Assembly (NCBI GenBank): GCA_963755915.1
Contig: CAVWLP010000002.1
Span: 3,136,001 to 3,200,000, forward strand
DNA length: 64,000 nt
Origin: an uncultured Phycisphaerales bacterium
GTDB lineage: Bacteria; Planctomycetota; Phycisphaerae; Tepidisphaerales; Tepidisphaeraceae
Reading direction: 5' to 3'
In this document: positions 1 through 64,000 of the stretch, in pieces
Layout: each line of letters starts with the position of its first letter
Position numbering within the stretch: the stretch's first letter is position 1
Notes under the pieces: generated by a model
The model's database searches: none
The model's input: the letters and a program-made list of their open reading frames with translations, nothing else
Told to the model about the DNA's origin: nothing
Position numbers and translations under genes: made by a program

Positions 1-1538
1 TCGTTCTGTTTCGCCGCCCGCTCGCGCTGAAGACAAAGCCCCCGCAAGTGTTGTAAACGTGATTTGGTGACATGAGCGCAGGCAAGCCGCGCCGCGGCCG
101 CTTCCAGGCAGCACCGCACATCCCATAGGTCCGCGATCTGTTCAAGAGCGCTTGCGCATTGCCGCTTTCCTTTTTGCTTCCTCGAAGCCCGATGTGAATG
201 CCACCCTTTATTCCCCCTTACCGCTGTGCCACCGATGTGATTAAAGTATCCGGTGCCGTCCTTAATCATCCGTACCGGGCCGTCGGGGGAATAGTCGTCC
301 AGCACCTGACGGGCCACATACCATGAGCGCTGATCGGGTGGTGTCTCCCACGGGAGATCAACCCAATTGCCCGTGAGCGGCGTGGGGTTGCGATAAAACG
401 CCAGCAGGGTGGATGGATTATCCGAATCGGCGGAAACCGTCATTTGAGCCGTGTGCGAGGCGCGATCGACATCGAGCTCCCTGCCATTGAGGAATGCCCG
501 GCAGTTATCCGGAACATAGGCCGAGCACTGCCCGTGACCGGTGAAATTGATTTGGAACCAGTTGCCGTCTCGGCCCACGTCCTGGCCTCGAATCCGTCTT
601 TCCTGATTCATGTAAGGAATAAAATCGGGCGGAACGCTTGTCAGGTGAAAGCGATTCTGGTCCAGCGTTGCCGTGCTGCGCAGCAGGTAAGATTTGGCTG
701 TATCCAGCGACAGCATGGTGTTGCCGTTGTAGATCAACCAATCGGAATAGAGGCCGACTTCGGGTACCCAATCGCAAAGGATTCCCGGTCCCGGCCAACT
801 CGACACGCCGCTGATGCGGGTGGCGATCCACTGCGGCGGGTCATTTGGTTTCTCGATGACAAAACCGCGCTTATTCCGCTGCTTTGCGTAATACGCGGTG
901 ACGCCGTTGTCGCCCCGGAAACTGAACAGTTTTGTGACGACATCACTCGATGAGCTGGCGGTTTCGGCGGGGACCAGGCCGCCAGTCGGATGATTGTCGT
1001 ATTGGCGGAAATCCGCACGCGGCAAACGTGAATCAGGGACGAGGTTGTATTCCTCAAACGCCTTGGCGATCTCGAGCCACGACTCTTCCTTCGCTGCCGG
1101 AGGAAGCATGAATCCCCACGATTCCTCCGCGTCCATAAGCGAATTGTCCGTAGGCTCGCTATTGACCCCTTCGGCAACCACGTTCAAGAAGCGATGAAAG
1201 ATATAACCGCTGAGGGGATGACCCAGCGGCATGTGGCTCAGCGAGAAATCCGCGTCGTGCGCGTTCATTGGATTGAACTGCTCGGTCTCGACCGCACACT
1301 GCGGATAGGCTTGCTTGATTTCCTTTTCGAGCAGCATGACGCCTTGGATGGCGGTTACGCCGTCGACCAGAAATTTCCCGCTCGGCGACAGGGATTCGTC
1401 AAGGTAAATTAAATCCACCCCTGCATCGACTGCTGGTTTCATCCTTGTAATCAGGTAATCCCTCCACGGCTTATAAGCACATGAACAATAAAGGTGGCGA
1501 TGAGCGCCCTCTATGCCGTAATACGTGTCGTTTCCGTT
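1..1538 (-). pseudogene. 5'-truncated glycoside-hydrolase-like (TIM-barrel type) protein fragment running in frame into a GntR FCD-like segment; open off the window edge
   Basis: Not in the ORF track because it has no stop before base 1. Manual translation: ...NGNDTYYGIEGAHRHLYCSCAYKPWRDYLITRMKPAVDAGVDLIYLDES... (internal ATG at 1442), GH-like 'WRDYL..MK..VD.GVD.IYLD'. The last ~50 codons read ALEQIADLWDVRCCLEAAAARLACAHVTKSRLQHLRGLC, which is FCD-like. Confidence 0.55.
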
Positions 1539-1745
1539 GCCACGCCGCTGACGCAAGCGCTGCAGGATGATGAGAATCGCTCGCGAGGCATCATCGAGCG
1601 CACGCCGATGCGCCGCTGGGGCCAGCCTGCCGACGTGGCCGGCCCGGCGCTTTTCCTGTTGTCGCGTGCCGCTTCTTTCGTTACGGGCGCAATTTTACCG
1701 GTCGACGGCGGTTTTTCGATAATGTTACAGGAATTTTCCATATGA
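1538..1745 (+). pseudogene. C-terminal fragment of a short-chain dehydrogenase/reductase
   Basis: ATPLTQAL...RTPMRRWGQPADVAGPALFLLSRAASFVTGAILPVDGG is the classic SDR C-terminus. The Rossmann GxxxGxG and YxxxK regions are absent. Confidence 0.8.
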
Positions 1746-2245
1746 CATTTGTAAACACAGTCGCAGCGCCGCTCCCCATCGACGCGGCCATGGATATTGT
1801 CGAACGCGCAATTCCCGAAGACCCTCGCGTCTGGGTTCCCCAGGCCGAAAAGGTCTGGTTCCGACCATTGATGCTCAATACCGTCAATGGCGGCTGGGCA
1901 AATCTGCTTCGCGTCCAGCGGGCCGGGGTTCTAAGCCGCCACCGCCATCCCGCGCCTGTGCACGGCTACGTCATTAAAGGCTCCTGGCGGTATCTCGAGC
2001 ATGGTTGGATCGCCGAGGCCGGCATGTACGTCTTTGAGCCCCCGGGCGAAACCCACACGCTCATCGTCGATGAAGGCGTCGAGGAGATGATCACGTTCTT
2101 CAATATTTCCGGCGCCATGATTTACCTTGACGAGGAACTGAATCAGGTGGGTTATGAAGACGTGCACACGAAAATCGAAATGTGCCGGAATCACTATAAG
2201 GCTGTGGGGCTGGGCGCCGATTACGTGAAGCGCTTCATCCGCTGA
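1742..2245 (+). CDS. Cupin, 2,4'-dihydroxyacetophenone dioxygenase-like family
   Basis: HRHPAPVHGYVIKGSWRYLEH and VFEPPGETHTL cupin metal motifs; start overlaps the SDR stop (ATGA). Confidence 0.8.
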   Translation: MTFVNTVAAPLPIDAAMDIVERAIPEDPRVWVPQAEKVWFRPLMLNTVNGGWANLLRVQRAGVLSRHRHPAPVHGYVIKGSWRYLEHGWIAEAGMYVFEPPGETHTLIVDEGVEEMITFFNISGAMIYLDEELNQVGYEDVHTKIEMCRNHYKAVGLGADYVKRFIR

Positions 2246-2280
2246 TTGCCTCCCGGTCGCGGTTTGAGACAATCTACGCA

Positions 2281-4129
2281 TTGACCGTTCGACAGCAGCT
2301 CCAACTCGGCGCGAAGCACCATCAGGCAGGCCGATTGGCCCAAGCCGAGAAAATCTATCGATTGATTCTTGAGCAGCAACCGAACTATCCCGAGGCCATT
2401 TTTTATCTTGGCAACATCCTCGCCGACAGCGGGCGACTTGATGAAGCCATCGCTTCGTACCGTCAGGCGATTCACTTAAATCCACAGCTGCTTCAAGCGC
2501 ATCACCGGCTTGGAATCCTCCTGCATCGGACAAGAAAAAACGATGAAGCTATTGCCTCCTTCCGGTGTGCCCTGCGCATAGATCCCAACTCCGCCGCGCT
2601 GCATAACGATCTGGGTATCGCACTGCGGGATGGAGGCCAGCCGAACGATGCCATCGCGGCCTACCGCCAGGCGATTTTGCTACGGCCTGACTTTGCCGTT
2701 GCCTTTAACAATCTTGGCAATCTGCTGAAAGATATGGGAAACCTCGACGAGGCGCTCGTCGCTCACCGGCAGGCGATTCGCTCGAACCCGAAATTTGCCG
2801 AGGCGCACAACAATCTCGGAAATACCTTTAAGGAAATGGCGCTGCTGCAGGAATCCGTCGAATCGTATCGCGAAGCGATCCGCCTTCGGCCGGATTTTGA
2901 CGCGGCCTGGAGCAACCTTCTTTACGCGATCCATTTTCATCCGGGTTACGATGCGGCGGCGATTTATGAGGAGCACAAGCTCTGGAACCAGCAGCGGGCG
3001 GCGGCGTTTGGGAAGGATATTCCGCCGCATCTGAATGACCGAAATCCTGATCGGCCGCTGCGGATTGGGTACGTTTCGCCGGACTTTCGGGATCATCCTG
3101 TTGGGCGGTTCCTGGTGCCGCTGCTGTCGCAGCATGACCGTGAGGGGTTCGACGTCTATTGTTACTGCGATGTCCTGCGTCCCGATGGGATGACCGAACT
3201 GCTGCGCGGCTTTGCCACGCAGTGGAGGAACATCGTGGGGATGCCGGACGATCGGCTGGCACAGGGCATCCGCGAGGACCGGATCGACATCCTGGTGGAC
3301 CTGACGATGCACATGGCCCGCAACCGGATGCTGCTGTTTGCGCAAGCCGGCGCCGGTGCAGGTGACTTATCTGGCCTACTGCTCAACGACGGGACTGGAG
3401 ACGATGGACTATCGGCTGAGCGATCCGTACCTGGATCCGCCGGAAAGTGGCGATGGGTGCTATAGCGAGAAGACAGTGCGACTGCCAGGGACGTACTAGT
3501 GTTATCCGCTGGATGAGCGAGCGCCGGAGATCGGATCATTGCCGGCACAGAGGGATGGAGTTGTGACGTTTGGATCGCTGAACATCTTCAGCAAGAACTC
3601 GCCCCAGGCGATTCAGACCTGGCTACAGCTTCTGAAGGCGGTCCCAAAGTCGCGGTTGGTTTTGCATGCGCATCCATTCAGCCATCGGCAAAAGTTACAG
3701 AACCTGCTGAAGGAGCATGGCGTTGATCCGGGACGATTGAGGTTTGTGGAGAAGCTGTCGTTCCGGAGGTACTTGGAGGTGTACCAGGAGATCGACATTG
3801 CGCTGGACCCTTTTCCGTGCGGGGGAGGGACGACGACGTGCGATGCGCTGTGGATGGGGATACCGGTGATCACGCTTGCGGGGGGGACGGCAGTGGGGCG
3901 GGGAGGGGTGAGTATCTTGAATAATGTTGGATTGCCGGAGCTGATCGCGCAGACACCGGAGGAATATGTGCGGATTGGAGCAGAATTGACGCGGGACCTG
4001 ACGAAACTCGACCAATTGCGCCAATCGTTTCGGGAAAGGATGGGGGCCTCGCCGTTGATGGATGCGCAAGGGTTTGCGCGGGATGTGGAGGGGGCGTATC
4101 GGGAGATGTGGAGGAGGTGGTGCGACTGA
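2281..4129 (+). pseudogene. TPR + GT41 (SPINDLY/OGT-like) glycosyltransferase, copy 1 (~6 TPRs); frameshift ~3341 and in-frame TAG at 3497-3499
   Basis: TPR repeats (NNLGN..., A...YRQAI.L.P), RIGYVSPDFRDHPVGRF, DIALDPFPCGGGTTTCDALWMGIPV. FARKPAPVQV is broken by a 2-nt loss, and TY*CY stands where paralogs have TYWCY. Confidence 0.85.
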
Positions 4130-4158
4130 ACAGAATGCGACACTTTGCAACACAATGC

Positions 4159-5647
4159 TAATCCCGTTCGGCACGGGGTTCGCGCAAGCAGCAAGATATT
4201 GAGATTGCGCCTTTGATCTTTTTATGGCATGCTGCCGGACGTGCAGGCAAGACTGAAGGAAAAAGAGATCCTGTGCCTCGGACATCTGCGGCGCGTCTTC
4301 GCGCTGCTGCCCACGCTGCGGGATGTGGGCTGTGAGCGGGATCGAGCCGGGAACCGCCAGCTTCACTTCGACGATTATTGCAAGCTGGTTTTGCTTTACA
4401 CCTGGAATCCGCTGATCCAATCCCTGCGGGATCTTCAGGAGGTTGCTGAAATGCCCAAGGTGGCCAAGGCGCTGGGAATTAAGCGTTTTTCCGTGGGCAG
4501 TTTCTCTGAATCGGTTCGGGTGTTCGAGCCGGGGCGTTTGACGCCGCTGATTGAGGAATTGGCGGGGGAACTGCCCCAGGCGCCGATCCGCGTCTTGCGG
4601 ACTTTGGGCAGGCGATCACGCTGGTCGACGGGACGGTGCTGACGGCGCTGAGTCGGCTGGCCAAATCCGCTTGCGGCATCGATGCGCGCTACAACACCTC
4701 CCGGGACGGGAAAGCGGTCTATGGCTGGCGTTTGCACGTTCAATTCGATCTGGAGACGTTCAAAGTCCATCGCCTCGACCGCACTGGCGCTCGCAACGCG
4801 GGGGCCAACCGTGAAAACAACGTCCTGCGGCGCAGCCTGGAAGCAGGACGGTGCTATGTAGGAGACGGCGGCTACGCCGACCGGAGCCTCTTTGCGGACA
4901 TCGCCGCGGCGCAAAGCTCCTTTGTGATGCGGGCCGCGGAAAACTCGGTGTTTGAGCTGTTTGAAGAACGATTGCTTTCACAGGAAGCATTGGACGGCGG
5001 CGTGGTGCGAGACGCGCTGGTGAAACTCGACGGCCTGGAGACGGCGGCGGATAGGGTGGTGCGACGGGTGGAAGTGCAGGTGAAACCCCATCCGCGCCGC
5101 ACGCGCAGCGGCAACAAGCCGACGGACCTGATCATCCTGTACACGAACCTGCTGGACCTGCCGGCGGAATTGATCGCCCTGATTTATCTGTACCGCTACA
5201 CCGTTGAGTTGTTCTTCCGGATCTTCAAGCAACTGCTGGGCATGCGTCACCTGCTGAGCCAACGCCAGGAGGGGATCGACATCCAAATCCACTGCGCGCT
5301 GATCGTCTGCGTGCTGATTCAGCTGATCAGCGGCAGGAAGCCGAACAAGGCGATGCGGAACATGATCGGCTGGTATCTGCTGGGGCTGGCCGAGGAACAG
5401 GACGTGCTTCGATTCCTGAACAAGCCGGATAACACCGGGATTAAGCTGAGGGCAAGAGCGGAGGCCTTGAAAAAACTGGGAGTAAACTGAAGGGGAATCC
5501 GTCGCCGCGGAGACCTCGCGGTTGATGCTGCGCTCTTGCGGACGCCGGCGTGCAGCAGGGGAAAGTAAAAGTATCTAAGCTTCAATTGTTTCGCGTCCTC
5601 CACAGCTTTGGAATGCTCCGATGAAGCCTGCGTGCCGAACGGGATTA
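4159..5647 (+). mobile_element. IS4-family insertion sequence, 1489 bp
   Basis: Perfect 17-bp terminal inverted repeats TAATCCCGTTCGGCACG (4159-4175) and CGTGCCGAACGGGATTA (5631-5647). 9-bp target duplication with one mismatch: ACACAATGC (4150-4158) / ACATAATGC (5648-5656). Confidence 0.9.
4229..5490 (+). CDS. IS4-family DDE transposase (frameshift ~4580)
   Basis: ITLVDGTVL (D1), YVGDGGY (D2), YLYRYTVELFFRIFKQ (YREK-like motif with catalytic E). Split over ORFs 4229-4642 and 4636-5490. Confidence 0.85.
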
Positions 5648-5843
5648 ACATAATGCTACACTTTTGAGAAAATTATTAGTGAATGCTAACTAATCGTTTG
5701 TGGTGTAAGACTTTGTCGGGGCGGGAGTTGGGGTGGATTTTAGATTTGAGATTTCACATTTGAGGCGAAAGGTGTTCGATTCGTCGGGTTGTCGCGTTCT
5801 TTGGTTGCTAAGGAGTGATCTATAAAGGCACTAGCCTCGGGGC

Positions 5844-8361
5844 ATGGTAGAACCTGATGTCGTGATTGTCATGAGCGATCAGCCAAAAGCACGGGAGAAG
5901 AGTTTTGTGCGCTTTTTTTTCGCTTTAGTCAGCGCTGGTTTCGCGTTGGTTGGGACGATCCGAGTTTGTCCGGGCGAGCCGGTGGTGGCGCTGGACGCGG
6001 GGTGGAAATTTGTGCGGGGCGATCCGGCGGGAGCGGAGACGCCGCGATTCGACGACGATCAATGGACATCGGTGGACTTGCCTCATGACTGGTCGATCTT
6101 CGGGCCGATTGAGGCTGACAATCCGGCCGGCAGTCCCGGAGGCTTCTTTCCGACAGGGATCGGCTGGTATCGCAAGGCATTTGACGCGCCGCAAGCCTGG
6201 TCGGGCAAGCACGTTTCGATCCAATTCGATGGCGTCTACATGCTCTGCGGTGTCTGGATCAACGGCCATAAGCTGGGGAGGCATACCTTCGGGTTCACGC
6301 CGTTTGCTTACGATCTCACATCCTTCTTGAACATTGGCGGAAAGAACGTCGTTGCCGTGCGTGTGGACAACTCGCGGCCCTTGAATTGCCGCTGGTACAG
6401 CGGATCAGGGATCTACCGGCACGTGCGGCTGGACGTGCGCGAGCCGATTCACATTGGGCAATTCGGCGTCTTTGTTCGCACCATTGAAGTATCGGCCGGC
6501 GCTGCCAGGCTCGCCATTTCGATCACTGCTGAAAACGGCAGCGACCAACTCAATCCGCGCGTTGAATACGCGACGCAGATATTCGAGGTGGGGAAGGATG
6601 GGAATCCCGTGGGGGGCGCCGTCGCGACCTCCCTTCGGGTGGGCGCAAGTTTCGGCATCATCGATCGCGTTCGCCAGCGAACAACGACGGTCGAAACCAC
6701 ATCGACGTTGCGTGACCCGAAGCTTTGGAGCCCTGAGACCCCAAATCTGTACGTGGCGGTGACGATTGCATCGATCGAGGGCCGGATTGTGGATTCGCGG
6801 CAGACGACTTTTGGGGTGCGAACGATCGCCGTCTCGGTTGAGAAGGGTTTTGTGCTGAACGGGCGGCAGATCAAGTTGTACGGCGCCTGCGTTCACGACG
6901 ACAACGGGCCGCTGGGGGTGGCGGCTTTCGACCGAGCCGAAGTGCGGCGCGTCGAACTGCTCAAGGCGGCGGGGTTTAACGCGGTGCGCTGCGCATAATC
7001 CACCGGCTCCCGTCTTTCTGGACGCCTGCGATCGTTTAGGGCTGATCGTGATTGACGAGTGCTTCGACAGTTGGACCTATGGAAAGCTTCCAGAGGATTA
7101 CAGCGTGGATTTCGACGCCAATTGGCAGTCGGACCTCGACGCCATGATCTTGCGCGACCGCAACCATCCGTCGATCGTGATGTGGAGCGTTGGCAATGAG
7201 ATTCATGACTTTGGAAGCGCGCATGCAATGCCCAATGGGACTAGAATCGTCTGCGCGCCCGCGGGCTGGATGCAACGCGATTCCTGACAACCGCGGTCTT
7301 TTGGTACCGCAATATCGGCGGTCCGTTCGATTGGACGTGGGATGATGCCGATGCGTTGATGTCGAAGTTTGACGTGGTGGGATACAACTATGAAATCAAC
7401 CGGTACGAGAGGGACCACGTGCGAGTGCCGACGCGCATCATGGCTGGGACGGAATCGTTCCCAAGGGATTTATTCGTAAGTTGGCAGTATTCGAGCAAAC
7501 TTTCCTACGTCCTGGGGGACTTTGTCTGGTCGGGAATCGATTATCTCGGCGAATCCGGGATCGGGCGCGTATTACGCCCCGAACGAAACGGTCTACCCTC
7601 ACGCGGAGCCGATCCAGTTTCCGTATCATGGTGCATATTGCGGGGACATGGACATCACCGGCTTTCGCAAGCCGATCTCATATGCGCGAAACATTGTTTG
7701 GGATCGCGGCGAGAAGCTGTATACGAGTATCACGGAACCGACGCCGGAGGGGAAAAAGATGCGCGTCGGCCCGTGGGGCGTCGTTCCGAGCCGCGCGAGC
7801 TGGACCTGGCCGGGGTATGAAGGCAAACCGCTTGAGGTGCAGGTCTATTCGCGCTATGAGGCAGTGAGGGTATACCTCAACGACGTGCTGATGGGGGAAA
7901 AGCCGACGACGGTTGCTGAGAAATTCAGGGCTGTATTCGTGGTGCGCTACGCGGCCGGCACGTTGAGGACCGCTGGGGTACAGGAGGGTAAGGAGGTCGA
8001 GAGCAACATTCTTCGCACGGCCGGGCCGGTTTTTGGGCTGCGGCTAGGCGCGGATCGAACGGAACTAACGGCGGATGGACAGGATCTGTCGTTTATTACC
8101 GTCGAGGCGGTGGATGCCGGTGGGAATTTTCAGCCAAACGGCGATCAAATGGTGAGGTTCGCCGTCGACGGCCCGGCAACGATCGCAGGGATGGCGAGCG
8201 GCGACTATGGCGAGGTGGAGGAATACCAAGGTGATCAACGGCAACTCTTTCATGGGCGAGCCGAAATTGTGATCCGCAGCACGCGCACGCCGGGAGCGAT
8301 TGCGGTCGATGCGAGTGCGGATGGGCTGGGAGAGGGGCGGTTGGGAATTGTGAGCCGGTAG
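5844..8361 (+). CDS. GH2 beta-galactosidase/beta-glycosidase, secreted (frameshifts ~6992, ~7255, ~7567)
   Basis: DLPHDWSI, GIGWYRK, RWYSGSGIYRHV, GFNAVRCAHNPP, RDRNHPSIVMWSVGNE (acid/base), GTESFP, DFVWSGIDYLGE; hydrophobic N-terminus. Start may be ATG 5871. Confidence 0.88.
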
Positions 8362-8389
8362 GTGTTGCTGACCGTGCGGTTTTGTGGGG

Positions 8390-8569
8390 GATGTGACGAT
8401 CGGCGTGCTTTGTGATGCTTCGCGATTTGTGAATGCGGAGGATCCGGTGGACTGTGACTAGTTTCGGACGGAGGTGCATGAGTCGCAGGGGTGGAGGCTG
8501 GGGCGGATTTGTACGCCGCACTATTTTCGGGATCAGATGGGGATTGAGGAGGGGATTTTGAAGGGGTGA
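8390..8569 (+). pseudogene. Degraded remnant resembling the restriction-endonuclease-like C-terminal domain of DUF4011/SF1-helicase proteins
   Basis: Manual translation DVTIGVLCDASRFVNAEDPVDCD*FRTEVHESQGWRLGRICTPHYFRD resembles 'GIxCDG...DxxR...LE..GW...RIW...WFRD'; internal TAG 8459-8461. Confidence 0.4.
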
Positions 8570-8858
8570 GGGAGTTTTTGGAGGGGGAGGCGCCACCGGA
8601 TGCGCTGCGGGTGACGGCGGGGTGACGGGGTATGTTTTTCGGGCCGATGGGGTATTGGGCCGGGGTACGCGGGGAATCACCGCGGCGCGTCTCGACAGGG
8701 CTCGACGAAGTCGGTGGGCGTTTCGGGATGAGATTGACTCATTGCCGAACTTTGAGAAAAAGGGTGAACTTTTCGGGGCGGGGTCCGGGGGAACGCCGGG
8801 AGAAAACGAAGAAGATTTGGTCGATGGGTGATAAGATGTCTGTGGAAAAACAGACCCT

Positions 8859-10004
8859 GTGAAAGAGCATCGCGTTGGCATCATCATGAACGGCGTCACC
8901 GGACGCATGGGGACGAACCAGCATTTGGAACGGTCAATCATGGCCATCCGCAAGCAGGGTGGGATAAGTGCGGGTGATGGAATTGTTATCGTTCCTGAAC
9001 CGATTCTTGTGGGGCGAAATGTGCGGAAGCTGAAGCAGCTTTCCGAGCGGCATGAGGGGATTGCCTATTCGACGGATGTGGAGGCGGTTCTTGGCGATCC
9101 TCATTACCAGGTTTATTTTGACGCATTGTCGACGCCACTGCGATTCGATGCGGTTAGCAGGGCGTTGGATGCGGGGAAACATGTCTATTGCGAAAAACCT
9201 GTTGCGGCCACGAGCGCCGGGGCGATAGCGCTGGTGAAAAAAGCGGAGGCGGGGGGGCTGAAAAACGGGGTGGTTCAGGACAAGCTTTGGGTGGCGGGAA
9301 TTTTGAAACTCAAGCGGCTGATCGATTCGGAGTTCTTTGGGAGGATTCTGTCGGTACGCGGGGAATTTGGATATTGGGTATTTACCGGCGAAGACCAACC
9401 GGCGCAGCGCCCGAGCTGGAACTACCGGGCGGAGGATGGGGGTGGAATTATCGTGGATGTGCTTTGCCACTGGCGGTATTTGATCGACAACCTGTTCGGC
9501 AACGTCGTGAGCATCTCATGCCTGGGAGCGACGCACATCGACCAGCGTGTGGACGAAAATGGACGGAGATACAAATGCACCGCTGATGACAGCGCCTATG
9601 TCACGATGGTGACGGACAAGAATGTGGTGTGCACGTTCAACTCGTCGTGGTGCGTGCGGGTGAGGCGAGATGATCTTTTGACTTTGCAAGTGGATGGAAC
9701 GGAAGGCTCGGCGGTGGCGGGTCTGCGCGAGTGCAAGATTCAACATGCTGCGACGACGCCAAAGCCGGTATGGAATCCTGATATCGACAACCCGATCGAT
9801 TTTTATAACGGGTGGTCAAGCGTTCCCGCGAATCAGCATTACGACAACGCGTTTAAGATGCAGTGGGAATTATTTTTGCGTCATGTGGCGGTCGGCGGGG
9901 ATTTCAAGTGGACGATGCGTGAGGCGGCCAAAGGGATTCAAATGGCGGAATTGGCGATCGAATCGTGGAAGCAGAGGAGATGGGTTGATATACCGGATCT
10001 GTAA
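8859..10004 (+). CDS. Gfo/Idh/MocA family oxidoreductase
   Basis: IIMNGVTGRMG, GKHVYCEKP, RPSWNYRAEDGGGIIVDVLCHW. Confidence 0.88.
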   Translation: MKEHRVGIIMNGVTGRMGTNQHLERSIMAIRKQGGISAGDGIVIVPEPILVGRNVRKLKQLSERHEGIAYSTDVEAVLGDPHYQVYFDALSTPLRFDAVSRALDAGKHVYCEKPVAATSAGAIALVKKAEAGGLKNGVVQDKLWVAGILKLKRLIDSEFFGRILSVRGEFGYWVFTGEDQPAQRPSWNYRAEDGGGIIVDVLCHWRYLIDNLFGNVVSISCLGATHIDQRVDENGRRYKCTADDSAYVTMVTDKNVVCTFNSSWCVRVRRDDLLTLQVDGTEGSAVAGLRECKIQHAATTPKPVWNPDIDNPIDFYNGWSSVPANQHYDNAFKMQWELFLRHVAVGGDFKWTMREAAKGIQMAELAIESWKQRRWVDIPDL

Positions 10005-10030
10005 GGCGAAATTTGTGACGGACGTTTCGT

Positions 10031-12403
10031 TTAGGCGGGTGAGTGAGCGCAATAGGTTTGCCAGATGGATCGGTAGGCTTTTTCGACATGACGAGTAAAG
10101 CGTTGCGCGTCCATGATGGGGGAGTTTTCCATTCGTGAGCGTAATGTTTGTCGCAAGTCGGCGAGATGAGGCAGATCGTTCGCGAGGCTGGTGGCCGCTT
10201 GAATATATTGCTCGGGCGAATGGGCGATCAATTTGGGTAATCCCAGATTGGTGGATTGCGAGAGGCCCGCTCTTCCCACAACGGTATCTCCGACGAGGGT
10301 TACGACCGGCACGCCCATCCACAATGCGTCGAGGGTCGTGGTGTGGCCGTTATAGGGAATGGTGTCGAGGCCGATGTCGATGCGATGATAGATTTCGAGA
10401 TATTGGCGGCGCGGACATGGACTGACGCACTCGACGCGATCGCTATCAATTCCCTCGCGCCGCAAGGTTGCGAACATGGTTTGACGATGCATTCCTTCGG
10501 GGCATAGGACAATCAATCGCGAACCATCAATGGCGTTGAGGATCTGGGCCCATAGTCGCAAGACCTGTTCGTTGACCTTGCAGAAGTTGTTCAAACACCC
10601 GAACGTCAAATGGCCGAGCGTTCGCGCGGGCAATGGATTGGCGTCAATCCCGGTGACCAATGGTTGGTAACACCAGAAGGTTTCGGGCAGACGAATTGAG
10701 GTTTCGGAATAGAAATGGTCGTGAAATCCGGGCGGGTCCAGGTGAGGATCAGTGAAGCGATAGTCGATCGTATCCAGGCCAGTTGAACCGGGGTATCCGG
10801 CGAATGTCGCCTGGATCGGGGCGGGCTTAAGGGCAAAAACCCGCAGGCGCCCGCGAGCCATGTGAAGCGCTAAATCGACCAGAATATCGATGCGATCATG
10901 GCGGATGAGTTCCGCGACGGGCGCGTTGGGCTGGCCGGAAATACTGCGCCAAACATGGGCGTAGCCGCGAAATTGCTCGGTCATGGGGTCGGAACGGGCA
11001 TTATTGGAATAGCAGAAGATCTCGAAGCGGCTGTGGTCGTGTTGGCGAAACAGAGGAAGCAGATTCTGTCCAACGACGTGATCGCGAAAATCGGGAGATA
11101 CATAACCTATGCGCAAGCGGCGATCGGGATCGCGATCGTTGGCGTGTGGCCGAATTTTGTGCTTGAGCGGATCGGCATGCTGCTTGGCCCAGCGCCGGCA
11201 TTCATGCAGAACGATGGGCGCGTCGTAATCTGAATTAAACAGCATGCAATAGATCAGATTACTGTGCGCATCGGCATGATCCGGCTGAAGCTCGATTGCG
11301 CGGCGATACGAATCGATCGCGCCGTTTAAATCACCACCGTCCTTCAACGCAGTTCCGAGATTGTTAAACGCGCCGGCGAAGTCGGGCTGGAGTCGAATGG
11401 CCTGGCGATATGCGGTAATCGCATCATCGAGCTGCCGATTTTCGCGTAATGCGTTTCCCAGATTGCAGTGAATCTCTGCGAGATTGGGATCGAGGTAAAT
11501 GGCGTGGCGAAATGCGGCGATTGCTTCGTTCAATTGCCCCAGATCTGCCAGCGCGTTGCCGACGTTGTTGTGCGGACCGGCCTGCGTCGGGTCGAGTTGT
11601 ACTGCTTCCCGATAACTTGCGAGCGCCTCTTTTGTCTGTCCCGTATCTCTCAGGGTATTTCCCAGGTCGATGTGAAACCGGGCAGTTTTGGGACTCAGAC
11701 GGATCGCGTTCCGAAATTCGGTGATTGCCTCGTTCGTGTGTCCCACGGCGACCAGGACGTTGGCGAGATTGCCGTGAGCGTCAGCGAACGAGGGTTGGAT
11801 TTCGATGGCGCGTTGAAAACAGGCAATGGCCTGGTCTGGACGTTTGGTCCGCAGCAGCGCGTTGCCGAGGTTGTTGTGGATCGCCGCGTTGTTAGGGAGG
11901 AGGCGAAGCGACTGGCGATAGCAGACAATTGCCTCGTCGAACTGGAATTTGTCGATCAAAGCGTTTGCGAGGTTGCCATACGCTTCGGCAAAGTTTGGAT
12001 TGATTCGGATCGCCTGGCGGTATGCGGCGATTGCTTCGTCGACTTGTCCGTTATCTTTCAGCGTGACGCCGAGATTGTTGCAGGCCGCGGCGTGATTCGG
12101 CTGAAGCTCAAGGGCGTGACGATAGGTGCTGATGGCTTCGCTGCGCCGTCCGCTATTTTGGAGCGAGATGCCGAGGTCGTAATGCATGTCGGGGCGATTG
12201 GGGGCCAATGCGATCGCCGCGCGGATCATCTGAATTGCGTCGTCCAGTCGTCCGGCCTGACCGGACAGAACCCCCAACATATGCAGGGTCTCCGCATGAG
12301 AAGGATGCTGGGTCAGAATCTCCCGATAGATTCGCTCCGCCTCGGGGAATCGGCCGGCCCGATGATGCGACAAGGCAAGTTCAAACTGCTGCTGAATCGT
12401 CAT
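10031..12403 (-). CDS. TPR + GT41 (SPINDLY/OGT-like) glycosyltransferase, copy 2 (~11 TPRs), intact
   Basis: 790 aa; TPR array; RIGYVSPDFRDHVVG, FGCLNNFCKV, DIGLDTIPYNGHTTTLDALWMGVPV. Confidence 0.9.
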   Translation of the reverse strand: MTIQQQFELALSHHRAGRFPEAERIYREILTQHPSHAETLHMLGVLSGQAGRLDDAIQMIRAAIALAPNRPDMHYDLGISLQNSGRRSEAISTYRHALELQPNHAAACNNLGVTLKDNGQVDEAIAAYRQAIRINPNFAEAYGNLANALIDKFQFDEAIVCYRQSLRLLPNNAAIHNNLGNALLRTKRPDQAIACFQRAIEIQPSFADAHGNLANVLVAVGHTNEAITEFRNAIRLSPKTARFHIDLGNTLRDTGQTKEALASYREAVQLDPTQAGPHNNVGNALADLGQLNEAIAAFRHAIYLDPNLAEIHCNLGNALRENRQLDDAITAYRQAIRLQPDFAGAFNNLGTALKDGGDLNGAIDSYRRAIELQPDHADAHSNLIYCMLFNSDYDAPIVLHECRRWAKQHADPLKHKIRPHANDRDPDRRLRIGYVSPDFRDHVVGQNLLPLFRQHDHSRFEIFCYSNNARSDPMTEQFRGYAHVWRSISGQPNAPVAELIRHDRIDILVDLALHMARGRLRVFALKPAPIQATFAGYPGSTGLDTIDYRFTDPHLDPPGFHDHFYSETSIRLPETFWCYQPLVTGIDANPLPARTLGHLTFGCLNNFCKVNEQVLRLWAQILNAIDGSRLIVLCPEGMHRQTMFATLRREGIDSDRVECVSPCPRRQYLEIYHRIDIGLDTIPYNGHTTTLDALWMGVPVVTLVGDTVVGRAGLSQSTNLGLPKLIAHSPEQYIQAATSLANDLPHLADLRQTLRSRMENSPIMDAQRFTRHVEKAYRSIWQTYCAHSPA

Positions 12404-12427
12404 GTGTTTCGCAGAGCGAGCGGATTC

Positions 12428-13102
12428 TCATTCAAATTGCACGGTTCCGAAACATTCGGGTAAATGGAAATTGAGTTCCTCTCCCATCGGCGCCCAACTC
12501 GCCCAATGAGGATGGGAGCTTTGGTCAGCGCATTTGTAGAAATTGCAACGCCAGGACGATTGAGCGAGAGCGGCGAGCGGGCCGGTGTAGTGTTCCAGCA
12601 CCTCCAACGGTATTGTGCAGGTGACGCTCCAGGGAGTTGGATCGGTGCGCTCGGGCGTTACGATGGAGGGCAGCGAGTGAAAAACCGAAAGCCGTTTCGC
12701 GTGGTGCGGGGCGATCGGGGTAAATTTTGCCAGTCCTGTGGGCGTGCGCGTGGAGTCCTGCACGTAATAGAAGAGGAATGTCCCGCCGCAGTTGATCTCG
12801 AGATTAAAATAGGCCGGTCCTTTCAGCGGCTGGAAAAAGAATTCAACGCAACTGTCCTGATAAACGGAATCCTGAAACGATGTGTGCTTGCAAATGACAT
12901 ATCGGTCGTTGACTTCAAATCGAATGTGGAGGCTGGCAAGATCGTGAAGCATCCGCACGCGCGTGCGCGGCCGATGATCGCTGCTTTTTGGATGAAAGTG
13001 ACTGATCTCGAGCTCCTGCGTGCCGGACCAGAGTGGGTCTGATAGGTCCATGGCGCCGGCAGCGGGGGGCGAAACGCGGCGGACGATATACGATTCTCTC
13101 AT
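12428..13102 (-). CDS. Carbohydrate-binding family 9-like (CBM9/DOMON-like) protein
   Basis: LHIRFEVND, VYQDSCVEFF, YFNLEINCGG, WRCNFYKCAD, NFHLPECFG motifs; no signal peptide. Confidence 0.75.
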   Translation of the reverse strand: MRESYIVRRVSPPAAGAMDLSDPLWSGTQELEISHFHPKSSDHRPRTRVRMLHDLASLHIRFEVNDRYVICKHTSFQDSVYQDSCVEFFFQPLKGPAYFNLEINCGGTFLFYYVQDSTRTPTGLAKFTPIAPHHAKRLSVFHSLPSIVTPERTDPTPWSVTCTIPLEVLEHYTGPLAALAQSSWRCNFYKCADQSSHPHWASWAPMGEELNFHLPECFGTVQFE

Positions 13103-13159
13103 TGAAGTAGAAAATTACTCTGGATGGGATAGGAGCGACAGATTCTCCGCGGAAACGTT

Positions 13160-14518
13160 CTAACGCGCGTTGCCCGGCGCGGCCGATTGAAGTTTTTTTT
13201 GGGCCAGCGCCATCGTCTCCTCGAACACCTGGAGCGATTCGGCGCGATCGGCTGCTGAAGCTCCGCGGCGATAAGCTTCGATGCAATGCTCGGCCTCGGT
13301 TCGAAAGCGCACGGGTGCACGCGTATCGCCGCGCTTCTTTAGAAAATGACCAAGCCATTTCGAACCGTAGTGGGCGTGGATCTGCTCGTCGGCCCAGTCG
13401 AAATCCATGTCGTGACTGCTGACTCGATCCCCTGCTTGCCCGAAGATTTTCATCCGCTGGGACTTTGTATGGATATAGGTGCTCTCGAAATAGAAAATAA
13501 TACCCAGGCGTGTCAGGGCATCTGATTCAGCCCCGGCATTGTAGGAAAACGCACAAAGGGGCATCTGGTCGAGGGTAAATCCCCACTCCCGCAATCGGGT
13601 GAATCCCATGCGGCAATGCCTGATCTCGTCGTAGCACCAGCGGGCCGCGTCGACCAGGAACTCGTGATCCGCCTCGGCGCTCAAGTCGTACAAACAGGCT
13701 GCGGCCATTTCGGCGGCCCAGACCTCGTTGAGATGATGGACGGCCTGTCGAACCTGGAGGCGCAGCTCCTCGCCCGCGCCGAATTTGGGATCGAGCATGT
13801 CGGGCCAGGCAAACTTCAGGAGCCGGAACCGCGCATTGCGCTCACCGAGCCGCTGAATCGAAAACGGTTTTCCGCCGAATCGGGATGGATTGAATTCCCC
13901 GGTGGACTGCGTTGGGGACTGCGTCGGGGCCAAAAGGTTGCCGACGGCCCTGGACCAGCGCTCCAAGCCTTCGCACCAATGTTCGATTGATTTTGCGCGG
14001 TCAGGGAATACCGCCTGGAGATCGGCGGAAGCGGCTTGGGCTCGCGTGAGCTGGTGATCGATGTCTTCGATCGCTTGTGTAAGGATTCGGATTGTCGGGC
14101 CGTCATCGAGATGATCCGCCTGCTGAAGATAAGCAGAGAGCGCCGCGCGAAACAGCGGCTTGACGATTCGCCAAAGCCCCTGGGTGAAGGCCTCGCCGCT
14201 GGGCGCATCGGCGAACTTTGACCACAGCTCAACCAGGGATTCATCGGGGGGAAGATCGATTTCGCGGAGGGGATATCGAAGTTCGAGGACGCGCTGCCGC
14301 AGCTCATTGCAGATGACGGCATCCTGCCAAAGAAATTCGGGCAGCAGGAGCTTGGATTGCCAGTGGGTGACTCCGGGCATCCAGCCGGCGGCGAGGCGGA
14401 CGAGTTCGCGCTGGAGCCAGTAAAATCGCTTGAGTATCGAGGCGGAGTCAGCGACCATGAGCAAGCCGCGGCTCTTGTCGCCGGGCGTCAGCAGGCCGGT
14501 GTTATGGGAAGAGGACAC
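13160..14518 (-). CDS. DUF455-like ferritin-superfamily (putative diiron) protein with a duplicated helical bundle
   Basis: HHLNEVWAAE, DEIRHCRMG, FYFE, DWADEQIHAHYGSKWL carboxylate/His motifs in the C-half. GTG start at 14518 preferred over TTG 14584. Confidence 0.7.
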   Translation of the reverse strand: MSSSHNTGLLTPGDKSRGLLMVADSASILKRFYWLQRELVRLAAGWMPGVTHWQSKLLLPEFLWQDAVICNELRQRVLELRYPLREIDLPPDESLVELWSKFADAPSGEAFTQGLWRIVKPLFRAALSAYLQQADHLDDGPTIRILTQAIEDIDHQLTRAQAASADLQAVFPDRAKSIEHWCEGLERWSRAVGNLLAPTQSPTQSTGEFNPSRFGGKPFSIQRLGERNARFRLLKFAWPDMLDPKFGAGEELRLQVRQAVHHLNEVWAAEMAAACLYDLSAEADHEFLVDAARWCYDEIRHCRMGFTRLREWGFTLDQMPLCAFSYNAGAESDALTRLGIIFYFESTYIHTKSQRMKIFGQAGDRVSSHDMDFDWADEQIHAHYGSKWLGHFLKKRGDTRAPVRFRTEAEHCIEAYRRGASAADRAESLQVFEETMALAQKKLQSAAPGNAR

Positions 14519-14580
14519 GTTACGTCCGCCGTCCTTGAAGAAATCCGCTGGAGCGATACAATTTCGTCGGAATTCTTCTA

Positions 14581-14603
14581 ACACGAAACGATTCGTATGT
14601 CAA
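14581..14603. promoter_or_regulatory. LacI-type operator ACACGAAACGATTCGT (14581-14596) inside a leftward sigma70-like promoter (TTGACA-N17-TAGAAG)
   Basis: Quasi-palindrome with central CG directly abutting the LacI ATG; identical 16-mer at 16265-16280. Confidence 0.75.
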
Positions 14604-15664
14604 GGCAACCCTCGGCGACGCGCAAGGTGCAGATGGCGGACGTGGCCCGCGCGGCGGGGGTCTCGCTCTCCACCGCGAGTGAGGTCCTGGCCGGCCGCGA
14701 TCGCGGCTGGATCGGCGCCGAAACTCGGGCGCGGGTGCTGAAGGTAGCGGAAAAGCTACAGTATTCGCCGAACATCGTCGCGCGAAGCCTTCGGAGCCAG
14801 TCGAGCAAAGTGCTGGGACTGATTTTCCCCGGGATGGTCAACGATTATGTGGTTCAGACGGCGGAAGCGATCTATGACGCTGCCGATCGGGAGGGGTATA
14901 AGGTTCTGCTCACGCCTGTGCGCAGCGATGATGCGGCGGTTCAGTCGAACACGATCGCCGAGCTTGGGGGCCGAATGGTGGAAGGGATTTTCATTCTTTC
15001 TCCCTACCGGCCGTGGCTGACCGACGATCAGCTGACTGCGGCGCCCGCGGTTCTGATCGACACGGTCACGATGCATCCGCCCTCGCCACGCATCCGGCAT
15101 GTCCACGTGGATCGATCGATAGGGGTTGAGCAAGCGATTGCGGAGGTTCTGAGAAGCGGAAGAAGGCGCATACTGGCAGTGCTTGACCTGCACGAAGGGC
15201 GTGACGGCCGTGCGCGCACGGGGCCTGAGAAGCTTGCGGGTTGCCGCCGCGCCCATGAGAAAGGGGGAGTTGATTTCCCCCAGGATCTCATCTTTCGCGT
15301 CCCGCTCAAAGATGCCTGGAATGTGGAAGAGGGATGCGAAATCGGTCGGCAAATCATTGAAAAGGGATTGCGATTCGACGCGCTGTTCGCAAATAACGAC
15401 CAGTTGGCCATCGGGATAATGGAAGAATTGATTAAAAGTGGCCGAAAAGTCCCGGGGGACGTTGCCATCGTCGGATTCGGCGACCAGCCGGCGTGCCTCG
15501 TTTCATCGGTGCGGTTATCGAGCGTTGGAGTGCGCGTCGGGCGTCTCGCCGACGGAGCGATCGCTCAAATGCTGGATCTTTTGAGCAGAAAAGAGGAGAA
15601 GAAGTCGATCGACACAATTGTCGCCAGCGAGTTCATGCCCCGGGCAAGCTCGGCGGCGCTGTAA
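14597..15664 (+). CDS. LacI family transcriptional regulator
   Basis: HTH MADVARAAGVSLSTASEVL, hinge YSPNIVARSL, FANNDQLAIG, DVAIVGFGD. Confidence 0.93.
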   Translation: MSRQPSATRKVQMADVARAAGVSLSTASEVLAGRDRGWIGAETRARVLKVAEKLQYSPNIVARSLRSQSSKVLGLIFPGMVNDYVVQTAEAIYDAADREGYKVLLTPVRSDDAAVQSNTIAELGGRMVEGIFILSPYRPWLTDDQLTAAPAVLIDTVTMHPPSPRIRHVHVDRSIGVEQAIAEVLRSGRRRILAVLDLHEGRDGRARTGPEKLAGCRRAHEKGGVDFPQDLIFRVPLKDAWNVEEGCEIGRQIIEKGLRFDALFANNDQLAIGIMEELIKSGRKVPGDVAIVGFGDQPACLVSSVRLSSVGVRVGRLADGAIAQMLDLLSRKEEKKSIDTIVASEFMPRASSAAL

Positions 15665-15683
15665 ATCCGCGCAGAGACCGCGA

Positions 15684-16195
15684 TCACGGAGTGACCATCG
15701 TCAGATTGTTCTTTGAACCGTCAGGGCAGCGCACGTCGGTGATTCGAATGGAGCGGCTGATATCACTGAAATCGGTCCAGTCGCGGTCTCCCGGCGCTTG
15801 ATCTGGATTCCCTGCATTGAAGTTTGCAGTTTGGCCATGCCCTGGGCCGCGTCAGTGGGGGAAGCGTTGTTGCGAATCTGGTCAAGTTTGCCAGGTGTAA
15901 ACCGCTCAAGATATCCAACCCAGGTGGTCTTTCCGCCATCGCAGGTGAAGACACAGGCAAGGTAGGCGGTTTTGCCGTCCTTCTGGAAGGGGGGAAGATT
16001 ATCCGCCGAATCGGTAAATAGCGCGGCTTTGGCGGCGTCGGGCGAGCTGTCGTCGGTTGTGAAATAGGCCTTGGTTGGCATGGAGGTCGGGACGCCTGTT
16101 CGCAATGTTCTGAAGACGCCTATGAAAATGCCCAGAACGGCAAGCACAATCAGGGCGGCTGCCCACCGCGGATGTGAATTGATTGTTTCGCGCAT
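15684..16195 (-). CDS. Small membrane-anchored hypothetical protein (probable 1-nt frameshift ~15791)
   Basis: One N-terminal TM helix, then KAYFTTDD...LPPFQKDGKTAY.A.VFTCDGGKT.WVGYLER. Correcting the frame gives IKRPGDRDWTDF...VRCPDGSKNNLTMVTP* ending at 15684. Confidence 0.6.
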
Positions 16196-16264
16196 GATTT
16201 AATTGCTCGCAGAAAAGGCCAGCGGGCGCTTCGGCGGGGCGGACGGGCGGAGCGAATTTCGCTG

Positions 16265-16316
16265 ACACGAAACGATTCGTTTAAGGGAAATCTACATTGT
16301 ATTCGGTTTCTGTCAA
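16265..16316. promoter_or_regulatory. Second LacI operator (16265-16280) downstream of a leftward promoter TTGACA-N16-TAGATT
   Basis: Exact copy of the 14581-14596 16-mer, in the divergent intergenic region. Confidence 0.72.
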
Positions 16317-16342
16317 GATAAAATCCGCCCGCAGGTAATCTA

Positions 16343-17215
16343 ATGAAGATGCAAACGTGCCAGATTCCAAGCAGCCGGGATGGGGAAAAGCAGTCGCTGC
16401 GCTACGTTGCCGGCGGGAAGAGATTTCCGCTGGTGGTTTTTCTGCACACCTGGAGCGGAAGCTGCGAAATGGAGGAACCAGCGTGGGTTGAATTGGCGCG
16501 GGAGCGGAATTGGTCGCTGATTCAACCGGATTATCGGGGGCCTAATGTTCGTCCCGAAGCGTGCGGATCGGATCTTGCGCAGCAGGATATACTTGACGCG
16601 GTGCAGTGGGCAAAAGGCGAATTTTCGGCCTCGGCGGATCGCGTTTTTCTGATGGGCGTTTCAGGGGGCGGGCACATGGCGATGCTGATGGCCGCGAGAC
16701 ATCCGAAAATGTGGGCGGCGGTCAGCGAGTGGGTAGGAATTTCGGATTTGCGGCAATGGTATTTCGAGCATCTCCGCGACGGCGAGCCCGAGTCCTATGC
16801 GCAGAACATAATGGCCTGCGTCGGCGGGGCGCCGGGAACGACATCGGCGGATGTGCAACTTAGGCTTCGCTCGCCGTTGGGCCAGCTTGCGTCCGCGAAG
16901 GATGTGCCGATTGATTTCAATGCCGGAATTCATGATGGACACACGGGGTCGGTTCCGATTCACCATACCCTGGATGCGTTCAACGAGATTGCCGCCGCCG
17001 TCGGCGCTGCGGCGGTCACCGCGCGTGAAATTCAGCAGCTTGGCAGGAGAAGCAACCTGGCTGATCCGCTGGATTCTAATCGGGTCGAAGATGCTGTTTA
17101 TGGTCGGAAAATTCACCTTCGGCGCCACGCTGGCAAATCGCGCGTGACCATCTTCGAAGGGGGCCACGAGGGCCTGCCGGCCGCCGCGTTTGACTGGTTC
17201 GACCGGCACAACTGA
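16343..17215 (+). CDS. Alpha/beta hydrolase (S9/esterase-like)
   Basis: VVFLHTWSG, nucleophile GVSGGG, FEGGHE catalytic His. Confidence 0.8.
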   Translation: MKMQTCQIPSSRDGEKQSLRYVAGGKRFPLVVFLHTWSGSCEMEEPAWVELARERNWSLIQPDYRGPNVRPEACGSDLAQQDILDAVQWAKGEFSASADRVFLMGVSGGGHMAMLMAARHPKMWAAVSEWVGISDLRQWYFEHLRDGEPESYAQNIMACVGGAPGTTSADVQLRLRSPLGQLASAKDVPIDFNAGIHDGHTGSVPIHHTLDAFNEIAAAVGAAAVTAREIQQLGRRSNLADPLDSNRVEDAVYGRKIHLRRHAGKSRVTIFEGGHEGLPAAAFDWFDRHN

Positions 17216-17247
17216 GCGCGGAACTTTCCCTACCACGGAGGCGATGC

Positions 17248-19153
17248 GTGAAGGGTAAGGCAATTTGGTGGGTTTCACCTTCGCTCCTCGAACCGATCGA
17301 CGGGCCGTGGGGAACCGTCGAGAGCTTCGGGGATGATTCGGTTCTCGCATGGCGAGGCATCATCGATTGGGCCGCCAGCCTGAACGTCGATCGCATCATC
17401 ACCGGCGTCGAGCCGTATATGACGGACCGCGTGGTGGGGCAGTGGCCATTTCATTACGTCTGTCGTTTTCCACACGATGCCAGCGCCCGCTGTTTTGATA
17501 CTGCGACCATCGAGCGAAATATCGAAACTTCGCGCCAGATCGCCGCATACGGCCTGGCCAGGAAAGTCAAAATATTTTTGCACCATTACAACTTTATGGC
17601 GCCGGAGACATGGGTTAATGCACACAAGGATTTGGCCCAAAAGCTTGACGCCGTCGACGATCCGATGTGGGGACGGCGGTTTCATCCCGACCGCATGGGA
17701 TTCCTAGTCGCTCACATTTGCTGGAGCGATCCACAGTACCGCGAATTTCTTGGCCGCTGCTGGGATGAGCTGTTCGCGAATATTCCCGAGCTTTCAGGCC
17801 TGATGGTGACGCCCGGGGAATTCAGTTATTGCCGATGCGCTGCGTGCGCTTTGGGGAGAACGCAAAGTATCTTTGATTCACATGACGGAACATCGTCGGC
17901 GACGGCGAATCCTCGCTTGCGGTTAAGCATCGACCTGATCGAATCCGTCCGGCGCGCCTGCGATGTTGCCAAAAAAGAGCTTATCGTCCGGACGTGGGGC
18001 ATGGAGCCGTGGGCGCGGCAATTGCCGTCCGGCATCGAGTACGCGACCAAGTTTTCCGTGTTTGATGCCTGCTGGTCTGGTCCCGATCCGTCGGCGCTGG
18101 AATATTCCCGGGCGGGCCACCGCGCCTGGATGATGCAGGCGATCGAGGCGGAAAATTCGGGACCGCTTCTGTGGCATGACGAAAGCTGGGCACGAGATTC
18201 CGCCAGAAGGCTTAACGAATGCGACACGCCGGGCACGATCGTTCACATCAACCTCCATTGGGGCCATCGCGGCCAATGCAGCAGCTTCATTTCCTCGCGA
18301 AATATCCAGCGATTGCTGGAAAACCTGGAACCGCGCGTTGAGGCGCCAGCAGGAAACGAACCCAGTCGTTCGCGCGGAATTCCGGCAATTTTTTGGCGAT
18401 GGCCAGGGTGACAGGGTTTGCGAGGCGGCAAAACTCATCGCGGCCGTTCCCCTGAATATGACAGCGATCCTGCACCTTCAGCGCGAAGGTTTCACGTTTC
18501 ACCTTCAGCCCTGGTTCGACGGGAAATGGCGCTGGCCCGGTGTGCTGGGCGACAGCCAGATGGACCCTCCGCAGTGGGCGAACCCCGATGGGGTGATTAC
18601 GCTGGGCGCGCTGCTTGGGACGGTCGAGCAAAATCCGGCGTCGCTGGAAAAAGTCGTTGCGGGTGCGCCTGGGGATGTAATCGGACGCCTCGATTTTCTG
18701 GCCGCCGGCGCGGAACGCGCGACCGGCATTTTGGAAGGGGTGCAACCACCCACATCGGCGATCGCCCGCTCGGAGTTGCAGCAACTGCTCATCACGGCGC
18801 GAATTGCGCATCTTTTTGCGATGGAAACTGCCGCGTCGCTGCGAGCACGGATAGCCTGGCAGATCGTGAAAACGAGCGAAGACGATCGCCTGGCCGAAAG
18901 CGCTCGGGCGAATGCCGCACAATTCTATGAGACTTGCGTGGAATTCTTACGCGGCCAGCTCGGCTTGGGTCTTTCGCTGTGCAGCTATTTTCCCGATTAC
19001 CTTTGCCATGTCGTGGAATCGCATGAGACCTTCTATCGCCTGCCGCTGGCGACCCGATTGAAAATCCGCCGGGAAGAATTGCGACTGATCCGCTCGCTGG
19101 CGCGGCCTATCCGTCCGGCAGGCATGACGATTGATTTGAATGAGTTGCGTTGA
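17248..19153 (+). CDS. Hypothetical TIM-barrel glycoside-hydrolase-like protein, distant paralog of 35216-37828 (frameshift ~18373)
   Basis: WPFHYVC, IFLHHYNFMAPETW, LFANIPELSGLMVTPGE and LIVRTWG align by eye with HPFPYFC, LFWHFYNIYVCPSF, FANAFPEVGFVACAGE and LIVRQWS. Confidence 0.55.
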
Positions 19154-19174
19154 AGGCAATCCTCCTGCCAACCA

Positions 19175-20221
19175 TCACACCTCTGCCAGGTATTTGCGGA
19201 AAAATGGAATCGACTTGTTCCCGCCCCAGCGATGCCCATCGCCAAATCGATCGAGTTCGAGGCGTTCCGATATACCGGCGGCTGCATAAATCTTTTGCAG
19301 CTCTTCCCAGCAACTGTTCGCGTTCTCGACAAGGAAGCAGTCGTCATGAACGCCGATTTCGATCAGCAGCGGCTTGGGCGCGATCAGTCCCTGGAGATCG
19401 GGCACATCGCACAGTTCGTAAATCCCGGGCGTGATCTGGCTCCCGCAGATGTTCAAATCGCGGAATCCGAACTTGGCAAAGCGATCGCTGTAACAGATCA
19501 CATCGGCGGCTTTAACGCGCTCGTCGCAGATGGCCATCCAGGTTGTCATCGTTCCGCCAAAGGAAAGGCCCATGACGCCGATTCGGTTCGGATCTACATA
19601 GTCCTGCTCGCAGAGATAGTTGATTGCGCATTTGCCGTCGTGGATGTCCATGCCCAGCACGGTGTAGCCGAGCATGGAAGCGCGAAGATAGTGCAAATTG
19701 CAAAGGTCGCGCCCTTCCGCGCCCTTCCATAAAAAGGGCCGCTCGCGGTCGTCGCGTTCGCCGAACCCGCGCCAATCAATCGCCATGGTGACAAACCCAG
19801 CCTTCGCCATTTGCAGGCCGTAGTCGTAGTTGAATCGCGAAATATTTGCGACGAGCGCATCAGATGAACGAACGCCCATCACCGCTTCCTTGCCATAGGG
19901 ACCGTGCCCGTGACATGCGAGAATTGCGGGAAGTTTTCCGGTCGTACCCGAAGGCCGAAAAACATAAGCGGTCACGGAAAGCCCGGGCTCAACGTCGATG
20001 AAAATCTTCTGTTTAATGAGGCCGTCTTCTTCCCACTGGCAGATCAGCCCGGGGTTTAGGGGAACGGATGGCGGAATTTGGCCCAGCGATTGAAGAAGTC
20101 GAGGCCGCAGCGCATTGCGCCATTTGCGCCAATCCGGGACTGAATTTCCGGCAAAGCGAAATTGGGGGTGATGCTGGGCCGCGTATTGATTGAAGAGCTG
20201 GTTGATTGACAGATTGCGCAC
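19175..20221 (-). CDS. Alpha/beta hydrolase (dienelactone hydrolase/acetyl-xylan-esterase-like)
   Basis: PAILACHGHG, IDWRGFGER, nucleophile GLSFGG, LIAPKPLLIE, DGHRW. Confidence 0.82.
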   Translation of the reverse strand: MRNLSINQLFNQYAAQHHPQFRFAGNSVPDWRKWRNALRPRLLQSLGQIPPSVPLNPGLICQWEEDGLIKQKIFIDVEPGLSVTAYVFRPSGTTGKLPAILACHGHGPYGKEAVMGVRSSDALVANISRFNYDYGLQMAKAGFVTMAIDWRGFGERDDRERPFLWKGAEGRDLCNLHYLRASMLGYTVLGMDIHDGKCAINYLCEQDYVDPNRIGVMGLSFGGTMTTWMAICDERVKAADVICYSDRFAKFGFRDLNICGSQITPGIYELCDVPDLQGLIAPKPLLIEIGVHDDCFLVENANSCWEELQKIYAAAGISERLELDRFGDGHRWGGNKSIPFFRKYLAEV

Positions 20222-20234
20222 GTTCGATCTCCTT

Positions 20235-21713
20235 CTAAGAAACCGTTGGCTCTGAGGTTGCCTGGATAATTAATGTCTCTGGATCGATCACCTTTTGTGG
20301 CTCCGGTTCATCCGGAATCGGTTCAACGGCCTGGTTTTCCCGCTGCTTGCCGTAAATGTAGACGCGATACAGGAAGAGCAGGGACAGGGCTTGAAGCACG
20401 GTCGTCCAGATCGGGGCGTAGCGATAATAATGCGAGCTGCCGTTGAGCTTCCATTTCAACGCATCGAGCAGCAAGCCTAGCAGGGGCCCTCCGCCGATGA
20501 CGGCGATCGATCGAATCATCGCATCCGCGGAGCAGAATTGGCCGAACTTGTCCTTGGGAAGCAGCCGCATGTACATGGGCAATGATCCCGCGGTGTAGAG
20601 GATCGTGGCGGGCAAAACGGTGAGGCTGTACGTCGTATAGATCACCATCGAGACCCGCGGCGACGGATCGAAGAAAAGCCAGACGAGCAGCACTGGCGAA
20701 AGTACGACGATGATTGCGGTACTTATCAGCATGATGCGCACGGGATGAATTCGATCGACCATCATCCCGGCCGGATAAAGCAGCAAAACGCTGATAACCG
20801 CCGACCATCCGGCCACCTTGCCAAGTTGTCCGAGGCTCATTCCGAGCGACAAGTAAAGGTAAACCATGAAAGGCCCGGTGCAGGCGGCCGCGGCCCAAAA
20901 CATGTTGGACAGGAAAAAATCCCAGTAAAACCGGCTGTTGAAGCACTCGACGAAGTAGGTGCGTGCCGAAGCGAAAATGCCGGGCTGGCGCTCGGTTTCC
21001 TCGGCGGGGTCCGGATACTGCCCTTCTTTGACGTTCAGGCACATCAGCGTGAACGACACCAAATAGGCAACCGCGGCTCCCAGAAAAATCTCCCGCATGT
21101 ACGATCGGGAGTAGGGAAAGATGAAGAACTCAAAAAGAACGGTTGCCCCGGAGGCAATGACGCGAAACAGCGAAAGGAAGCGGCCGATAAACGCCTGCGG
21201 GACCACGTCATTGAAGAGGAAATAATAAATCGAATTGATGATCATGTTGAAAAATTGAAACATGATCGTGAACACCCCTACGAGAACGAGCGAAATTGTG
21301 ATTGGCGAGAAATGGCCCAGAAAATCGAGGATCTGATTGATGATTCGCGCCAGCGAGTCGGAATATCCCATCAGGATGAGAAACAGCGTCAGTGGCGGTG
21401 TGGCCCAGAAGAGGAATGGAAGACGTCGGCCCCAGCGGCTTCGGTATCGGTCCGATCGCGTGCTGACAATCGGGTTGACCACGAAATTCATGGCGTTGGG
21501 GATGGTGCTCAGGATAACCGCCGTGACGATGTTCGATGCATTTAGCCCCTGCAATTTCAGCGGGAGGACCTGGATGGCGACCATTTCCATCAGTTGGAAG
21601 CAGAAATTGCCCCACAGCAGCCATAGAAAGAGCATGGCCAGGCCGGCCGAAGTATATTTGAGCGTTCCGACGTGAAAGCGCCGCGAATCAGAACCTGGCG
21701 AGGCGGGGATCAT
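20235..21713 (-). CDS. MFS transporter (sugar/oligosaccharide type)
   Basis: About 12 hydrophobic segments; SDRYRSRWGRRLPF loop motif. ATG 21713 chosen as the likely start. Confidence 0.85.
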   Translation of the reverse strand: MIPASPGSDSRRFHVGTLKYTSAGLAMLFLWLLWGNFCFQLMEMVAIQVLPLKLQGLNASNIVTAVILSTIPNAMNFVVNPIVSTRSDRYRSRWGRRLPFLFWATPPLTLFLILMGYSDSLARIINQILDFLGHFSPITISLVLVGVFTIMFQFFNMIINSIYYFLFNDVVPQAFIGRFLSLFRVIASGATVLFEFFIFPYSRSYMREIFLGAAVAYLVSFTLMCLNVKEGQYPDPAEETERQPGIFASARTYFVECFNSRFYWDFFLSNMFWAAAACTGPFMVYLYLSLGMSLGQLGKVAGWSAVISVLLLYPAGMMVDRIHPVRIMLISTAIIVVLSPVLLVWLFFDPSPRVSMVIYTTYSLTVLPATILYTAGSLPMYMRLLPKDKFGQFCSADAMIRSIAVIGGGPLLGLLLDALKWKLNGSSHYYRYAPIWTTVLQALSLLFLYRVYIYGKQRENQAVEPIPDEPEPQKVIDPETLIIQATSEPTVS

Positions 21714-21957
21714 CGGGCCTTTCGCGTGATTTTCGCTTTTGGTTGGCTGGAGGCTTCCCGCGAAGGTATGCGGATTAATGGTTGCATTTCCGTCTGGCGG
21801 TTTGGCGGAATTGAGGGCATGATGAGGACTCGATGGAGCCTGGTGCGTTGCCGGTGTCGAGGGTTGTCGGAACAGACGTTTCTTGGTTGCCCGGTTACGG
21901 CGGCGTTCCGGCGCGGGAATTGCCACTGGAACGGACCAGCAAAGGGACTAATTCCAA

Positions 21958-21986
21958 TTGACTCCCATTGTCGGCAACGATATATT
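21958..21986 (+). promoter_or_regulatory. Promoter TTGACT-N17-TATATT containing operator copy 1 (ATTGTCGGCAACGATATATT, 21967-21986)
   Basis: Canonical spacing, 10 nt before the GntR ATG; the motif recurs four more times. Confidence 0.75.
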
Positions 21987-21996
21987 ATCAAAGTCT

Positions 21997-22737
21997 ATGA
22001 GAAAGTTAACTCGAAAATCGGGACCAAAGAAACTGGGTTTTGACCGGCTTAGCGACAGGGCTTACGAGCAGTTGCACCGGGGGATAATCGAGGGCCGGTT
22101 CCAACCGGGTGAGCGGTTGATTGAATTGCGGATTTCCAAGCTGCTGAAGGTTGGTCGCACACCGCTGCGCGAGGCTTTTTTGCGTCTCGCCGCCGAAGGC
22201 CTGGTTGAAGGCGTCCCGGGCGTTGGGTTCTTCGTGAAGAACATGACGCTGAAGGACTTGGATGAATTGTTCCAGATCCGTGCGGCGCTGGAGTGCCTGT
22301 CGGTTCGTCTTTCGATGCAGCGCGGCTTCTCGGAACTGAGCCTGGTGGTCATGCGCGAATCCTGCGAGCGGTTGCGTAAGGCGCTAGTGGCGGGCGATTT
22401 CCGCAGCGCCAACAATGCCGATCTCGAATTTCATCGCGAGCTGATCGGGCTCGCCAACAGTCGCCGGTTGGAGACCGCCATACAGGGCAGCAATTTGCAG
22501 ATGCTGGCGTGGGAGTATCAGCGCAGCGGCCTCATGATCGTGCAGGATGAAAGCGATGTCGTGAAGGAGCATCTCCAGATTATCGCAGCGATGGAGCGGC
22601 GTGATGTTGACGAGGCGACAAGATTGCTCAACAGCCACATTACACTGGCCTTCCAGAAGGGGATCAAAGCGGCCATCGAACAGAAGGCGGTTGATTCGGT
22701 CCTCAACACCTCCGTGCCGATCGGAGATCTGTCGTAA
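21997..22737 (+). CDS. GntR/FadR family regulator with FCD domain (GntR-1)
   Basis: FQPGERLIE, VGRTPLREAFLRLAAEGLV, ELFQIRAALE, DLEFHREL, EHLQII. Confidence 0.92.
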   Translation: MRKLTRKSGPKKLGFDRLSDRAYEQLHRGIIEGRFQPGERLIELRISKLLKVGRTPLREAFLRLAAEGLVEGVPGVGFFVKNMTLKDLDELFQIRAALECLSVRLSMQRGFSELSLVVMRESCERLRKALVAGDFRSANNADLEFHRELIGLANSRRLETAIQGSNLQMLAWEYQRSGLMIVQDESDVVKEHLQIIAAMERRDVDEATRLLNSHITLAFQKGIKAAIEQKAVDSVLNTSVPIGDLS

Positions 22738-22913
22738 TTCAAGGATGAGCGAACTGGTTTGAAGGGCGAATTTTCGCTGACTGGCTCGGCCGGTTGACAG
22801 TTGTTCAGCGTCGGGTGGGAGTCGAGTTGATTTATTAGAGTGAGGGTGCGCTGATTGAGCAGGGCTGAGTTGCGCCTTCAATGGGTCTTGTGTCGCCATT
22901 TTGGGAGGCTTTT

Positions 22914-23795
22914 GTGCCGAGGGTCACTTCAGTTTCATCTTTGGGATGGGCGCATTACACCTTATACGAGGCGCTGCCAAGAATGGCGGCGAGAGGTTTC
23001 ACGCGAATCGAAATCGCGAGTTTTCAGAGCTATTGCTTTCATTTTAACTTTGGAAGCCCGACTCCAACGGAGTTGCGTCGCATGTTGGATGAACACGGCC
23101 TGGAACCGATTTGCCTGAATTTCGATTCCGGTACGTACCAGGCGTGGATCCCCGAGGAAATCAATCGTTTTGTCGCCGACTCAACGCGCAAAATCCAGCA
23201 GTTGAGCGAGGTGGGTATTCCGATGATGACCATGAGCTTCGGCACGCGAACAACGCGCAACGACCACAAATACCAGTTGGGAAACGAGCTAAAGGCCTAC
23301 GATGCGGTTGCGAAGGTTAGCGCTCGCTATGGCGTAAAAATGCTCCTCGAGGTGCCGCATCTTTACGGTAACATGTGGAGTGCCGAAGATGCGCTGTGGG
23401 TTTTTTCGCGCCTCGATAACGCAAATGTTGGCGCTCTGGTTGATTCGAGCCATTGGGGCATCATCGGCTACGATCTTCGCAGCTTTTTGATGGCGCTGGG
23501 CGATCGCCTGTGGCACGTGCACTTGCGCGATTCAGACGGGGAGGATACGGCCAATTTTCGCCAGCAGCTTGAATTGACCCCGGGTGACGGCTCGGTCGAT
23601 TTCCGCTATTTCGGGCAGGTGCTGGATTCACTGGGGTACTCGGGCGACGTTTCGCTGGATTTTGAGTATCGGGACAAGACGCTTGGGGCGATTGAAACCG
23701 AGTTCAGCAAGGGATTGAAGCAGCTTGAGAAGTTGGGCTGGGAATTGCCCGACCGTGTTCGCCGCGACGCTGTGGCGATGGTTTACGGGCCGTGA
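22914..23795 (+). CDS. Sugar phosphate isomerase/epimerase (xylose-isomerase-like TIM barrel)
   Basis: LLEVPH, LVDSSH, WHVHLRD, PGDGSVDF, SLDFE metal motifs; GGGAGG RBS before GTG 22914. Confidence 0.8.
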   Translation: MPRVTSVSSLGWAHYTLYEALPRMAARGFTRIEIASFQSYCFHFNFGSPTPTELRRMLDEHGLEPICLNFDSGTYQAWIPEEINRFVADSTRKIQQLSEVGIPMMTMSFGTRTTRNDHKYQLGNELKAYDAVAKVSARYGVKMLLEVPHLYGNMWSAEDALWVFSRLDNANVGALVDSSHWGIIGYDLRSFLMALGDRLWHVHLRDSDGEDTANFRQQLELTPGDGSVDFRYFGQVLDSLGYSGDVSLDFEYRDKTLGAIETEFSKGLKQLEKLGWELPDRVRRDAVAMVYGP

Positions 23796-23836
23796 GGTCT
23801 TAAGCAAAAAAATACACGGCGGCGGCCCGATTTTTA

Positions 23837-23865
23837 TTGCCGTACATTGTCGACAGTGATATATT
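23837..23865 (+). promoter_or_regulatory. Promoter TTGCCG-N17-TATATT containing operator copy 2 (ATTGTCGACAGTGATATATT, 23846-23865)
   Basis: Same architecture as 21958 and 32948. Confidence 0.78.
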
Positions 23866-23875
23866 CCGGCTCGTC

Positions 23876-24658
23876 ATGACCAAAAAATGTTGCACGAGCC
23901 GTCTGGAAAGTAAGGGGTTTACGCTCGTCGAACTTCTCGTCGTGATCGGCATCATCGCGATCCTGATCTCCTTGTTGCTCCCCGCTCTCAACAATGCGCG
24001 AAACCAGGCCAACACCGTCGCCTGCATGAACAACCTCCGGCAGCAAGGGCTTGCGCTGCGAATGTATGCCAACGACAACCAGGGCCACCTGATGTACGCG
24101 CAGTATTACGCAGACTATCTTGGCCGGTATCTCGGCATCGCGGGCGACCCCACTCACGGCGTTTCAAGCGAAACCGAATCTCACAATGCCTGGTTTGGCG
24201 ACTACCTTCCGCGGGACCAGGTTTTCTGGTGCCCATCGTTGGGTACAGAGTGGGTCGGCGACGTGGCCTACGGCTTGAATTACCCCAACGTGTTCAGCGA
24301 CGGCGAAGTGGGTTGGAACACCGATTTTCCCGATGGCGCTGACAGCCGCAAGCTCGATAAGGTCCCAAGTACCACTTATCTCGTCTGTGATGCCCTTAAC
24401 GCTTATGTGTTCTCCCCAAACTGGTACCCGATGACGATCAGCCTTGCCCATATTGGCATTCCGGACTCCTATTTCTTCATCCAGTTCGAGCAGCAGCCGA
24501 TCCCTTACTATTTGTTTTTCAATGGCGCCCGTCCCCGGCACTCTGTCAAGCAGATGGGGATCAACTTTTTATTCTGCGATGGTTCGGTTCAAACGCATAC
24601 GCTTTACGACTTCTGCAAAAATAATTACCAGCTCTGGGGACATCCCGACCGGCCATAG
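23876..24658 (+). CDS. Prepilin-type N-terminal cleavage/methylation protein with H-X9-DG-like C-terminal motif (DUF1559-like)
   Basis: [28 protein letters not shown]......C.NNLRQ.G and [18 protein letters not shown]. Confidence 0.92.
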
Positions 24659-24781
24659 AGCCCGGGAGGCTGGGTGAATTACCGTGGAGTGCGACTGACA
24701 AAACAGGCTTGAAAAGATCATCTGGAGAAATGTGCGGGCGTCTCGGCGTGCCGTTACGAAGTGACTTTTGGAGGTGTGATC

Positions 24782-26638
24782 ATGGTTTCTCGTCGAACAG
24801 CGATTAATGGATCGATCCTTGCGCTAAGCGCGATCGCCGCTGCTCCAACCTTTGCGACGAATCTAGTGTTCAACAATTCGCGAAGCGATGGCAAAACCTA
24901 CGTGGGGTTTTATTCAAATTCGTCCGATCCTCTGAGTACCTACGGAACGGATGTGAACTTTGGCTCGGCCAGCACCGGAACGACAACGGTCGTTCAGAAT
25001 GCGAGCAACACCGACACCTTCAACTATCAGGAAGGCAACGGATGGACGCCGGACGTGGCGATGTCGTACAGCGTCGGCGGCGCTCAGGCGGTGGGAGTTT
25101 ACTATACGGGCGCTGCCAGCGATTGGCCCAATGGCGCGGCGCTGCTCGGCGGAAACTTTCCCAACGATCCTAACGACGATTTCTATTTCACCTTCACTCC
25201 TTCGCCGGGCTATGCGGTTCGGCTCAATTCGTACGAGCTCGTTGCCGGATCGTATGACGACATCCGAACGACCTGCACGGTATATGAGAACACGATCGGC
25301 GGGCCGGAAATGGTGCCGACGACAACCACCGTTGGCATCGCCGACTCACCTGGCAGTAGCTCCACCTTCAATCTGGCGGCGAATTATGGGTCGACGTTTT
25401 ATGAGGGGACGCTGATCCTCGACGTTCATCAAACCACCGGCAACCCTGGCGATGTGGGAATCACCAATCTGAATTTCGACCAGGAGTACGTCGCGGCGAC
25501 GGGTGAATGGGCTGTCGCTAGTTCCGGGGACTGGAATGTGGCCAGCAACTGGGGCGGCGACGCCGTGCCCAATGGAGTCGGCGCCACCGCGACCCTGGGC
25601 CAGGTCATTATGACTTCGCAGACCGTCTTCACGAATAGCGCGATAACGCTGGGCACACTGACATTCAACAATTCCAATCAGTACGTTCTCACGGGGGCCG
25701 GCAGCCTGACGCTGCAAACGAATTCCGGCAACGCGATGGTTAATGTCGAGCAGGGATCGCACACGCTGAACCTGCCGACAACGCTGGCGAGCAATACCAC
25801 GTTCGACGTCGCTTCTAGCGCAACGCTGGTGGTCGGAAACCCGCTGACGATCAATTCGGGGGAAACGCTGACGACCAGCGGTGGCGGCACAGTGACCTAT
25901 GAGTCAACGGTAACCGTAGCCAGCGACGCTTCGGTCGCGTTTGCCGACAACAGCAGCGCGGACGGGATCACGGTGGCTTCAGGGGGCGTGGCCAACATCA
26001 GCGGCTCAAAAGGGACCGTCGTTGAGGTCAACAACCTTTCCAACAGCGGAACATTCAACGTCGGCACCGGTGAGTTGCTCGTCGATTATGGATCGAATTC
26101 GGACCCGATCTCCTCAATTGTGGCACAAATCAAAAGTGGCTACGCCAACGGTCACTGGAACGGCACGGGTATCATCTCTTCCGCGGCACAAACACATGCC
26201 GGCCTTGTCTACGGACTGGGATTTGCTGACGGAAAAGACGGCGTGGTTGCGGGCCTGAGTTCCGGTCAAATCGAAGTGAAATACACGTTGCTTGGGGATG
26301 CGAATCTTGACGGTGTCGTCAACGGCGCTGACTTCAGCATTCTGGCGGCCAACTTCGGCCAGAGCGCGAACGGCTGGGACCAGGGCGACTTTGACTACAA
26401 CGGCGTTGTGAACGGCAGCGACTTCGCGGCTTTGGCGGCGAATTTCGGCCAGGGCGCGAGCACGGGCTCGGCCGCGACCGCCAGCGACGTCGCTGCCCTT
26501 GACGCGTTCGCGGCGGCCAACGGCCTGCCCGCGCCGACCTTTGCAAGTGTGCCTGAGCCCGCCTCGATGGGGCTGCTCGTAGTCGGCCTGGTCGGGATGA
26601 TTGGCCGCCGCCGTAGAAACAGATGCTCAAACCCCTGA
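24782..26638 (+). CDS. PEP-CTERM surface protein 1: uncharacterised N-domain + beta-strand-rich stalk + dockerin-like Ca-binding pair
   Basis: Signal peptide; GDANLDGVVNGADFSILAANFG / GDFDYNGVVNGSDFAALAANFG; VPEPAS + TM + RRRR; GGAGG RBS. Confidence 0.9.
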   Translation: MVSRRTAINGSILALSAIAAAPTFATNLVFNNSRSDGKTYVGFYSNSSDPLSTYGTDVNFGSASTGTTTVVQNASNTDTFNYQEGNGWTPDVAMSYSVGGAQAVGVYYTGAASDWPNGAALLGGNFPNDPNDDFYFTFTPSPGYAVRLNSYELVAGSYDDIRTTCTVYENTIGGPEMVPTTTTVGIADSPGSSSTFNLAANYGSTFYEGTLILDVHQTTGNPGDVGITNLNFDQEYVAATGEWAVASSGDWNVASNWGGDAVPNGVGATATLGQVIMTSQTVFTNSAITLGTLTFNNSNQYVLTGAGSLTLQTNSGNAMVNVEQGSHTLNLPTTLASNTTFDVASSATLVVGNPLTINSGETLTTSGGGTVTYESTVTVASDASVAFADNSSADGITVASGGVANISGSKGTVVEVNNLSNSGTFNVGTGELLVDYGSNSDPISSIVAQIKSGYANGHWNGTGIISSAAQTHAGLVYGLGFADGKDGVVAGLSSGQIEVKYTLLGDANLDGVVNGADFSILAANFGQSANGWDQGDFDYNGVVNGSDFAALAANFGQGASTGSAATASDVAALDAFAAANGLPAPTFASVPEPASMGLLVVGLVGMIGRRRRNRCSNP

Positions 26639-26719
26639 CTTCTCGATGGGAATAGGCAACTGGGAGAAATGTGTTAGGACAATAAAAGTCGTAACGAAGT
26701 GAAATTTGGAGGTGTGATC

Positions 26720-28576
26720 ATGGTTTCTCGTCGAAAGGCAATGAAAGGCTCGATTGCAGTGCTGAGCGCGGTAGCTGTGCGCTCTGCATTTGCCACGGAT
26801 CTGGAATTTGACAACACCCGTAGCGACGGGCAGTCGTACGTGGGGAGCTATTCGGACACGACCGATCCTTTGAGCACGTACGGAACGGATGTGAACTTCG
26901 GCTCGGCGACGACGGGAAGCACGAGCGTCTATCAGAATTTCATCAACACCTACACGTTCAACTACAACATCGGCAACGGGTGGACGCCGAATGTGTCGAT
27001 GGCGTATAGCTCTGCCGGCGCCCAGGCGGTGGGCATTACTTACACCGGCCCGGCGAGCGTTTGGCCCAACGGCGCTGCCGAATTACAGGGAATGGGTGCC
27101 AACAATCCCAATGATGATTTCTATTTCACGTTCACGCCGGCCCCGGGTTATGCCGTACGCATTAACTCCTACGATCTAGTCAACGGCTCCTACGGCGCCA
27201 TTTCGTCCGCCGGGACGATTTACGAAGGCGCCGTCGGCGGTCAGACGTTGGTGCCAACCTTTGTGCCGGCTAACGTAGGCTCGGGACCCGGGCAGGATGT
27301 TACGGTCGACCTGCTGGATGACTACGGTTCGACATTTTATACGGGTACGCTGATTTTAGACGTTCACATGACCAACGGTAATCCCGGCGATCTTGGTCTT
27401 ACCAACTTGAACTTCGATCAGGAGTTGGTGGCGGGTCCCGGTGCGTGGGGAAATTTTGGTTCCGGTGACTGGAACAACGCAAACAACTGGGGCGGCGGTG
27501 TTGTGCCGAACGGTGTCGGCACGTCGGCTACCTTTGGCAGCGCAATCAGTTCCGCCGAAACGGTCTACACGAACAGCCCGGTCACCGTCGGCTCGATGAC
27601 ATTCGACAACACGAATGAATACCTCATCGGCGGTTCGGGCCCCCTGACGTTGCAGAACAACTCCGGCAGCGCGACCGTTAACGTGCAGGAAGGGACGCAT
27701 GAAATTGACCTGCCAACGATCGTTGCCAGCAACACCGTGTTTGATGTCACTTCCGGTGCTTCACTTATTATCGGTAACCCATTGACGATCAACTCCGGAA
27801 ACACGCTCACAACCACCGGTGGTGGCGCGGTCACCTATGAATCGAAAATAACCGTGCAGAGCAGTGCGTCGATCGCCTTTTCCAACTCCACGCATGCCTA
27901 TGAGCTTTCGGTGGCGTCCGGCGGCAATGCGAGCATCACGAGTCCAAATGGAGGCGTCATCGTCGAAGTCGACAATCTCGCCAACAGCGGAACCGTAGAT
28001 ATTGCCAACAACGAGATGATCGTGAACTACGGCTCCGGGAGCGACCCCGTTCAGTCGATTCGGCAGGAGCTCCTTTCCGGCTATAACAACGGCGGCTGGA
28101 ACGGCACGGGAATTATCTCCTCCGTCGCGCAGACGCCGACCAACGGTTTGCGCTACGGCGTCGGCTGGGCGGACAGCAAGGACAATGTCGTATCAGGCCT
28201 GAGCTCGGGTCAGATCGAAATCAAATACACACTCCTCGGCGATGCAAATCTCGACGGCACCGTGAACGGAAGCGACTTCAGCATTCTGGCTGCCAACTTC
28301 GGCCTCGGTCATACCAATTGGGACCAGGGCGATTTCCTTTTCGCGTCCTCCGTCAACGGGTCCGACTTCAGTGCTCTGGCCGCCAATTTTGGCCAGGGCG
28401 ACAACTACGCCGCGGGAACCACCGCGGCTGACTGGGCTGCGCTGGACGCCTTTGCCGCCGCCAATGGTTTACCTTTGCCAACTCCGGCAGCTGTGCCTGA
28501 GCCCGCGTCGATGGGTATTCTCGCGCTGGGCGTAGTCGGCCTGATCAGCCGCCGCCGACGGCGAGTTATCGCCTGA
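26720..28576 (+). CDS. PEP-CTERM surface protein 2, paralog of protein 1
   Basis: Same architecture: DPLSTYGTDVNFGS, GNGWTPNV, GDANLDGTVNGSDF, VPEPASMG...RRRRR. Confidence 0.9.
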   Translation: MVSRRKAMKGSIAVLSAVAVRSAFATDLEFDNTRSDGQSYVGSYSDTTDPLSTYGTDVNFGSATTGSTSVYQNFINTYTFNYNIGNGWTPNVSMAYSSAGAQAVGITYTGPASVWPNGAAELQGMGANNPNDDFYFTFTPAPGYAVRINSYDLVNGSYGAISSAGTIYEGAVGGQTLVPTFVPANVGSGPGQDVTVDLLDDYGSTFYTGTLILDVHMTNGNPGDLGLTNLNFDQELVAGPGAWGNFGSGDWNNANNWGGGVVPNGVGTSATFGSAISSAETVYTNSPVTVGSMTFDNTNEYLIGGSGPLTLQNNSGSATVNVQEGTHEIDLPTIVASNTVFDVTSGASLIIGNPLTINSGNTLTTTGGGAVTYESKITVQSSASIAFSNSTHAYELSVASGGNASITSPNGGVIVEVDNLANSGTVDIANNEMIVNYGSGSDPVQSIRQELLSGYNNGGWNGTGIISSVAQTPTNGLRYGVGWADSKDNVVSGLSSGQIEIKYTLLGDANLDGTVNGSDFSILAANFGLGHTNWDQGDFLFASSVNGSDFSALAANFGQGDNYAAGTTAADWAALDAFAAANGLPLPTPAAVPEPASMGILALGVVGLISRRRRRVIA

Positions 28577-28595
28577 CAGCCGCGGGCCGATCATT

Positions 28596-30821
28596 ATGAA
28601 AAGAATCTCAAAGCGGTATATTCTTCTTGCCGGCGCTTTCTTCGGCACACCCGCGTACGCGCAGGAAAAATCCCTGATTGAATGGGGTTACGACAGCCCC
28701 GACACCAGCTTCTTCCAGGGAAATCTCCCGGCGATGGAGCAAACGCCGTTTGCGGGTACGGTCTTCACGGCTCGCCCCAACACGGGAACAAACAACGAGT
28801 TTTCCTGGGATTCTTGGGGAACGACGGTCTACACCCAGGCGCAGATGCAGCAGGCGGTGAATAACCTTCAAGCCGTCACCAATTGGGGCAATTTCAATCA
28901 GAATTTTCTGCGGTTCAATACAACTCCGGGGAACGTCGATTGGTTCGATAGCTTTAATTCGATCCTCTCGAATGTGGGAACCGCGGCCTGGATCGTTCAG
29001 CAGGCGAGCGCAGGCGTCCAAGGGCTATGGTTCGACGACGAAGCCTATCAGGGGCAGCTCTGGGAATACTCAGCCCAAAAATATACGTCGACTTATTCTT
29101 TCGCCCAGTATGAGGCGCAGGTTGAACTTCGCGGCGAGCAGGTGATGAATGCGATCCAGGCCGTCGATCCCAATATCACCATCGTGATTCCCAACGCCTT
29201 TGAAGACGTCTGGGAGGACATCGACGGAAACCTCAACAACTTGCAAAGCAACGCCTATGGTCTGCTGCCGGCGTTTCTCAATGGAATGATCGAGGCGGCG
29301 GGATCGGGGATTAAGCTGGTTGACGGAGACGAAAGCACGTATGGCGACAAAACCCTTTCGCAATTCGAGGCCAACAGAACCACAATCCTCTCGACGGATC
29401 TTCCGCTGGTCCAGGATCCGACGAAATATTTGCAGCTCATGGGGGTCTCTTCGGGCACGTTCATGGACCTTGGGCACGCGACCGGTCAGTGGTACACCAA
29501 TCCCTCGCAGTTCAATTTAAATTACTTCACACCGTCCGGGTTTCAGACCGCCGTTACCGATTCGCTCCAGGTTGCTGATCAATACGCCTACGTCTACAGC
29601 GAAACGAGTTTCTGGTGGCCCTCCAACGGAGTGGACAACGTTCCCACGGCCTACATCCAGGCCGCGCAGGCAGCCGCGATTGCGGGCAATCCAAATTCCT
29701 GGGCGATTAGCGGCTCGGGAGACTGGACAAATGAGGCCAATTGGGCTGACGACATTGAGCCCAATGGCGTCGGCGCCCAGGCGATGTTCCTGCGCACGAT
29801 AACTTCTCCGGAAACGGTGTACACCAACAGCCCGGTTACCGTCGGGTCGATGACGTTCGATAACGTCTTTACCTACGTGATCGGCGGCGCCGGCAGCCTT
29901 ACCCTGCAGGTTTCGGCGGGCGACGCGAACATTACTGTCAACCACGGTTCCCATGAGATCGATCTCCCGATGACGATCGCCAGCAACACGGTTTTCGATG
30001 TCGCCAGCGGCGCGGCGCTGGTGATCGACAACCCAATGACGATCGATCCCGGGGTGACCCTGGTGCAAAGCGGCGCCGGCACGGTGACCTACAACTCGAT
30101 CGTCAATGTACTGGGCGGCGCTGCCGTTTCATTCGGGGCATCGGTGCATGCGGACAGCCTTTCACTCTCATCCGGTTCTACGGCGTCGGTAGCCGGTACG
30201 GGCACAACGCTCCAGGTGAACAGCCTCTCCAACGCGGGCACGATCGACCTTCAGAAAAACGCGCTCATGATCGACTATGGCGGCGGGGGAGATCCCATCG
30301 CTTCGGTCCGTGCTGAGCTTCTAAGCGGCTTTAACGGCGGCCTGTGGAACGGCCACGGGATTATTTCCTCCTCCATCGCACCGGGCACCGGAGGGTATCA
30401 ATATGGAATCGGATACGCCGACAGCGTCGACGGCGTCGTCGCCGGATTGAGTTCCGGCGAGATTGAAGTGAAATACACGCTGCTGGGCGACGCCAACCTC
30501 GATGGCGTGGTCAACGGCGCCGACCTGGCAATTTTCGAATCGAATTTTGGCCACCATGTGAACGGGTGGGATCAGGGTGACTTCACCTATGCCGGCACCG
30601 TAAATGCCGCCGATTTTGCCGGGCTGGCTGCGAATTTCATTCTGGACGACAGCAATCCCGGTGATTTGGCTTCGCTTGACGCATTTGCGGCCGCCAATGG
30701 ATTAATGGCCGATGTCCCCGAGCCGGCCAGCGTTGGGCTGGTTTCGCTGGGCGCGATTGCGGCGCTGGGCGCACGCCGGCGCCGAAAGCATGTGCACGCG
30801 ATGGCTCACGCCTCTTTGTGA
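28596..30821 (+). CDS. PEP-CTERM surface protein 3: putative GH-like TIM barrel + same stalk/dockerin-like/PEP-CTERM chassis
   Basis: N-domain (LIEWGYDSPDT, MEQTPFAGTVF, GLWFDDEAYQG, LVDGDESTY) is homologous to 33998-35179; C-terminal part matches proteins 1, 2 and 4. Confidence 0.85.
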   Translation: MKRISKRYILLAGAFFGTPAYAQEKSLIEWGYDSPDTSFFQGNLPAMEQTPFAGTVFTARPNTGTNNEFSWDSWGTTVYTQAQMQQAVNNLQAVTNWGNFNQNFLRFNTTPGNVDWFDSFNSILSNVGTAAWIVQQASAGVQGLWFDDEAYQGQLWEYSAQKYTSTYSFAQYEAQVELRGEQVMNAIQAVDPNITIVIPNAFEDVWEDIDGNLNNLQSNAYGLLPAFLNGMIEAAGSGIKLVDGDESTYGDKTLSQFEANRTTILSTDLPLVQDPTKYLQLMGVSSGTFMDLGHATGQWYTNPSQFNLNYFTPSGFQTAVTDSLQVADQYAYVYSETSFWWPSNGVDNVPTAYIQAAQAAAIAGNPNSWAISGSGDWTNEANWADDIEPNGVGAQAMFLRTITSPETVYTNSPVTVGSMTFDNVFTYVIGGAGSLTLQVSAGDANITVNHGSHEIDLPMTIASNTVFDVASGAALVIDNPMTIDPGVTLVQSGAGTVTYNSIVNVLGGAAVSFGASVHADSLSLSSGSTASVAGTGTTLQVNSLSNAGTIDLQKNALMIDYGGGGDPIASVRAELLSGFNGGLWNGHGIISSSIAPGTGGYQYGIGYADSVDGVVAGLSSGEIEVKYTLLGDANLDGVVNGADLAIFESNFGHHVNGWDQGDFTYAGTVNAADFAGLAANFILDDSNPGDLASLDAFAAANGLMADVPEPASVGLVSLGAIAALGARRRRKHVHAMAHASL

Positions 30822-30828
30822 GATTGAC

Positions 30829-32703
30829 ATGGTTTCTCGTCGAAAAGGCATCAAGCGATCGGTTTTGGCGATCACCGCCCTGGGCGCGGGTCACGCCTCG
30901 GCCACGGTGTTGACCTTCAACAATTCCCGCAGCGACGGGCAGTTGTACGTCGGCAATTATTCAAATCCGTCTGATCCCATCAGCACATACGGATCGGACG
31001 TGAATTTCGGGTCGGCGACCACGGGCACGACGACCGTCGTCGAGAACGCGAGCAATACTTACACGTTCAACTATCAGGAAGGGAACGGTTGGACGCCGAA
31101 TGTCGCGGTCGGCTACAGCATCGGCCCCTCTCCGGCGGTGGCGATCAATTACACCGGTCCGGGCAGCGAGTGGCCGAACGGCGCTGCGGAGCTTCAGAGT
31201 TCCGTCAGCAATCCTAACGACAGCTTTTACTTTACCTTCACGCCGCAGTCGGGATATGCGGTTCGCGTCGACCAGCTCGAATTCGTCAACGCTTCTTATG
31301 GAAGCATGTCGCTGGGGCTTGCCGTCTACGAGAATGCGGCTGGTGGCACCGCGATGGTGGCGCCGTACGCTCCTCCGGCACTGGGTTCCGGGCCGGGCGT
31401 GACGGACACCGTCAATCTTCAAACGCAGGGTTCACAGTTTTATCAGGGCACCGTGGTTCTCCAAGTGTACGTCGCAACGGGCAGTGGGGGTGCCCTGGGC
31501 CTGACCGATTTGAGCTTTGACGAGGAACCGGTCGCTGGTTTTGGCGCGTGGAACGTTGCGGGCTCCGGCGACTGGAATGTGGCAGCCAACTGGGGCGGCG
31601 ACGCCGTGCCCAACGGCGTGGGCGTCAACGCGACGCTTGGAAGCCTGATTTCCTCTGCCGAAACCGTATTCAGCAATGCCGCAGTCACGCTCGGTTCACT
31701 GACGTTTAACAACGCCAATACCTACGTCATCACCGGGGCGGGCAGCCTTAGCATGCAGACAAATTCCGGCAACGCCGGCATCAACGTCGAGCAGGGAACG
31801 CAGGAAATGAACATCCCGCTGGTTATCTCCAGCAGCACGGCACTGAATGTCGCCGCCTCGTCCACGCTTGTGATTGGCAATCCGCTCACGATCAATTCCG
31901 GCGCAAGCCTTACCCAGAGCGGCGCCGGGACGGTGACTTACAACTCCGTCATCAATGTGGCAAGCTCGGCGAGCATCCAGTTCGCAAATTCGACGCACGC
32001 CCATGAGCTGAACGTCGCATCCGGTGGAAATGCCAGCATAACCAGTCCCAATGGCGGGGTAGTTGTGGAGATAGACACCATCGCCAACAGCGGAACCATC
32101 GATGTCGCGAATAACGAATTGCTGGTGAATTACGGCTCGGGGCCGGATCCGATCGCATCCATCGAGGCCCAAATCGCCAGCGGGTACAACGGAGGCAATT
32201 GGAACGGCCCGGGCATCATTTCATCCGTCGCGCGCGTGCCAACCAATGGCCTGCTTTACGGATTGGGTTACGCCGATGGAACCGACGGCGTCGTTTCCGG
32301 CCTGAGCTCTGGCCAAATCGAAGTGAAGTACACGCTTCTTGGCGACGCCAACCTCGATGGTGTCGTCAACGGAAGTGATTTCAGCATTCTCGCCGGCAAT
32401 TTTGGGCAGGGTGTCACCAACTGGGACCAGGGGGACTTTCTGTTTACTTCCGCGATCAACGGCAGCGATTTCAGCGCCCTGGCGACAAATTTCGGGCAAG
32501 GGGACGATACCGCGGCCAATGCTGAGGACATTGCCGCCCTGGATGCGTTCGCCGCCGCCAACGGTTTACCCATTCCAACATTTACCAACGTGCCGGAGCC
32601 CGGATCGATGGGTCTGCTGGCCTTAGGCGCGATGGGAATCATGTCACGGCGCCGTCGCGGAACGAAAATCGATATCACATCAACGACCGGAGTTCGGTTT
32701 TAG
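30829..32703 (+). CDS. PEP-CTERM surface protein 4, paralog of proteins 1 and 2
   Basis: Starts MVSRRKGIK; DPISTYGSDVNFGS, YQEGNGWTPNV, GDANLDGVVNGSDF, VPEPGSMG...RRRR. Confidence 0.9.
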   Translation: MVSRRKGIKRSVLAITALGAGHASATVLTFNNSRSDGQLYVGNYSNPSDPISTYGSDVNFGSATTGTTTVVENASNTYTFNYQEGNGWTPNVAVGYSIGPSPAVAINYTGPGSEWPNGAAELQSSVSNPNDSFYFTFTPQSGYAVRVDQLEFVNASYGSMSLGLAVYENAAGGTAMVAPYAPPALGSGPGVTDTVNLQTQGSQFYQGTVVLQVYVATGSGGALGLTDLSFDEEPVAGFGAWNVAGSGDWNVAANWGGDAVPNGVGVNATLGSLISSAETVFSNAAVTLGSLTFNNANTYVITGAGSLSMQTNSGNAGINVEQGTQEMNIPLVISSSTALNVAASSTLVIGNPLTINSGASLTQSGAGTVTYNSVINVASSASIQFANSTHAHELNVASGGNASITSPNGGVVVEIDTIANSGTIDVANNELLVNYGSGPDPIASIEAQIASGYNGGNWNGPGIISSVARVPTNGLLYGLGYADGTDGVVSGLSSGQIEVKYTLLGDANLDGVVNGSDFSILAGNFGQGVTNWDQGDFLFTSAINGSDFSALATNFGQGDDTAANAEDIAALDAFAAANGLPIPTFTNVPEPGSMGLLALGAMGIMSRRRRGTKIDITSTTGVRF

Positions 32704-32947
32704 GCATAGCGTAAGAGGTGATAGACACAATCATGCACGGTGTCGTCAGAGGATTCGTTATTCCGCGTCATTTTCCGTTATCGCGGCATTTGGGGTTGGA
32801 ATCTACGTCGGTGCGGCGCTGGCCAAGAGGTGATGAAATGGCGCTGGGAAAGCGACGTTGGCGCCGACACGGAATGCTCGGCGCCGCCGGGCGTTTTGAA
32901 ATGGATTGGGTATCGTAAAAAAAGCGTGAATTGTTTGAAAGTTTTTG

Positions 32948-32976
32948 TTGCAAGCGATTGTCGACAGTGATATATT
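32948..32976 (+). promoter_or_regulatory. Promoter TTGCAA-N17-TATATT containing operator copy 3 (ATTGTCGACAGTGATATATT, 32957-32976)
   Basis: 20-mer identical to 23846-23865. Confidence 0.78.
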
Positions 32977-33143
32977 TGTGGTTGTTATGAATATACCAGT
33001 GTGGGAACCCTGATAGTAGTCGCCGCGCCTGGAACTGAGCATGTTGTTTTCCAGTCGACGAAAACCAACTGTTTGAAGAACTTCGGCAATCATGTGGTGA
33101 TGGTCATCACGTATGCCACCAGGCATTAATTGGAGGTATGATT

Positions 33144-33914
33144 ATGTCCCATCGGAGAAAAGTGGCCCAAGCATTGTTGCTGGCCTCGGGCATCCTCGCC
33201 GCGGATAAAGCGTCGGCGACGATCCTCACGTTTAACAATACCACCGGAGGCGCGTCGTACGCGGGTTCCTATTCCAACCCGTCCGATCCGCTCAGCACTT
33301 ACGGTACCGACGTCAACTTCGGCGCCAATAGCACCGGAACCACCACGGTTCCAAACGGAGCCGGCACCGATACGTTTAATTACCAAGAAGGCAACGCCTG
33401 GACGCCAGATATATCGGTGGCGTACGGCATTGGTCCATCGCCGGCGGTCGCCTTGGACTACACCGGGCCCGCCAGTGAATGGCCCAGCGGCGCCACCGAA
33501 TTGGAGGGAAGTGCGACCAACCCCAATGATGATTTCTATTTTGCCTTCACGCCTGCGGCCGGATTTGCCGTTCGAGTCAATTCATACCAACTGAGCAACG
33601 TAACCTTCGTTGCCGCCTCAATGACTAGTACGCTTTATGAAAATACGGTCGGCGGTTCGACGATGGTGCCAACATTTAATCTCTCGAATCTATCGGGCAC
33701 CCCCCCTTCCTCCGAGACCGTAAACTTGCTGGCCAAAGGCTCGACGTTCTATGCTGGGACTCTGGTTCTGGACGTTCACCAGACCAACGGCAATGACGGC
33801 AGTCTAGGTGTATTTAACTTGAATTTTGATGAGGAAGCGGTTCCCGAGCCGGCATCGCTCGGTTGCCTTTCGGTGGGTGGGCTGGCACTGCTCCGCCGCC
33901 GCAGACGCGATTGA
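33144..33914 (+). CDS. PEP-CTERM surface protein 5: N-domain only, fused directly to PEP-CTERM
   Basis: Shares SDPLSTYGTDVNFG, YQEGNAWTP, NPNDDFYF.FTP..G.AVR and GTLVLDVHQT, then LNFDEEAVPEPAS...RRRRR. ATG 33144 is best spaced from GGAGG (33138 is the alternative). Confidence 0.9.
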   Translation: MSHRRKVAQALLLASGILAADKASATILTFNNTTGGASYAGSYSNPSDPLSTYGTDVNFGANSTGTTTVPNGAGTDTFNYQEGNAWTPDISVAYGIGPSPAVALDYTGPASEWPSGATELEGSATNPNDDFYFAFTPAAGFAVRVNSYQLSNVTFVAASMTSTLYENTVGGSTMVPTFNLSNLSGTPPSSETVNLLAKGSTFYAGTLVLDVHQTNGNDGSLGVFNLNFDEEAVPEPASLGCLSVGGLALLRRRRRD

Positions 33915-33930
33915 GTATGGCTTACCTCTC

Positions 33931-33983
33931 GCTCTTCCGCCTCCTACCATCAACCCTCCGGTAGGGGGCGGAAGAGCTTTTTT
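33931..33983 (+). terminator. Rho-independent terminator
   Basis: GCTCTTCCGCCTCCTACC / GGTAGGGGGCGGAAGAGC 18-bp stem (one G-U) followed by TTTTTT. Confidence 0.85.
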
Positions 33984-33997
33984 AATGGAGTTTGCGC

Positions 33998-35179
33998 GTG
34001 AACAGCGTTAGATCGCGGGCTTTTCTTGTCATCTTTGTCATCGCAAATTTTGCTTCGCTGGGCAGCGCTCAGTCCAAAAAATTGATCTATTTCGGTATCG
34101 GATCGCCTGATACGATGTGGATGCGCGATCACGTCGACGAAATGGAACAGGCGCCATTCGACGGAACGGTTTTCTACCTCACGACGGATGCCGGCCGTTC
34201 GCAGGGCGTCGTCGGTGATTTCTCGTGGTGCGCGTTTGGCTCGCGGCAGTTTGCCGAATCGGAAGTCCAGGGTGGAATCGACGGGCTCAAAGCCACTCAG
34301 TTTCACAAGTTCACCGACAACTTTGTTCGAATCACGGTGGCCGGATCGACTGACCTGACCGACAAGAGATTTACCGACTGGTTCGATTCATTCGATGTCA
34401 TTCTCAGCAATATGAAACTCGCCGCTACCGCGGTGAAGGAAGGCGGCGCCAAGGGGATTTATTTCGATCCGGAGGCGTACGGCGGTCCGGTGTGGGATTA
34501 CAAAAAGCAGCGCAACGCGCGGACCAAGAGCTTTGAGGAATATGCTGCGCAAGTCCGTCTTCGCGGCGCGCAGGTCATGCAGGCGTTTCAGTCGGAGTAT
34601 CCTGACATTACCATCATGTACGCGGAGGCCTATACCCTGCCCTATCGCGACTGGTGGCCCTATCCGTACAAGGCCGGCCCGCACGGGTTTGCTGCCAACA
34701 CGGCGAGCGTTGAGAAGCTAAAATATGTTCCATGCGGATTATGGCCGGCGTTTCTCGATGGCATGGCGTCAGTCGCCGGTCCGTCCAACAAACTGATCGA
34801 CGGCAGCGAGGGAACCTACACCCTTAAGACGCGAAAGGAATTCGAGGATTATCACCGCTCGTTTACGGATGGAGTGCTGCCGATCGTCGGAATCCCACCC
34901 GAGAAATACCACGCCTGCTTCAGCGAGGCCTTTTCGACCTGGATCGACGTCAACTGGCGTAAGCCCAATGGATGGAACGGCACGAATTTCGAGAATAATT
35001 TCTGGCAGCCGTCGGATCTCCAGACGGCGCTCAAAAACGCCATCGATGTTTCCGATGGGTATGTATGGCTTTATACAGAATCGCTTCGCTTTTGGGGACC
35101 GGGGAAAAATGTTCCGGCCGCCTACTGGAAAGCCGTCGAAAATGCTCACCTCGAGATTTCCGCTGACGCTTCACATTGA
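33998..35179 (+). CDS. Secreted hypothetical GH-like TIM-barrel protein
   Basis: Signal peptide; LIYFGIGSPDT, MEQAPFDGTVF, GIYFDPEAYGG, LIDGSEGTY, YVWLYTE. GGAG RBS before GTG 33998. Confidence 0.65.
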   Translation: MNSVRSRAFLVIFVIANFASLGSAQSKKLIYFGIGSPDTMWMRDHVDEMEQAPFDGTVFYLTTDAGRSQGVVGDFSWCAFGSRQFAESEVQGGIDGLKATQFHKFTDNFVRITVAGSTDLTDKRFTDWFDSFDVILSNMKLAATAVKEGGAKGIYFDPEAYGGPVWDYKKQRNARTKSFEEYAAQVRLRGAQVMQAFQSEYPDITIMYAEAYTLPYRDWWPYPYKAGPHGFAANTASVEKLKYVPCGLWPAFLDGMASVAGPSNKLIDGSEGTYTLKTRKEFEDYHRSFTDGVLPIVGIPPEKYHACFSEAFSTWIDVNWRKPNGWNGTNFENNFWQPSDLQTALKNAIDVSDGYVWLYTESLRFWGPGKNVPAAYWKAVENAHLEISADASH

Positions 35180-35215
35180 TACAGTCGGCAAGACGTCTAA
35201 ACACCGACTTGAGAG

Positions 35216-37828
35216 ATGAACGCCAAGATTGTCATTCGCGGGGATCGGGAAATTGACTACATATCCTCTTTTCTGCAAGCCGAGCTAAGTGCTCGCAAGC
35301 TTCTTGAGGAGGATTCCAATTCGAGCACTGCGATTCCCCTCTCATTGCAGGTTGACAAAAATCTCCGGTTGGGTGCACAGGGATTTCAAATCGACTGGAT
35401 GCCGTCGATCGACCCGGCAGAAATCTTTGACCCTGAGTTCACCTGGCATGGCGACGAGAATTCAACTTCCAATGAGCCCCCCGAATTCACCCAACGCCCT
35501 CCCTCAGGCAGCATAACTGCCAACAGCAGCGACGGGCTCTTTTATGGCGCCCTCGAATTTCTGGAGCGCTGCGACGTTCGCGGATCGCTGCCCATCCGGC
35601 CCATCGATCTGCGGCGAGCGGCACACATTCCGCTCCGCTCGTCGAGTCTGCAATTGATGAAGAAGGGTGAGTACATCATTCCTATTCGCCAAGAGCTGTT
35701 TCCCTGGTTCTTCGATCGGAACGTGTGCAATCGCTATCTCAATTTTCTTTCAAAGCAGCGATTTAACGCCATCACGTTTTGGAACTTCCACCCTTTTCCC
35801 TATTTCTGCCCCATCGAAGGTCATCCGGAGGTCAGCGAAATATCCGAGGAAGAGCGCGAGTCCAACGCCAATCACCTCCGGTGGCTGATCAAGGAAGCCG
35901 GATCGCGGGGAATTCGCCTTTTCTGGCATTTTTACAACATTTACGTGTGCCCCAGCTTTGCCAAAGCGCATGGGCTGAGTGCGCTTTACAATCAGTTCAC
36001 GCCGCGCCAGGAAAAGCTCGTTTACAACTATATTCGCAACAGTGTTCGTTCGTTTGCGAATGCCTTTCCGGAAGTTGGTTTTGTCGCCTGTGCGGGAGAA
36101 GGCGTGCCCGCCGGAAAAGCCGAGCGTTTTGTCGCTGATGTCCTGGTTTCCGCGCTCAACGAGACGGCGCATCATCCGCCGCTGATTGTGCGGCAATGGT
36201 CGAGCCTTTCGGCCTCCCGGTTTTCGCGCGACGTCGTCGGCAAATACGATGCGCTGTGGTGCATGATCAAGCACAATGCCGAGCACATCGCAGGCACGGC
36301 ACCCGAGGCGCGGGTCAGCGACTGGGTGGCTACCGGCGTGCCGACCGTCGTCAACTTTCACATGATTTCCGAGATCGGCCCGTTTCGGTGGGGGCCTCCC
36401 GGATACATCCGCGAAATCTGCCTGAACTATAAAGCGCTGGGTGTAAAGGGCGTCAACGTGTTTCCGCATTGGCAGTGGCGCACGCCAAACGTCGGAGACC
36501 GAAACTACAACGGCGACGAACTCGACCGCGACTGGCTTTATCACGAAGCGTGGGGCCGATATAGTTTCGACCCCGTGCGCGACCGTGACGAGGAATCTCG
36601 CCATTGGGTTCGGCGGGCAAAGACCCACGGATTGATGGAAGATGCCGCCGAGGCTTTCATCACCGCACACGAAACGAGCGGCCCATCCCTTCCTCGACTC
36701 CAACAGCATCTTTGGGCTCACTACGACAACCATTCCGTCCTGCCAGCGGGCCTCACGCTCGGACAATTTCGCTTTGGTCGGTCCATGCACGGACGCAAGA
36801 TCATCCGCACGGACCGTCTTGAGGATATTTTGCCCCTTCGTGCGGAGCTTCAGAATTGGCCTTCGCAAAAGACCGGTTTTCGCTTCGATGACGCCGCCGC
36901 ACAATCGCTCGAAGAAATCAACCAATCCCTGGCAATCCTCACTCCGCTGGCGCGAAAGCATGATGAAATGGAACGTCTAGGTGCGGATCTAACTTCGATT
37001 CAGCAAAGTATTTTATTCCTGCAGCAAAAGGCGAAAATCGCGGATATGCTGATGAAATACAGCCGGGAAGACAAGCTTTCGCATGTGGATGAAGCCGTCG
37101 CAGGTCTTCGTGAATCGGTCACGGCTTTTCGCGCCTATCGCGACCACGCGGAGAAGTGGTACGAGGGCATCAGCGATGTTCCGCCTTATTTGCCGTTTCA
37201 TAATTACAAATCGATTGTTTTGCCTTATACCTGGACCGATTGCCTGGAAGTTTTCGAGCGCGAGTTGCAGAATCTGGAGGAATTCGCTGCGGCCATGAAA
37301 GCATCCGAGCCACTTTCGCTTGCTCACCATTTTGGGTTCGATCGCGTTGATTTGCGGCGCGATCTTGAACGCCAGTTGGTTGGTGCGAAAGGTCGATGGC
37401 TCAAGGGCGATCCGGATTTTGTGCCATGGTCGAAACACCTTTCCAAAATGGAGAAGCTGGTTCTCCTCCCGTGCGCGGTTTATGCGACGCTAGAGATTTC
37501 GGTTTTGTCGGATCCGGCGCTCGTAAAGTCCTGGGTCGAGAAGGGGGGCCGGCTGGTGGTAATTACGCTTCCCGATCTCCCCTGGCATGAGGCGAAAATG
37601 CTCGGGCAAGTGCTCGGCATCGATGCCGCCGCCCTCGACGCGAAGACGACCGAGCATGGGCAGCAGAGGCGACTTACGATTCAAGCCGGAAATTATTTGA
37701 GCTGGAACGATCGCAACGAGAATCGCGGAATTTGCGGTCATGCTGCCTTCGGCAAGGGGGAGATAGAGTTTTTTGCACTTGCTTCGTCTTCGGAATGGCC
37801 GCAAATGGCGACGAAATGGGCTCGTTAA
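35216..37828 (+). CDS. GH138-like (alpha-galacturonidase-type) glycoside hydrolase
   Basis: FPWFFDR, YLNFL..QRFNAITFWNFHPF, WHFYNI, GFVACAGE, PFRWGPP and DRDWLYHEAWGRY resemble, from memory, Bacteroides BT0997 (FPWFYDK, WNGHPF, MFYNI, CLGE). No signal peptide. Confidence 0.62.
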   Translation: MNAKIVIRGDREIDYISSFLQAELSARKLLEEDSNSSTAIPLSLQVDKNLRLGAQGFQIDWMPSIDPAEIFDPEFTWHGDENSTSNEPPEFTQRPPSGSITANSSDGLFYGALEFLERCDVRGSLPIRPIDLRRAAHIPLRSSSLQLMKKGEYIIPIRQELFPWFFDRNVCNRYLNFLSKQRFNAITFWNFHPFPYFCPIEGHPEVSEISEEERESNANHLRWLIKEAGSRGIRLFWHFYNIYVCPSFAKAHGLSALYNQFTPRQEKLVYNYIRNSVRSFANAFPEVGFVACAGEGVPAGKAERFVADVLVSALNETAHHPPLIVRQWSSLSASRFSRDVVGKYDALWCMIKHNAEHIAGTAPEARVSDWVATGVPTVVNFHMISEIGPFRWGPPGYIREICLNYKALGVKGVNVFPHWQWRTPNVGDRNYNGDELDRDWLYHEAWGRYSFDPVRDRDEESRHWVRRAKTHGLMEDAAEAFITAHETSGPSLPRLQQHLWAHYDNHSVLPAGLTLGQFRFGRSMHGRKIIRTDRLEDILPLRAELQNWPSQKTGFRFDDAAAQSLEEINQSLAILTPLARKHDEMERLGADLTSIQQSILFLQQKAKIADMLMKYSREDKLSHVDEAVAGLRESVTAFRAYRDHAEKWYEGISDVPPYLPFHNYKSIVLPYTWTDCLEVFERELQNLEEFAAAMKASEPLSLAHHFGFDRVDLRRDLERQLVGAKGRWLKGDPDFVPWSKHLSKMEKLVLLPCAVYATLEISVLSDPALVKSWVEKGGRLVVITLPDLPWHEAKMLGQVLGIDAAALDAKTTEHGQQRRLTIQAGNYLSWNDRNENRGICGHAAFGKGEIEFFALASSSEWPQMATKWAR

Positions 37829-39130
37829 ATGGCACAACACCGAAGAAAGTACGCGATTGTTGGCACTGGGGCCCGCTCGACCATGTTTATCGACGCTCTG
37901 GCGACCAGGTACCGAGGCGTCGGTGAAATTGTCGCCCTCTGCGACACCAGCCAGACGCGAATGGATTGGTACAACGCCAAGCTGGAAAACGTGCATGGCG
38001 TATCACGCGTGCCGACCTATAACGATACCAGCTTCGATAAGATGATTCGCGAGCGTGAGCCCGACGTGGTGATCGTCACCACGATTGATTCGGCGCACCA
38101 CATTTATGCCATCCGAGCGATGGAACTCGGTTGCGATGTGATCTGCGAAAAACCGATGACGATCGATGCGGGGAAGGCCCGCGCAATGCTCGATGCCATC
38201 AAGAGCACGGGTCGCACGCTGCGGGTTACGTTCAACATGCGCTACATCCCGCACATGACGAAAGTCCGCGAATTGGTGCAGTCGGGAACGATCGGCACGC
38301 CTACCGCCGTCAACGTCTCTTGGGTGCTCAACACCAGCCACGGCGCCGATTATTTCCGCCGCTGGCATCGCGAAAAGAAATACAGCGGCGGGCTGCTCAT
38401 CCACAAATCCACGCACCATTTTGACCTGATTAATTGGTGGGTCGACAGCTACCCCAAAACCGTCTTCGCGATGGGGGCGCTGGGGTTTTACGGGCGTGAT
38501 AACGCCACCGCCCGCGGCGATCTGGCTCGCACGCTTTACGATCGTTACACCGGGGAGCCGGCGGCCGAGGCTGATCCCTTCGCCCTCAACCTCGCCAAAG
38601 ACCCCAATCTCAAAGGGCTTTACCTCGATGCCGAGGCCGACAGCGGATACATCCGCGATCGCAACGTATTTGGCGATAATATTACAGCCGAGGACACGAT
38701 GGCGCTGGCGGTTCGCTACCGCAATGGCGTGATCATGAATTACTCGCTGGTCTGTTACAGTCCGTGGGAGGGTTGGAATGCGGCAATCACCGGCACGAAG
38801 GGGCGAATCGAAGTCAGCGCCCACTACGGTTCACATATCATCGGCAAACAGTCGGATCCGCAGCCGGAAAACGATTGGCATCGTATCAAGGTGTTTCCGA
38901 TGTTCGGGCGCCCATTCGATGTCGATGTTCCTCAGGAAGCCGGCGATCACGGCGGTGGAGATCGGATCATGCTCGAGGATCTTCTTTCTCCCGAAGCGCC
39001 GGTTGATGACCCGTTTCACCGCGCCGCGAGCCAGGTAGACGGAGTTGCGTCGGTACTGGTTGGCGCCAGCGCCAATGTGTCGATCGAAACGGGGCAGCCC
39101 GTGAACTGTGACGACCTTTTGAAACTTTAA
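37829..39130 (+). CDS. Gfo/Idh/MocA family oxidoreductase
   Basis: [47 protein letters not shown]. Confidence 0.9.
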
Positions 39131-39133
39131 GCG

Positions 39134-40648
39134 ATGAAAAATGATTTGGTTGCCATCGGAGGCGAAAAGCAGTTGTTTTTCGACAGCTATTGCATCGACG
39201 AACTCGCTGGAGTTCGCCGCCATTTTCACCAGGCCAAAAAACATCCCGCGAATCCAATCCTAGAAAAGCGCGAGTGGTGGGAATATCCCAATATCGAACT
39301 CTACGGCAATGTACTTTTCGATCCGAAAACGCACGAATTCCGCATGTTTTACAACGCCCTCTCGAAGGAGGGGTTCGAGACGGTCTGTCTCGCAACCTCC
39401 AGCGACGGCGTCAAGTTTGAGCGCGCGAGTTTAAATTTGTTTGAGCACAATGGCCGGGTCATCGGCAACGCCGTACTCAAGGGCAAGGTTCGCTTACCCA
39501 CGGTGCTCGAGAGTCCCGACGAACCGGATCCCCAGCGTCGCTATCGCATGATCGCTTTCACCGGCTCGGAAATGGTTGACCTGCGAAAAGAGTTGCGATC
39601 CGGCTTCCAGCAGGGCTATTCCGTTTTTTTCTCGCCGGATGCAATCCATTGGAAGGCGCATGATCGCAACCCGGTTATCCAGGGCAGCGATATGTGCACC
39701 TGCTTCTTCGATCCCGTGAGCAAAGAGTACATCGCGTTCGTTAAGCACCACTCAACGGCTTGCGAAAAGTTTCGCCGTTGCGTGGGTATTACGACCAGCC
39801 ATGATTTCGTGAAGTGGGGCGTCGTGCAAACGCTGCTGTCCGCCGACGAAATCGACGACGCCCGCGTTGCCGAGCGCCTGGATCGTTTCCGCGATATCAT
39901 CATGTACGACAATCCCAGCGAATATCTCGCTGATATCTACGGTATGACCGGCTTCCGCTATGAAGGACTGCGCCTGGGCCTGATCTGGCTTTACGACAGG
40001 TCCGGAACACGTCCTCCCGAGCATGGCGGAAACGATGACGGCATCATCAACGCTCAACTCGTCTATTCACGCGACGCAAACCCCTACGGCTTTTGGCGAC
40101 GCACCAGCGAACGGCGCGATTTTATTCCCTGCGGCAACGAAGGCGACTTCGACGCCGGAATGGTGCTTCCTGCTTCCACCGTCATCGAAGTGGGCGATGA
40201 GATCTGGTTCTATTACACCGGCTGTGATGGCCCGCATAATTTTGATCTCGCGGGACCCAGCAAGTTTCATCCCAAATCGCAGTCCAAGCTCCCCGCAAAT
40301 CGAGGACTTTCAATCGGCCTGGCTACGCTGCGGCGCGACGGCTTTGTCTCCCTTTGCGCGAACCATCCATCCGGCAGAATGATAACAAAGCTCCTGACCT
40401 TCGCCGGCCACGCGCTGGAGATCAACGCGGATTCGGAAAATGGATCAATCTTCGTCGAGATTCTTGATGATCAGGGCAAGCCAATTGCGGGCTTCACGAA
40501 AGAAGAATGCGTTGCCTTTTCCAGGGATGCAATTCGCGGCCGAATCGAGTGGAAGAGCGGCAAAAGCGTTCGGGAGCTTGCGGGTAAGCCAATTCGCCTG
40601 GTTTTCCACATCGAGACCGCGAAACTGTACGCATTTCAATTTGTATGA
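39134..40648 (+). CDS. Five-bladed beta-propeller glycoside-hydrolase-like protein (GH32/43/130-type fold), copy A
   Basis: KQLFFD, HPANPIL, Asp-box-like SSDGVKF/SPDAIHW/SHDFVKW, DEIWFYYTG, LATLRRDGFVSL. Confidence 0.65.
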   Translation: MKNDLVAIGGEKQLFFDSYCIDELAGVRRHFHQAKKHPANPILEKREWWEYPNIELYGNVLFDPKTHEFRMFYNALSKEGFETVCLATSSDGVKFERASLNLFEHNGRVIGNAVLKGKVRLPTVLESPDEPDPQRRYRMIAFTGSEMVDLRKELRSGFQQGYSVFFSPDAIHWKAHDRNPVIQGSDMCTCFFDPVSKEYIAFVKHHSTACEKFRRCVGITTSHDFVKWGVVQTLLSADEIDDARVAERLDRFRDIIMYDNPSEYLADIYGMTGFRYEGLRLGLIWLYDRSGTRPPEHGGNDDGIINAQLVYSRDANPYGFWRRTSERRDFIPCGNEGDFDAGMVLPASTVIEVGDEIWFYYTGCDGPHNFDLAGPSKFHPKSQSKLPANRGLSIGLATLRRDGFVSLCANHPSGRMITKLLTFAGHALEINADSENGSIFVEILDDQGKPIAGFTKEECVAFSRDAIRGRIEWKSGKSVRELAGKPIRLVFHIETAKLYAFQFV

Positions 40649-40696
40649 AGCACGCGGCGGAAAATCTTGAGATAATCGCAGAGGCCGCGCGATCCA

Positions 40697-42361
40697 ATGA
40701 ACCTCGAGCAGCAGTTCCAATCCGGATATGCGCTTCATCGGGCCGGACGGCTTATGGAGGCGGAGAAGATCTATCGCCAGGTTCTGGAGCGCCGGCCCAA
40801 TCATGCAGATGCGCTGCATCTTCTGGGCCTGCTATCGGCCCAGTCGGGGCGGCTTGAGGCCGCGGCGGACTTGCTCCAGCGGGCGGTCCGAGTCAATCCC
40901 ACTTCGGCTGAAGCCTGCGGGAATCTTGGCAATGTATATAAGGACCTCCGCCGGCTGGATGAGGCGATTGATTCATATCAGCAGGCCATCCGGCTGAAGT
41001 TTGAGCTGGCCGAGGCGTACAGCAATCTCGGCAATGTGCTTAAGAGCCAGGGGCGGCTCGATGAGGCGATCGCCTCGCATCGGCAAGCGATCAAGCTGCG
41101 CCCCGATCTTGCGCAGGCGCACAGCAATCTGGTTTACGATCTGCATTTTCATCCTGGCTACGACGCTGCGATGCTTTATGATGAACATCGGCGCTGGAAT
41201 CAGCAGCACGCTGCGCCATTTACGCAATCCATAGTTCCCCATGCCAACGATCGCAGCGTGGATCGTCCCCTGAAAATCGGTTATGTCTCGCCCGATTTTT
41301 GCGAGCACCCGGTGGGGAGATTTATCCTGCCCCTCTTGGCTGCGCATGATCGCGACCGGTTCGAGGTGTATTGCTACTCACATGCGCCTCGCGTTGACGG
41401 GGTTACAGAGCTGATTCGCCGTCATGCGAGCCAGTGGCGAAACACCTGCGGCCTGAGCGACGAACGCACCGCGCAAATAATCCGGGAAGATCAGATCGAC
41501 ATTCTCGTCGACCTGACAATGCACATGTCACGCAACCGGATGTTGCTGTTTGCACGCAAGCCGGCGCCGGTTCAGGTGACGTATCTCGCTTACTGTTCCA
41601 CCACTGGCCTGGATGCAATCGACTACCGCTTTACCGATCCTCATCTCGATCCCACAGGATCCGACGACTCCATCTACCAGGAAACTTCGATCCGGCTTCC
41701 TGAGACATATTGGTGTTACCAGTTTGACGAACATAGTCCCGAGGTAAGCCCCTCACCCGCGACGAAGAATGCGGAGATAACCTTCGGTTGCCTGAACAAC
41801 TTCTGCAAGGTCTCGCCGCAGGCCTTGGAGGTATGGAGTGAGATATTGCGCGAAAATCCTAAATCGCGGCTGATTCTGCATGCCCACGAAGGCGGCCATC
41901 GCCAGCGCGTGCGCGATCAGCTCCAGAGTCGGCGAATTGATTCGCGGCGGCTGGAGTTCATGGGGTGGGTAGGCTATTACGATTATCTGCGGCAATATCA
42001 GCGGATTGACATCGCCCTGGATCCATTTCCGTGCAATGGCGGCACGACAACGTGTAACGCGCTGTGGATGGGGGTGCCCGTGATCACGCTGACAGGCAAA
42101 ACGGCGGTCGGGCGCGGGGGCGTAAGCGTTTTGCGGAATGTCGGATTGCCCGAGCTGATCGCGGACTCAACACAAAACTATGTTCAAATCGCAAACGAGC
42201 TGGCTTGTAATCCGTCTCGTCTGAGGGAGCTTCGCCAAAACCTGCGAGATCGCATGCGTGCTTCCCCTTTAATGGATTCGTCCGGGTTCGCCCGCAACGT
42301 TGAGGCCGCCTACCGCCGGATGTGGCAAAGCTGGTGCGCGAAGGGCGCGACTTCGAAATAA
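40697..42361 (+). CDS. TPR + GT41 (SPINDLY/OGT-like) glycosyltransferase, copy 3 (~4 TPRs), intact
   Basis: KIGYVSPDFCEHPVGRF, FARKPAPVQVTYLAY, FGCLNNFCKV, DIALDPFPCNGGTTTCNALWMGVPV. Confidence 0.9.
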   Translation: MNLEQQFQSGYALHRAGRLMEAEKIYRQVLERRPNHADALHLLGLLSAQSGRLEAAADLLQRAVRVNPTSAEACGNLGNVYKDLRRLDEAIDSYQQAIRLKFELAEAYSNLGNVLKSQGRLDEAIASHRQAIKLRPDLAQAHSNLVYDLHFHPGYDAAMLYDEHRRWNQQHAAPFTQSIVPHANDRSVDRPLKIGYVSPDFCEHPVGRFILPLLAAHDRDRFEVYCYSHAPRVDGVTELIRRHASQWRNTCGLSDERTAQIIREDQIDILVDLTMHMSRNRMLLFARKPAPVQVTYLAYCSTTGLDAIDYRFTDPHLDPTGSDDSIYQETSIRLPETYWCYQFDEHSPEVSPSPATKNAEITFGCLNNFCKVSPQALEVWSEILRENPKSRLILHAHEGGHRQRVRDQLQSRRIDSRRLEFMGWVGYYDYLRQYQRIDIALDPFPCNGGTTTCNALWMGVPVITLTGKTAVGRGGVSVLRNVGLPELIADSTQNYVQIANELACNPSRLRELRQNLRDRMRASPLMDSSGFARNVEAAYRRMWQSWCAKGATSK

Positions 42362-42373
42362 AATTTCCTGCCC

Positions 42374-44740
42374 ATGAACGATAAGGAACAACTCGACCTC
42401 GCCCTGACCCATCATCGTGCTGGCCAATTGCGCGAGGCGGAGACTATCTATCGGCAGATTCTTCGCGGCGCCCTGACGATGCCGATACACTACACCTTTT
42501 AGGCGTGCTCGCCGCGCAAGCGGGACGGCCCGACGCAGCCGTGGATCTGATCCGTCGGGCCATCGGAGTTCGCGGCGCGAATCCGATCTTTTACCTCAAT
42601 CTCGCCAACGCCCAGGCCGATATGGGGCGTCCGGGCGACGCCATTGAATCCTACGGCCGCGCCATCCAGCTGAAGCCCGATTACATCGACGCGCACATAA
42701 ATCTCGGCATTGCGTTTCAGGCCATACGGGATTTCCAGAAGGCGATTGCTTCGTATCGAAATGCAATTCAATTGAATCCGAACCTTCCCGTCGCGTATGG
42801 AAATCTCGGTAACGCTTTGCGGAGCGCCGGGAAATTCGATGAAGCGATCGCCGCCTGCCGCCGGGCGATTCAGCTCGCTCCCGATTATGCTGAAGCATAT
42901 GCGAATCTTGCAAATGCACTTAGAGATGTCGGGCAGATCGATGAAGCGATTGCGGGATTCCGAGAAGCCTTGCGTATCAAACCCTCGCTCGCCGCGGCTC
43001 AAAATAATTTGGGCAACATATTGAGCGAGCTGGGAAGACTTGAAGAAGCCGTCACATGCTATCGCGAAGCGATTCGATACCAGCCCAACTTTTCCGATGC
43101 CCAAAACAATCTCGGTAACGCGCTTCAGGCTCTGGGCCAGCTCGATGCCGCCGCGGCGGCGTATCGACGGTCGATTGATCTCGACCCGAAATTTGCCGAA
43201 GCGCATGCGAATCTCGGCAATGTTCTTTGCGAGCTGCGAAATACGGACGAAGCCATCGCTTCCTATGAGCGGGCGATTCACCTCAAGCCCGACTACGCCG
43301 AGGCGCATAGTAATCTTGGCCTCTCCCTGGCGGAAAAAGGAAGACTCGATGAATCAGTCGCATCGCTGCGGCGCGCCATTGAGATCAACCCGAATTTCCC
43401 GCAGGCGTTCAACAACCTTGGCAATTCGCTGAAGGATATGGGCCGTCTTGAAGAGGCGATCGCCTCTTATCGAAAGGCGATCCAATTAAAGCCCGACCAC
43501 GCCTCGGCTCACAGCAACCTGGTTTATGCGATTCATTTCGATCCATCCTTCGACGCTGGCACGATTTATCAGGAGCATCGGCGTTGGAATGATCTGCATG
43601 CCAGGCCCCTCAGGAAATTCATCCTGCCGCACAAAAATGATCGCGACTCCGATCGCCTGCTTCGAATCGGCTACGTGTCGCCGGATTTCCGCAGCCACGC
43701 GGTTGGGAGATTCGTCTATCCGCTGATCGCGGCGCACGACCCAAAGAATTTCGAGATTTACTGCTACTCCGACGTTCGCCAACCCGACAAATTTACCGAA
43801 ACATTTCGCCAAAGTACGAATCAATGGCGGAACATCGTCGGCTTTTCCGATCAGGCCGTTGCAGACCTGGTGCGCGCTGATCGGATCGACGTGCTCATAG
43901 ATCTGACCATGCACATGGCGCGGAATCGCATGTTGATGTTCGCGCAAGCCCGCGCCGGTTCAGGTGACCTATCTGGCGTACTGCTCGACCACGGGCGTGG
44001 AAACGATCGATTACAGGCTGACCGACCCATATATCGATCCACCGGGCACTACCGAACATGTTTACTCCGAGAGATCAATTTGGTTGCCGGAAACCTATTG
44101 GTGTTACTCCCCGCAAAGCCCCAGTCCGGATACAACGCCGCCTCCATCGCTCAGCAGTGGCCGCGTGACCTTCGGTTGCCTCAACAATTTCTGCAAAGTT
44201 TCGCCGTCGGCCCTGGAGGTGTGGGCTGAGATACTTCAGAACAATTCAAATTCGCGGCTCATTCTTCACGCTCACGAAGGCAGCCACCGCCAGCGTGTCC
44301 GCGACCTGCTCCAGGGCCGGGGGATCGATCCGCAGCGGTTGAAATTCACCGGGTGGATTCCCTTTTACGACTATCTCCGGCAGCACGAAAAAATCGACAT
44401 TGCCCTGGATCCCTTTCCCTGCAACGGCGGAACCACAACATGCGATGCGCTGTGGATGGGAGTCCCCGTGATATCTCTGATCGGGCAGACCGCAGTCGGG
44501 CGCGGCGGAGTAAGCGTGCTTCACAACATTGGATTGCCCGAGCTGATCGCGGAGTCGACACAGCAGTATGTGCGGATTGCAAATGATCTGGCGTGCGATC
44601 CGGCTCGACTAAGCGAGCTTCGCCAGGGCATGCGTGAGCGAATGCGTGCTTCGCCGCTGATGGATTCCGCTCGCTTTGCGCGTAGTGTCGAAGCCGCGTA
44701 CCGCCAGATGTGGCGAACATGGTGTGCGAACCCCGGTTGA
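42374..44740 (+). CDS. TPR + GT41 glycosyltransferase, copy 4 (~11 TPRs; frameshifts ~42464 and ~43943)
   Basis: True start MNDKEQLDLALTHHRAGQLREAE at 42374; catalytic region very similar to copy 3. Confidence 0.87.
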
Positions 44741-44785
44741 ATCGAAAATAGGGTTACGATTGTCTATTGGACCGTTTTCACGGAT

Positions 44786-44805
44786 AATATATTGTTGTCG
44801 ACAAT
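44786..44805 (-). promoter_or_regulatory. Operator copy 4 (ATTGTCGACAACAATATATT on the minus strand) overlapping rightward promoter TTGGAC-N17-TATTGT
   Basis: Match to the consensus, upstream of the dehydrogenase/enolase pair. Confidence 0.72.
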
Positions 44806-44839
44806 CTAATATTTGCTCTAATCGAGGTTGCGAGGAGAA

Positions 44840-45829
44840 ATGAAATCCCCAAAAGCCCAATGTCGCATTGCACTCCAGGTGCCGCTTCCGCCCGCGCAGT
44901 TACAGCGGCTACGCGGGTTATCGCCCAAAATAGAAATTCTTGAGGATGCCGATAAGTTTTTCAAGGCCGACATCGTTTATACCGGCGGTGAGGGTTTCGA
45001 TCCGTCTGAGGTGCCCGATTTGCGCTGGGTGCAAGTCAATCTTGTGGGCATCGAAAGCCTCATGGGCGGACCCCTCGCGAAGAGCGGCATTTCGGTGGCC
45101 AACGTCCGCGGCGCCTATGCGACGAGCGTGGCCGAGTTCGCAATCGCGCTCCTCCTCTCCTTAGGCCGCCAATTGCCATTGTGCCTTCAGTTCCAATTCG
45201 CCTCGAGGTGGGACGATTCGATGTGCGGCACTTCCTTTTACGGAAAGACCCTGGCGGTCGTCGGCTACGGCAGCATCGGCCGGCAGATTGCGCGAATCGC
45301 CCATGCGATGGGAATGCGGATCCTGGCCTGCAAGCGCGATCCCGAAATTCGCCGCGAGAACTCATCTTTCCTATTTCCAGGCACGGGCGACCCGGAGGGC
45401 GTCCTTCCAATCAAGTGGTTCGGCACGAATCAAATCCGCGAAATGTTCGAGGAAACCGATCATGTGGCGGTCACCTTGCCACTGACTTCGCAAACCCGAG
45501 GGCTGATCGGCACCCGTGAGCTCAGGGCGCTACCATCGCACGCCCTGTTCGTGAATGTTGGACGTGGCTCGATTGTGGACGAAGAGGCAATTGCCGATGC
45601 GCTCACCGCCGGGAGAATTGCCGGCGCGGCACTCGACGTCTTTTCACAAGAGCCGTTGGCTGCCGACAGTCCCCTTTGGCGCGCACCCAATTCGTTGATC
45701 ACGCCGCATATCGGTTCCTACACAACCGAGCAGGCTGCACATGCGGGGGAAGTTCTGATCGAAAACGTGCGCCGCGATCTGGCGGAAGAGCCACTGCTGA
45801 ACATTGTAAACTTTGCCACGGGATACTGA
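44840..45829 (+). CDS. D-2-hydroxyacid dehydrogenase family protein
   Basis: VVGYGSIG, VTLPLT..TRGLI, VNVGRG, LDVFSQEPL, ITPHIG. Confidence 0.9.
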   Translation: MKSPKAQCRIALQVPLPPAQLQRLRGLSPKIEILEDADKFFKADIVYTGGEGFDPSEVPDLRWVQVNLVGIESLMGGPLAKSGISVANVRGAYATSVAEFAIALLLSLGRQLPLCLQFQFASRWDDSMCGTSFYGKTLAVVGYGSIGRQIARIAHAMGMRILACKRDPEIRRENSSFLFPGTGDPEGVLPIKWFGTNQIREMFEETDHVAVTLPLTSQTRGLIGTRELRALPSHALFVNVGRGSIVDEEAIADALTAGRIAGAALDVFSQEPLAADSPLWRAPNSLITPHIGSYTTEQAAHAGEVLIENVRRDLAEEPLLNIVNFATGY

Positions 45830-47079
45830 TGAAAATCACCGACATGCGAGTGATGCGATTGAGCGGGCCGCTCGAGCATGGGCAGGGGGGCGAGGAGGGC
45901 GTCTTCTCCAAGTTTATCGTACGAATCGACGCCGAGAACGGGGAATATGGTCTGGGCGAGGCCGAGGACTTCTTCGGCGTTCGCGAAGGCCTGGAATATA
46001 TCCGCGCCCTGATCGTCGGACGCAGCGTCTTCGACATCAGGCCGCTCGTTTCGGAAGTGATGTATGGCACGGTTCCGCCGCACGATCAGCACCTTGCGCC
46101 GATGTACGATCCGAATCGATTTGCCGGCGCGTGTTTTCCCGTGCGCGTCTGTTCTCCGACCGCAACGACCGTCGGGCCCATCTGCTGGGCCGCAAGCGGC
46201 GTGGAGATCGCTTTATGCGACCTGGTTGGAAAGATCGCCAGGATGCCGGTCTATGCACTGCTCGGCGGCAAGTTCCGCGATCACGCGAAAGTGTACCTCG
46301 ATCGAAGCGCACCGGATGGCGCCGAGGCGCGCGAACTTGCAGGCTGGCAGCGGATGGCGCGGACAGTTGCAGAGTCGGAATTCAAGATGATGAAGTTCGA
46401 CGTCGAATGTCTCTGCGCCGATGCGACCACCGACTTCTGGAACCGGGCGCTCTCAATGCAACAACTCAGGCTGATCGTCGATCGCCTCACAGCGGTGAGA
46501 GAAGCCGCGGGCTGGGAGGTCGATGTCTGCATCGATTGCCATATGCACTACAACGCGCCCGACGCCATTCGGCTCGCAAACGAACTTGCGCCGCTGAAAC
46601 TGACCTGGATGGAAGACCCGACGCCCATCGTCAATCCCGACGCCGCCGTGGAAATTCGCGCCAAAAGTCCTATTCCTATTTGCCTCGGTGAAATGTTTAC
46701 CTCCGAGCAATTTCGGATGTTCATCGATCGAAAGGCCGTGGATATTCTGCATCCTGACGTGCTATTCACCGGCGGACTTTTTGAAACTCATCGCATCGGC
46801 CAATATGGAGAGCTCCACTACCTTCCCATGGCGATGCACGGCAACGGCGGGAGCCTCGCGACGATTGCCGCGGCCCACGTCGCGGCGGCCACGCGCAACT
46901 TCCTTGTCCTTGAATACCATTTCATCGAAAGCGAGTGGATTTCCCACTATGTGCAACGCGAAGGCGCGCTGCTCTTTCGTCGCGGCGCGGTTCCCCTCAC
47001 CGACGCCCCGGGGTTGGGCGTTACGCTCGACGAGCCAACCTGCCGTAAATATCTCGCGCCGGGCGAAAAGTTCTTTTAA
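45829..47079 (+). CDS. Mandelate racemase/muconate lactonizing enzyme family (probable sugar-acid dehydratase)
   Basis: YGLGEA, SGVEIALCDL.GK....PVYALLGG, KMMKFD, IDCH, WMEDP, LGEM, MHG, LEYH, PGLG. ATG overlaps the upstream TGA. Confidence 0.88.
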   Translation: MKITDMRVMRLSGPLEHGQGGEEGVFSKFIVRIDAENGEYGLGEAEDFFGVREGLEYIRALIVGRSVFDIRPLVSEVMYGTVPPHDQHLAPMYDPNRFAGACFPVRVCSPTATTVGPICWAASGVEIALCDLVGKIARMPVYALLGGKFRDHAKVYLDRSAPDGAEARELAGWQRMARTVAESEFKMMKFDVECLCADATTDFWNRALSMQQLRLIVDRLTAVREAAGWEVDVCIDCHMHYNAPDAIRLANELAPLKLTWMEDPTPIVNPDAAVEIRAKSPIPICLGEMFTSEQFRMFIDRKAVDILHPDVLFTGGLFETHRIGQYGELHYLPMAMHGNGGSLATIAAAHVAAATRNFLVLEYHFIESEWISHYVQREGALLFRRGAVPLTDAPGLGVTLDEPTCRKYLAPGEKFF

Positions 47080-47100
47080 TCCCTCGCGATGCAGATCCCG

Positions 47101-48615
47101 TTAATCAAATTGAAACGCATAGAGTTTCGCGGTCTCGATATGGAACACGAGCCGAATGGGCTTGCCCGCAAGCTCGCGAATGCTTTTTCCGTTTTTCCAT
47201 TCAACTACGCCTCGAATCGCATCTTTCGAAAATGCGGCGCACTCCTCTTTCGTAAAACCGGCGATTGGCTTTCCCTGCTCATCCAGAATCTCTACAAGGA
47301 TCGATCCTTTCTCCGAATCCGCGTTAATCTCCAGCCGTTCCCCTGCAAATGTCAGCAGCTTTGTCGTCATCTTTCCGGCCGGATAATTCGCACAGAGCGA
47401 CGCAAACCCATCTCGCCTCAACGTGGCCAAACCGATCGAATATCTGGTCCCGGTCGATACCTTCGATTGAGGCCTCGCCCGCTTGGCGTTTGCGTGCTGT
47501 TCCCAGCTCAGGTCATACGATTCATCCGACCCGGTATAGTAAAACCAGATCTCGTCGCCCACTTCAATGACGGTTGACGATGTGAAGACCATCCCCGCAT
47601 CGAAATCGCCCTCATTTCCGCAGGGAATGAAATCGCGGCGTTCGCTTGTGCGATGCCAATAGCCGTAGGGATTGGCGTCTCTCGAATAGACGAGCTGCGC
47701 GTTCATGATTCCGTCGTTGCCGTTTCCATGGCCGGTTCGCGTTGCCGAAATATCAAACAGCCAGATGATCCCCAGGCGAAGGCCCTCGTAGCGGAATCCG
47801 GTCATGCCGTAAATATCCGAAAGATAGCAGGCGGGCTCGTCATATTTCAGAAGATCCCTGAAGCGGTAGAGCCGCTCGGCAACGCGGGCATCATCGGTTT
47901 CGTCGGCCGATAAAATTGTTTGCGAGATTCCCCAATTGACGAAATCCCGGCTGGTATGGATGGCCACCGAGCGCCGGAATTTTCCGCCGATGGTGCTCCC
48001 ATATTTTGCGAACGCAATATACTCCTTTGTCACCGGATCATAGCAGCAGGTACACATGTCGCTTCCCTGGATCACCGGATTGCGATCGTTTGGGCTCCAG
48101 TGAATCCCATCCGGCGAGAAAAATACCGAATACCCATGCCTGAAATTCGATCGAACATCGTTTTTGAAGTCCGCCAGGTCTTTGAAGGTGTAAACGATCA
48201 TTCGATACCGTCGCTGCGGGTCCGGTTCATCTGCCGCATGCAAAACAGTTGGCAAGCGAAGCGCGCCCTTGAGCACCGCGTTGGACATCGGCCGGCCGTT
48301 GTGATGCACAGCGTTGAGCGTTGGCCGTTCCCACTTCACTCCATCTTTTGAGATCGCCATGCAAACGCTGTCGATGTCTGCCTTCGAAATCGCGTTGTAG
48401 TACATCCGGAATTCTTGCTGTTGCGGGTCATACAAGACATTGCCGTATAGCTGAATGTAATAATCTTCCCACCAGTCGCGTTGAATCAGCAGCGGATTGG
48501 AGGGATGTTTTTTGGCCTGGTGAAAAGTCCGGCGGACGCCGGCCAATTCCTCAATCGCGTGGTCGTCGATGAACAACTGTTTTTCGTGCCCAATCGCAAG
48601 CATGGTTGATGTCAT
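47101..48615 (-). CDS. Beta-propeller glycoside-hydrolase-like protein, copy B (paralog of 39134-40648)
   Basis: Same length (504 aa); shared blocks NPVIQGSDMCTC, DIYGMTGFRYEGLRLG, AQLVYSRDANPYG, RRDFIPCGNEGDFDAGMV. Confidence 0.65.
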   Translation of the reverse strand: MTSTMLAIGHEKQLFIDDHAIEELAGVRRTFHQAKKHPSNPLLIQRDWWEDYYIQLYGNVLYDPQQQEFRMYYNAISKADIDSVCMAISKDGVKWERPTLNAVHHNGRPMSNAVLKGALRLPTVLHAADEPDPQRRYRMIVYTFKDLADFKNDVRSNFRHGYSVFFSPDGIHWSPNDRNPVIQGSDMCTCCYDPVTKEYIAFAKYGSTIGGKFRRSVAIHTSRDFVNWGISQTILSADETDDARVAERLYRFRDLLKYDEPACYLSDIYGMTGFRYEGLRLGIIWLFDISATRTGHGNGNDGIMNAQLVYSRDANPYGYWHRTSERRDFIPCGNEGDFDAGMVFTSSTVIEVGDEIWFYYTGSDESYDLSWEQHANAKRARPQSKVSTGTRYSIGLATLRRDGFASLCANYPAGKMTTKLLTFAGERLEINADSEKGSILVEILDEQGKPIAGFTKEECAAFSKDAIRGVVEWKNGKSIRELAGKPIRLVFHIETAKLYAFQFD

Positions 48616-48633
48616 TTATTCTGCCCTCGTGCT

Positions 48634-48653
48634 ATTGTCGACAATGATATATT
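48634..48653 (+). promoter_or_regulatory. Operator copy 5 (ATTGTCGACAATGATATATT) overlapping leftward promoter TTGCGA-N17-TATCAT
   Basis: Perfect ATTGTCGACAAT palindrome 18 nt upstream of the copy B start. Confidence 0.75.
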
Positions 48654-48714
48654 TTATAATATTGGATCGCAAGGCGAACGGACATCGTTGCATAAGTGCA
48701 CTTATATAAGAGTC

Positions 48715-49644
48715 TTAAAGCAGTTTGGTTGATTGCATCCAATCCACGGCACGCTCCATGGTCTGTTGCGGAGTAAATCGAGGCTCATACCCGATCGCAT
48801 CGCGAATTGGCGAAATGTCCGGGCACATATGCGCTTCGAAATGGTAGCGGCTCATGGCATCGGGCACGATGGTTTTACAAAACTGGGACCACGAAACTCG
48901 CTCGATGGGAATGTTTATGCCGTAAATCTCCGCGTATGTTGCGACGAACTCACTGGCGGTGAGCGCGTACGCGGATCCCACATTGAAGACCCGGCCCGCG
49001 GCGCGATCTGGTTTTGATATCGCCAGGAAAAATGCTTTCGCCACATCGTATGCATCGCATGGGCCAATCAACACGTCCGCTCCTTCGGGCAACTTCACGG
49101 TAGCGCCGTGCGCCAATCCCCGATGCACGTCGATGCTTCGGCCGCCGCGCGTCTCCAGCGGAATCTTTCCGGGCCCGCAAATATTCGGGGGAAGAATTGC
49201 CGTGAATCGCGGCCCACCCCCGGCACAAAGCGATACGATCTCCTGAATAACCCGCCACCTCTGCCGATAGGAGTCCCCCCAGAATTCGATCTGCGCTTCC
49301 GCCGGACAAGACACCCGTCGTGGCATACCTACCATCCACAGGGACCCACAAGCAATCAAATGACCGCATCGCTCGCGCACCGTGTGGTATGTGCCCATCA
49401 AGTCAATCCCCAATAAATCGACGACGGCATCCCCTTCGCCGACCGTTTCGCGAAGAAGCCGTGGCCAGCCGGGGTCATTGGGCTCGTAATCGCCTTGAAC
49501 GAGTCGAAATAAATCTGCTCGGTCTCCCTGAGTCACTGCAATTCGACCGCGCGAAATCGCGATTACCTCGATCCCCGCCTCTGCGAGCATTGGAATTAGC
49601 TGGCTTCCAATATGCCCCGTCCCGCCAATGACTACGACCCGCAT
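48715..49644 (-). CDS. NAD-dependent epimerase/dehydratase (extended SDR)
   Basis: MRVVVIGGTGHIG, PPNICGPG, DVAKAF, VFNVG. Confidence 0.8.
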   Translation of the reverse strand: MRVVVIGGTGHIGSQLIPMLAEAGIEVIAISRGRIAVTQGDRADLFRLVQGDYEPNDPGWPRLLRETVGEGDAVVDLLGIDLMGTYHTVRERCGHLIACGSLWMVGMPRRVSCPAEAQIEFWGDSYRQRWRVIQEIVSLCAGGGPRFTAILPPNICGPGKIPLETRGGRSIDVHRGLAHGATVKLPEGADVLIGPCDAYDVAKAFFLAISKPDRAAGRVFNVGSAYALTASEFVATYAEIYGINIPIERVSWSQFCKTIVPDAMSRYHFEAHMCPDISPIRDAIGYEPRFTPQQTMERAVDWMQSTKLL

Positions 49645-49663
49645 AACCAAACTCCGGTCGGTG

Positions 49664-50650
49664 CTATTCCTTCGTGTCGGCTTGGGCGCCGCTTTCTCCT
49701 GCTCGTTCCAGCGAGGCTGCCATATCCCCGGCGCTTCTGGCGTGCCAGGCATTTTCGCCCAGCAGCTTATGCCAGCGTGCGGATTGCTCGGCGGTATAGG
49801 TGTAAAACCCCCGGCCGTTGGAAATTCCATTGTCTCCGCTGTTTATCAGCTTCTGGATAATTTCGGGCACCTCCGTGTTGTTGCTGAGCTTGGGAAAAAG
49901 TCGCTTCATCACTGCCGCGTAGCTGGAAATACCCGTCAGATCCATCCAGCGAAAGGGCCCGCTGATCGGTGCCCAAAGCCCAATCGCCGTACGAAACGCG
50001 CGGTCAATCGTCTCAACATCGGCAACGCCCATCTCGAGGAGATTGAAGGCCTCGCGATACATCGCGTATCCCAGTCGGTTGACGATGAAGCCTTCGACGT
50101 CCTTTTTCACGAGCGAAGGTTCCTTGCCCACGCGCCTGGCCAGTTGCATCGTGGCTTCTTCCGTTGCATCGCTCGTTTTGTCGCCGCGAATCACCTCCAG
50201 AAATCGACTCACATGGCTCGGTTCCGCCCAGTGCATCCCGATAAAGCGCTGCGGATAGCGCCTGCCGTTCTGGAGCATCGTGATCGGCAGCGCCGATGTA
50301 TTGCTCGCGATCGGCACGGTCGAACCAACAATGGATTCCAGTTCATCAAAGGCAGCCCGTTTTGTTTCGAGGCTTTCAGTCAGGCTTTCAATCACAAAAT
50401 CGCAATCGCGCAACGATTGGATCGTATCGGGATCGTCATACAGCGATCGCCAGCCCGTCGCTGATGAAGCTGATATGCACCCGTGCTGAATGAGGTCTTC
50501 GATTGCCGCTTGGATGGCCAACCGGGCGCTCTGCCGCGCCTGCGGGCTGCGATCGTACGCTTTGACCCGAAACCCATTGCCGAGGAGACACGCGGTGATT
50601 CCACGGCCCAGAAATCCCAGCCCTACAACGCCGATCACGCGTGGTTCCAT
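49664..50650 (-). CDS. 3-hydroxyacyl-CoA dehydrogenase family protein
   Basis: GLGFLGRGI, VIESLTESLETK, ASNTS, GMHW..P, GFIVNRL, GPFRWMD. Confidence 0.87.
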   Translation of the reverse strand: MEPRVIGVVGLGFLGRGITACLLGNGFRVKAYDRSPQARQSARLAIQAAIEDLIQHGCISASSATGWRSLYDDPDTIQSLRDCDFVIESLTESLETKRAAFDELESIVGSTVPIASNTSALPITMLQNGRRYPQRFIGMHWAEPSHVSRFLEVIRGDKTSDATEEATMQLARRVGKEPSLVKKDVEGFIVNRLGYAMYREAFNLLEMGVADVETIDRAFRTAIGLWAPISGPFRWMDLTGISSYAAVMKRLFPKLSNNTEVPEIIQKLINSGDNGISNGRGFYTYTAEQSARWHKLLGENAWHARSAGDMAASLERAGESGAQADTKE

Positions 50651-50664
50651 GCGAATGCTCCTCC

Positions 50665-51399
50665 CTACACGAGCGCACCTGACGCCTCATCAACGTACAC
50701 CGTGCAATCGGCATGACCCTGGAGAATGCTGGAGGGAACGGCCGGCGTCACCGGTCCCCGAAGCGAAGCCTTCACCGCGTTCGCCTTTCGCGCATCCGGC
50801 ACCGAGGCGATAATGGCCTTGCTTTTCATGATCTGAAGGCACGACATGCTGATCGCCTGCTTCGGCACATCGCCGAGCGAGCCAAACCATCCCTCGCCCA
50901 ACTGCTGCTTGCGGCATGCCTCGTCCAAATTCGCCACCAGATACGGCCGCTCGGTTTTGAAATCGGCAGGGGGGTCGTTAAACGCAAGGTGAGCGTTTTC
51001 CCCAATTCCCACCAGCGCCAGGTCAATTGGGTGATCTTTGATGATCCTCCCAAGCCGATCGCATTCGGCGCTGGCATCCGTCTCGCCGTTCACATAATAA
51101 AACGCTGCCAGCGGCAGCGGCAGCTTGCTCGCGAATCGCTCCCAGAGATATCTGCGAAAACTAGCCTTGTGGGTGATCGGCATACCGACATATTCATCCA
51201 GGTGAAAACACGTCACTGTCTGCCAGGCAATGTCCGGCTGTTTGACGAGATTCTCCAGCATCTCAAACTGCGAGGCGCCGGTCGCAACAATTACGTTCGC
51301 TCGTCCCTTTTCCTCGATCGAAACCCGGATCATTTTCGCCGCGTGCGCCGCCGCCTTCTTCCCCAGTTCCTGCTTCGTTGTGCTCTTTACGATTTTCAT
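50665..51399 (-). CDS. nagB: Glucosamine-6-phosphate deaminase/isomerase family
   Basis: VATGASQ, FHLDEYVG, GIGENAHLAFNDP, VPSSILQGH. Exact substrate not established. Confidence 0.78.
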   Translation of the reverse strand: MKIVKSTTKQELGKKAAAHAAKMIRVSIEEKGRANVIVATGASQFEMLENLVKQPDIAWQTVTCFHLDEYVGMPITHKASFRRYLWERFASKLPLPLAAFYYVNGETDASAECDRLGRIIKDHPIDLALVGIGENAHLAFNDPPADFKTERPYLVANLDEACRKQQLGEGWFGSLGDVPKQAISMSCLQIMKSKAIIASVPDARKANAVKASLRGPVTPAVPSSILQGHADCTVYVDEASGALV

Positions 51400-51424
51400 G
51401 CAATTGTCCCTATCGAAACTTAAA

Positions 51425-52733
51425 CTAAACTTGGCGAAATACCGGCTGAATCGGTGGCCCGACCAGCCGCTTTTCGACGTCGTCCTTCGCCACGGCATCG
51501 GCAAGGATCGACAACGCCTCGCGATAGGCTCCCAGTGTTTTGTCAGTGGTTGCGTCATCGTGCCCGAAATTCATCATGTGAGCGCCATGGGTGAGAATAC
51601 CCCGTCGCATCACTTCCTGCTGGAAAAGCGATCGCAGCACCATGCAAGGTCGCCCTGATTTGTCCTTGAATGAGAAGATCGTCCACTGCGGATATCCGAT
51701 CAACGCAACGCGACTTTCCAGCCCCAGTGACTGAATGATCCCGTCGCACCCATTCTTGAGCTTCTGCCCCACGCGCTCGAGATGCGTGATGACATTATTT
51801 CGGCGCATCTCGTTGATCGTAGCCCTGCAGGCCGCAAGGCTTCCTGCATCCCCACCGAACGTAAATGAGAAGAACACGGTCTCAAAAAGGCGCATTACAT
51901 CCGCCCGCCCCACAATTGCCGCCAGCGGAAATCCGTTAGCCATCGCCTTTCCAAAACATGCCAGATCTGGCGTAACTCCAAACAAGCTCTGGGCGCCCCC
52001 GAGATGTAGCCGAAATCCGGTGACGATTTCATCGAACACCAGCAGCGCGCCGTTTTCCCGGCAAAGCTGCTTGACCGCGTTCAAATAATCCTTCGCCGGC
52101 GCAACGAACGACACGGGCTCCATGATCACGCACGCGACTTTTCCGGCATACTTCTCAAATAACTTCTGCAAAGCATCGAGATCGTTATATGGAAACGGAA
52201 TGGTCAACTGGCGCACAGCCTCCGGCACGCCCAGGCTGCGCGACGTTGTTCCGATGTACCAGTCTTGCCATCCGTGGTAGCCACAGCAAAAAACGAGGTC
52301 TCGTCCCGTGAACGCGCGCCAGCCGAACCGCTCCCGACGTGGCATCTGAACCATTTTTTCCAAATCGAACCATCTCCGCGCACGGAATCAGCTCCCGCAA
52401 AAGTTCGGCGACTTCGACTTCAATCGTATGCGGGAGGCTGAAGCTCACACCCTTGCGCATCTGCTCATAAACCGCTTCGTTCACCGCTCCGTTGGCGTAG
52501 CCCAGAATGTTCGGCCCGAGACCGCTGATGTAGTCGATATAGCGATTACCGTCGACATCCCAGACACACGCCCCATCGCCATGGCTCAGAAAATTCGGAG
52601 CGATTCCCTGCACAAACATCGCTGGCGCCTTGCTGAACGTCTGAGCGCAACCCGGAATGACCGTTCGCGCTCGCGCCAGCCATCGGGATGATTCGGTAAG
52701 TTTGGGCTTGGCATCTTGAGTAGGAGTTTGCAT
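51425..52733 (-). CDS. Class III aminotransferase, glutamate-1-semialdehyde-aminomutase-like (frameshift ~52315)
   Basis: WDVDGNRYID, KNGSDAT.GAVRLARAFTGR, GYHGWQDW, FDEIVTGFR, FGKAMANGFP. Confidence 0.85.
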
Positions 52734-52757
52734 CGGGGACCTTTTCGGCGCGGTCAG

Positions 52758-52846
52758 TGATTATACATAATAATCCGCATGTTAAGGATTTTCGTCGGTC
52801 ATTTCAATCAAATTACGCGATATTGAATATTATTATATATAATAAT
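52758..52846. promoter_or_regulatory. Putative GntR-2 operators: perfect palindrome ATTATTATATATAATAAT (52829-52846) and a related site ATTATACATAATAAT (~52760-52774)
   Basis: AT-rich palindromes in the divergent region between the aminotransferase and GntR-2. Confidence 0.6.
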
Positions 52847-52912
52847 GTTGCCTTCTATAAGTAATGAGGTACGATTTTCGACCACGCGGAACGATCGAAA
52901 GCCGCAGACGCC

Positions 52913-53641
52913 ATGAAACGACAGCGCGCATCAAAACGAAGGGTTCGTTCTACCGATGTCTGTGACCGCCTCCGCGGAATGATCCGATCCGGCGAGATCG
53001 GAATGGGACAGCGTTTGAAACAGCTTCATGTCGCCCGACGTCTGGGAGCATCACAAACACCTGTGCGCGAAGCGATTCGAACATTGGAGCAGGAGGGCTG
53101 GCTCGTTAGCGAATTCGGGAAGGGCACGCGCGTTCGGCAACTTTCTCCGGACAAGATCGAGGAGATTTACGAAGTGCGCGAGTTGCTCGAGGGATTCATG
53201 GCTCGCAAGGCCGCCGGGCTCCTCAATGAAGACCAAATCGCAACGCTTCGCGAATTGGCAACGGCTGCCGACGAAGTAGAGCAGCAGGAATACGTCCCTG
53301 GAAAAACGGCCTCGAACGAGGATCTGAAGTTTCATCTGGCCCTGGCCGGGATGATTGATAACCGGCTCCTGTCTGAATTTTATCAACGGCTGTGCAACCT
53401 GGGGCTCCTGCTAGTGGCGCTAAGCACGAATGTTGCGCCGCGGGTTGTCGCAACGCCTCACGGTGATCTCGTTGATGCCATCGAAAGCCGCCAGCCTGAC
53501 TGGGCCGAGGCCGTAGCGCGACGGCTGCTCCGATTGGCCCGCGATCGGATCCGCGAAGCGCTTTCACGTGGTTTAGCGGCCTGCCGCGTTACTCCCGACG
53601 GCCGCCATGCCTCGGAGTCCAACTCGCCTCAGGAAGTCTAA
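52913..53641 (+). CDS. GntR/FCD family regulator (GntR-2)
   Basis: GASQTPVREAIRTLEQEG, EIYEVRELLE, DLKFH, HGDLVDAI. Confidence 0.9.
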   Translation: MKRQRASKRRVRSTDVCDRLRGMIRSGEIGMGQRLKQLHVARRLGASQTPVREAIRTLEQEGWLVSEFGKGTRVRQLSPDKIEEIYEVRELLEGFMARKAAGLLNEDQIATLRELATAADEVEQQEYVPGKTASNEDLKFHLALAGMIDNRLLSEFYQRLCNLGLLLVALSTNVAPRVVATPHGDLVDAIESRQPDWAEAVARRLLRLARDRIREALSRGLAACRVTPDGRHASESNSPQEV

Positions 53642-53669
53642 TTTCGGTCTCGCGCCGGCGAGAAAAAGC

Positions 53670-54866
53670 ATGTCCAACGCAACTGTGGTTATTGTCGGTG
53701 GGGGGGTAACGGGGCTTAGCACGGCCTACCACCTGGCCTTGAAAAAATTTGGGCGCATTGTGATCCTCGAGAAAGGTCCGGTCGGCGATGGGTCATCGTC
53801 GCGCGCCGCCGGAATTATCACGGGGCTGATGTGGTCCAAAACCGGAGTTCTCGCCCGAAAAATCGCACTGGATCGCTTTGCCCAGTTCTCCGAGGAACTA
53901 CCCGGTTACCGGTTCCAAAACGTCGGGTGCCTCAATTGGTTTGACGAATCCTCCTGGCCCGATCGCGCCCGACTGCTGCCGCTATACGACAGTTGCGGCG
54001 TTAAATATGAAATCCTGAATTCCGATGAAATGCGCCGCCGCTGGCCGGCGATGAATCCGCCCGAGGGATACATCGGGCTTCACGACCCGCGCGGTGGATA
54101 TAGCGAACCTGATGAATACATTCCCGCGCTCGCCAACCAATGCCGACGTCTCGGCGTCGAAATCCTTGAATCGACGCAAGCCGAGTCATTGTTAACCTCC
54201 GGCGGCAAGGTTCGTGGCGTAAAGATCCCCGGCGGCATCATTGGGAGTGATCGCGTGGTTTGCGCGAACTACGCATGGATGAACGTCACTCTCGCGACCG
54301 TCGGAATCCAGTTGCCGGTCAAATCATTCGTCCATCAGCGCTACATCACGCGCTCGCTTTCTCAGCAAGCAGACCTGCCCGCGGTGAATGCAAACCCACT
54401 GGGCGGCTATATCCGCCCAGCGATGGGAAACAGGCTTCTGACGGGAATTGAAACCGCCGAAAGAAATGATTGGAAAGTGATCGGCAATGATTTCCATCTG
54501 AATTCTCTGTCTGTTCCCTCCGAGCTTCGCGATCAATTCGCAGGTTCTTTCCAAAGATCTTTTCCCGCGCTCCGAGAAGCGAAATGGGAAAAGCAGCACG
54601 TTGGTCTAATCACCTTTTCGATGGACGGCGAGCCGATCCTGGGCGAAATTCCTGCGATCAATGGACTCTTTGTAGGCGTGGCATTTCACTCCGGCGGCGT
54701 CGCTTACAGCCCCGTGAGTGGAATGCTTCTCGCAGAACTGGTTGCCACGGGCCGGACAAAGCTGGATATTTCCATCTTTTCGCCGGGGCGGTTCTCGGAA
54801 ATCGAGACCAAGGATTACCTGGCTTCCACCGTCCCACAAAAGAGCGCTGTCCGCCGGAGGCACTGA
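53670..54866 (+). CDS. FAD-dependent amine oxidoreductase (DAO/sarcosine oxidase beta-like)
   Basis: VIVGGGVTGLSTAYHLA, GSSSRAAG, DGEPILG, FHSGG. Confidence 0.85.
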   Translation: MSNATVVIVGGGVTGLSTAYHLALKKFGRIVILEKGPVGDGSSSRAAGIITGLMWSKTGVLARKIALDRFAQFSEELPGYRFQNVGCLNWFDESSWPDRARLLPLYDSCGVKYEILNSDEMRRRWPAMNPPEGYIGLHDPRGGYSEPDEYIPALANQCRRLGVEILESTQAESLLTSGGKVRGVKIPGGIIGSDRVVCANYAWMNVTLATVGIQLPVKSFVHQRYITRSLSQQADLPAVNANPLGGYIRPAMGNRLLTGIETAERNDWKVIGNDFHLNSLSVPSELRDQFAGSFQRSFPALREAKWEKQHVGLITFSMDGEPILGEIPAINGLFVGVAFHSGGVAYSPVSGMLLAELVATGRTKLDISIFSPGRFSEIETKDYLASTVPQKSAVRRRH

Positions 54867-55696
54867 TGCGAAACAGCAACATTCTCGCCAAGATCGCTCA
54901 AAACCGTGTGGCCCTGGCAACCACTCTGCACCTCATCGACCCAAGTTTGTACGAACTGGTTGCCTTGCTCGGATTCGACGGCATCTGGATGGATATGGAG
55001 CACCACGGCTATTCGGTGGAAACCGCCGCCAACCTGATGCGGGCCGCGCGCGTCGGCAGGGGGGCCGACATCATCGCTCGTCCCGGCAAGGGCGAATTCA
55101 TGCGCATGGCGCGGATGCTCGAAGCCGGCGCCACTGGAATCATGTACCCCCGGTGCGATGGAGCCGACGAAGCAAGGGAAGTCGTCCGCTGGGCGAAATT
55201 TGCCCCCATCGGACAGCGCGGGTTCGACGGTTCAAGCCCCGATGCGCCGTATTGCACGGTGCCGATCGCGCAGTACGTCACCGAAGCGAACGCGCAGACG
55301 TTCGTTCTGATCCAGATCGAAGAGCCGAGCGCCCTTACCGAAGCCGAGGCCATCGCCGCTGTGCCGGGTGTCGACATGATCATGCTTGGCCCGGCTGATT
55401 TTTCCGTTCTGACCGGAATTCCGGGAAAGTTCGACCATCCATCAATTGAGTCGGCGATTCAATCGATTGCCCGAGCCGCCGGCAATAGCGGCAAGAATTG
55501 GGCGAGCACTTGCGGTTCGGTTCCGCACGCTCGCCGCATGATCGATTTTGGCTGCCGCCTGGTGCTTTACGGGGCGGACATCGTGATGGTGAAAAACGGT
55601 CTTGAGGAGATCCGTCGAACGTTCGCCAAAGAACTGAGCATCCAGTTTTCGGGAATGCCGGATTTGGATTGCGGCGGCAGCAAAGAAAACAAATGA
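54866..55696 (+). CDS. HpcH/HpaI family class II pyruvate aldolase
   Basis: GFDGIWMDMEH, KFAPIGQRG, IQIEE, GVDMIMLGPAD. Confidence 0.88.
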   Translation: MRNSNILAKIAQNRVALATTLHLIDPSLYELVALLGFDGIWMDMEHHGYSVETAANLMRAARVGRGADIIARPGKGEFMRMARMLEAGATGIMYPRCDGADEAREVVRWAKFAPIGQRGFDGSSPDAPYCTVPIAQYVTEANAQTFVLIQIEEPSALTEAEAIAAVPGVDMIMLGPADFSVLTGIPGKFDHPSIESAIQSIARAAGNSGKNWASTCGSVPHARRMIDFGCRLVLYGADIVMVKNGLEEIRRTFAKELSIQFSGMPDLDCGGSKENK

Positions 55697-55706
55697 GGCA
55701 TCGCGC

Positions 55707-56498
55707 GTGACGGTTCAAAAGCTATTCACTCTCGAAGGAAAGGTTTGCCTGGTGACTGGCGCAACCGGCCATCTCGGTTCGGCGATGGTGGAGGCCCTTG
55801 CCGAAGCCGGCGCCAGCGTTGTCGCCGCAAGCCGCAAACTTGACGCCGCCGAACGCGTGGCCGCAAATCTCCCCAAACAACATGATTCCCAGCGCCACCA
55901 CGGCCTGGAACTCGATCAGTTGAGCGGAGAAGCATCGATCAAACGCGCCTTCGACCGCACCATCGAAAAAGCAGGGCATATCGATGTTCTGGTCAACAAT
56001 GCCCACGAAGCAATCGCCGCCGATCTCACCGAAGTGAGCGGCGAACAATTCAACCGTCAGCTCGAGAACGCCACCGGCTATTTTCTTCTGGCGCGCCATC
56101 TGCACGACCACGCGGTGGGGCGCCGCACGCCCGCCAGCATCATTTTCCTCGGTTCAATGTATGGCCTGGTCGCGTCTTATCCCGACGCCTACCGGGAGAT
56201 TAGCTCGGCGAATCCGGTTGCATACCAGGCGCTCAAGGGCGGGGTGATTCAAATGGCGCGCCATCTGGCTGTCTATTGGGCAAAAGATGACGTGCGAGTA
56301 AACGCGCTCAGCCCGGGCCCGTTTCCTTCGCCCAAGGCTGATAAGAGACTGATCGCTCGCCTGAAGAAAAAGACTCCGATGAACCGTATCGGTACTCCCG
56401 AAGAGCTCAAGGGAGCTATTGTTTTTTTGGCCAGCGACGCTTCAAGTTTCGTGACCGGCCACAACCTTGTTGTGGATGGAGGCTGGACCGCCTGGTAA
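55707..56498 (+). CDS. Short-chain dehydrogenase/reductase
   Basis: TGATGHLG, LVNNA, YQALKGG, VRVNALSPG, VTGHNLVVDGG. Confidence 0.9.
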   Translation: MTVQKLFTLEGKVCLVTGATGHLGSAMVEALAEAGASVVAASRKLDAAERVAANLPKQHDSQRHHGLELDQLSGEASIKRAFDRTIEKAGHIDVLVNNAHEAIAADLTEVSGEQFNRQLENATGYFLLARHLHDHAVGRRTPASIIFLGSMYGLVASYPDAYREISSANPVAYQALKGGVIQMARHLAVYWAKDDVRVNALSPGPFPSPKADKRLIARLKKKTPMNRIGTPEELKGAIVFLASDASSFVTGHNLVVDGGWTAW

Positions 56499-56516
56499 TC
56501 GTGAGGTAGGCGTTCC

Positions 56517-57613
56517 GTGAGACCTGTGCATGACATTCCGCAAACACCTGCGCTTGTGATCGACGAGCCTACCGTCGCTCGCAATCTGTCCCGCCTGGCC
56601 GACTACGCGAAGCGGCATGGCATCTACATCCGGCCTCATACAAAAACGCACAAGTCGCTCGAAATGGCCCATCGTCAGATAGCGGCGGGGGCCCGCGGGC
56701 TGACAGCCGCCAAGGTCGGTGAGGCCGAGGCCATGGTGCTGGCGTCCGATGATATTCTCCTGGCCTATCCCGCGGTCGACGCATCGCGCCGCCAGCGCTT
56801 AGCCACTCTGGCCACCGCCCACAACATTCGCGTCGCCGTCGATTCCCAATTCGCACTGGAAGTGCTCTCCAGCGCCGCGAGCAGCGCAAACGCTGTCATT
56901 GGCATCCTGGTTGATCTGGACGTTGGCATGCACCGCACCGGCGTGCAGTCTCCCAAGGCTGCGCTGGAATTGGCGCAAGCGGTCGCGCAGACCCCGTCCC
57001 TGCGGCTCGACGGGTTGTTTTATTATCCCGGGCATGTCTGGCAGCCATCTGGCGAACAAATGAAACCGCTCAACTCCATTGCCGAACTTTTGCAGGAGAC
57101 GCTTTCCCTCTGGTCCCACAGCGGATTATCCGCCTCAATCGTCTCGGGCGGCTCAACTCCCACTGCGTATCAATCCCACCTCATTCCGCGGACCACCGAG
57201 ATTCGCCCCGGAACCTACATCTACAATGACATGAACACGGTAGGGGGCGGCTACTGCTCGCTCGAAGATTGCGCCGCAAAACTCGTTTGCACCGTCGTGA
57301 GCAATGCCGTCCCCGGCAAAGTGGTGGTCGATGCCGGATCCAAAACCCTAACCAGCGACCGAAACATCACCCAACCCGAAAGCGGCCACGGTCACGTCGT
57401 CGAATACCCTCGGGCCAGGATTGCGCGCCTCAGCGAAGAGCATGGCGAGCTTGATATCACCGCCTGCGATCGCGCGCGAAAATCGGCGAGCGCGTTCAAA
57501 TCATCCCGAACCATATTTGTCCGTCTGTGAACCTCCAGGACTTCGCGTGGCTGCGAGGCGCCGACGGCTCATTGCGCCCGATCAACATCGACACCCGAGG
57601 AAAGCTCTCATGA
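56517..57613 (+). CDS. Fold-type III PLP enzyme, D-threonine aldolase/D-serine dehydratase (DSD1) family (frameshift ~57477)
   Basis: RPHTKTHK PLP lysine, HRTGV, GGSTP, EIRPGTYIYND, DAGSK, SEEHG. The C-terminus IIPNHICPSVNL...GKLS* is in the adjacent frame. Confidence 0.85.
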
Positions 57614-58965
57614 CGCTGGCCGCGAATTCCCTTATCCGCAATCACGAACGCTCCACCCAGGTGCTTCAGCGGAACAGTCAATTTATTCCCGGCGGCCTCG
57701 CGTCGATCAACCGCAAGGCGGATCCGTGCATCGCCTTCGCTCGTGCCCAGGGATCGCGAATGTGGGATGTCGATGGGAATGAGTATATCGACTATCACGC
57801 GGGCTTCGCCCCGTACATCCTCGGTCACAACGACCCGGATCAGCTCGAAGCCGTTGCCGCCGCCCTCCGCTCCGGCCGCTCCAACTACGGCTCCGGGCCC
57901 ACCGAAGACGAAGGCGATCTGGCGCGACTGTTCCTCTCGGCTCTTCCGATGGCCGAAAAGGTGCAGTTCTTCAACACGGGTTCCGAAGCCACCGCGCAGG
58001 CGATTCGCGTCGCCCGCGCCTTCACCGGCCGCGAGCACGTCATTCGAATGCAGGGGGGATACAACGGCAACCAGAATGTCGTCGCCGCCAATCTCATGAC
58101 AAGCGCCGCTGACCTCGGTGGAAAGGAAATCATCGGCGACGAATATCCCGTCGTGCCCATCAGCGCCGGGATTCCACAGTCCGAGTTGCGCCTCCTTCAT
58201 CCTGTCCCATTCAACGACCTTGCGGCCGTCGAGACGATCGCCAAGCGCTATCCGATCGCTGCGCTGATCACCGAGCCGGCACTTCAGAACATCGGAGTTG
58301 TCAAACCCGAGCCGGGCTATCTCGAAGGTCTGCGTCGCCTTGCCGACCAATATGGCCTGGTGCTGATCTTCGATGAAGTAAAGACAGGGTTTCGCGCGAG
58401 CTTGGGGGGATACCAGCAATTGAGCGGGGTCGCGCCCGATCTTTCCACATTCGGCAAGGCATTCGCAAACGGATTTCCGATTGCGGCCCTGGCGGGCAAG
58501 CGGCAATACTTGGATCTGGTGATAGATCCGGATCCCAAGCGCCGCGTCCTCATCGCCGGTACCTATAACTGCCATCCAATTCCGGTCGCAGCCGCCATCG
58601 CCTGCCTGAATAAGCTCAAGGACCCAAGTCGCGACGTTTACGGCCATCTCGAAAAGTTGGCGAGTAAACTTGAGGAAGGACAGCGCCGCCTGTTTGCCGA
58701 TTTTCGAATCGTTGCCACGATCAGCCGTATTGGCAGCGCGCATTGCGTCTATTTTATGGATCACGCTCCCAGGGATTGGTGGGACCTGCTTCAGGGTCAC
58801 GACTCCGCATTTGATCTGCGCTATCGACGGGCGCTAATCGATCGCGGCATCTACAATTTCCCCGTTGCGGCGAAGCAGGGCAGCATCAGTTTCGCGCACT
58901 CTGAGTCCGATATCGACCAGACGCTCGACGCCCTTGCTTCGGTACTGAAATCATTCAAGGCCTGA
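57610..58965 (+). CDS. Second class III aminotransferase (GSA-aminomutase-like)
   Basis: WDVDGNEYIDY, NTGSEAT..AIRVARAFTGR, FDEVKTGFR, FGKAFANGFP, AGTYNCHP. Has GGYNG instead of the usual GxYHG. Confidence 0.85.
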   Translation: MTLAANSLIRNHERSTQVLQRNSQFIPGGLASINRKADPCIAFARAQGSRMWDVDGNEYIDYHAGFAPYILGHNDPDQLEAVAAALRSGRSNYGSGPTEDEGDLARLFLSALPMAEKVQFFNTGSEATAQAIRVARAFTGREHVIRMQGGYNGNQNVVAANLMTSAADLGGKEIIGDEYPVVPISAGIPQSELRLLHPVPFNDLAAVETIAKRYPIAALITEPALQNIGVVKPEPGYLEGLRRLADQYGLVLIFDEVKTGFRASLGGYQQLSGVAPDLSTFGKAFANGFPIAALAGKRQYLDLVIDPDPKRRVLIAGTYNCHPIPVAAAIACLNKLKDPSRDVYGHLEKLASKLEEGQRRLFADFRIVATISRIGSAHCVYFMDHAPRDWWDLLQGHDSAFDLRYRRALIDRGIYNFPVAAKQGSISFAHSESDIDQTLDALASVLKSFKA

Positions 58966-58984
58966 CCTCATTCGGTGTTGAAAC

Positions 58985-59857
58985 ATGAAACTCATTCGAT
59001 TCGGTCTCTTTCGTAAGGAAAAACCGGGGGTCGAGATCGGCCCTGGCGTTCGAAAGGACTGCTCGCAGTATTTCTCGGATTGGAACTCGGAATTTTTCGC
59101 GGGTAACGGCTTGGTACATCTGGCCGACCTGCTTAAAACGAAGATGAATTCTCTCCCGGATGTTCCCGCAGGCATTCGCCTCGGCGCGCCGATCGCACGT
59201 CCCGGCAAGGTCCTCTGCATCGGGCTGAATTATTCCGACCATGCTCGCGAGTCCGGCCAGCCGGTGCCGAAGGAACCCATTGTTTTTATGAAAGCCGCTA
59301 ATTGTGTCGTCGGCCCATTCGACGACATCGTGATCCCGCGAAATTCCAGGAAAACCGATTGGGAAGTTGAGTTGGCGCTGGTCATCGGCTCCGAGGCCCG
59401 CTATCTCGGCTCGCCGAAGGATGCGGTCAATCACATCGCCGGGTATTGCGTCTCGAACGACGTTTCCGAGCGAGAATTCCAGCTCGAGCGCGGCGGTCAA
59501 TGGACAAAGGGGAAAAGCTGCGACTCGTTCAATCCTCTGGGTCCCTGGCTCGTGACAGCCGATGAAATTCCCAACGCCGGTAACCTGAGCATGACTCTGG
59601 ACGTTAACGGCCGGCGCATGCAGTCCGGCAACACGAGCACCATGGTCTTCAACTGCGGTTTCCTGGTTCATTACCTCTCGCAGTTTATGACACTCGAGCC
59701 CGGCGACCTGGTTTCCACCGGTACCCCGCCCGGCGTGGGACTGGGGATGAAGCCGCCGCAATACCTCAAAGCCGGCGACACTGTTGAACTTTCCATCGAT
59801 GGTCTCGGCCACCAAAAGCAATTGTGCCGCGACGAAAAACCGGCGGTATCCTCATGA
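58985..59857 (+). CDS. Fumarylacetoacetate hydrolase family protein
   Basis: CIGLNYSDH, DWEVEL, NDVSER, GKSCD, TGTPPGVG. Confidence 0.92.
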   Translation: MKLIRFGLFRKEKPGVEIGPGVRKDCSQYFSDWNSEFFAGNGLVHLADLLKTKMNSLPDVPAGIRLGAPIARPGKVLCIGLNYSDHARESGQPVPKEPIVFMKAANCVVGPFDDIVIPRNSRKTDWEVELALVIGSEARYLGSPKDAVNHIAGYCVSNDVSEREFQLERGGQWTKGKSCDSFNPLGPWLVTADEIPNAGNLSMTLDVNGRRMQSGNTSTMVFNCGFLVHYLSQFMTLEPGDLVSTGTPPGVGLGMKPPQYLKAGDTVELSIDGLGHQKQLCRDEKPAVSS

Positions 59858-60714
59858 TCGTCGATGTCCATTCTCACGCCTGGGCGTTTCCCGATCACTT
59901 TAGCGACGATTTCCGCCGCCAGGCAAGCCGCGCCAAAAGCGGCGGGGAAGTCGACCTCACCGTCCGTTACGACCAATATCGCGCCCAGGCTACCCCCGAC
60001 ACCATCACCGTTGTCTTCGGCGGCAAAGCCAGGCTCAGCGGACTTTGGGTTGATGATCAATACGTCGCAGACTATGTGGCGAAAAATCCCAAGACGCTGA
60101 TCGGATTCCTTTCACTTGATCCCACGCAAAAAAGCTGGCAAAAAGAAATGCGAGCGGGGCACACCGAGCTGGGATTGCGCGGGATTAAGCTGATGCCGAT
60201 GTACGCCGGCTTCAAGCCGCACGATCGCCATCTCGATCCGCTTTGGCGCTACGCTACGAAACACGCTCTTCCCGTGCTGCTCCACACCGGCACCACGTTT
60301 GTCAGCCAGGCGCCGATTAAATTCACCCTCCCGCGCCACCTCGATACCGTCGCGATTCGTTTTCCCGATGTGAAGATTATCATGGCCCACCTGGGCCATC
60401 CCTACGAAGGGGAATGCATCGCGGTCGCTCGAAAGCACCCCAACGTTTACGCCGACATCAGCGCTCTCCACTATCGTCCTTTCCAGTTCTATCACAGCCT
60501 GATGCTCGCGCAAGAATACGGCATCTGGGACAAGCTCCTATTCGGAACCGACTACCCGTTTACCACTGTCAATGCCACGATTGCCGGTCTTCGCTCGCTC
60601 AATCGCATGACCGAGGGTACGGGTTTGCCGCGACTGGAGGAATCGCGCATCGAAACGCTGATTCATCGCGATACGCGCACGATACTTGGTTTGGATCCGG
60701 AAAAGTCAAAATAG
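59854..60714 (+). CDS. Amidohydrolase_2 family metal-dependent hydrolase
   Basis: IVDVHSH, RGIKL, LLHTG, MAHLGHP, NVYADIS, FGTDYPF. Confidence 0.88.
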   Translation: MIVDVHSHAWAFPDHFSDDFRRQASRAKSGGEVDLTVRYDQYRAQATPDTITVVFGGKARLSGLWVDDQYVADYVAKNPKTLIGFLSLDPTQKSWQKEMRAGHTELGLRGIKLMPMYAGFKPHDRHLDPLWRYATKHALPVLLHTGTTFVSQAPIKFTLPRHLDTVAIRFPDVKIIMAHLGHPYEGECIAVARKHPNVYADISALHYRPFQFYHSLMLAQEYGIWDKLLFGTDYPFTTVNATIAGLRSLNRMTEGTGLPRLEESRIETLIHRDTRTILGLDPEKSK

Positions 60715-60734
60715 AACGCGCGAGAAATTGTTTA

Positions 60735-61841
60735 ATGCGGCTCATCATCGATTCCCATCTCGATCTTTCCTGGAATGCCCTCTCCTGGAATCGGGACCTC
60801 ACTCAGCCCATCGCCGCGCTGCGTGCCATCGAGGCCGGAATGACCGACGACGATGCCCGTGGGAACGGAACCGTGACTCTCCCCGAAATGCGCCGCGGCG
60901 GCGCCGCCGTTTGCTGCGGCACCTTGCTCTGCCGTGCCAAATCTCAACCGAAGCCGGTCCGCAAAATCGATCTCGACGTCGCCACGCAGGAGATCGCGTG
61001 TGCCGTCGCCCGCGGCCAGTTGAGCTATTACCGCCTGCTTGCACAGCGGAAGGAGCTGAACTTCATCGAAAATCGGCAGCAATTGGAGGCCCACTGGTCT
61101 GCTTGGTCGGATAACGCTCGTGATGCAAATACCAAATTGCCGATCGGAATCATCCTCGCCATGGAAGGGGCTGACCCTATCGTTTCCCCGTCGCAGACCC
61201 AGCAGTGGTGGGACGACGGGCTCCGCGCCGTCGGCCTGGCCCACTATGGCAAAAGCCATTATGCCGTGGGCACGGGCGACGACGGACCGCTCACTGGCAG
61301 TGGCGTGGAGCTGCTGAAGGAATTCGATCGCCTCGGAATGATTCTCGATGCCACCCATAGCTCCGATTCCAGCTTCTTCCAGGCGATGGATCTCTTCGCC
61401 GGGCCGGTGATGGCCAGCCACAATAATTGCCGCGCGCTCGTTCCCGGCGACCGGCAGTTCTCCGACGAACAGCTCAAGCTGCTCATCCAGCGATCCGCCG
61501 TCATCGGCGTTGCACTCGATGCATGGATGCTAAAACCTGGCTTCGTGATCGGCGAAACTCCCGGCAGCGCGGTTTCCCTCGACGCCGTCGCCGACCACAT
61601 CGATCACATCTGCCAAGTCGCCGGGAGTACGCGTCACGCCGCCATAGGCTCCGATCTCGACGGAGGCTTCGGCACGGAACAATCTCCCGGCGGGCTCGAC
61701 ACCATCGCCGATCTTCAGAAGCTCGACGAAATCCTGGCTCGCCGCGGCTATTCTAACTCCGATATCGATCTCATTTTTCATGGCAATTGGCTTCGCTTTT
61801 TTATGCAGGCCCTGCCCGAAACTGATCGGAACATCTCATGA
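60735..61841 (+). CDS. Membrane-dipeptidase (peptidase M19) family protein
   Basis: IDSHLD, MEGAD, LDATH, ASHNN, HIDHIC, IGSDLDGGFG, GNWLRF. Confidence 0.88.
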   Translation: MRLIIDSHLDLSWNALSWNRDLTQPIAALRAIEAGMTDDDARGNGTVTLPEMRRGGAAVCCGTLLCRAKSQPKPVRKIDLDVATQEIACAVARGQLSYYRLLAQRKELNFIENRQQLEAHWSAWSDNARDANTKLPIGIILAMEGADPIVSPSQTQQWWDDGLRAVGLAHYGKSHYAVGTGDDGPLTGSGVELLKEFDRLGMILDATHSSDSSFFQAMDLFAGPVMASHNNCRALVPGDRQFSDEQLKLLIQRSAVIGVALDAWMLKPGFVIGETPGSAVSLDAVADHIDHICQVAGSTRHAAIGSDLDGGFGTEQSPGGLDTIADLQKLDEILARRGYSNSDIDLIFHGNWLRFFMQALPETDRNIS

Positions 61842-62305
61842 ACCAGCGAGAAAAAAAGCTTGAAGAACTTGGCTACCCTCTCGACAAGCGAACTCCTGAA
61901 GGCGCTCTCGTCGACGCCGTCGCGGTCGTCGGCGATATCGTCTACGCGTCCGGCCAGGTTCCATTCGACGGGTCGGTGCTCGTGAGCAAGGGAAAGGTTC
62001 CCTCCGCGGTAAGCGTACCCGACGCCACCAGGGCTGCCGCCCTTTGCGCCGCCAACGTGCTGCGCACCGTCCGGCATCATGTCGGCTCTCTCGATCGCAT
62101 TCAGCGCATCGTTCGTATCACCGGTTACGTGAATTCCGACGCCGATTTCACGGATGAACACCTGGTGATCAACGGCGCCACACAACTCGTATTGGATGTT
62201 TTCGGGGAAGCCGGGCGCCACGCCCGCACTGCGCTCGGCATGGCCCAGTTGCCGCTTGGCGCCAGTACTGAAGTTGAAATGATCCTCCAACTTGCAAAAC
62301 AATAA
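61838..62305 (+). CDS. RidA/YjgF family protein
   Basis: YASGQVP, ITGYVNS, VINGA, GRHARTALG..QLPLG..TEVE. Confidence 0.9.
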   Translation: MNQREKKLEELGYPLDKRTPEGALVDAVAVVGDIVYASGQVPFDGSVLVSKGKVPSAVSVPDATRAAALCAANVLRTVRHHVGSLDRIQRIVRITGYVNSDADFTDEHLVINGATQLVLDVFGEAGRHARTALGMAQLPLGASTEVEMILQLAKQ

Positions 62306-62314
62306 TCACTCGAA

Positions 62315-63223
62315 TTAGATCCCGATCGCTCGCCGAGGATTTTCGCGAAGCAGCCGTTCGCATTCTTCCGCGGTCAGCTTCAGGTGATTTCGCAGGTTGC
62401 TTTCGCTTTGCTTCATCGTGATCGCCGAGCCAATCAAATGGCTCCCATCCGGCGCGCGCGCCACCATGTCTTTACCAATCAGCAGATTCCATCGGCTGAA
62501 GCTGTATCGCCCCGGCCCCATGCCCGCCGGCGCAATAGCATCCGTCACAACAATCGCACGCTGCGAACCAACCAGATCCAGATAATTCCTCAGCGCGAAA
62601 AACGGCACATGGGCACCGTCGGCAATAAAGCAGATCCACAGCTTTTCGCGCAGTGATAAGGCCCGCTGGACAATATTGTCGTGCCGGTGCATCTGCATCG
62701 GGCACCCGTTTCCCAGGTGTGTGAAAATCGTCAGCCCCGCATCGATCGCTCCGCGCAGTTCGTCGATGGTCGCATTCGTATGCCCCGCTGCCACGCGAAT
62801 TCCCTGCCCCGCGAGGAACGCCGTGGTTTCAAATCCTGCATCGCGCTCCGGCGCCAGCGTCACCAGTTTTACCAGCCCTTTACCTGCCTCTATCAGCGCC
62901 TTCGCCGCGTCAACCGTTGCCCCAATCGCCGCGTCCCGTGGATGCGCACCCACGTACCCCGGCACATCGCTGATAAACGGCCCCTCGACATGAATTCCCG
63001 CAATTATCCGCCGCGCCAGTTCATCGGCCTCCCGCTGCTCGACGATCCGCCTGATCCGGCCGCACATTACATCCAGCTCCTCCGTGATGACGGTCGCCAA
63101 AATTCCTTCGACGCCATCCCGTACCAGTTTCTCACAAGCGCCCCGAAGCTCGCCGGCCGTGATCGCATCGCGATTGAAATCCACGCTGCCATATCCGTTG
63201 ACCTGGAGATCGAAATACTTCAT
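62315..63223 (-). CDS. nagA: N-acetylglucosamine-6-phosphate deacetylase family
   Basis: DLQVNGYG, GIHVEGPFI, GAHP, TLAPE, AAGHT, THLGNG, IADGAHV, VTDA. Confidence 0.8.
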   Translation of the reverse strand: MKYFDLQVNGYGSVDFNRDAITAGELRGACEKLVRDGVEGILATVITEELDVMCGRIRRIVEQREADELARRIIAGIHVEGPFISDVPGYVGAHPRDAAIGATVDAAKALIEAGKGLVKLVTLAPERDAGFETTAFLAGQGIRVAAGHTNATIDELRGAIDAGLTIFTHLGNGCPMQMHRHDNIVQRALSLREKLWICFIADGAHVPFFALRNYLDLVGSQRAIVVTDAIAPAGMGPGRYSFSRWNLLIGKDMVARAPDGSHLIGSAITMKQSESNLRNHLKLTAEECERLLRENPRRAIGI

Positions 63224-63789
63224 ACCGTCTGGTGCTCCTTCGACACATCAGTCGCAATCTCGCTGAGCACTTCCCAAAGATAAGGCGACAATGAATAGTC
63301 GATCCAAATCCGATAGATTCGGCCCCCGTTCTTTTCAAGCGGAATCACCCCGCAGGAAGCACCCGCAATGCGCGTGTAGATAATCCGCTCGGCCGGCTCC
63401 CTGGAAAAATTAACCCCGCACGTCTGCGCCAAAGCGTGATGCACCAGCGGCCCGCTTATTTCAATCGTCAACGCCTGCTGCTCGATTCGATACACTCCCT
63501 CTGTCTGTCGATTCAACGCCTGTTCAAACCTGGGGAACAAAGCATCGTCCGCCTGCGATTCAAAAATAATCTCATCGCCTCCGACGCGCACGAGAACCCC
63601 ATCCTCGCCAACACGCCCAACATCGTACAGCCGCTGTGGCAATTCGATCCGATTTTCCTCAGCCCACCGCAGCAGGTTCGGCCCCTTCATCCCCAGCTTG
63701 GCAAGTTCCATTCGATGCGACAAAACGATTTCCCCACCTCTCGGCCCAGCCGAATTGAGTAAGGAAACAGGACTCTTTCGCATGTTCAT
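63220..63789 (-). CDS. Sarcosine-oxidase gamma-subunit-like protein
   Basis: Follows a GcvT-C-containing gene; KLGMKGP, LAQTCGVNF, YRIWIDYSLSPYLWEVL. Confidence 0.6.
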   Translation of the reverse strand: MNMRKSPVSLLNSAGPRGGEIVLSHRMELAKLGMKGPNLLRWAEENRIELPQRLYDVGRVGEDGVLVRVGGDEIIFESQADDALFPRFEQALNRQTEGVYRIEQQALTIEISGPLVHHALAQTCGVNFSREPAERIIYTRIAGASCGVIPLEKNGGRIYRIWIDYSLSPYLWEVLSEIATDVSKEHQTV

Positions 63790-63804
63790 CGGACGTTCCT
63801 TCGA

Positions 63805-64000
63805 TCAGTTTGCCTGCCGGACATTCTCCGGATCATAAAACGGGAGCTCCACAACGCTTGCTTCGCAATCCGATCCGTCCGTGAGGCGAATTTCAACCTT
63901 TGTTCCTGCCTCCGACTTCCCCGGCTCCAAAAACGCCATCGCAATCGGATACCCAAGCGTCGACCGCGCCGCGATGCTCGTGACTCTCCCCACGATCCGC
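63805..64000 (-). CDS. C-terminus of a GcvT-fold protein (sarcosine-oxidase alpha-like), partial
   Basis: GRVTS..RS.TLG..IAMAF...VVELPFYDPENVRQ. Confidence 0.75.
   Translation of the reverse strand, partial: RIVGRVTSIAARSTLGYPIAMAFLEPGKSEAGTKVEIRLTDGSDCEASVVELPFYDPENVRQAN

Follow-up and report, generated by a model that had tools for sequence, protein, structure and literature searches.

A predicted local GntR regulon connecting a pseudopilin, PEP-CTERM surface proteins and glycosidase-like enzymes in a soil planctomycete

Gene content of the locus

The window, that is, the whole 64-kb stretch of DNA analyzed here, comes from a soil planctomycete and includes a locus that encodes a DUF1559-type pseudopilin, five PEP-CTERM proteins, a GH138 relative, propeller proteins, a GFO oxidoreductase, an enolase-type dehydratase and two TPR-GT41 glycosyltransferases (Table 1). 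The gene families named in an earlier reading of the bare sequence (the sequence-only reading) were borne out by Pfam and NCBIfam matches.

Table 1. Genes, predicted promoters (P) and predicted operators (O) of the locus, in window coordinates
Feature	Position	Strand	Evidence and description
Alpha/beta-hydrolase, esterase-like	19175..20221	-	downstream of MFS gene; Pfam Abhydrolase_7, E 3.5e-15
MFS/GPH-type transporter	20235..21716	-	divergent from gntR; Pfam MFS_1 9.6e-10, MFS_2 6.6e-07
P1/O1	21958..21986	+	TTGACT-17-TATATT; imperfect predicted operator ATTGTCGGCAAC in spacer
GntR regulator with FCD domain	21997..22737	+	FadR subfamily; proposed repressor; Pfam
Xylose-isomerase-like TIM-barrel enzyme	22881..23795	+	Pfam AP_endonuc_2 5.1e-26
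P2/O2	23837..23865	+	TTGCCG-17-TATATT; predicted operator in spacer
DUF1559 / H-X9-DG pseudopilin-like protein	23876..24658	+	prepilin cleavage/methylation motif; Pfam N_methyl 1.1e-06
PEP-CTERM protein 1	24782..26638	+	signal peptide, N-domain A, repeat stalk, dockerin-like module, PEP-CTERM
PEP-CTERM protein 2	26720..28576	+	architecture as in protein 1
PEP-CTERM protein 3	28596..30821	+	TIM-barrel-homologous N-terminal domain, stalk, PEP-CTERM
PEP-CTERM protein 4	30829..32703	+	N-domain A, stalk, PEP-CTERM
P3/O3	32948..32976	+	TTGCAA-17-TATATT; predicted operator in spacer
Leader	32977..33137	+	161 nt between P3 and PEP-CTERM protein 5
PEP-CTERM protein 5	33138..33914	+	N-domain A directly fused to PEP-CTERM
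Secreted (beta/alpha)8-barrel protein	33992..35179	+	unnamed family; AF2 pLDDT 89
Distant GH138 relative	35216..37828	+	NF049878 alpha-D-galacturonidase, E 3.1e-61
GFO/IDH/MocA oxidoreductase	37829..39130	+	Pfam; NCBIfam matches all under cut-off
Propeller protein a, 504 aa	39134..40648	+	large unnamed family, distantly related to GH130/GH32
TPR + GT41 glycosyltransferase a	40697..42361	+	Pfam Glyco_transf_41 3.9e-53
TPR + GT41 glycosyltransferase b	42505..44740	+	Pfam; split into two ORFs
P4/O4	44760..44805	+	TTGTCT-17-GATAAT (44760-44788), then predicted operator
D-2-hydroxyacid dehydrogenase family enzyme	44840..45829	+	Pfam 2-Hacid_dh_C 7.5e-50
Enolase-superfamily sugar-acid dehydratase	45826..47079	+	galactonate/mannonate dehydratase-like; Pfam MR_MLE_C 8.7e-49
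Propeller protein b, 504 aa	47101..48615	-	70% identical to propeller a
P5/O5	48634..48672	-	TTGCGA-17-TATCAT (48672-48644); perfect palindrome 48634-48645
Motif sites	21967+, 23846+, 32957+, 44786-, 48634+		window scan; 1 mismatch at 21967

The regulator contains the Pfam GntR (1.6e-16) and FCD (2.1e-22) domains and has no match to a PrpR-specific family in NCBIfam. A second GntR/FCD gene (52913-53641), the product of which is 28% identical to the first, lies 4 kb past the locus. The TIM-barrel enzyme behind gntR, for which every NCBIfam match falls under the cut-off, is probably of the sugar isomerase, epimerase or dehydratase class and co-transcribed with gntR. The pseudopilin scores above the cut-offs of TIGR04294 (21.2 bits; cut-off 19) and TIGR02532 (25.6; cut-off 16.3), and under that of Pfam SBP_bac_10 (21.4 bits; cut-off 23.3).

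The head domain of the PEP-CTERM proteins may be a rare beta-sandwich, to judge from an all-beta model of PEP-CTERM protein 5 with a pLDDT of 61 (poor for N-domain A) and from weak CBM and jelly-roll fold matches with TM-scores of only ∼0.3. The N-terminal domain of PEP-CTERM protein 3 is instead 35% identical to the secreted TIM-barrel protein of the locus. The latter has no sequence match in Pfam, NCBIfam or PDB and is modelled as glycosidase-like: its top fold matches are GH5, GH35 and Cwp19 (Z 14-15), and it has invariant acidic residues. For the U395 family, which is found at 475 other loci, synteny was retained in a single genome among the best 80, that of the close relative G001 discussed below.

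The GH138 relative is a distant one, with 207 bits on NF049878 compared with an equivalog cut-off of 1300; it aligns with BPa0997 from PDB (E 4.3e-53), with Glu at both of the two positions checked. This protein excepted, the locus encodes no member of a CAZy family for which a substrate is known. The profile of the propeller family matches GH130 phosphorylases (E 3e-11). The second GT41 gene appears as two ORFs because the assembly lacks 2 bp at 43940, where short-read contigs from three runs have an extra CG. The start of the dehydratase gene overlaps the stop of the dehydrogenase gene, and the NCBIfam matches of the dehydratase are under cut-off.

A 20-bp element confined to the locus

A scan of the window with ATTGTCGACARYRATATATT, allowing two or fewer mismatches, yields exactly five matches, namely, the copies listed in the sequence-only reading, including the one-mismatch copy, whereas 100 dinucleotide-preserving shuffles of the window give none (0 expected vs 5 found). 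A genome scan, suggested in that reading as a check for occurrences at unrelated promoters, found 6 matches at up to three mismatches in the 6.63-Mb genome: the five window sites and a weak match (three mismatches) at C3:40255, between two convergent ORFs. The exact 10-bp core TTGTCGACAA is present at 7 genomic places, two of them within the locus; the five other copies are without the AT-rich extension and, according to the ORF listing, lie in or beside long ORFs.

The motif core, ATTGTCGACAAT, is a perfect 12-bp palindrome that fits the pattern TKGT/ACMA, with GT and AC 2 nt apart, which PMC4494728 gives as the FadR-subfamily pattern for the GntR, PrpR and UxuR groups. It is identical, letter for letter, to the 12-nt operator predicted for PrpR (PA0797), an FCD-GntR repressor of Pseudomonas aeruginosa, the own upstream region of which was shifted in EMSA (PMC9765439). 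The likeness extends to the type of regulator: as described, PrpR/PmiR is an autoregulated repressor of the methylcitrate operon that combines a GntR-wHTH and an FCD domain and responds to a carboxylic-acid effector, but its targets are unrelated genes of propionate catabolism, under one promoter region compared with five here (PMC9765439, PMC9728974).

Because paralogs abound in the locus (N-domain A occurs in four proteins, and there are two propellers and two GT41 genes), upstream regions could have been copied along with genes, so that the repeats would be descendants of one duplicated or mobile sequence without a regulatory role. This origin is highly improbable given that the five sites are alike only over the 20-mer and the TTG of the -35 hexamer, with unrelated flanks, and that they precede different gene families in both orientations; furthermore, the element is intact in relatives in which the surrounding sequences have diverged.

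Promoter context and conservation

Each of the five sites overlaps a sigma-70-like promoter match that points towards the next gene. The -35/N17/TATATT arrangement claimed for three of the sites is indeed present at P1-P3, and the first of these is, as also claimed, the promoter of gntR itself, directly before its start. The ATG codons of gntR and of the pilin gene are each 10 nt past the respective -10. O4 (44794-44805) covers the expected transcription start, and the O5 palindrome overlaps both the -10 and the expected start of P5. Promoter-like matches in the site regions occur at chance density (8 vs 10.1 expected; 5 vs 5.2 expected), which makes P4 and P5, above all, weak predictions. The proposal that a site stands in front of each transcription unit holds overall, except that the site at 48634 precedes, by 18 nt, the minus-strand propeller gene rather than a plus-strand unit.

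Among 60 relatives searched besides the source genome, the motif was found only in G001, a same-genus relative with 85% identity that retains the five sites in an unchanged layout. The sites are intact although the surrounding intergenic regions are just 64% and 73% identical, with changes confined to the RYR positions: the imperfect O1 is retained as such, the O3 20-mer is identical, both hexamers and the predicted operator of P4 are kept within a region of 63-64% identity, and O5 forms a conserved island. The 161-nt leader is 95-97% identical compared with a block mean of 85%, with no Rfam match, no convincing ORF and a fold z-score of -0.37.

A metagenome contig, L029, contains TTGCCG-N17-TATATT with a perfect palindrome between the TIM gene and the pilin gene, so that P2/O2 precedes the pilin gene there as well as in G001; the gene order is GntR (60% identity), TIM (71%), pilin (43%) and an N-domain-A PEP-CTERM protein (45%). 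Conservation is thus seen in a single close relative and on a 5-kb contig that ends before the gntR promoter. The GntR ortholog, 95% identical in G001, co-occurs with the motif in G001 and L029, and neither was found in the other 11 of the 12 other genus genomes.

Given that the sites are unique, overlap promoter matches and are conserved in G001 and L029, the prediction of a local, autoregulated GntR regulon is well supported. The element could also be a promoter/operator module for a factor other than the adjacent GntR, either the second FCD-GntR encoded 4 kb past the locus or a sigma factor with a preference for the AT-rich stretch, the ATATATT half being conserved to the same degree as the palindrome. 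This is unlikely, considering the fit of the palindrome to the FadR-subfamily pattern, its identity with a published predicted FCD-GntR operator, the co-occurrence of motif and ortholog, the presence of one site within the promoter of the GntR gene and the low similarity of the second GntR.

Predicted glycan capture and comparison with known systems

The locus as a whole is best explained, with a probability of about 0.6, by a GntR-operator regulon for inducible capture of a glycan at the cell surface, its cleavage and its cytoplasmic breakdown; inducible glycan capture with sugar-acid breakdown appears to be the most likely function of these gene families. In this view, the FadR-type (FCD) GntR encoded in the locus would use the five motifs, each embedded in a promoter, as its operators, and by binding the 12-bp palindrome as a dimer it would block RNA polymerase in the -35/-10 spacer (P1-P3), at the transcription start (P4) or in the -10/start region (P5). 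Repression of all five units would accordingly hold until a small effector of the carboxylate type, probably an intermediate of the breakdown, frees the repressor and turns them on. No RNA run was found to contain the locus. Unit 1 (gntR and the TIM-barrel sugar enzyme) would be under the weaker, imperfect operator; unit 2 would consist of the pseudopilin and four PEP-CTERM surface proteins; unit 3 of PEP-CTERM protein 5, the secreted TIM barrel, the cytoplasmic GH138 relative, the GFO oxidoreductase, the GH130/GH32-like propeller a and the two TPR-GT41 transferases; unit 4 of the 2-hydroxyacid dehydrogenase and the sugar-acid dehydratase; and unit 5 of propeller protein b. The glycan would be captured and cut at the cell surface, and the imported oligosaccharide degraded in the cytoplasm to a sugar acid. 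Signal peptides are absent from the GH138 relative, the GFO enzyme and the two propellers, so that an importer would be needed. The divergent MFS transporter is a possible candidate without an operator of its own, the closest being that at 21967, ∼250 bp from the start at 21716 (picked from the translation); whether the alpha/beta-hydrolase downstream of it belongs to the regulon is uncertain.

A real regulon could also serve the building or remodelling of the cell's own surface (adhesion, flocculation, a glycoprotein or exopolysaccharide coat) rather than feeding on foreign glycans, with the GT41 enzymes glycosylating the PEP-CTERM proteins and the glycosidase-like proteins trimming the cell's own polymer. 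PEP-CTERM/exosortase systems are classically tied to exopolysaccharide and floc formation. PEP-CTERM protein 4 weakly matches the flocculation protein PepA (NCBIfam, E 3.1e-07, under cut-off), and unit 3 holds the two TPR-GT41 genes, for which a catabolic pathway offers no evident role and one of which (a) weakly matches the adhesin N-glucosyltransferase model NF049992 (E 2.2e-11). Nevertheless, such a role is considerably less probable than glycan feeding: units 3-5 include catabolic enzymes (the GH138 relative, dehydratase, 2-hydroxyacid dehydrogenase and GFO oxidoreductase), N-domain A and the glycosidase-like TIM-barrel domain are joined in a single ORF in L029, PEP-CTERM genes have no excess of GT41 paralogs in their vicinity genome-wide (7/34 vs 7.9 expected), and the ligands of FadR-type regulators are typically carboxylic-acid substrates (PMC4494728).

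The predicted glycan-capture regulon resembles the alginate system of Zobellia galactanivorans as described in PMC7641319. There, the GntR repressor AusR has operators in several promoters, and alginate breakdown intermediates are the effectors that lift repression; here, too, the regulator gene lies inside the locus and one predicted operator recurs in several promoters. The Zobellia system, however, is a SusC/SusD-type PUL with known alginate lyases, in place of which the present locus encodes the pseudopilin and PEP-CTERM proteins. SusD has no match in the whole genome, and the three matches to TonB-dependent receptors are all outside the window, in agreement with the sequence-only reading. 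Of its broader proposal, a GntR regulon for SusCD-independent capture of an acidic glycan, the local single-operator regulon and the lack of SusD stand, whereas an acidic glycan as substrate, its capture by the pilin and PEP-CTERM proteins and a place for the divergent MFS in the regulon are inferences.

A planctomycete analogue of a PUL has precedent as a concept: SusCD-free 'PULs' in Planctomycetota, defined by CAZymes, sulfatases and regulators, have been published (PMC11685898). As in these and in the PULs of Bacteroidota, genes for glycan-active enzymes lie together with those for a transporter and a regulator and are presumably co-induced, although, compared with Bacteroidota, there is no SusC/SusD pair. 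The words 'pilin', 'pili' and 'GntR' do not occur in PMC11685898; here, co-regulation is defined by a cis element. The new element is this cis-regulatory link among the pilin, surface proteins and enzymes, and the five predicted operators provide a testable handle on a possible planctomycete capture of polysaccharides without the usual outer-membrane transporters.

Under the 'fishing rod' hypothesis for Planctomycetes (Boedeker et al. 2017), as presented in PMC12078418, dedicated pilin-like proteins are proposed to attach to polysaccharides and draw these into the periplasm. The pilin-like gene that heads unit 2 fits this picture; the hypothesis as given there names no gene family, regulator or partner, whereas here a specific DUF1559 gene shares a predicted operator with surface proteins and glycosidase-like enzymes. 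The genome encodes exosortases and T2SS/T4P ATPases, and 26 of its 43 pilin-like genes are located within 6 kb of PEP-CTERM genes, whereas 500 random trials averaged 10.0 and never exceeded 18.

The operator, its promoters and the GntR regulator

The regulon is real and unusually clean. The five copies of the 20-bp motif ATTGTCGACARYRATATATT that the sequence-only reading had claimed are all present at their positions in the window (see table), with 0 chance matches in 100 shuffles, and no further site-like match with up to three mismatches was found there. A scan of the 6.63 Mb genome (three contigs, the window being C2:3136001-3200000), again with up to three mismatches allowed, yields six matches, the five window sites and one at C3:40255 that carries three mismatches and lies between convergent ORFs. 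With five of the six matches in the locus, this distribution speaks against the motif occurring at unrelated promoters throughout the genome, the counter-case that had been raised along with the original proposal. The first 12 bases of the 20-mer form a perfect palindrome (ATTGTC-GACAAT). The exact 10-bp core is found at five more places in the genome, each of these lacking the AT-rich extension and located in or beside long ORFs, and all five were judged to be chance occurrences. A genome-wide scan for locally repeated exact 14-mers, to which degenerate operators are invisible, returned mostly paralogous coding repeats; a k-mer scan detected a dense array of short repeats at C3:455209-458959, with the common word GTGTCCATTCAA and spacings of ~70-360 bp.

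Promoter-like matches with their operators, start-codon stretches, units and selected genes of the locus
Feature	Coordinates	Strand	Description
P1	21958-21986	+	TTGACT-17-TATATT, before gntR; operator at 21967 (+), one mismatch, in the 17-bp spacer
P2	23837-23865	+	TTGCCG-17-TATATT, before the pilin gene; operator at 23846 (+), in the 17-bp spacer
P3	32948-32976	+	TTGCAA-17-TATATT, before PEP-CTERM protein 5; operator at 32957 (+), in the 17-bp spacer
P4	44760-44788	+	TTGTCT-17-GATAAT, before the dehydrogenase gene; operator at 44786 (-), 5 nt downstream of the promoter match, over the expected start
P5	48672-48644	-	TTGCGA-17-TATCAT, -10 overlaps the palindrome; operator at 48634 (+), 18 nt upstream of the minus-strand propeller gene
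TATATT-to-ATG stretch, gntR	21987-21999
TATATT-to-ATG stretch, pilin gene	23866-23878
TATATT-to-ATG stretch, L029	1627-1639
Unit 1			gntR and xylose-isomerase-like TIM-barrel enzyme
Unit 2			Pseudopilin (prepilin motif, H-X9-DG tail), then four PEP-CTERM proteins with signal peptides
Unit 3			PEP-CTERM protein 5, secreted 395-aa protein, 870-aa GH138 relative, GFO/IDH/MocA oxidoreductase, 504-aa protein, two TPR-GT41 transferases
Unit 4			D-2-hydroxyacid dehydrogenase and enolase-superfamily dehydratase of galactonate/mannonate type; stop and start codons overlap
Unit 5			Second 504-aa protein, 70% identical to the first
Divergent from gntR			MFS/GPH-type transporter and esterase-like hydrolase, candidate regulon members
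Secreted 395-aa protein	33992-35179	+	TIM-barrel protein, unit 3
First 504-aa protein	39134-40648	+	Propeller protein, unit 3
Second 504-aa protein	47101-48615	-	Propeller protein, unit 5
GT41a	40697-42361	+	First TPR-GT41 transferase
GT41b	42505-44740	+	Second TPR-GT41 transferase

All five sites overlap a promoter-like match that faces the next gene, one of them in front of gntR, and the consensus scan recovered the -35/N17/TATATT context previously reported for three sites, including the gntR promoter. These promoters are defined solely as consensus matches to a sigma-70-like pattern, and because such matches occur at chance density (8 compared with 10.1 expected, and 5 compared with 5.2), they are informative only in that they coincide with the operators. 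The location of the operators in the spacer, on the -10 element or on the start site implies repression of the predicted promoters. Since ATATAT reads the same on both strands, a -10-like element is available whichever way the 20-bp module is turned. This would account for the retention of the entire 20-mer even at sites where it runs opposite to the gene. In all five copies of the gntR and pilin promoters (two in the window's own genome, two in the same-genus relative G001 and one in the metagenome contig L029), an ATG is found 10 nt after TATATT and the gene start has no Shine-Dalgarno sequence; this arrangement suggests that the gntR and pilin mRNAs are leaderless.

The protein encoded by gntR (21997-22737) combines an N-terminal GntR wHTH domain (Pfam, 1.6e-16) with a C-terminal FCD domain (2.1e-22), both above the cut-off. 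Regulators of the FadR subfamily are described as binding A/T-rich palindromes with TKGT/ACMA boxes, in which the GT-AC distance is 3 nt, or 2 nt in GntR, PrpR, UxuR and some other groups, as responding to carboxylic acids, and as tending to autoregulation that is weaker than the regulation of structural genes (PMC4494728, excerpt). The site ATTGTCGACAAT, that is, TTGT-CG-ACAA, fits this pattern, and the locus displays the GntR+FCD regulator, the TKGT/ACMA palindrome and the operators in predicted target promoters, here including the regulator's own, that characterize a FadR-subfamily regulon. Papers retrieved with the motif mostly contain it in cloning primers, the exception being a study of the FCD-GntR repressor PrpR (PA0797), for which the predicted motif is the 12-nt palindrome ATTGTCGACAAT and which shifts its own upstream region (PMC9765439, excerpt); under the name PmiR, PA0797 has been footprinted on that same promoter (PMC9728974, excerpt). 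The identity of the palindrome with the PrpR consensus strongly supports the reading of this site by some FCD-GntR protein; that this reader is the locus's own GntR, the predicted candidate, is not proved by it. Just downstream of the locus (52913-56498), a second GntR/FCD gene, starting at 52913 and 28% identical to the first, is followed by genes for a DAO-type oxidoreductase, an HpcH/HpaI aldolase and an SDR, whose products might carry the breakdown of 2-keto-3-deoxy acids further, controlled by another regulator.

Conservation of the locus

Among the 60 relatives searched besides the window's own genome, the motif was found in G001 only, where its five copies follow each other in the same order. 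G001 and the window align collinearly across 38 kb (85.1% identity). Intergenic identity is 64% at 44741-44839 and 73% at 48616-48714, with the operator cores intact in both, and the operators of the two genomes differ at RYR positions only; in this sequence comparison, they are conserved islands. The imperfect operator in gntR's own promoter is kept in G001, imperfection included, and at P4, the -35 and -10 hexamers are kept whereas the spacer has diverged. The GntR regulator itself has an ortholog (95% identity) only in G001 among the 12 other genomes of the genus, and none was detected in 60 genera of the family, where only paralogs at about 27-35% identity were found. Likewise, among the best 80 of 475 loci encoding homologs of the 395-aa protein, the locus is kept only in G001; near these homologs, GFO genes were found in 5 cases, pilin-like genes in 4, genes for 504-aa-type proteins in 3 and GntR in 1.

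A more distant counterpart is L029, a 5.2-kb contig that was found by scanning metagenome contigs with an alignment of N-domain A, the head shared by four of the PEP-CTERM proteins. It encodes, in this order, a GntR/FCD protein (60% identity, cut by the contig end), the TIM-barrel enzyme (71%), the promoter with the operator, a DUF1559-type pilin (43%) and an N-domain-A PEP-CTERM protein (45%), so that the operator module and the gene order recur in a genome with only 43-71% protein identity. The L029 promoter consists of TTGCCG, a 17-nt spacer with a perfect ATTGTCGACAAT and TATATT, with the pilin ATG 10 nt on. The presence of this site before the pilin gene indicates that the operator, the promoter frame and their position survive divergence to ~45% protein identity.

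The 161-nt leader between P3 and the gene for PEP-CTERM protein 5 (32977-33137) is 95-97% identical to G001, which ranks it with the best-conserved 100-bp stretches in the 38-kb block (mean identity 85%), and holds a GTCGAC core within TTTTCCAGTCGACGAAAA. It has no Rfam match, no significant fold (z-score -0.37), no repeat elsewhere in the genome and no counterpart in L029; an Rfam scan of 20-50 kb at E <=1 gave one sub-threshold chance match only. A minus-strand ORF (32803-33126) and small plus-strand ORFs at the leader were rejected as genes because their frames are broken in G001 and nearly all changes alter a residue.

Between 16348 and 54282, the window and G001 differ by >50 small insertions or deletions, of which many are single-base changes within coding sequence. 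The two genomes, each in few contigs, have low completeness scores of 81% (the window's own) and 66% (G001), and the indels fit assembly errors more than real frameshifts. One of them, a 2-bp gap in a CG run at 43940 relative to G001, splits GT41b into two overlapping ORFs; the extra CG is carried by short-read contigs of three runs from one study, which indicates that the gene is intact and was split by an error in the assembly.

Protein families of the locus

The pseudopilin matches PF07963 (28.4 bits, cut-off 21.2), TIGR02532 (25.6, cut-off 16.3) and the H-X9-DG model TIGR04294 (21.2, cut-off 19), has a prepilin cleavage/methylation motif visible in the translation and scores 21.4 bits with PF07596 (DUF1559, SBP_bac_10), under the cut-off of 23.3. 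All five PEP-CTERM proteins match PF07589 above the cut-off. A C-terminal stalk that carries a dockerin-like module and PEP-CTERM is common to dozens of proteins of this genome. N-domain A, the ~230-residue head of PEP-CTERM proteins 1, 2, 4 and 5, is found nowhere else in the genome and is rare in public data, where its relatives in 5.8 billion clusters amount to 11 of near length and 4 that are longer. Its model is all-beta and poor (pLDDT 61), with weak fold matches to jelly-roll and carbohydrate-binding modules (TM about 0.3).

The head of PEP-CTERM protein 3 is 35% identical to the secreted 395-aa protein, which is confidently modeled as a (beta/alpha)8 barrel (pLDDT 89) and has glycosidases (GH5, GH35, Cwp19) as its best fold matches (Z 14-15, rmsd about 4 A, 275-296 residues aligned), with no single family standing out among the glycosidase matches of this search; the invariant acidic residues include D159, E161, D270, E273, D319 and D355. 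In L029, N-domain A (40% identity) and a barrel of the 395-aa type (63%), which are separate proteins in the window, are encoded by a single ORF (3369-5246). This fusion supports N-domain A as an accessory module of the barrel, probably one of a binding type. A second gene of the 395-aa type (47% identity) is present in G001 (C5:344508-365599), beside a GFO-type gene 62% identical to that of the window, and in a distant metagenome contig, L033, an N-domain-A-like gene (25% identity) is directly followed by a gene for a 504-aa-type propeller (23%; 5037-6617).

The GH138 relative is clearly homologous to BPa0997, a solved enzyme of GH138 (alpha-galacturonidases acting in RG-II breakdown), with E 4.3e-53 over residues 92-689, and scores 207 bits with the alpha-D-galacturonidase model NF049878, far under the equivalog cut-off of 1300. 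In the HMMER alignment, its E295 and E356 correspond to two Glu residues of the BPa0997 chain (893 residues; indices 294 and 361), the chain index being assumed to equal the published numbering; the title of the PDB entry mentions E361 (as E361S), and E294 is presumably one of the catalytic glutamates. A literature search with the PDB code 6N1A found no relevant paper. At E <=1e-40, the GH138 relative is present in 3 of 401 genomes of the phylum, the window's own counted in.

The 504-aa proteins are members of an unnamed family of very large size (7,316 representative clusters at E <=0.001). The family profile matches GH130 beta-1,2-mannoside phosphorylases (E 2.8e-11, over about 200 residues only) and, more weakly, GH32 enzymes, and GH32N was detected in 12 of 42 family members (E <=0.01); the first 504-aa protein matches no Pfam family. 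Membership in GH130 or GH32 was rejected, as the match is not at family level, and these proteins were classified as distant relatives in the superfamily. With the first 504-aa protein and the 395-aa protein, the ESM Atlas returned unnamed clusters only, and PDB searches with either single sequence gave no match. Elsewhere in the genome (C3:1477249-1489465), two genes for such propellers, one apparently in two frames, cluster with an enolase-type gene and a GT41 paralog (51% identity), and paralogs of the dehydrogenase and of the epimerase-like gene are located within about 30 kb of this cluster.

GT41a consists of a TPR array and a PF13844 domain (E 3.9e-53), which is also found in the C-terminal part of GT41b (E 3.2e-34). 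The GT41 paralogs are greatly expanded in this genome (34 loci in a tblastn search with GT41a, one of them in the window at about 10046-11662, minus strand), with no enrichment of the 34 loci near PEP-CTERM genes (7 compared with 7.9 expected). Altogether, three enzyme families of the locus have no characterized member.

A possible system for glycan capture

How planctomycetes take up polysaccharides without the TonB-dependent SusC/SusD is an open question, and few protein families of unknown function in this phylum are as large as that of the DUF1559 proteins. Putative glycan-degrading enzymes are grouped in the locus (the GH138 relative, the glycosidase-like barrel and the propellers distantly related to GH130 and GH32), which would suit a PUL. 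Unlike SusC/SusD PULs, the locus lacks an adjacent pair of a SusC-like transporter and a SusD-like lipoprotein. The absence of SusC/D and of a TonB-dependent receptor, noted from the sequence earlier, is borne out by domain searches: SusD (PF07980) has no match in the genome, which is 81% complete, and none of the three matches to the TonB-dependent receptor domain (PF00593) falls in C2:3136001-3200000. SusCD-free 'PULs' have already been described in Planctomycetota (PMC11685898, excerpt), and a pilin 'fishing rod' for polysaccharide uptake has been proposed, with no genes assigned to it (PMC12078418). In the titles and abstracts searched, no description was found of one operator tying a pilin-like gene to PEP-CTERM proteins and glycosidase-like genes. 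Here, one DUF1559 gene is predicted, from the operator that they share, to be controlled together with surface proteins, glycosidase-like enzymes and a sugar-acid pathway, so that a vague association becomes testable at the bench, and the uncultured organism is not needed.

From family membership, we infer each step of the following scheme. When the substrate is absent, a GntR dimer would sit on all five operators, the imperfect copy before gntR allowing some synthesis of the regulator; basal enzyme activity would then yield an acidic intermediate, whose binding to the FCD domain would free the repressor. The induced cell would present the N-domain-A proteins and a barrel enzyme on stalks sorted by exosortase, release a free barrel enzyme and produce the pseudopilin. 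Oligosaccharides, possibly imported through the MFS/GPH transporter, would be cleaved in the cytoplasm by the propellers together with the GH138 relative. The released sugars would be acted on by the GFO and TIM-barrel enzymes, and the dehydratase and 2-hydroxyacid dehydrogenase would convert the resulting sugar acid. Such logic has been demonstrated for the AusR alginate system of Zobellia, where an intermediate binds the regulator and lifts repression (PMC7641319), and the regulatory design of the locus can be described as a FadR-type local regulon with AusR-type control of a utilization system.

The predicted function, capture and breakdown of a glycan, is plausible. The broader proposition, that the pseudopilin and PEP-CTERM proteins with lectin- or glycosidase-like heads make up an inducible capture and uptake machine that replaces SusC/SusD in Planctomycetota and relatives, is tentative and, with a probability of 0.3, less likely than not. 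If it is true, the locus, with its defined repressor, operator and five promoters, would be the first case where such a machine can be switched and dissected, and the very large DUF1559 family would gain a role in glycan acquisition.

The genome encodes three exosortases and many T2SS/T4P ATPases, along with at least 92 PEP-CTERM matches and 43 pilin-like loci. When PEP-CTERM tails were identified with a custom regular expression (175 tails), 26 of the 43 pilin-like genes were found within 6 kb of one; in 500 random trials, the mean count was 10.0 and the highest was 18. This genome-wide pairing suggests that the combination of a pilin with PEP-CTERM proteins is a general design in this organism.
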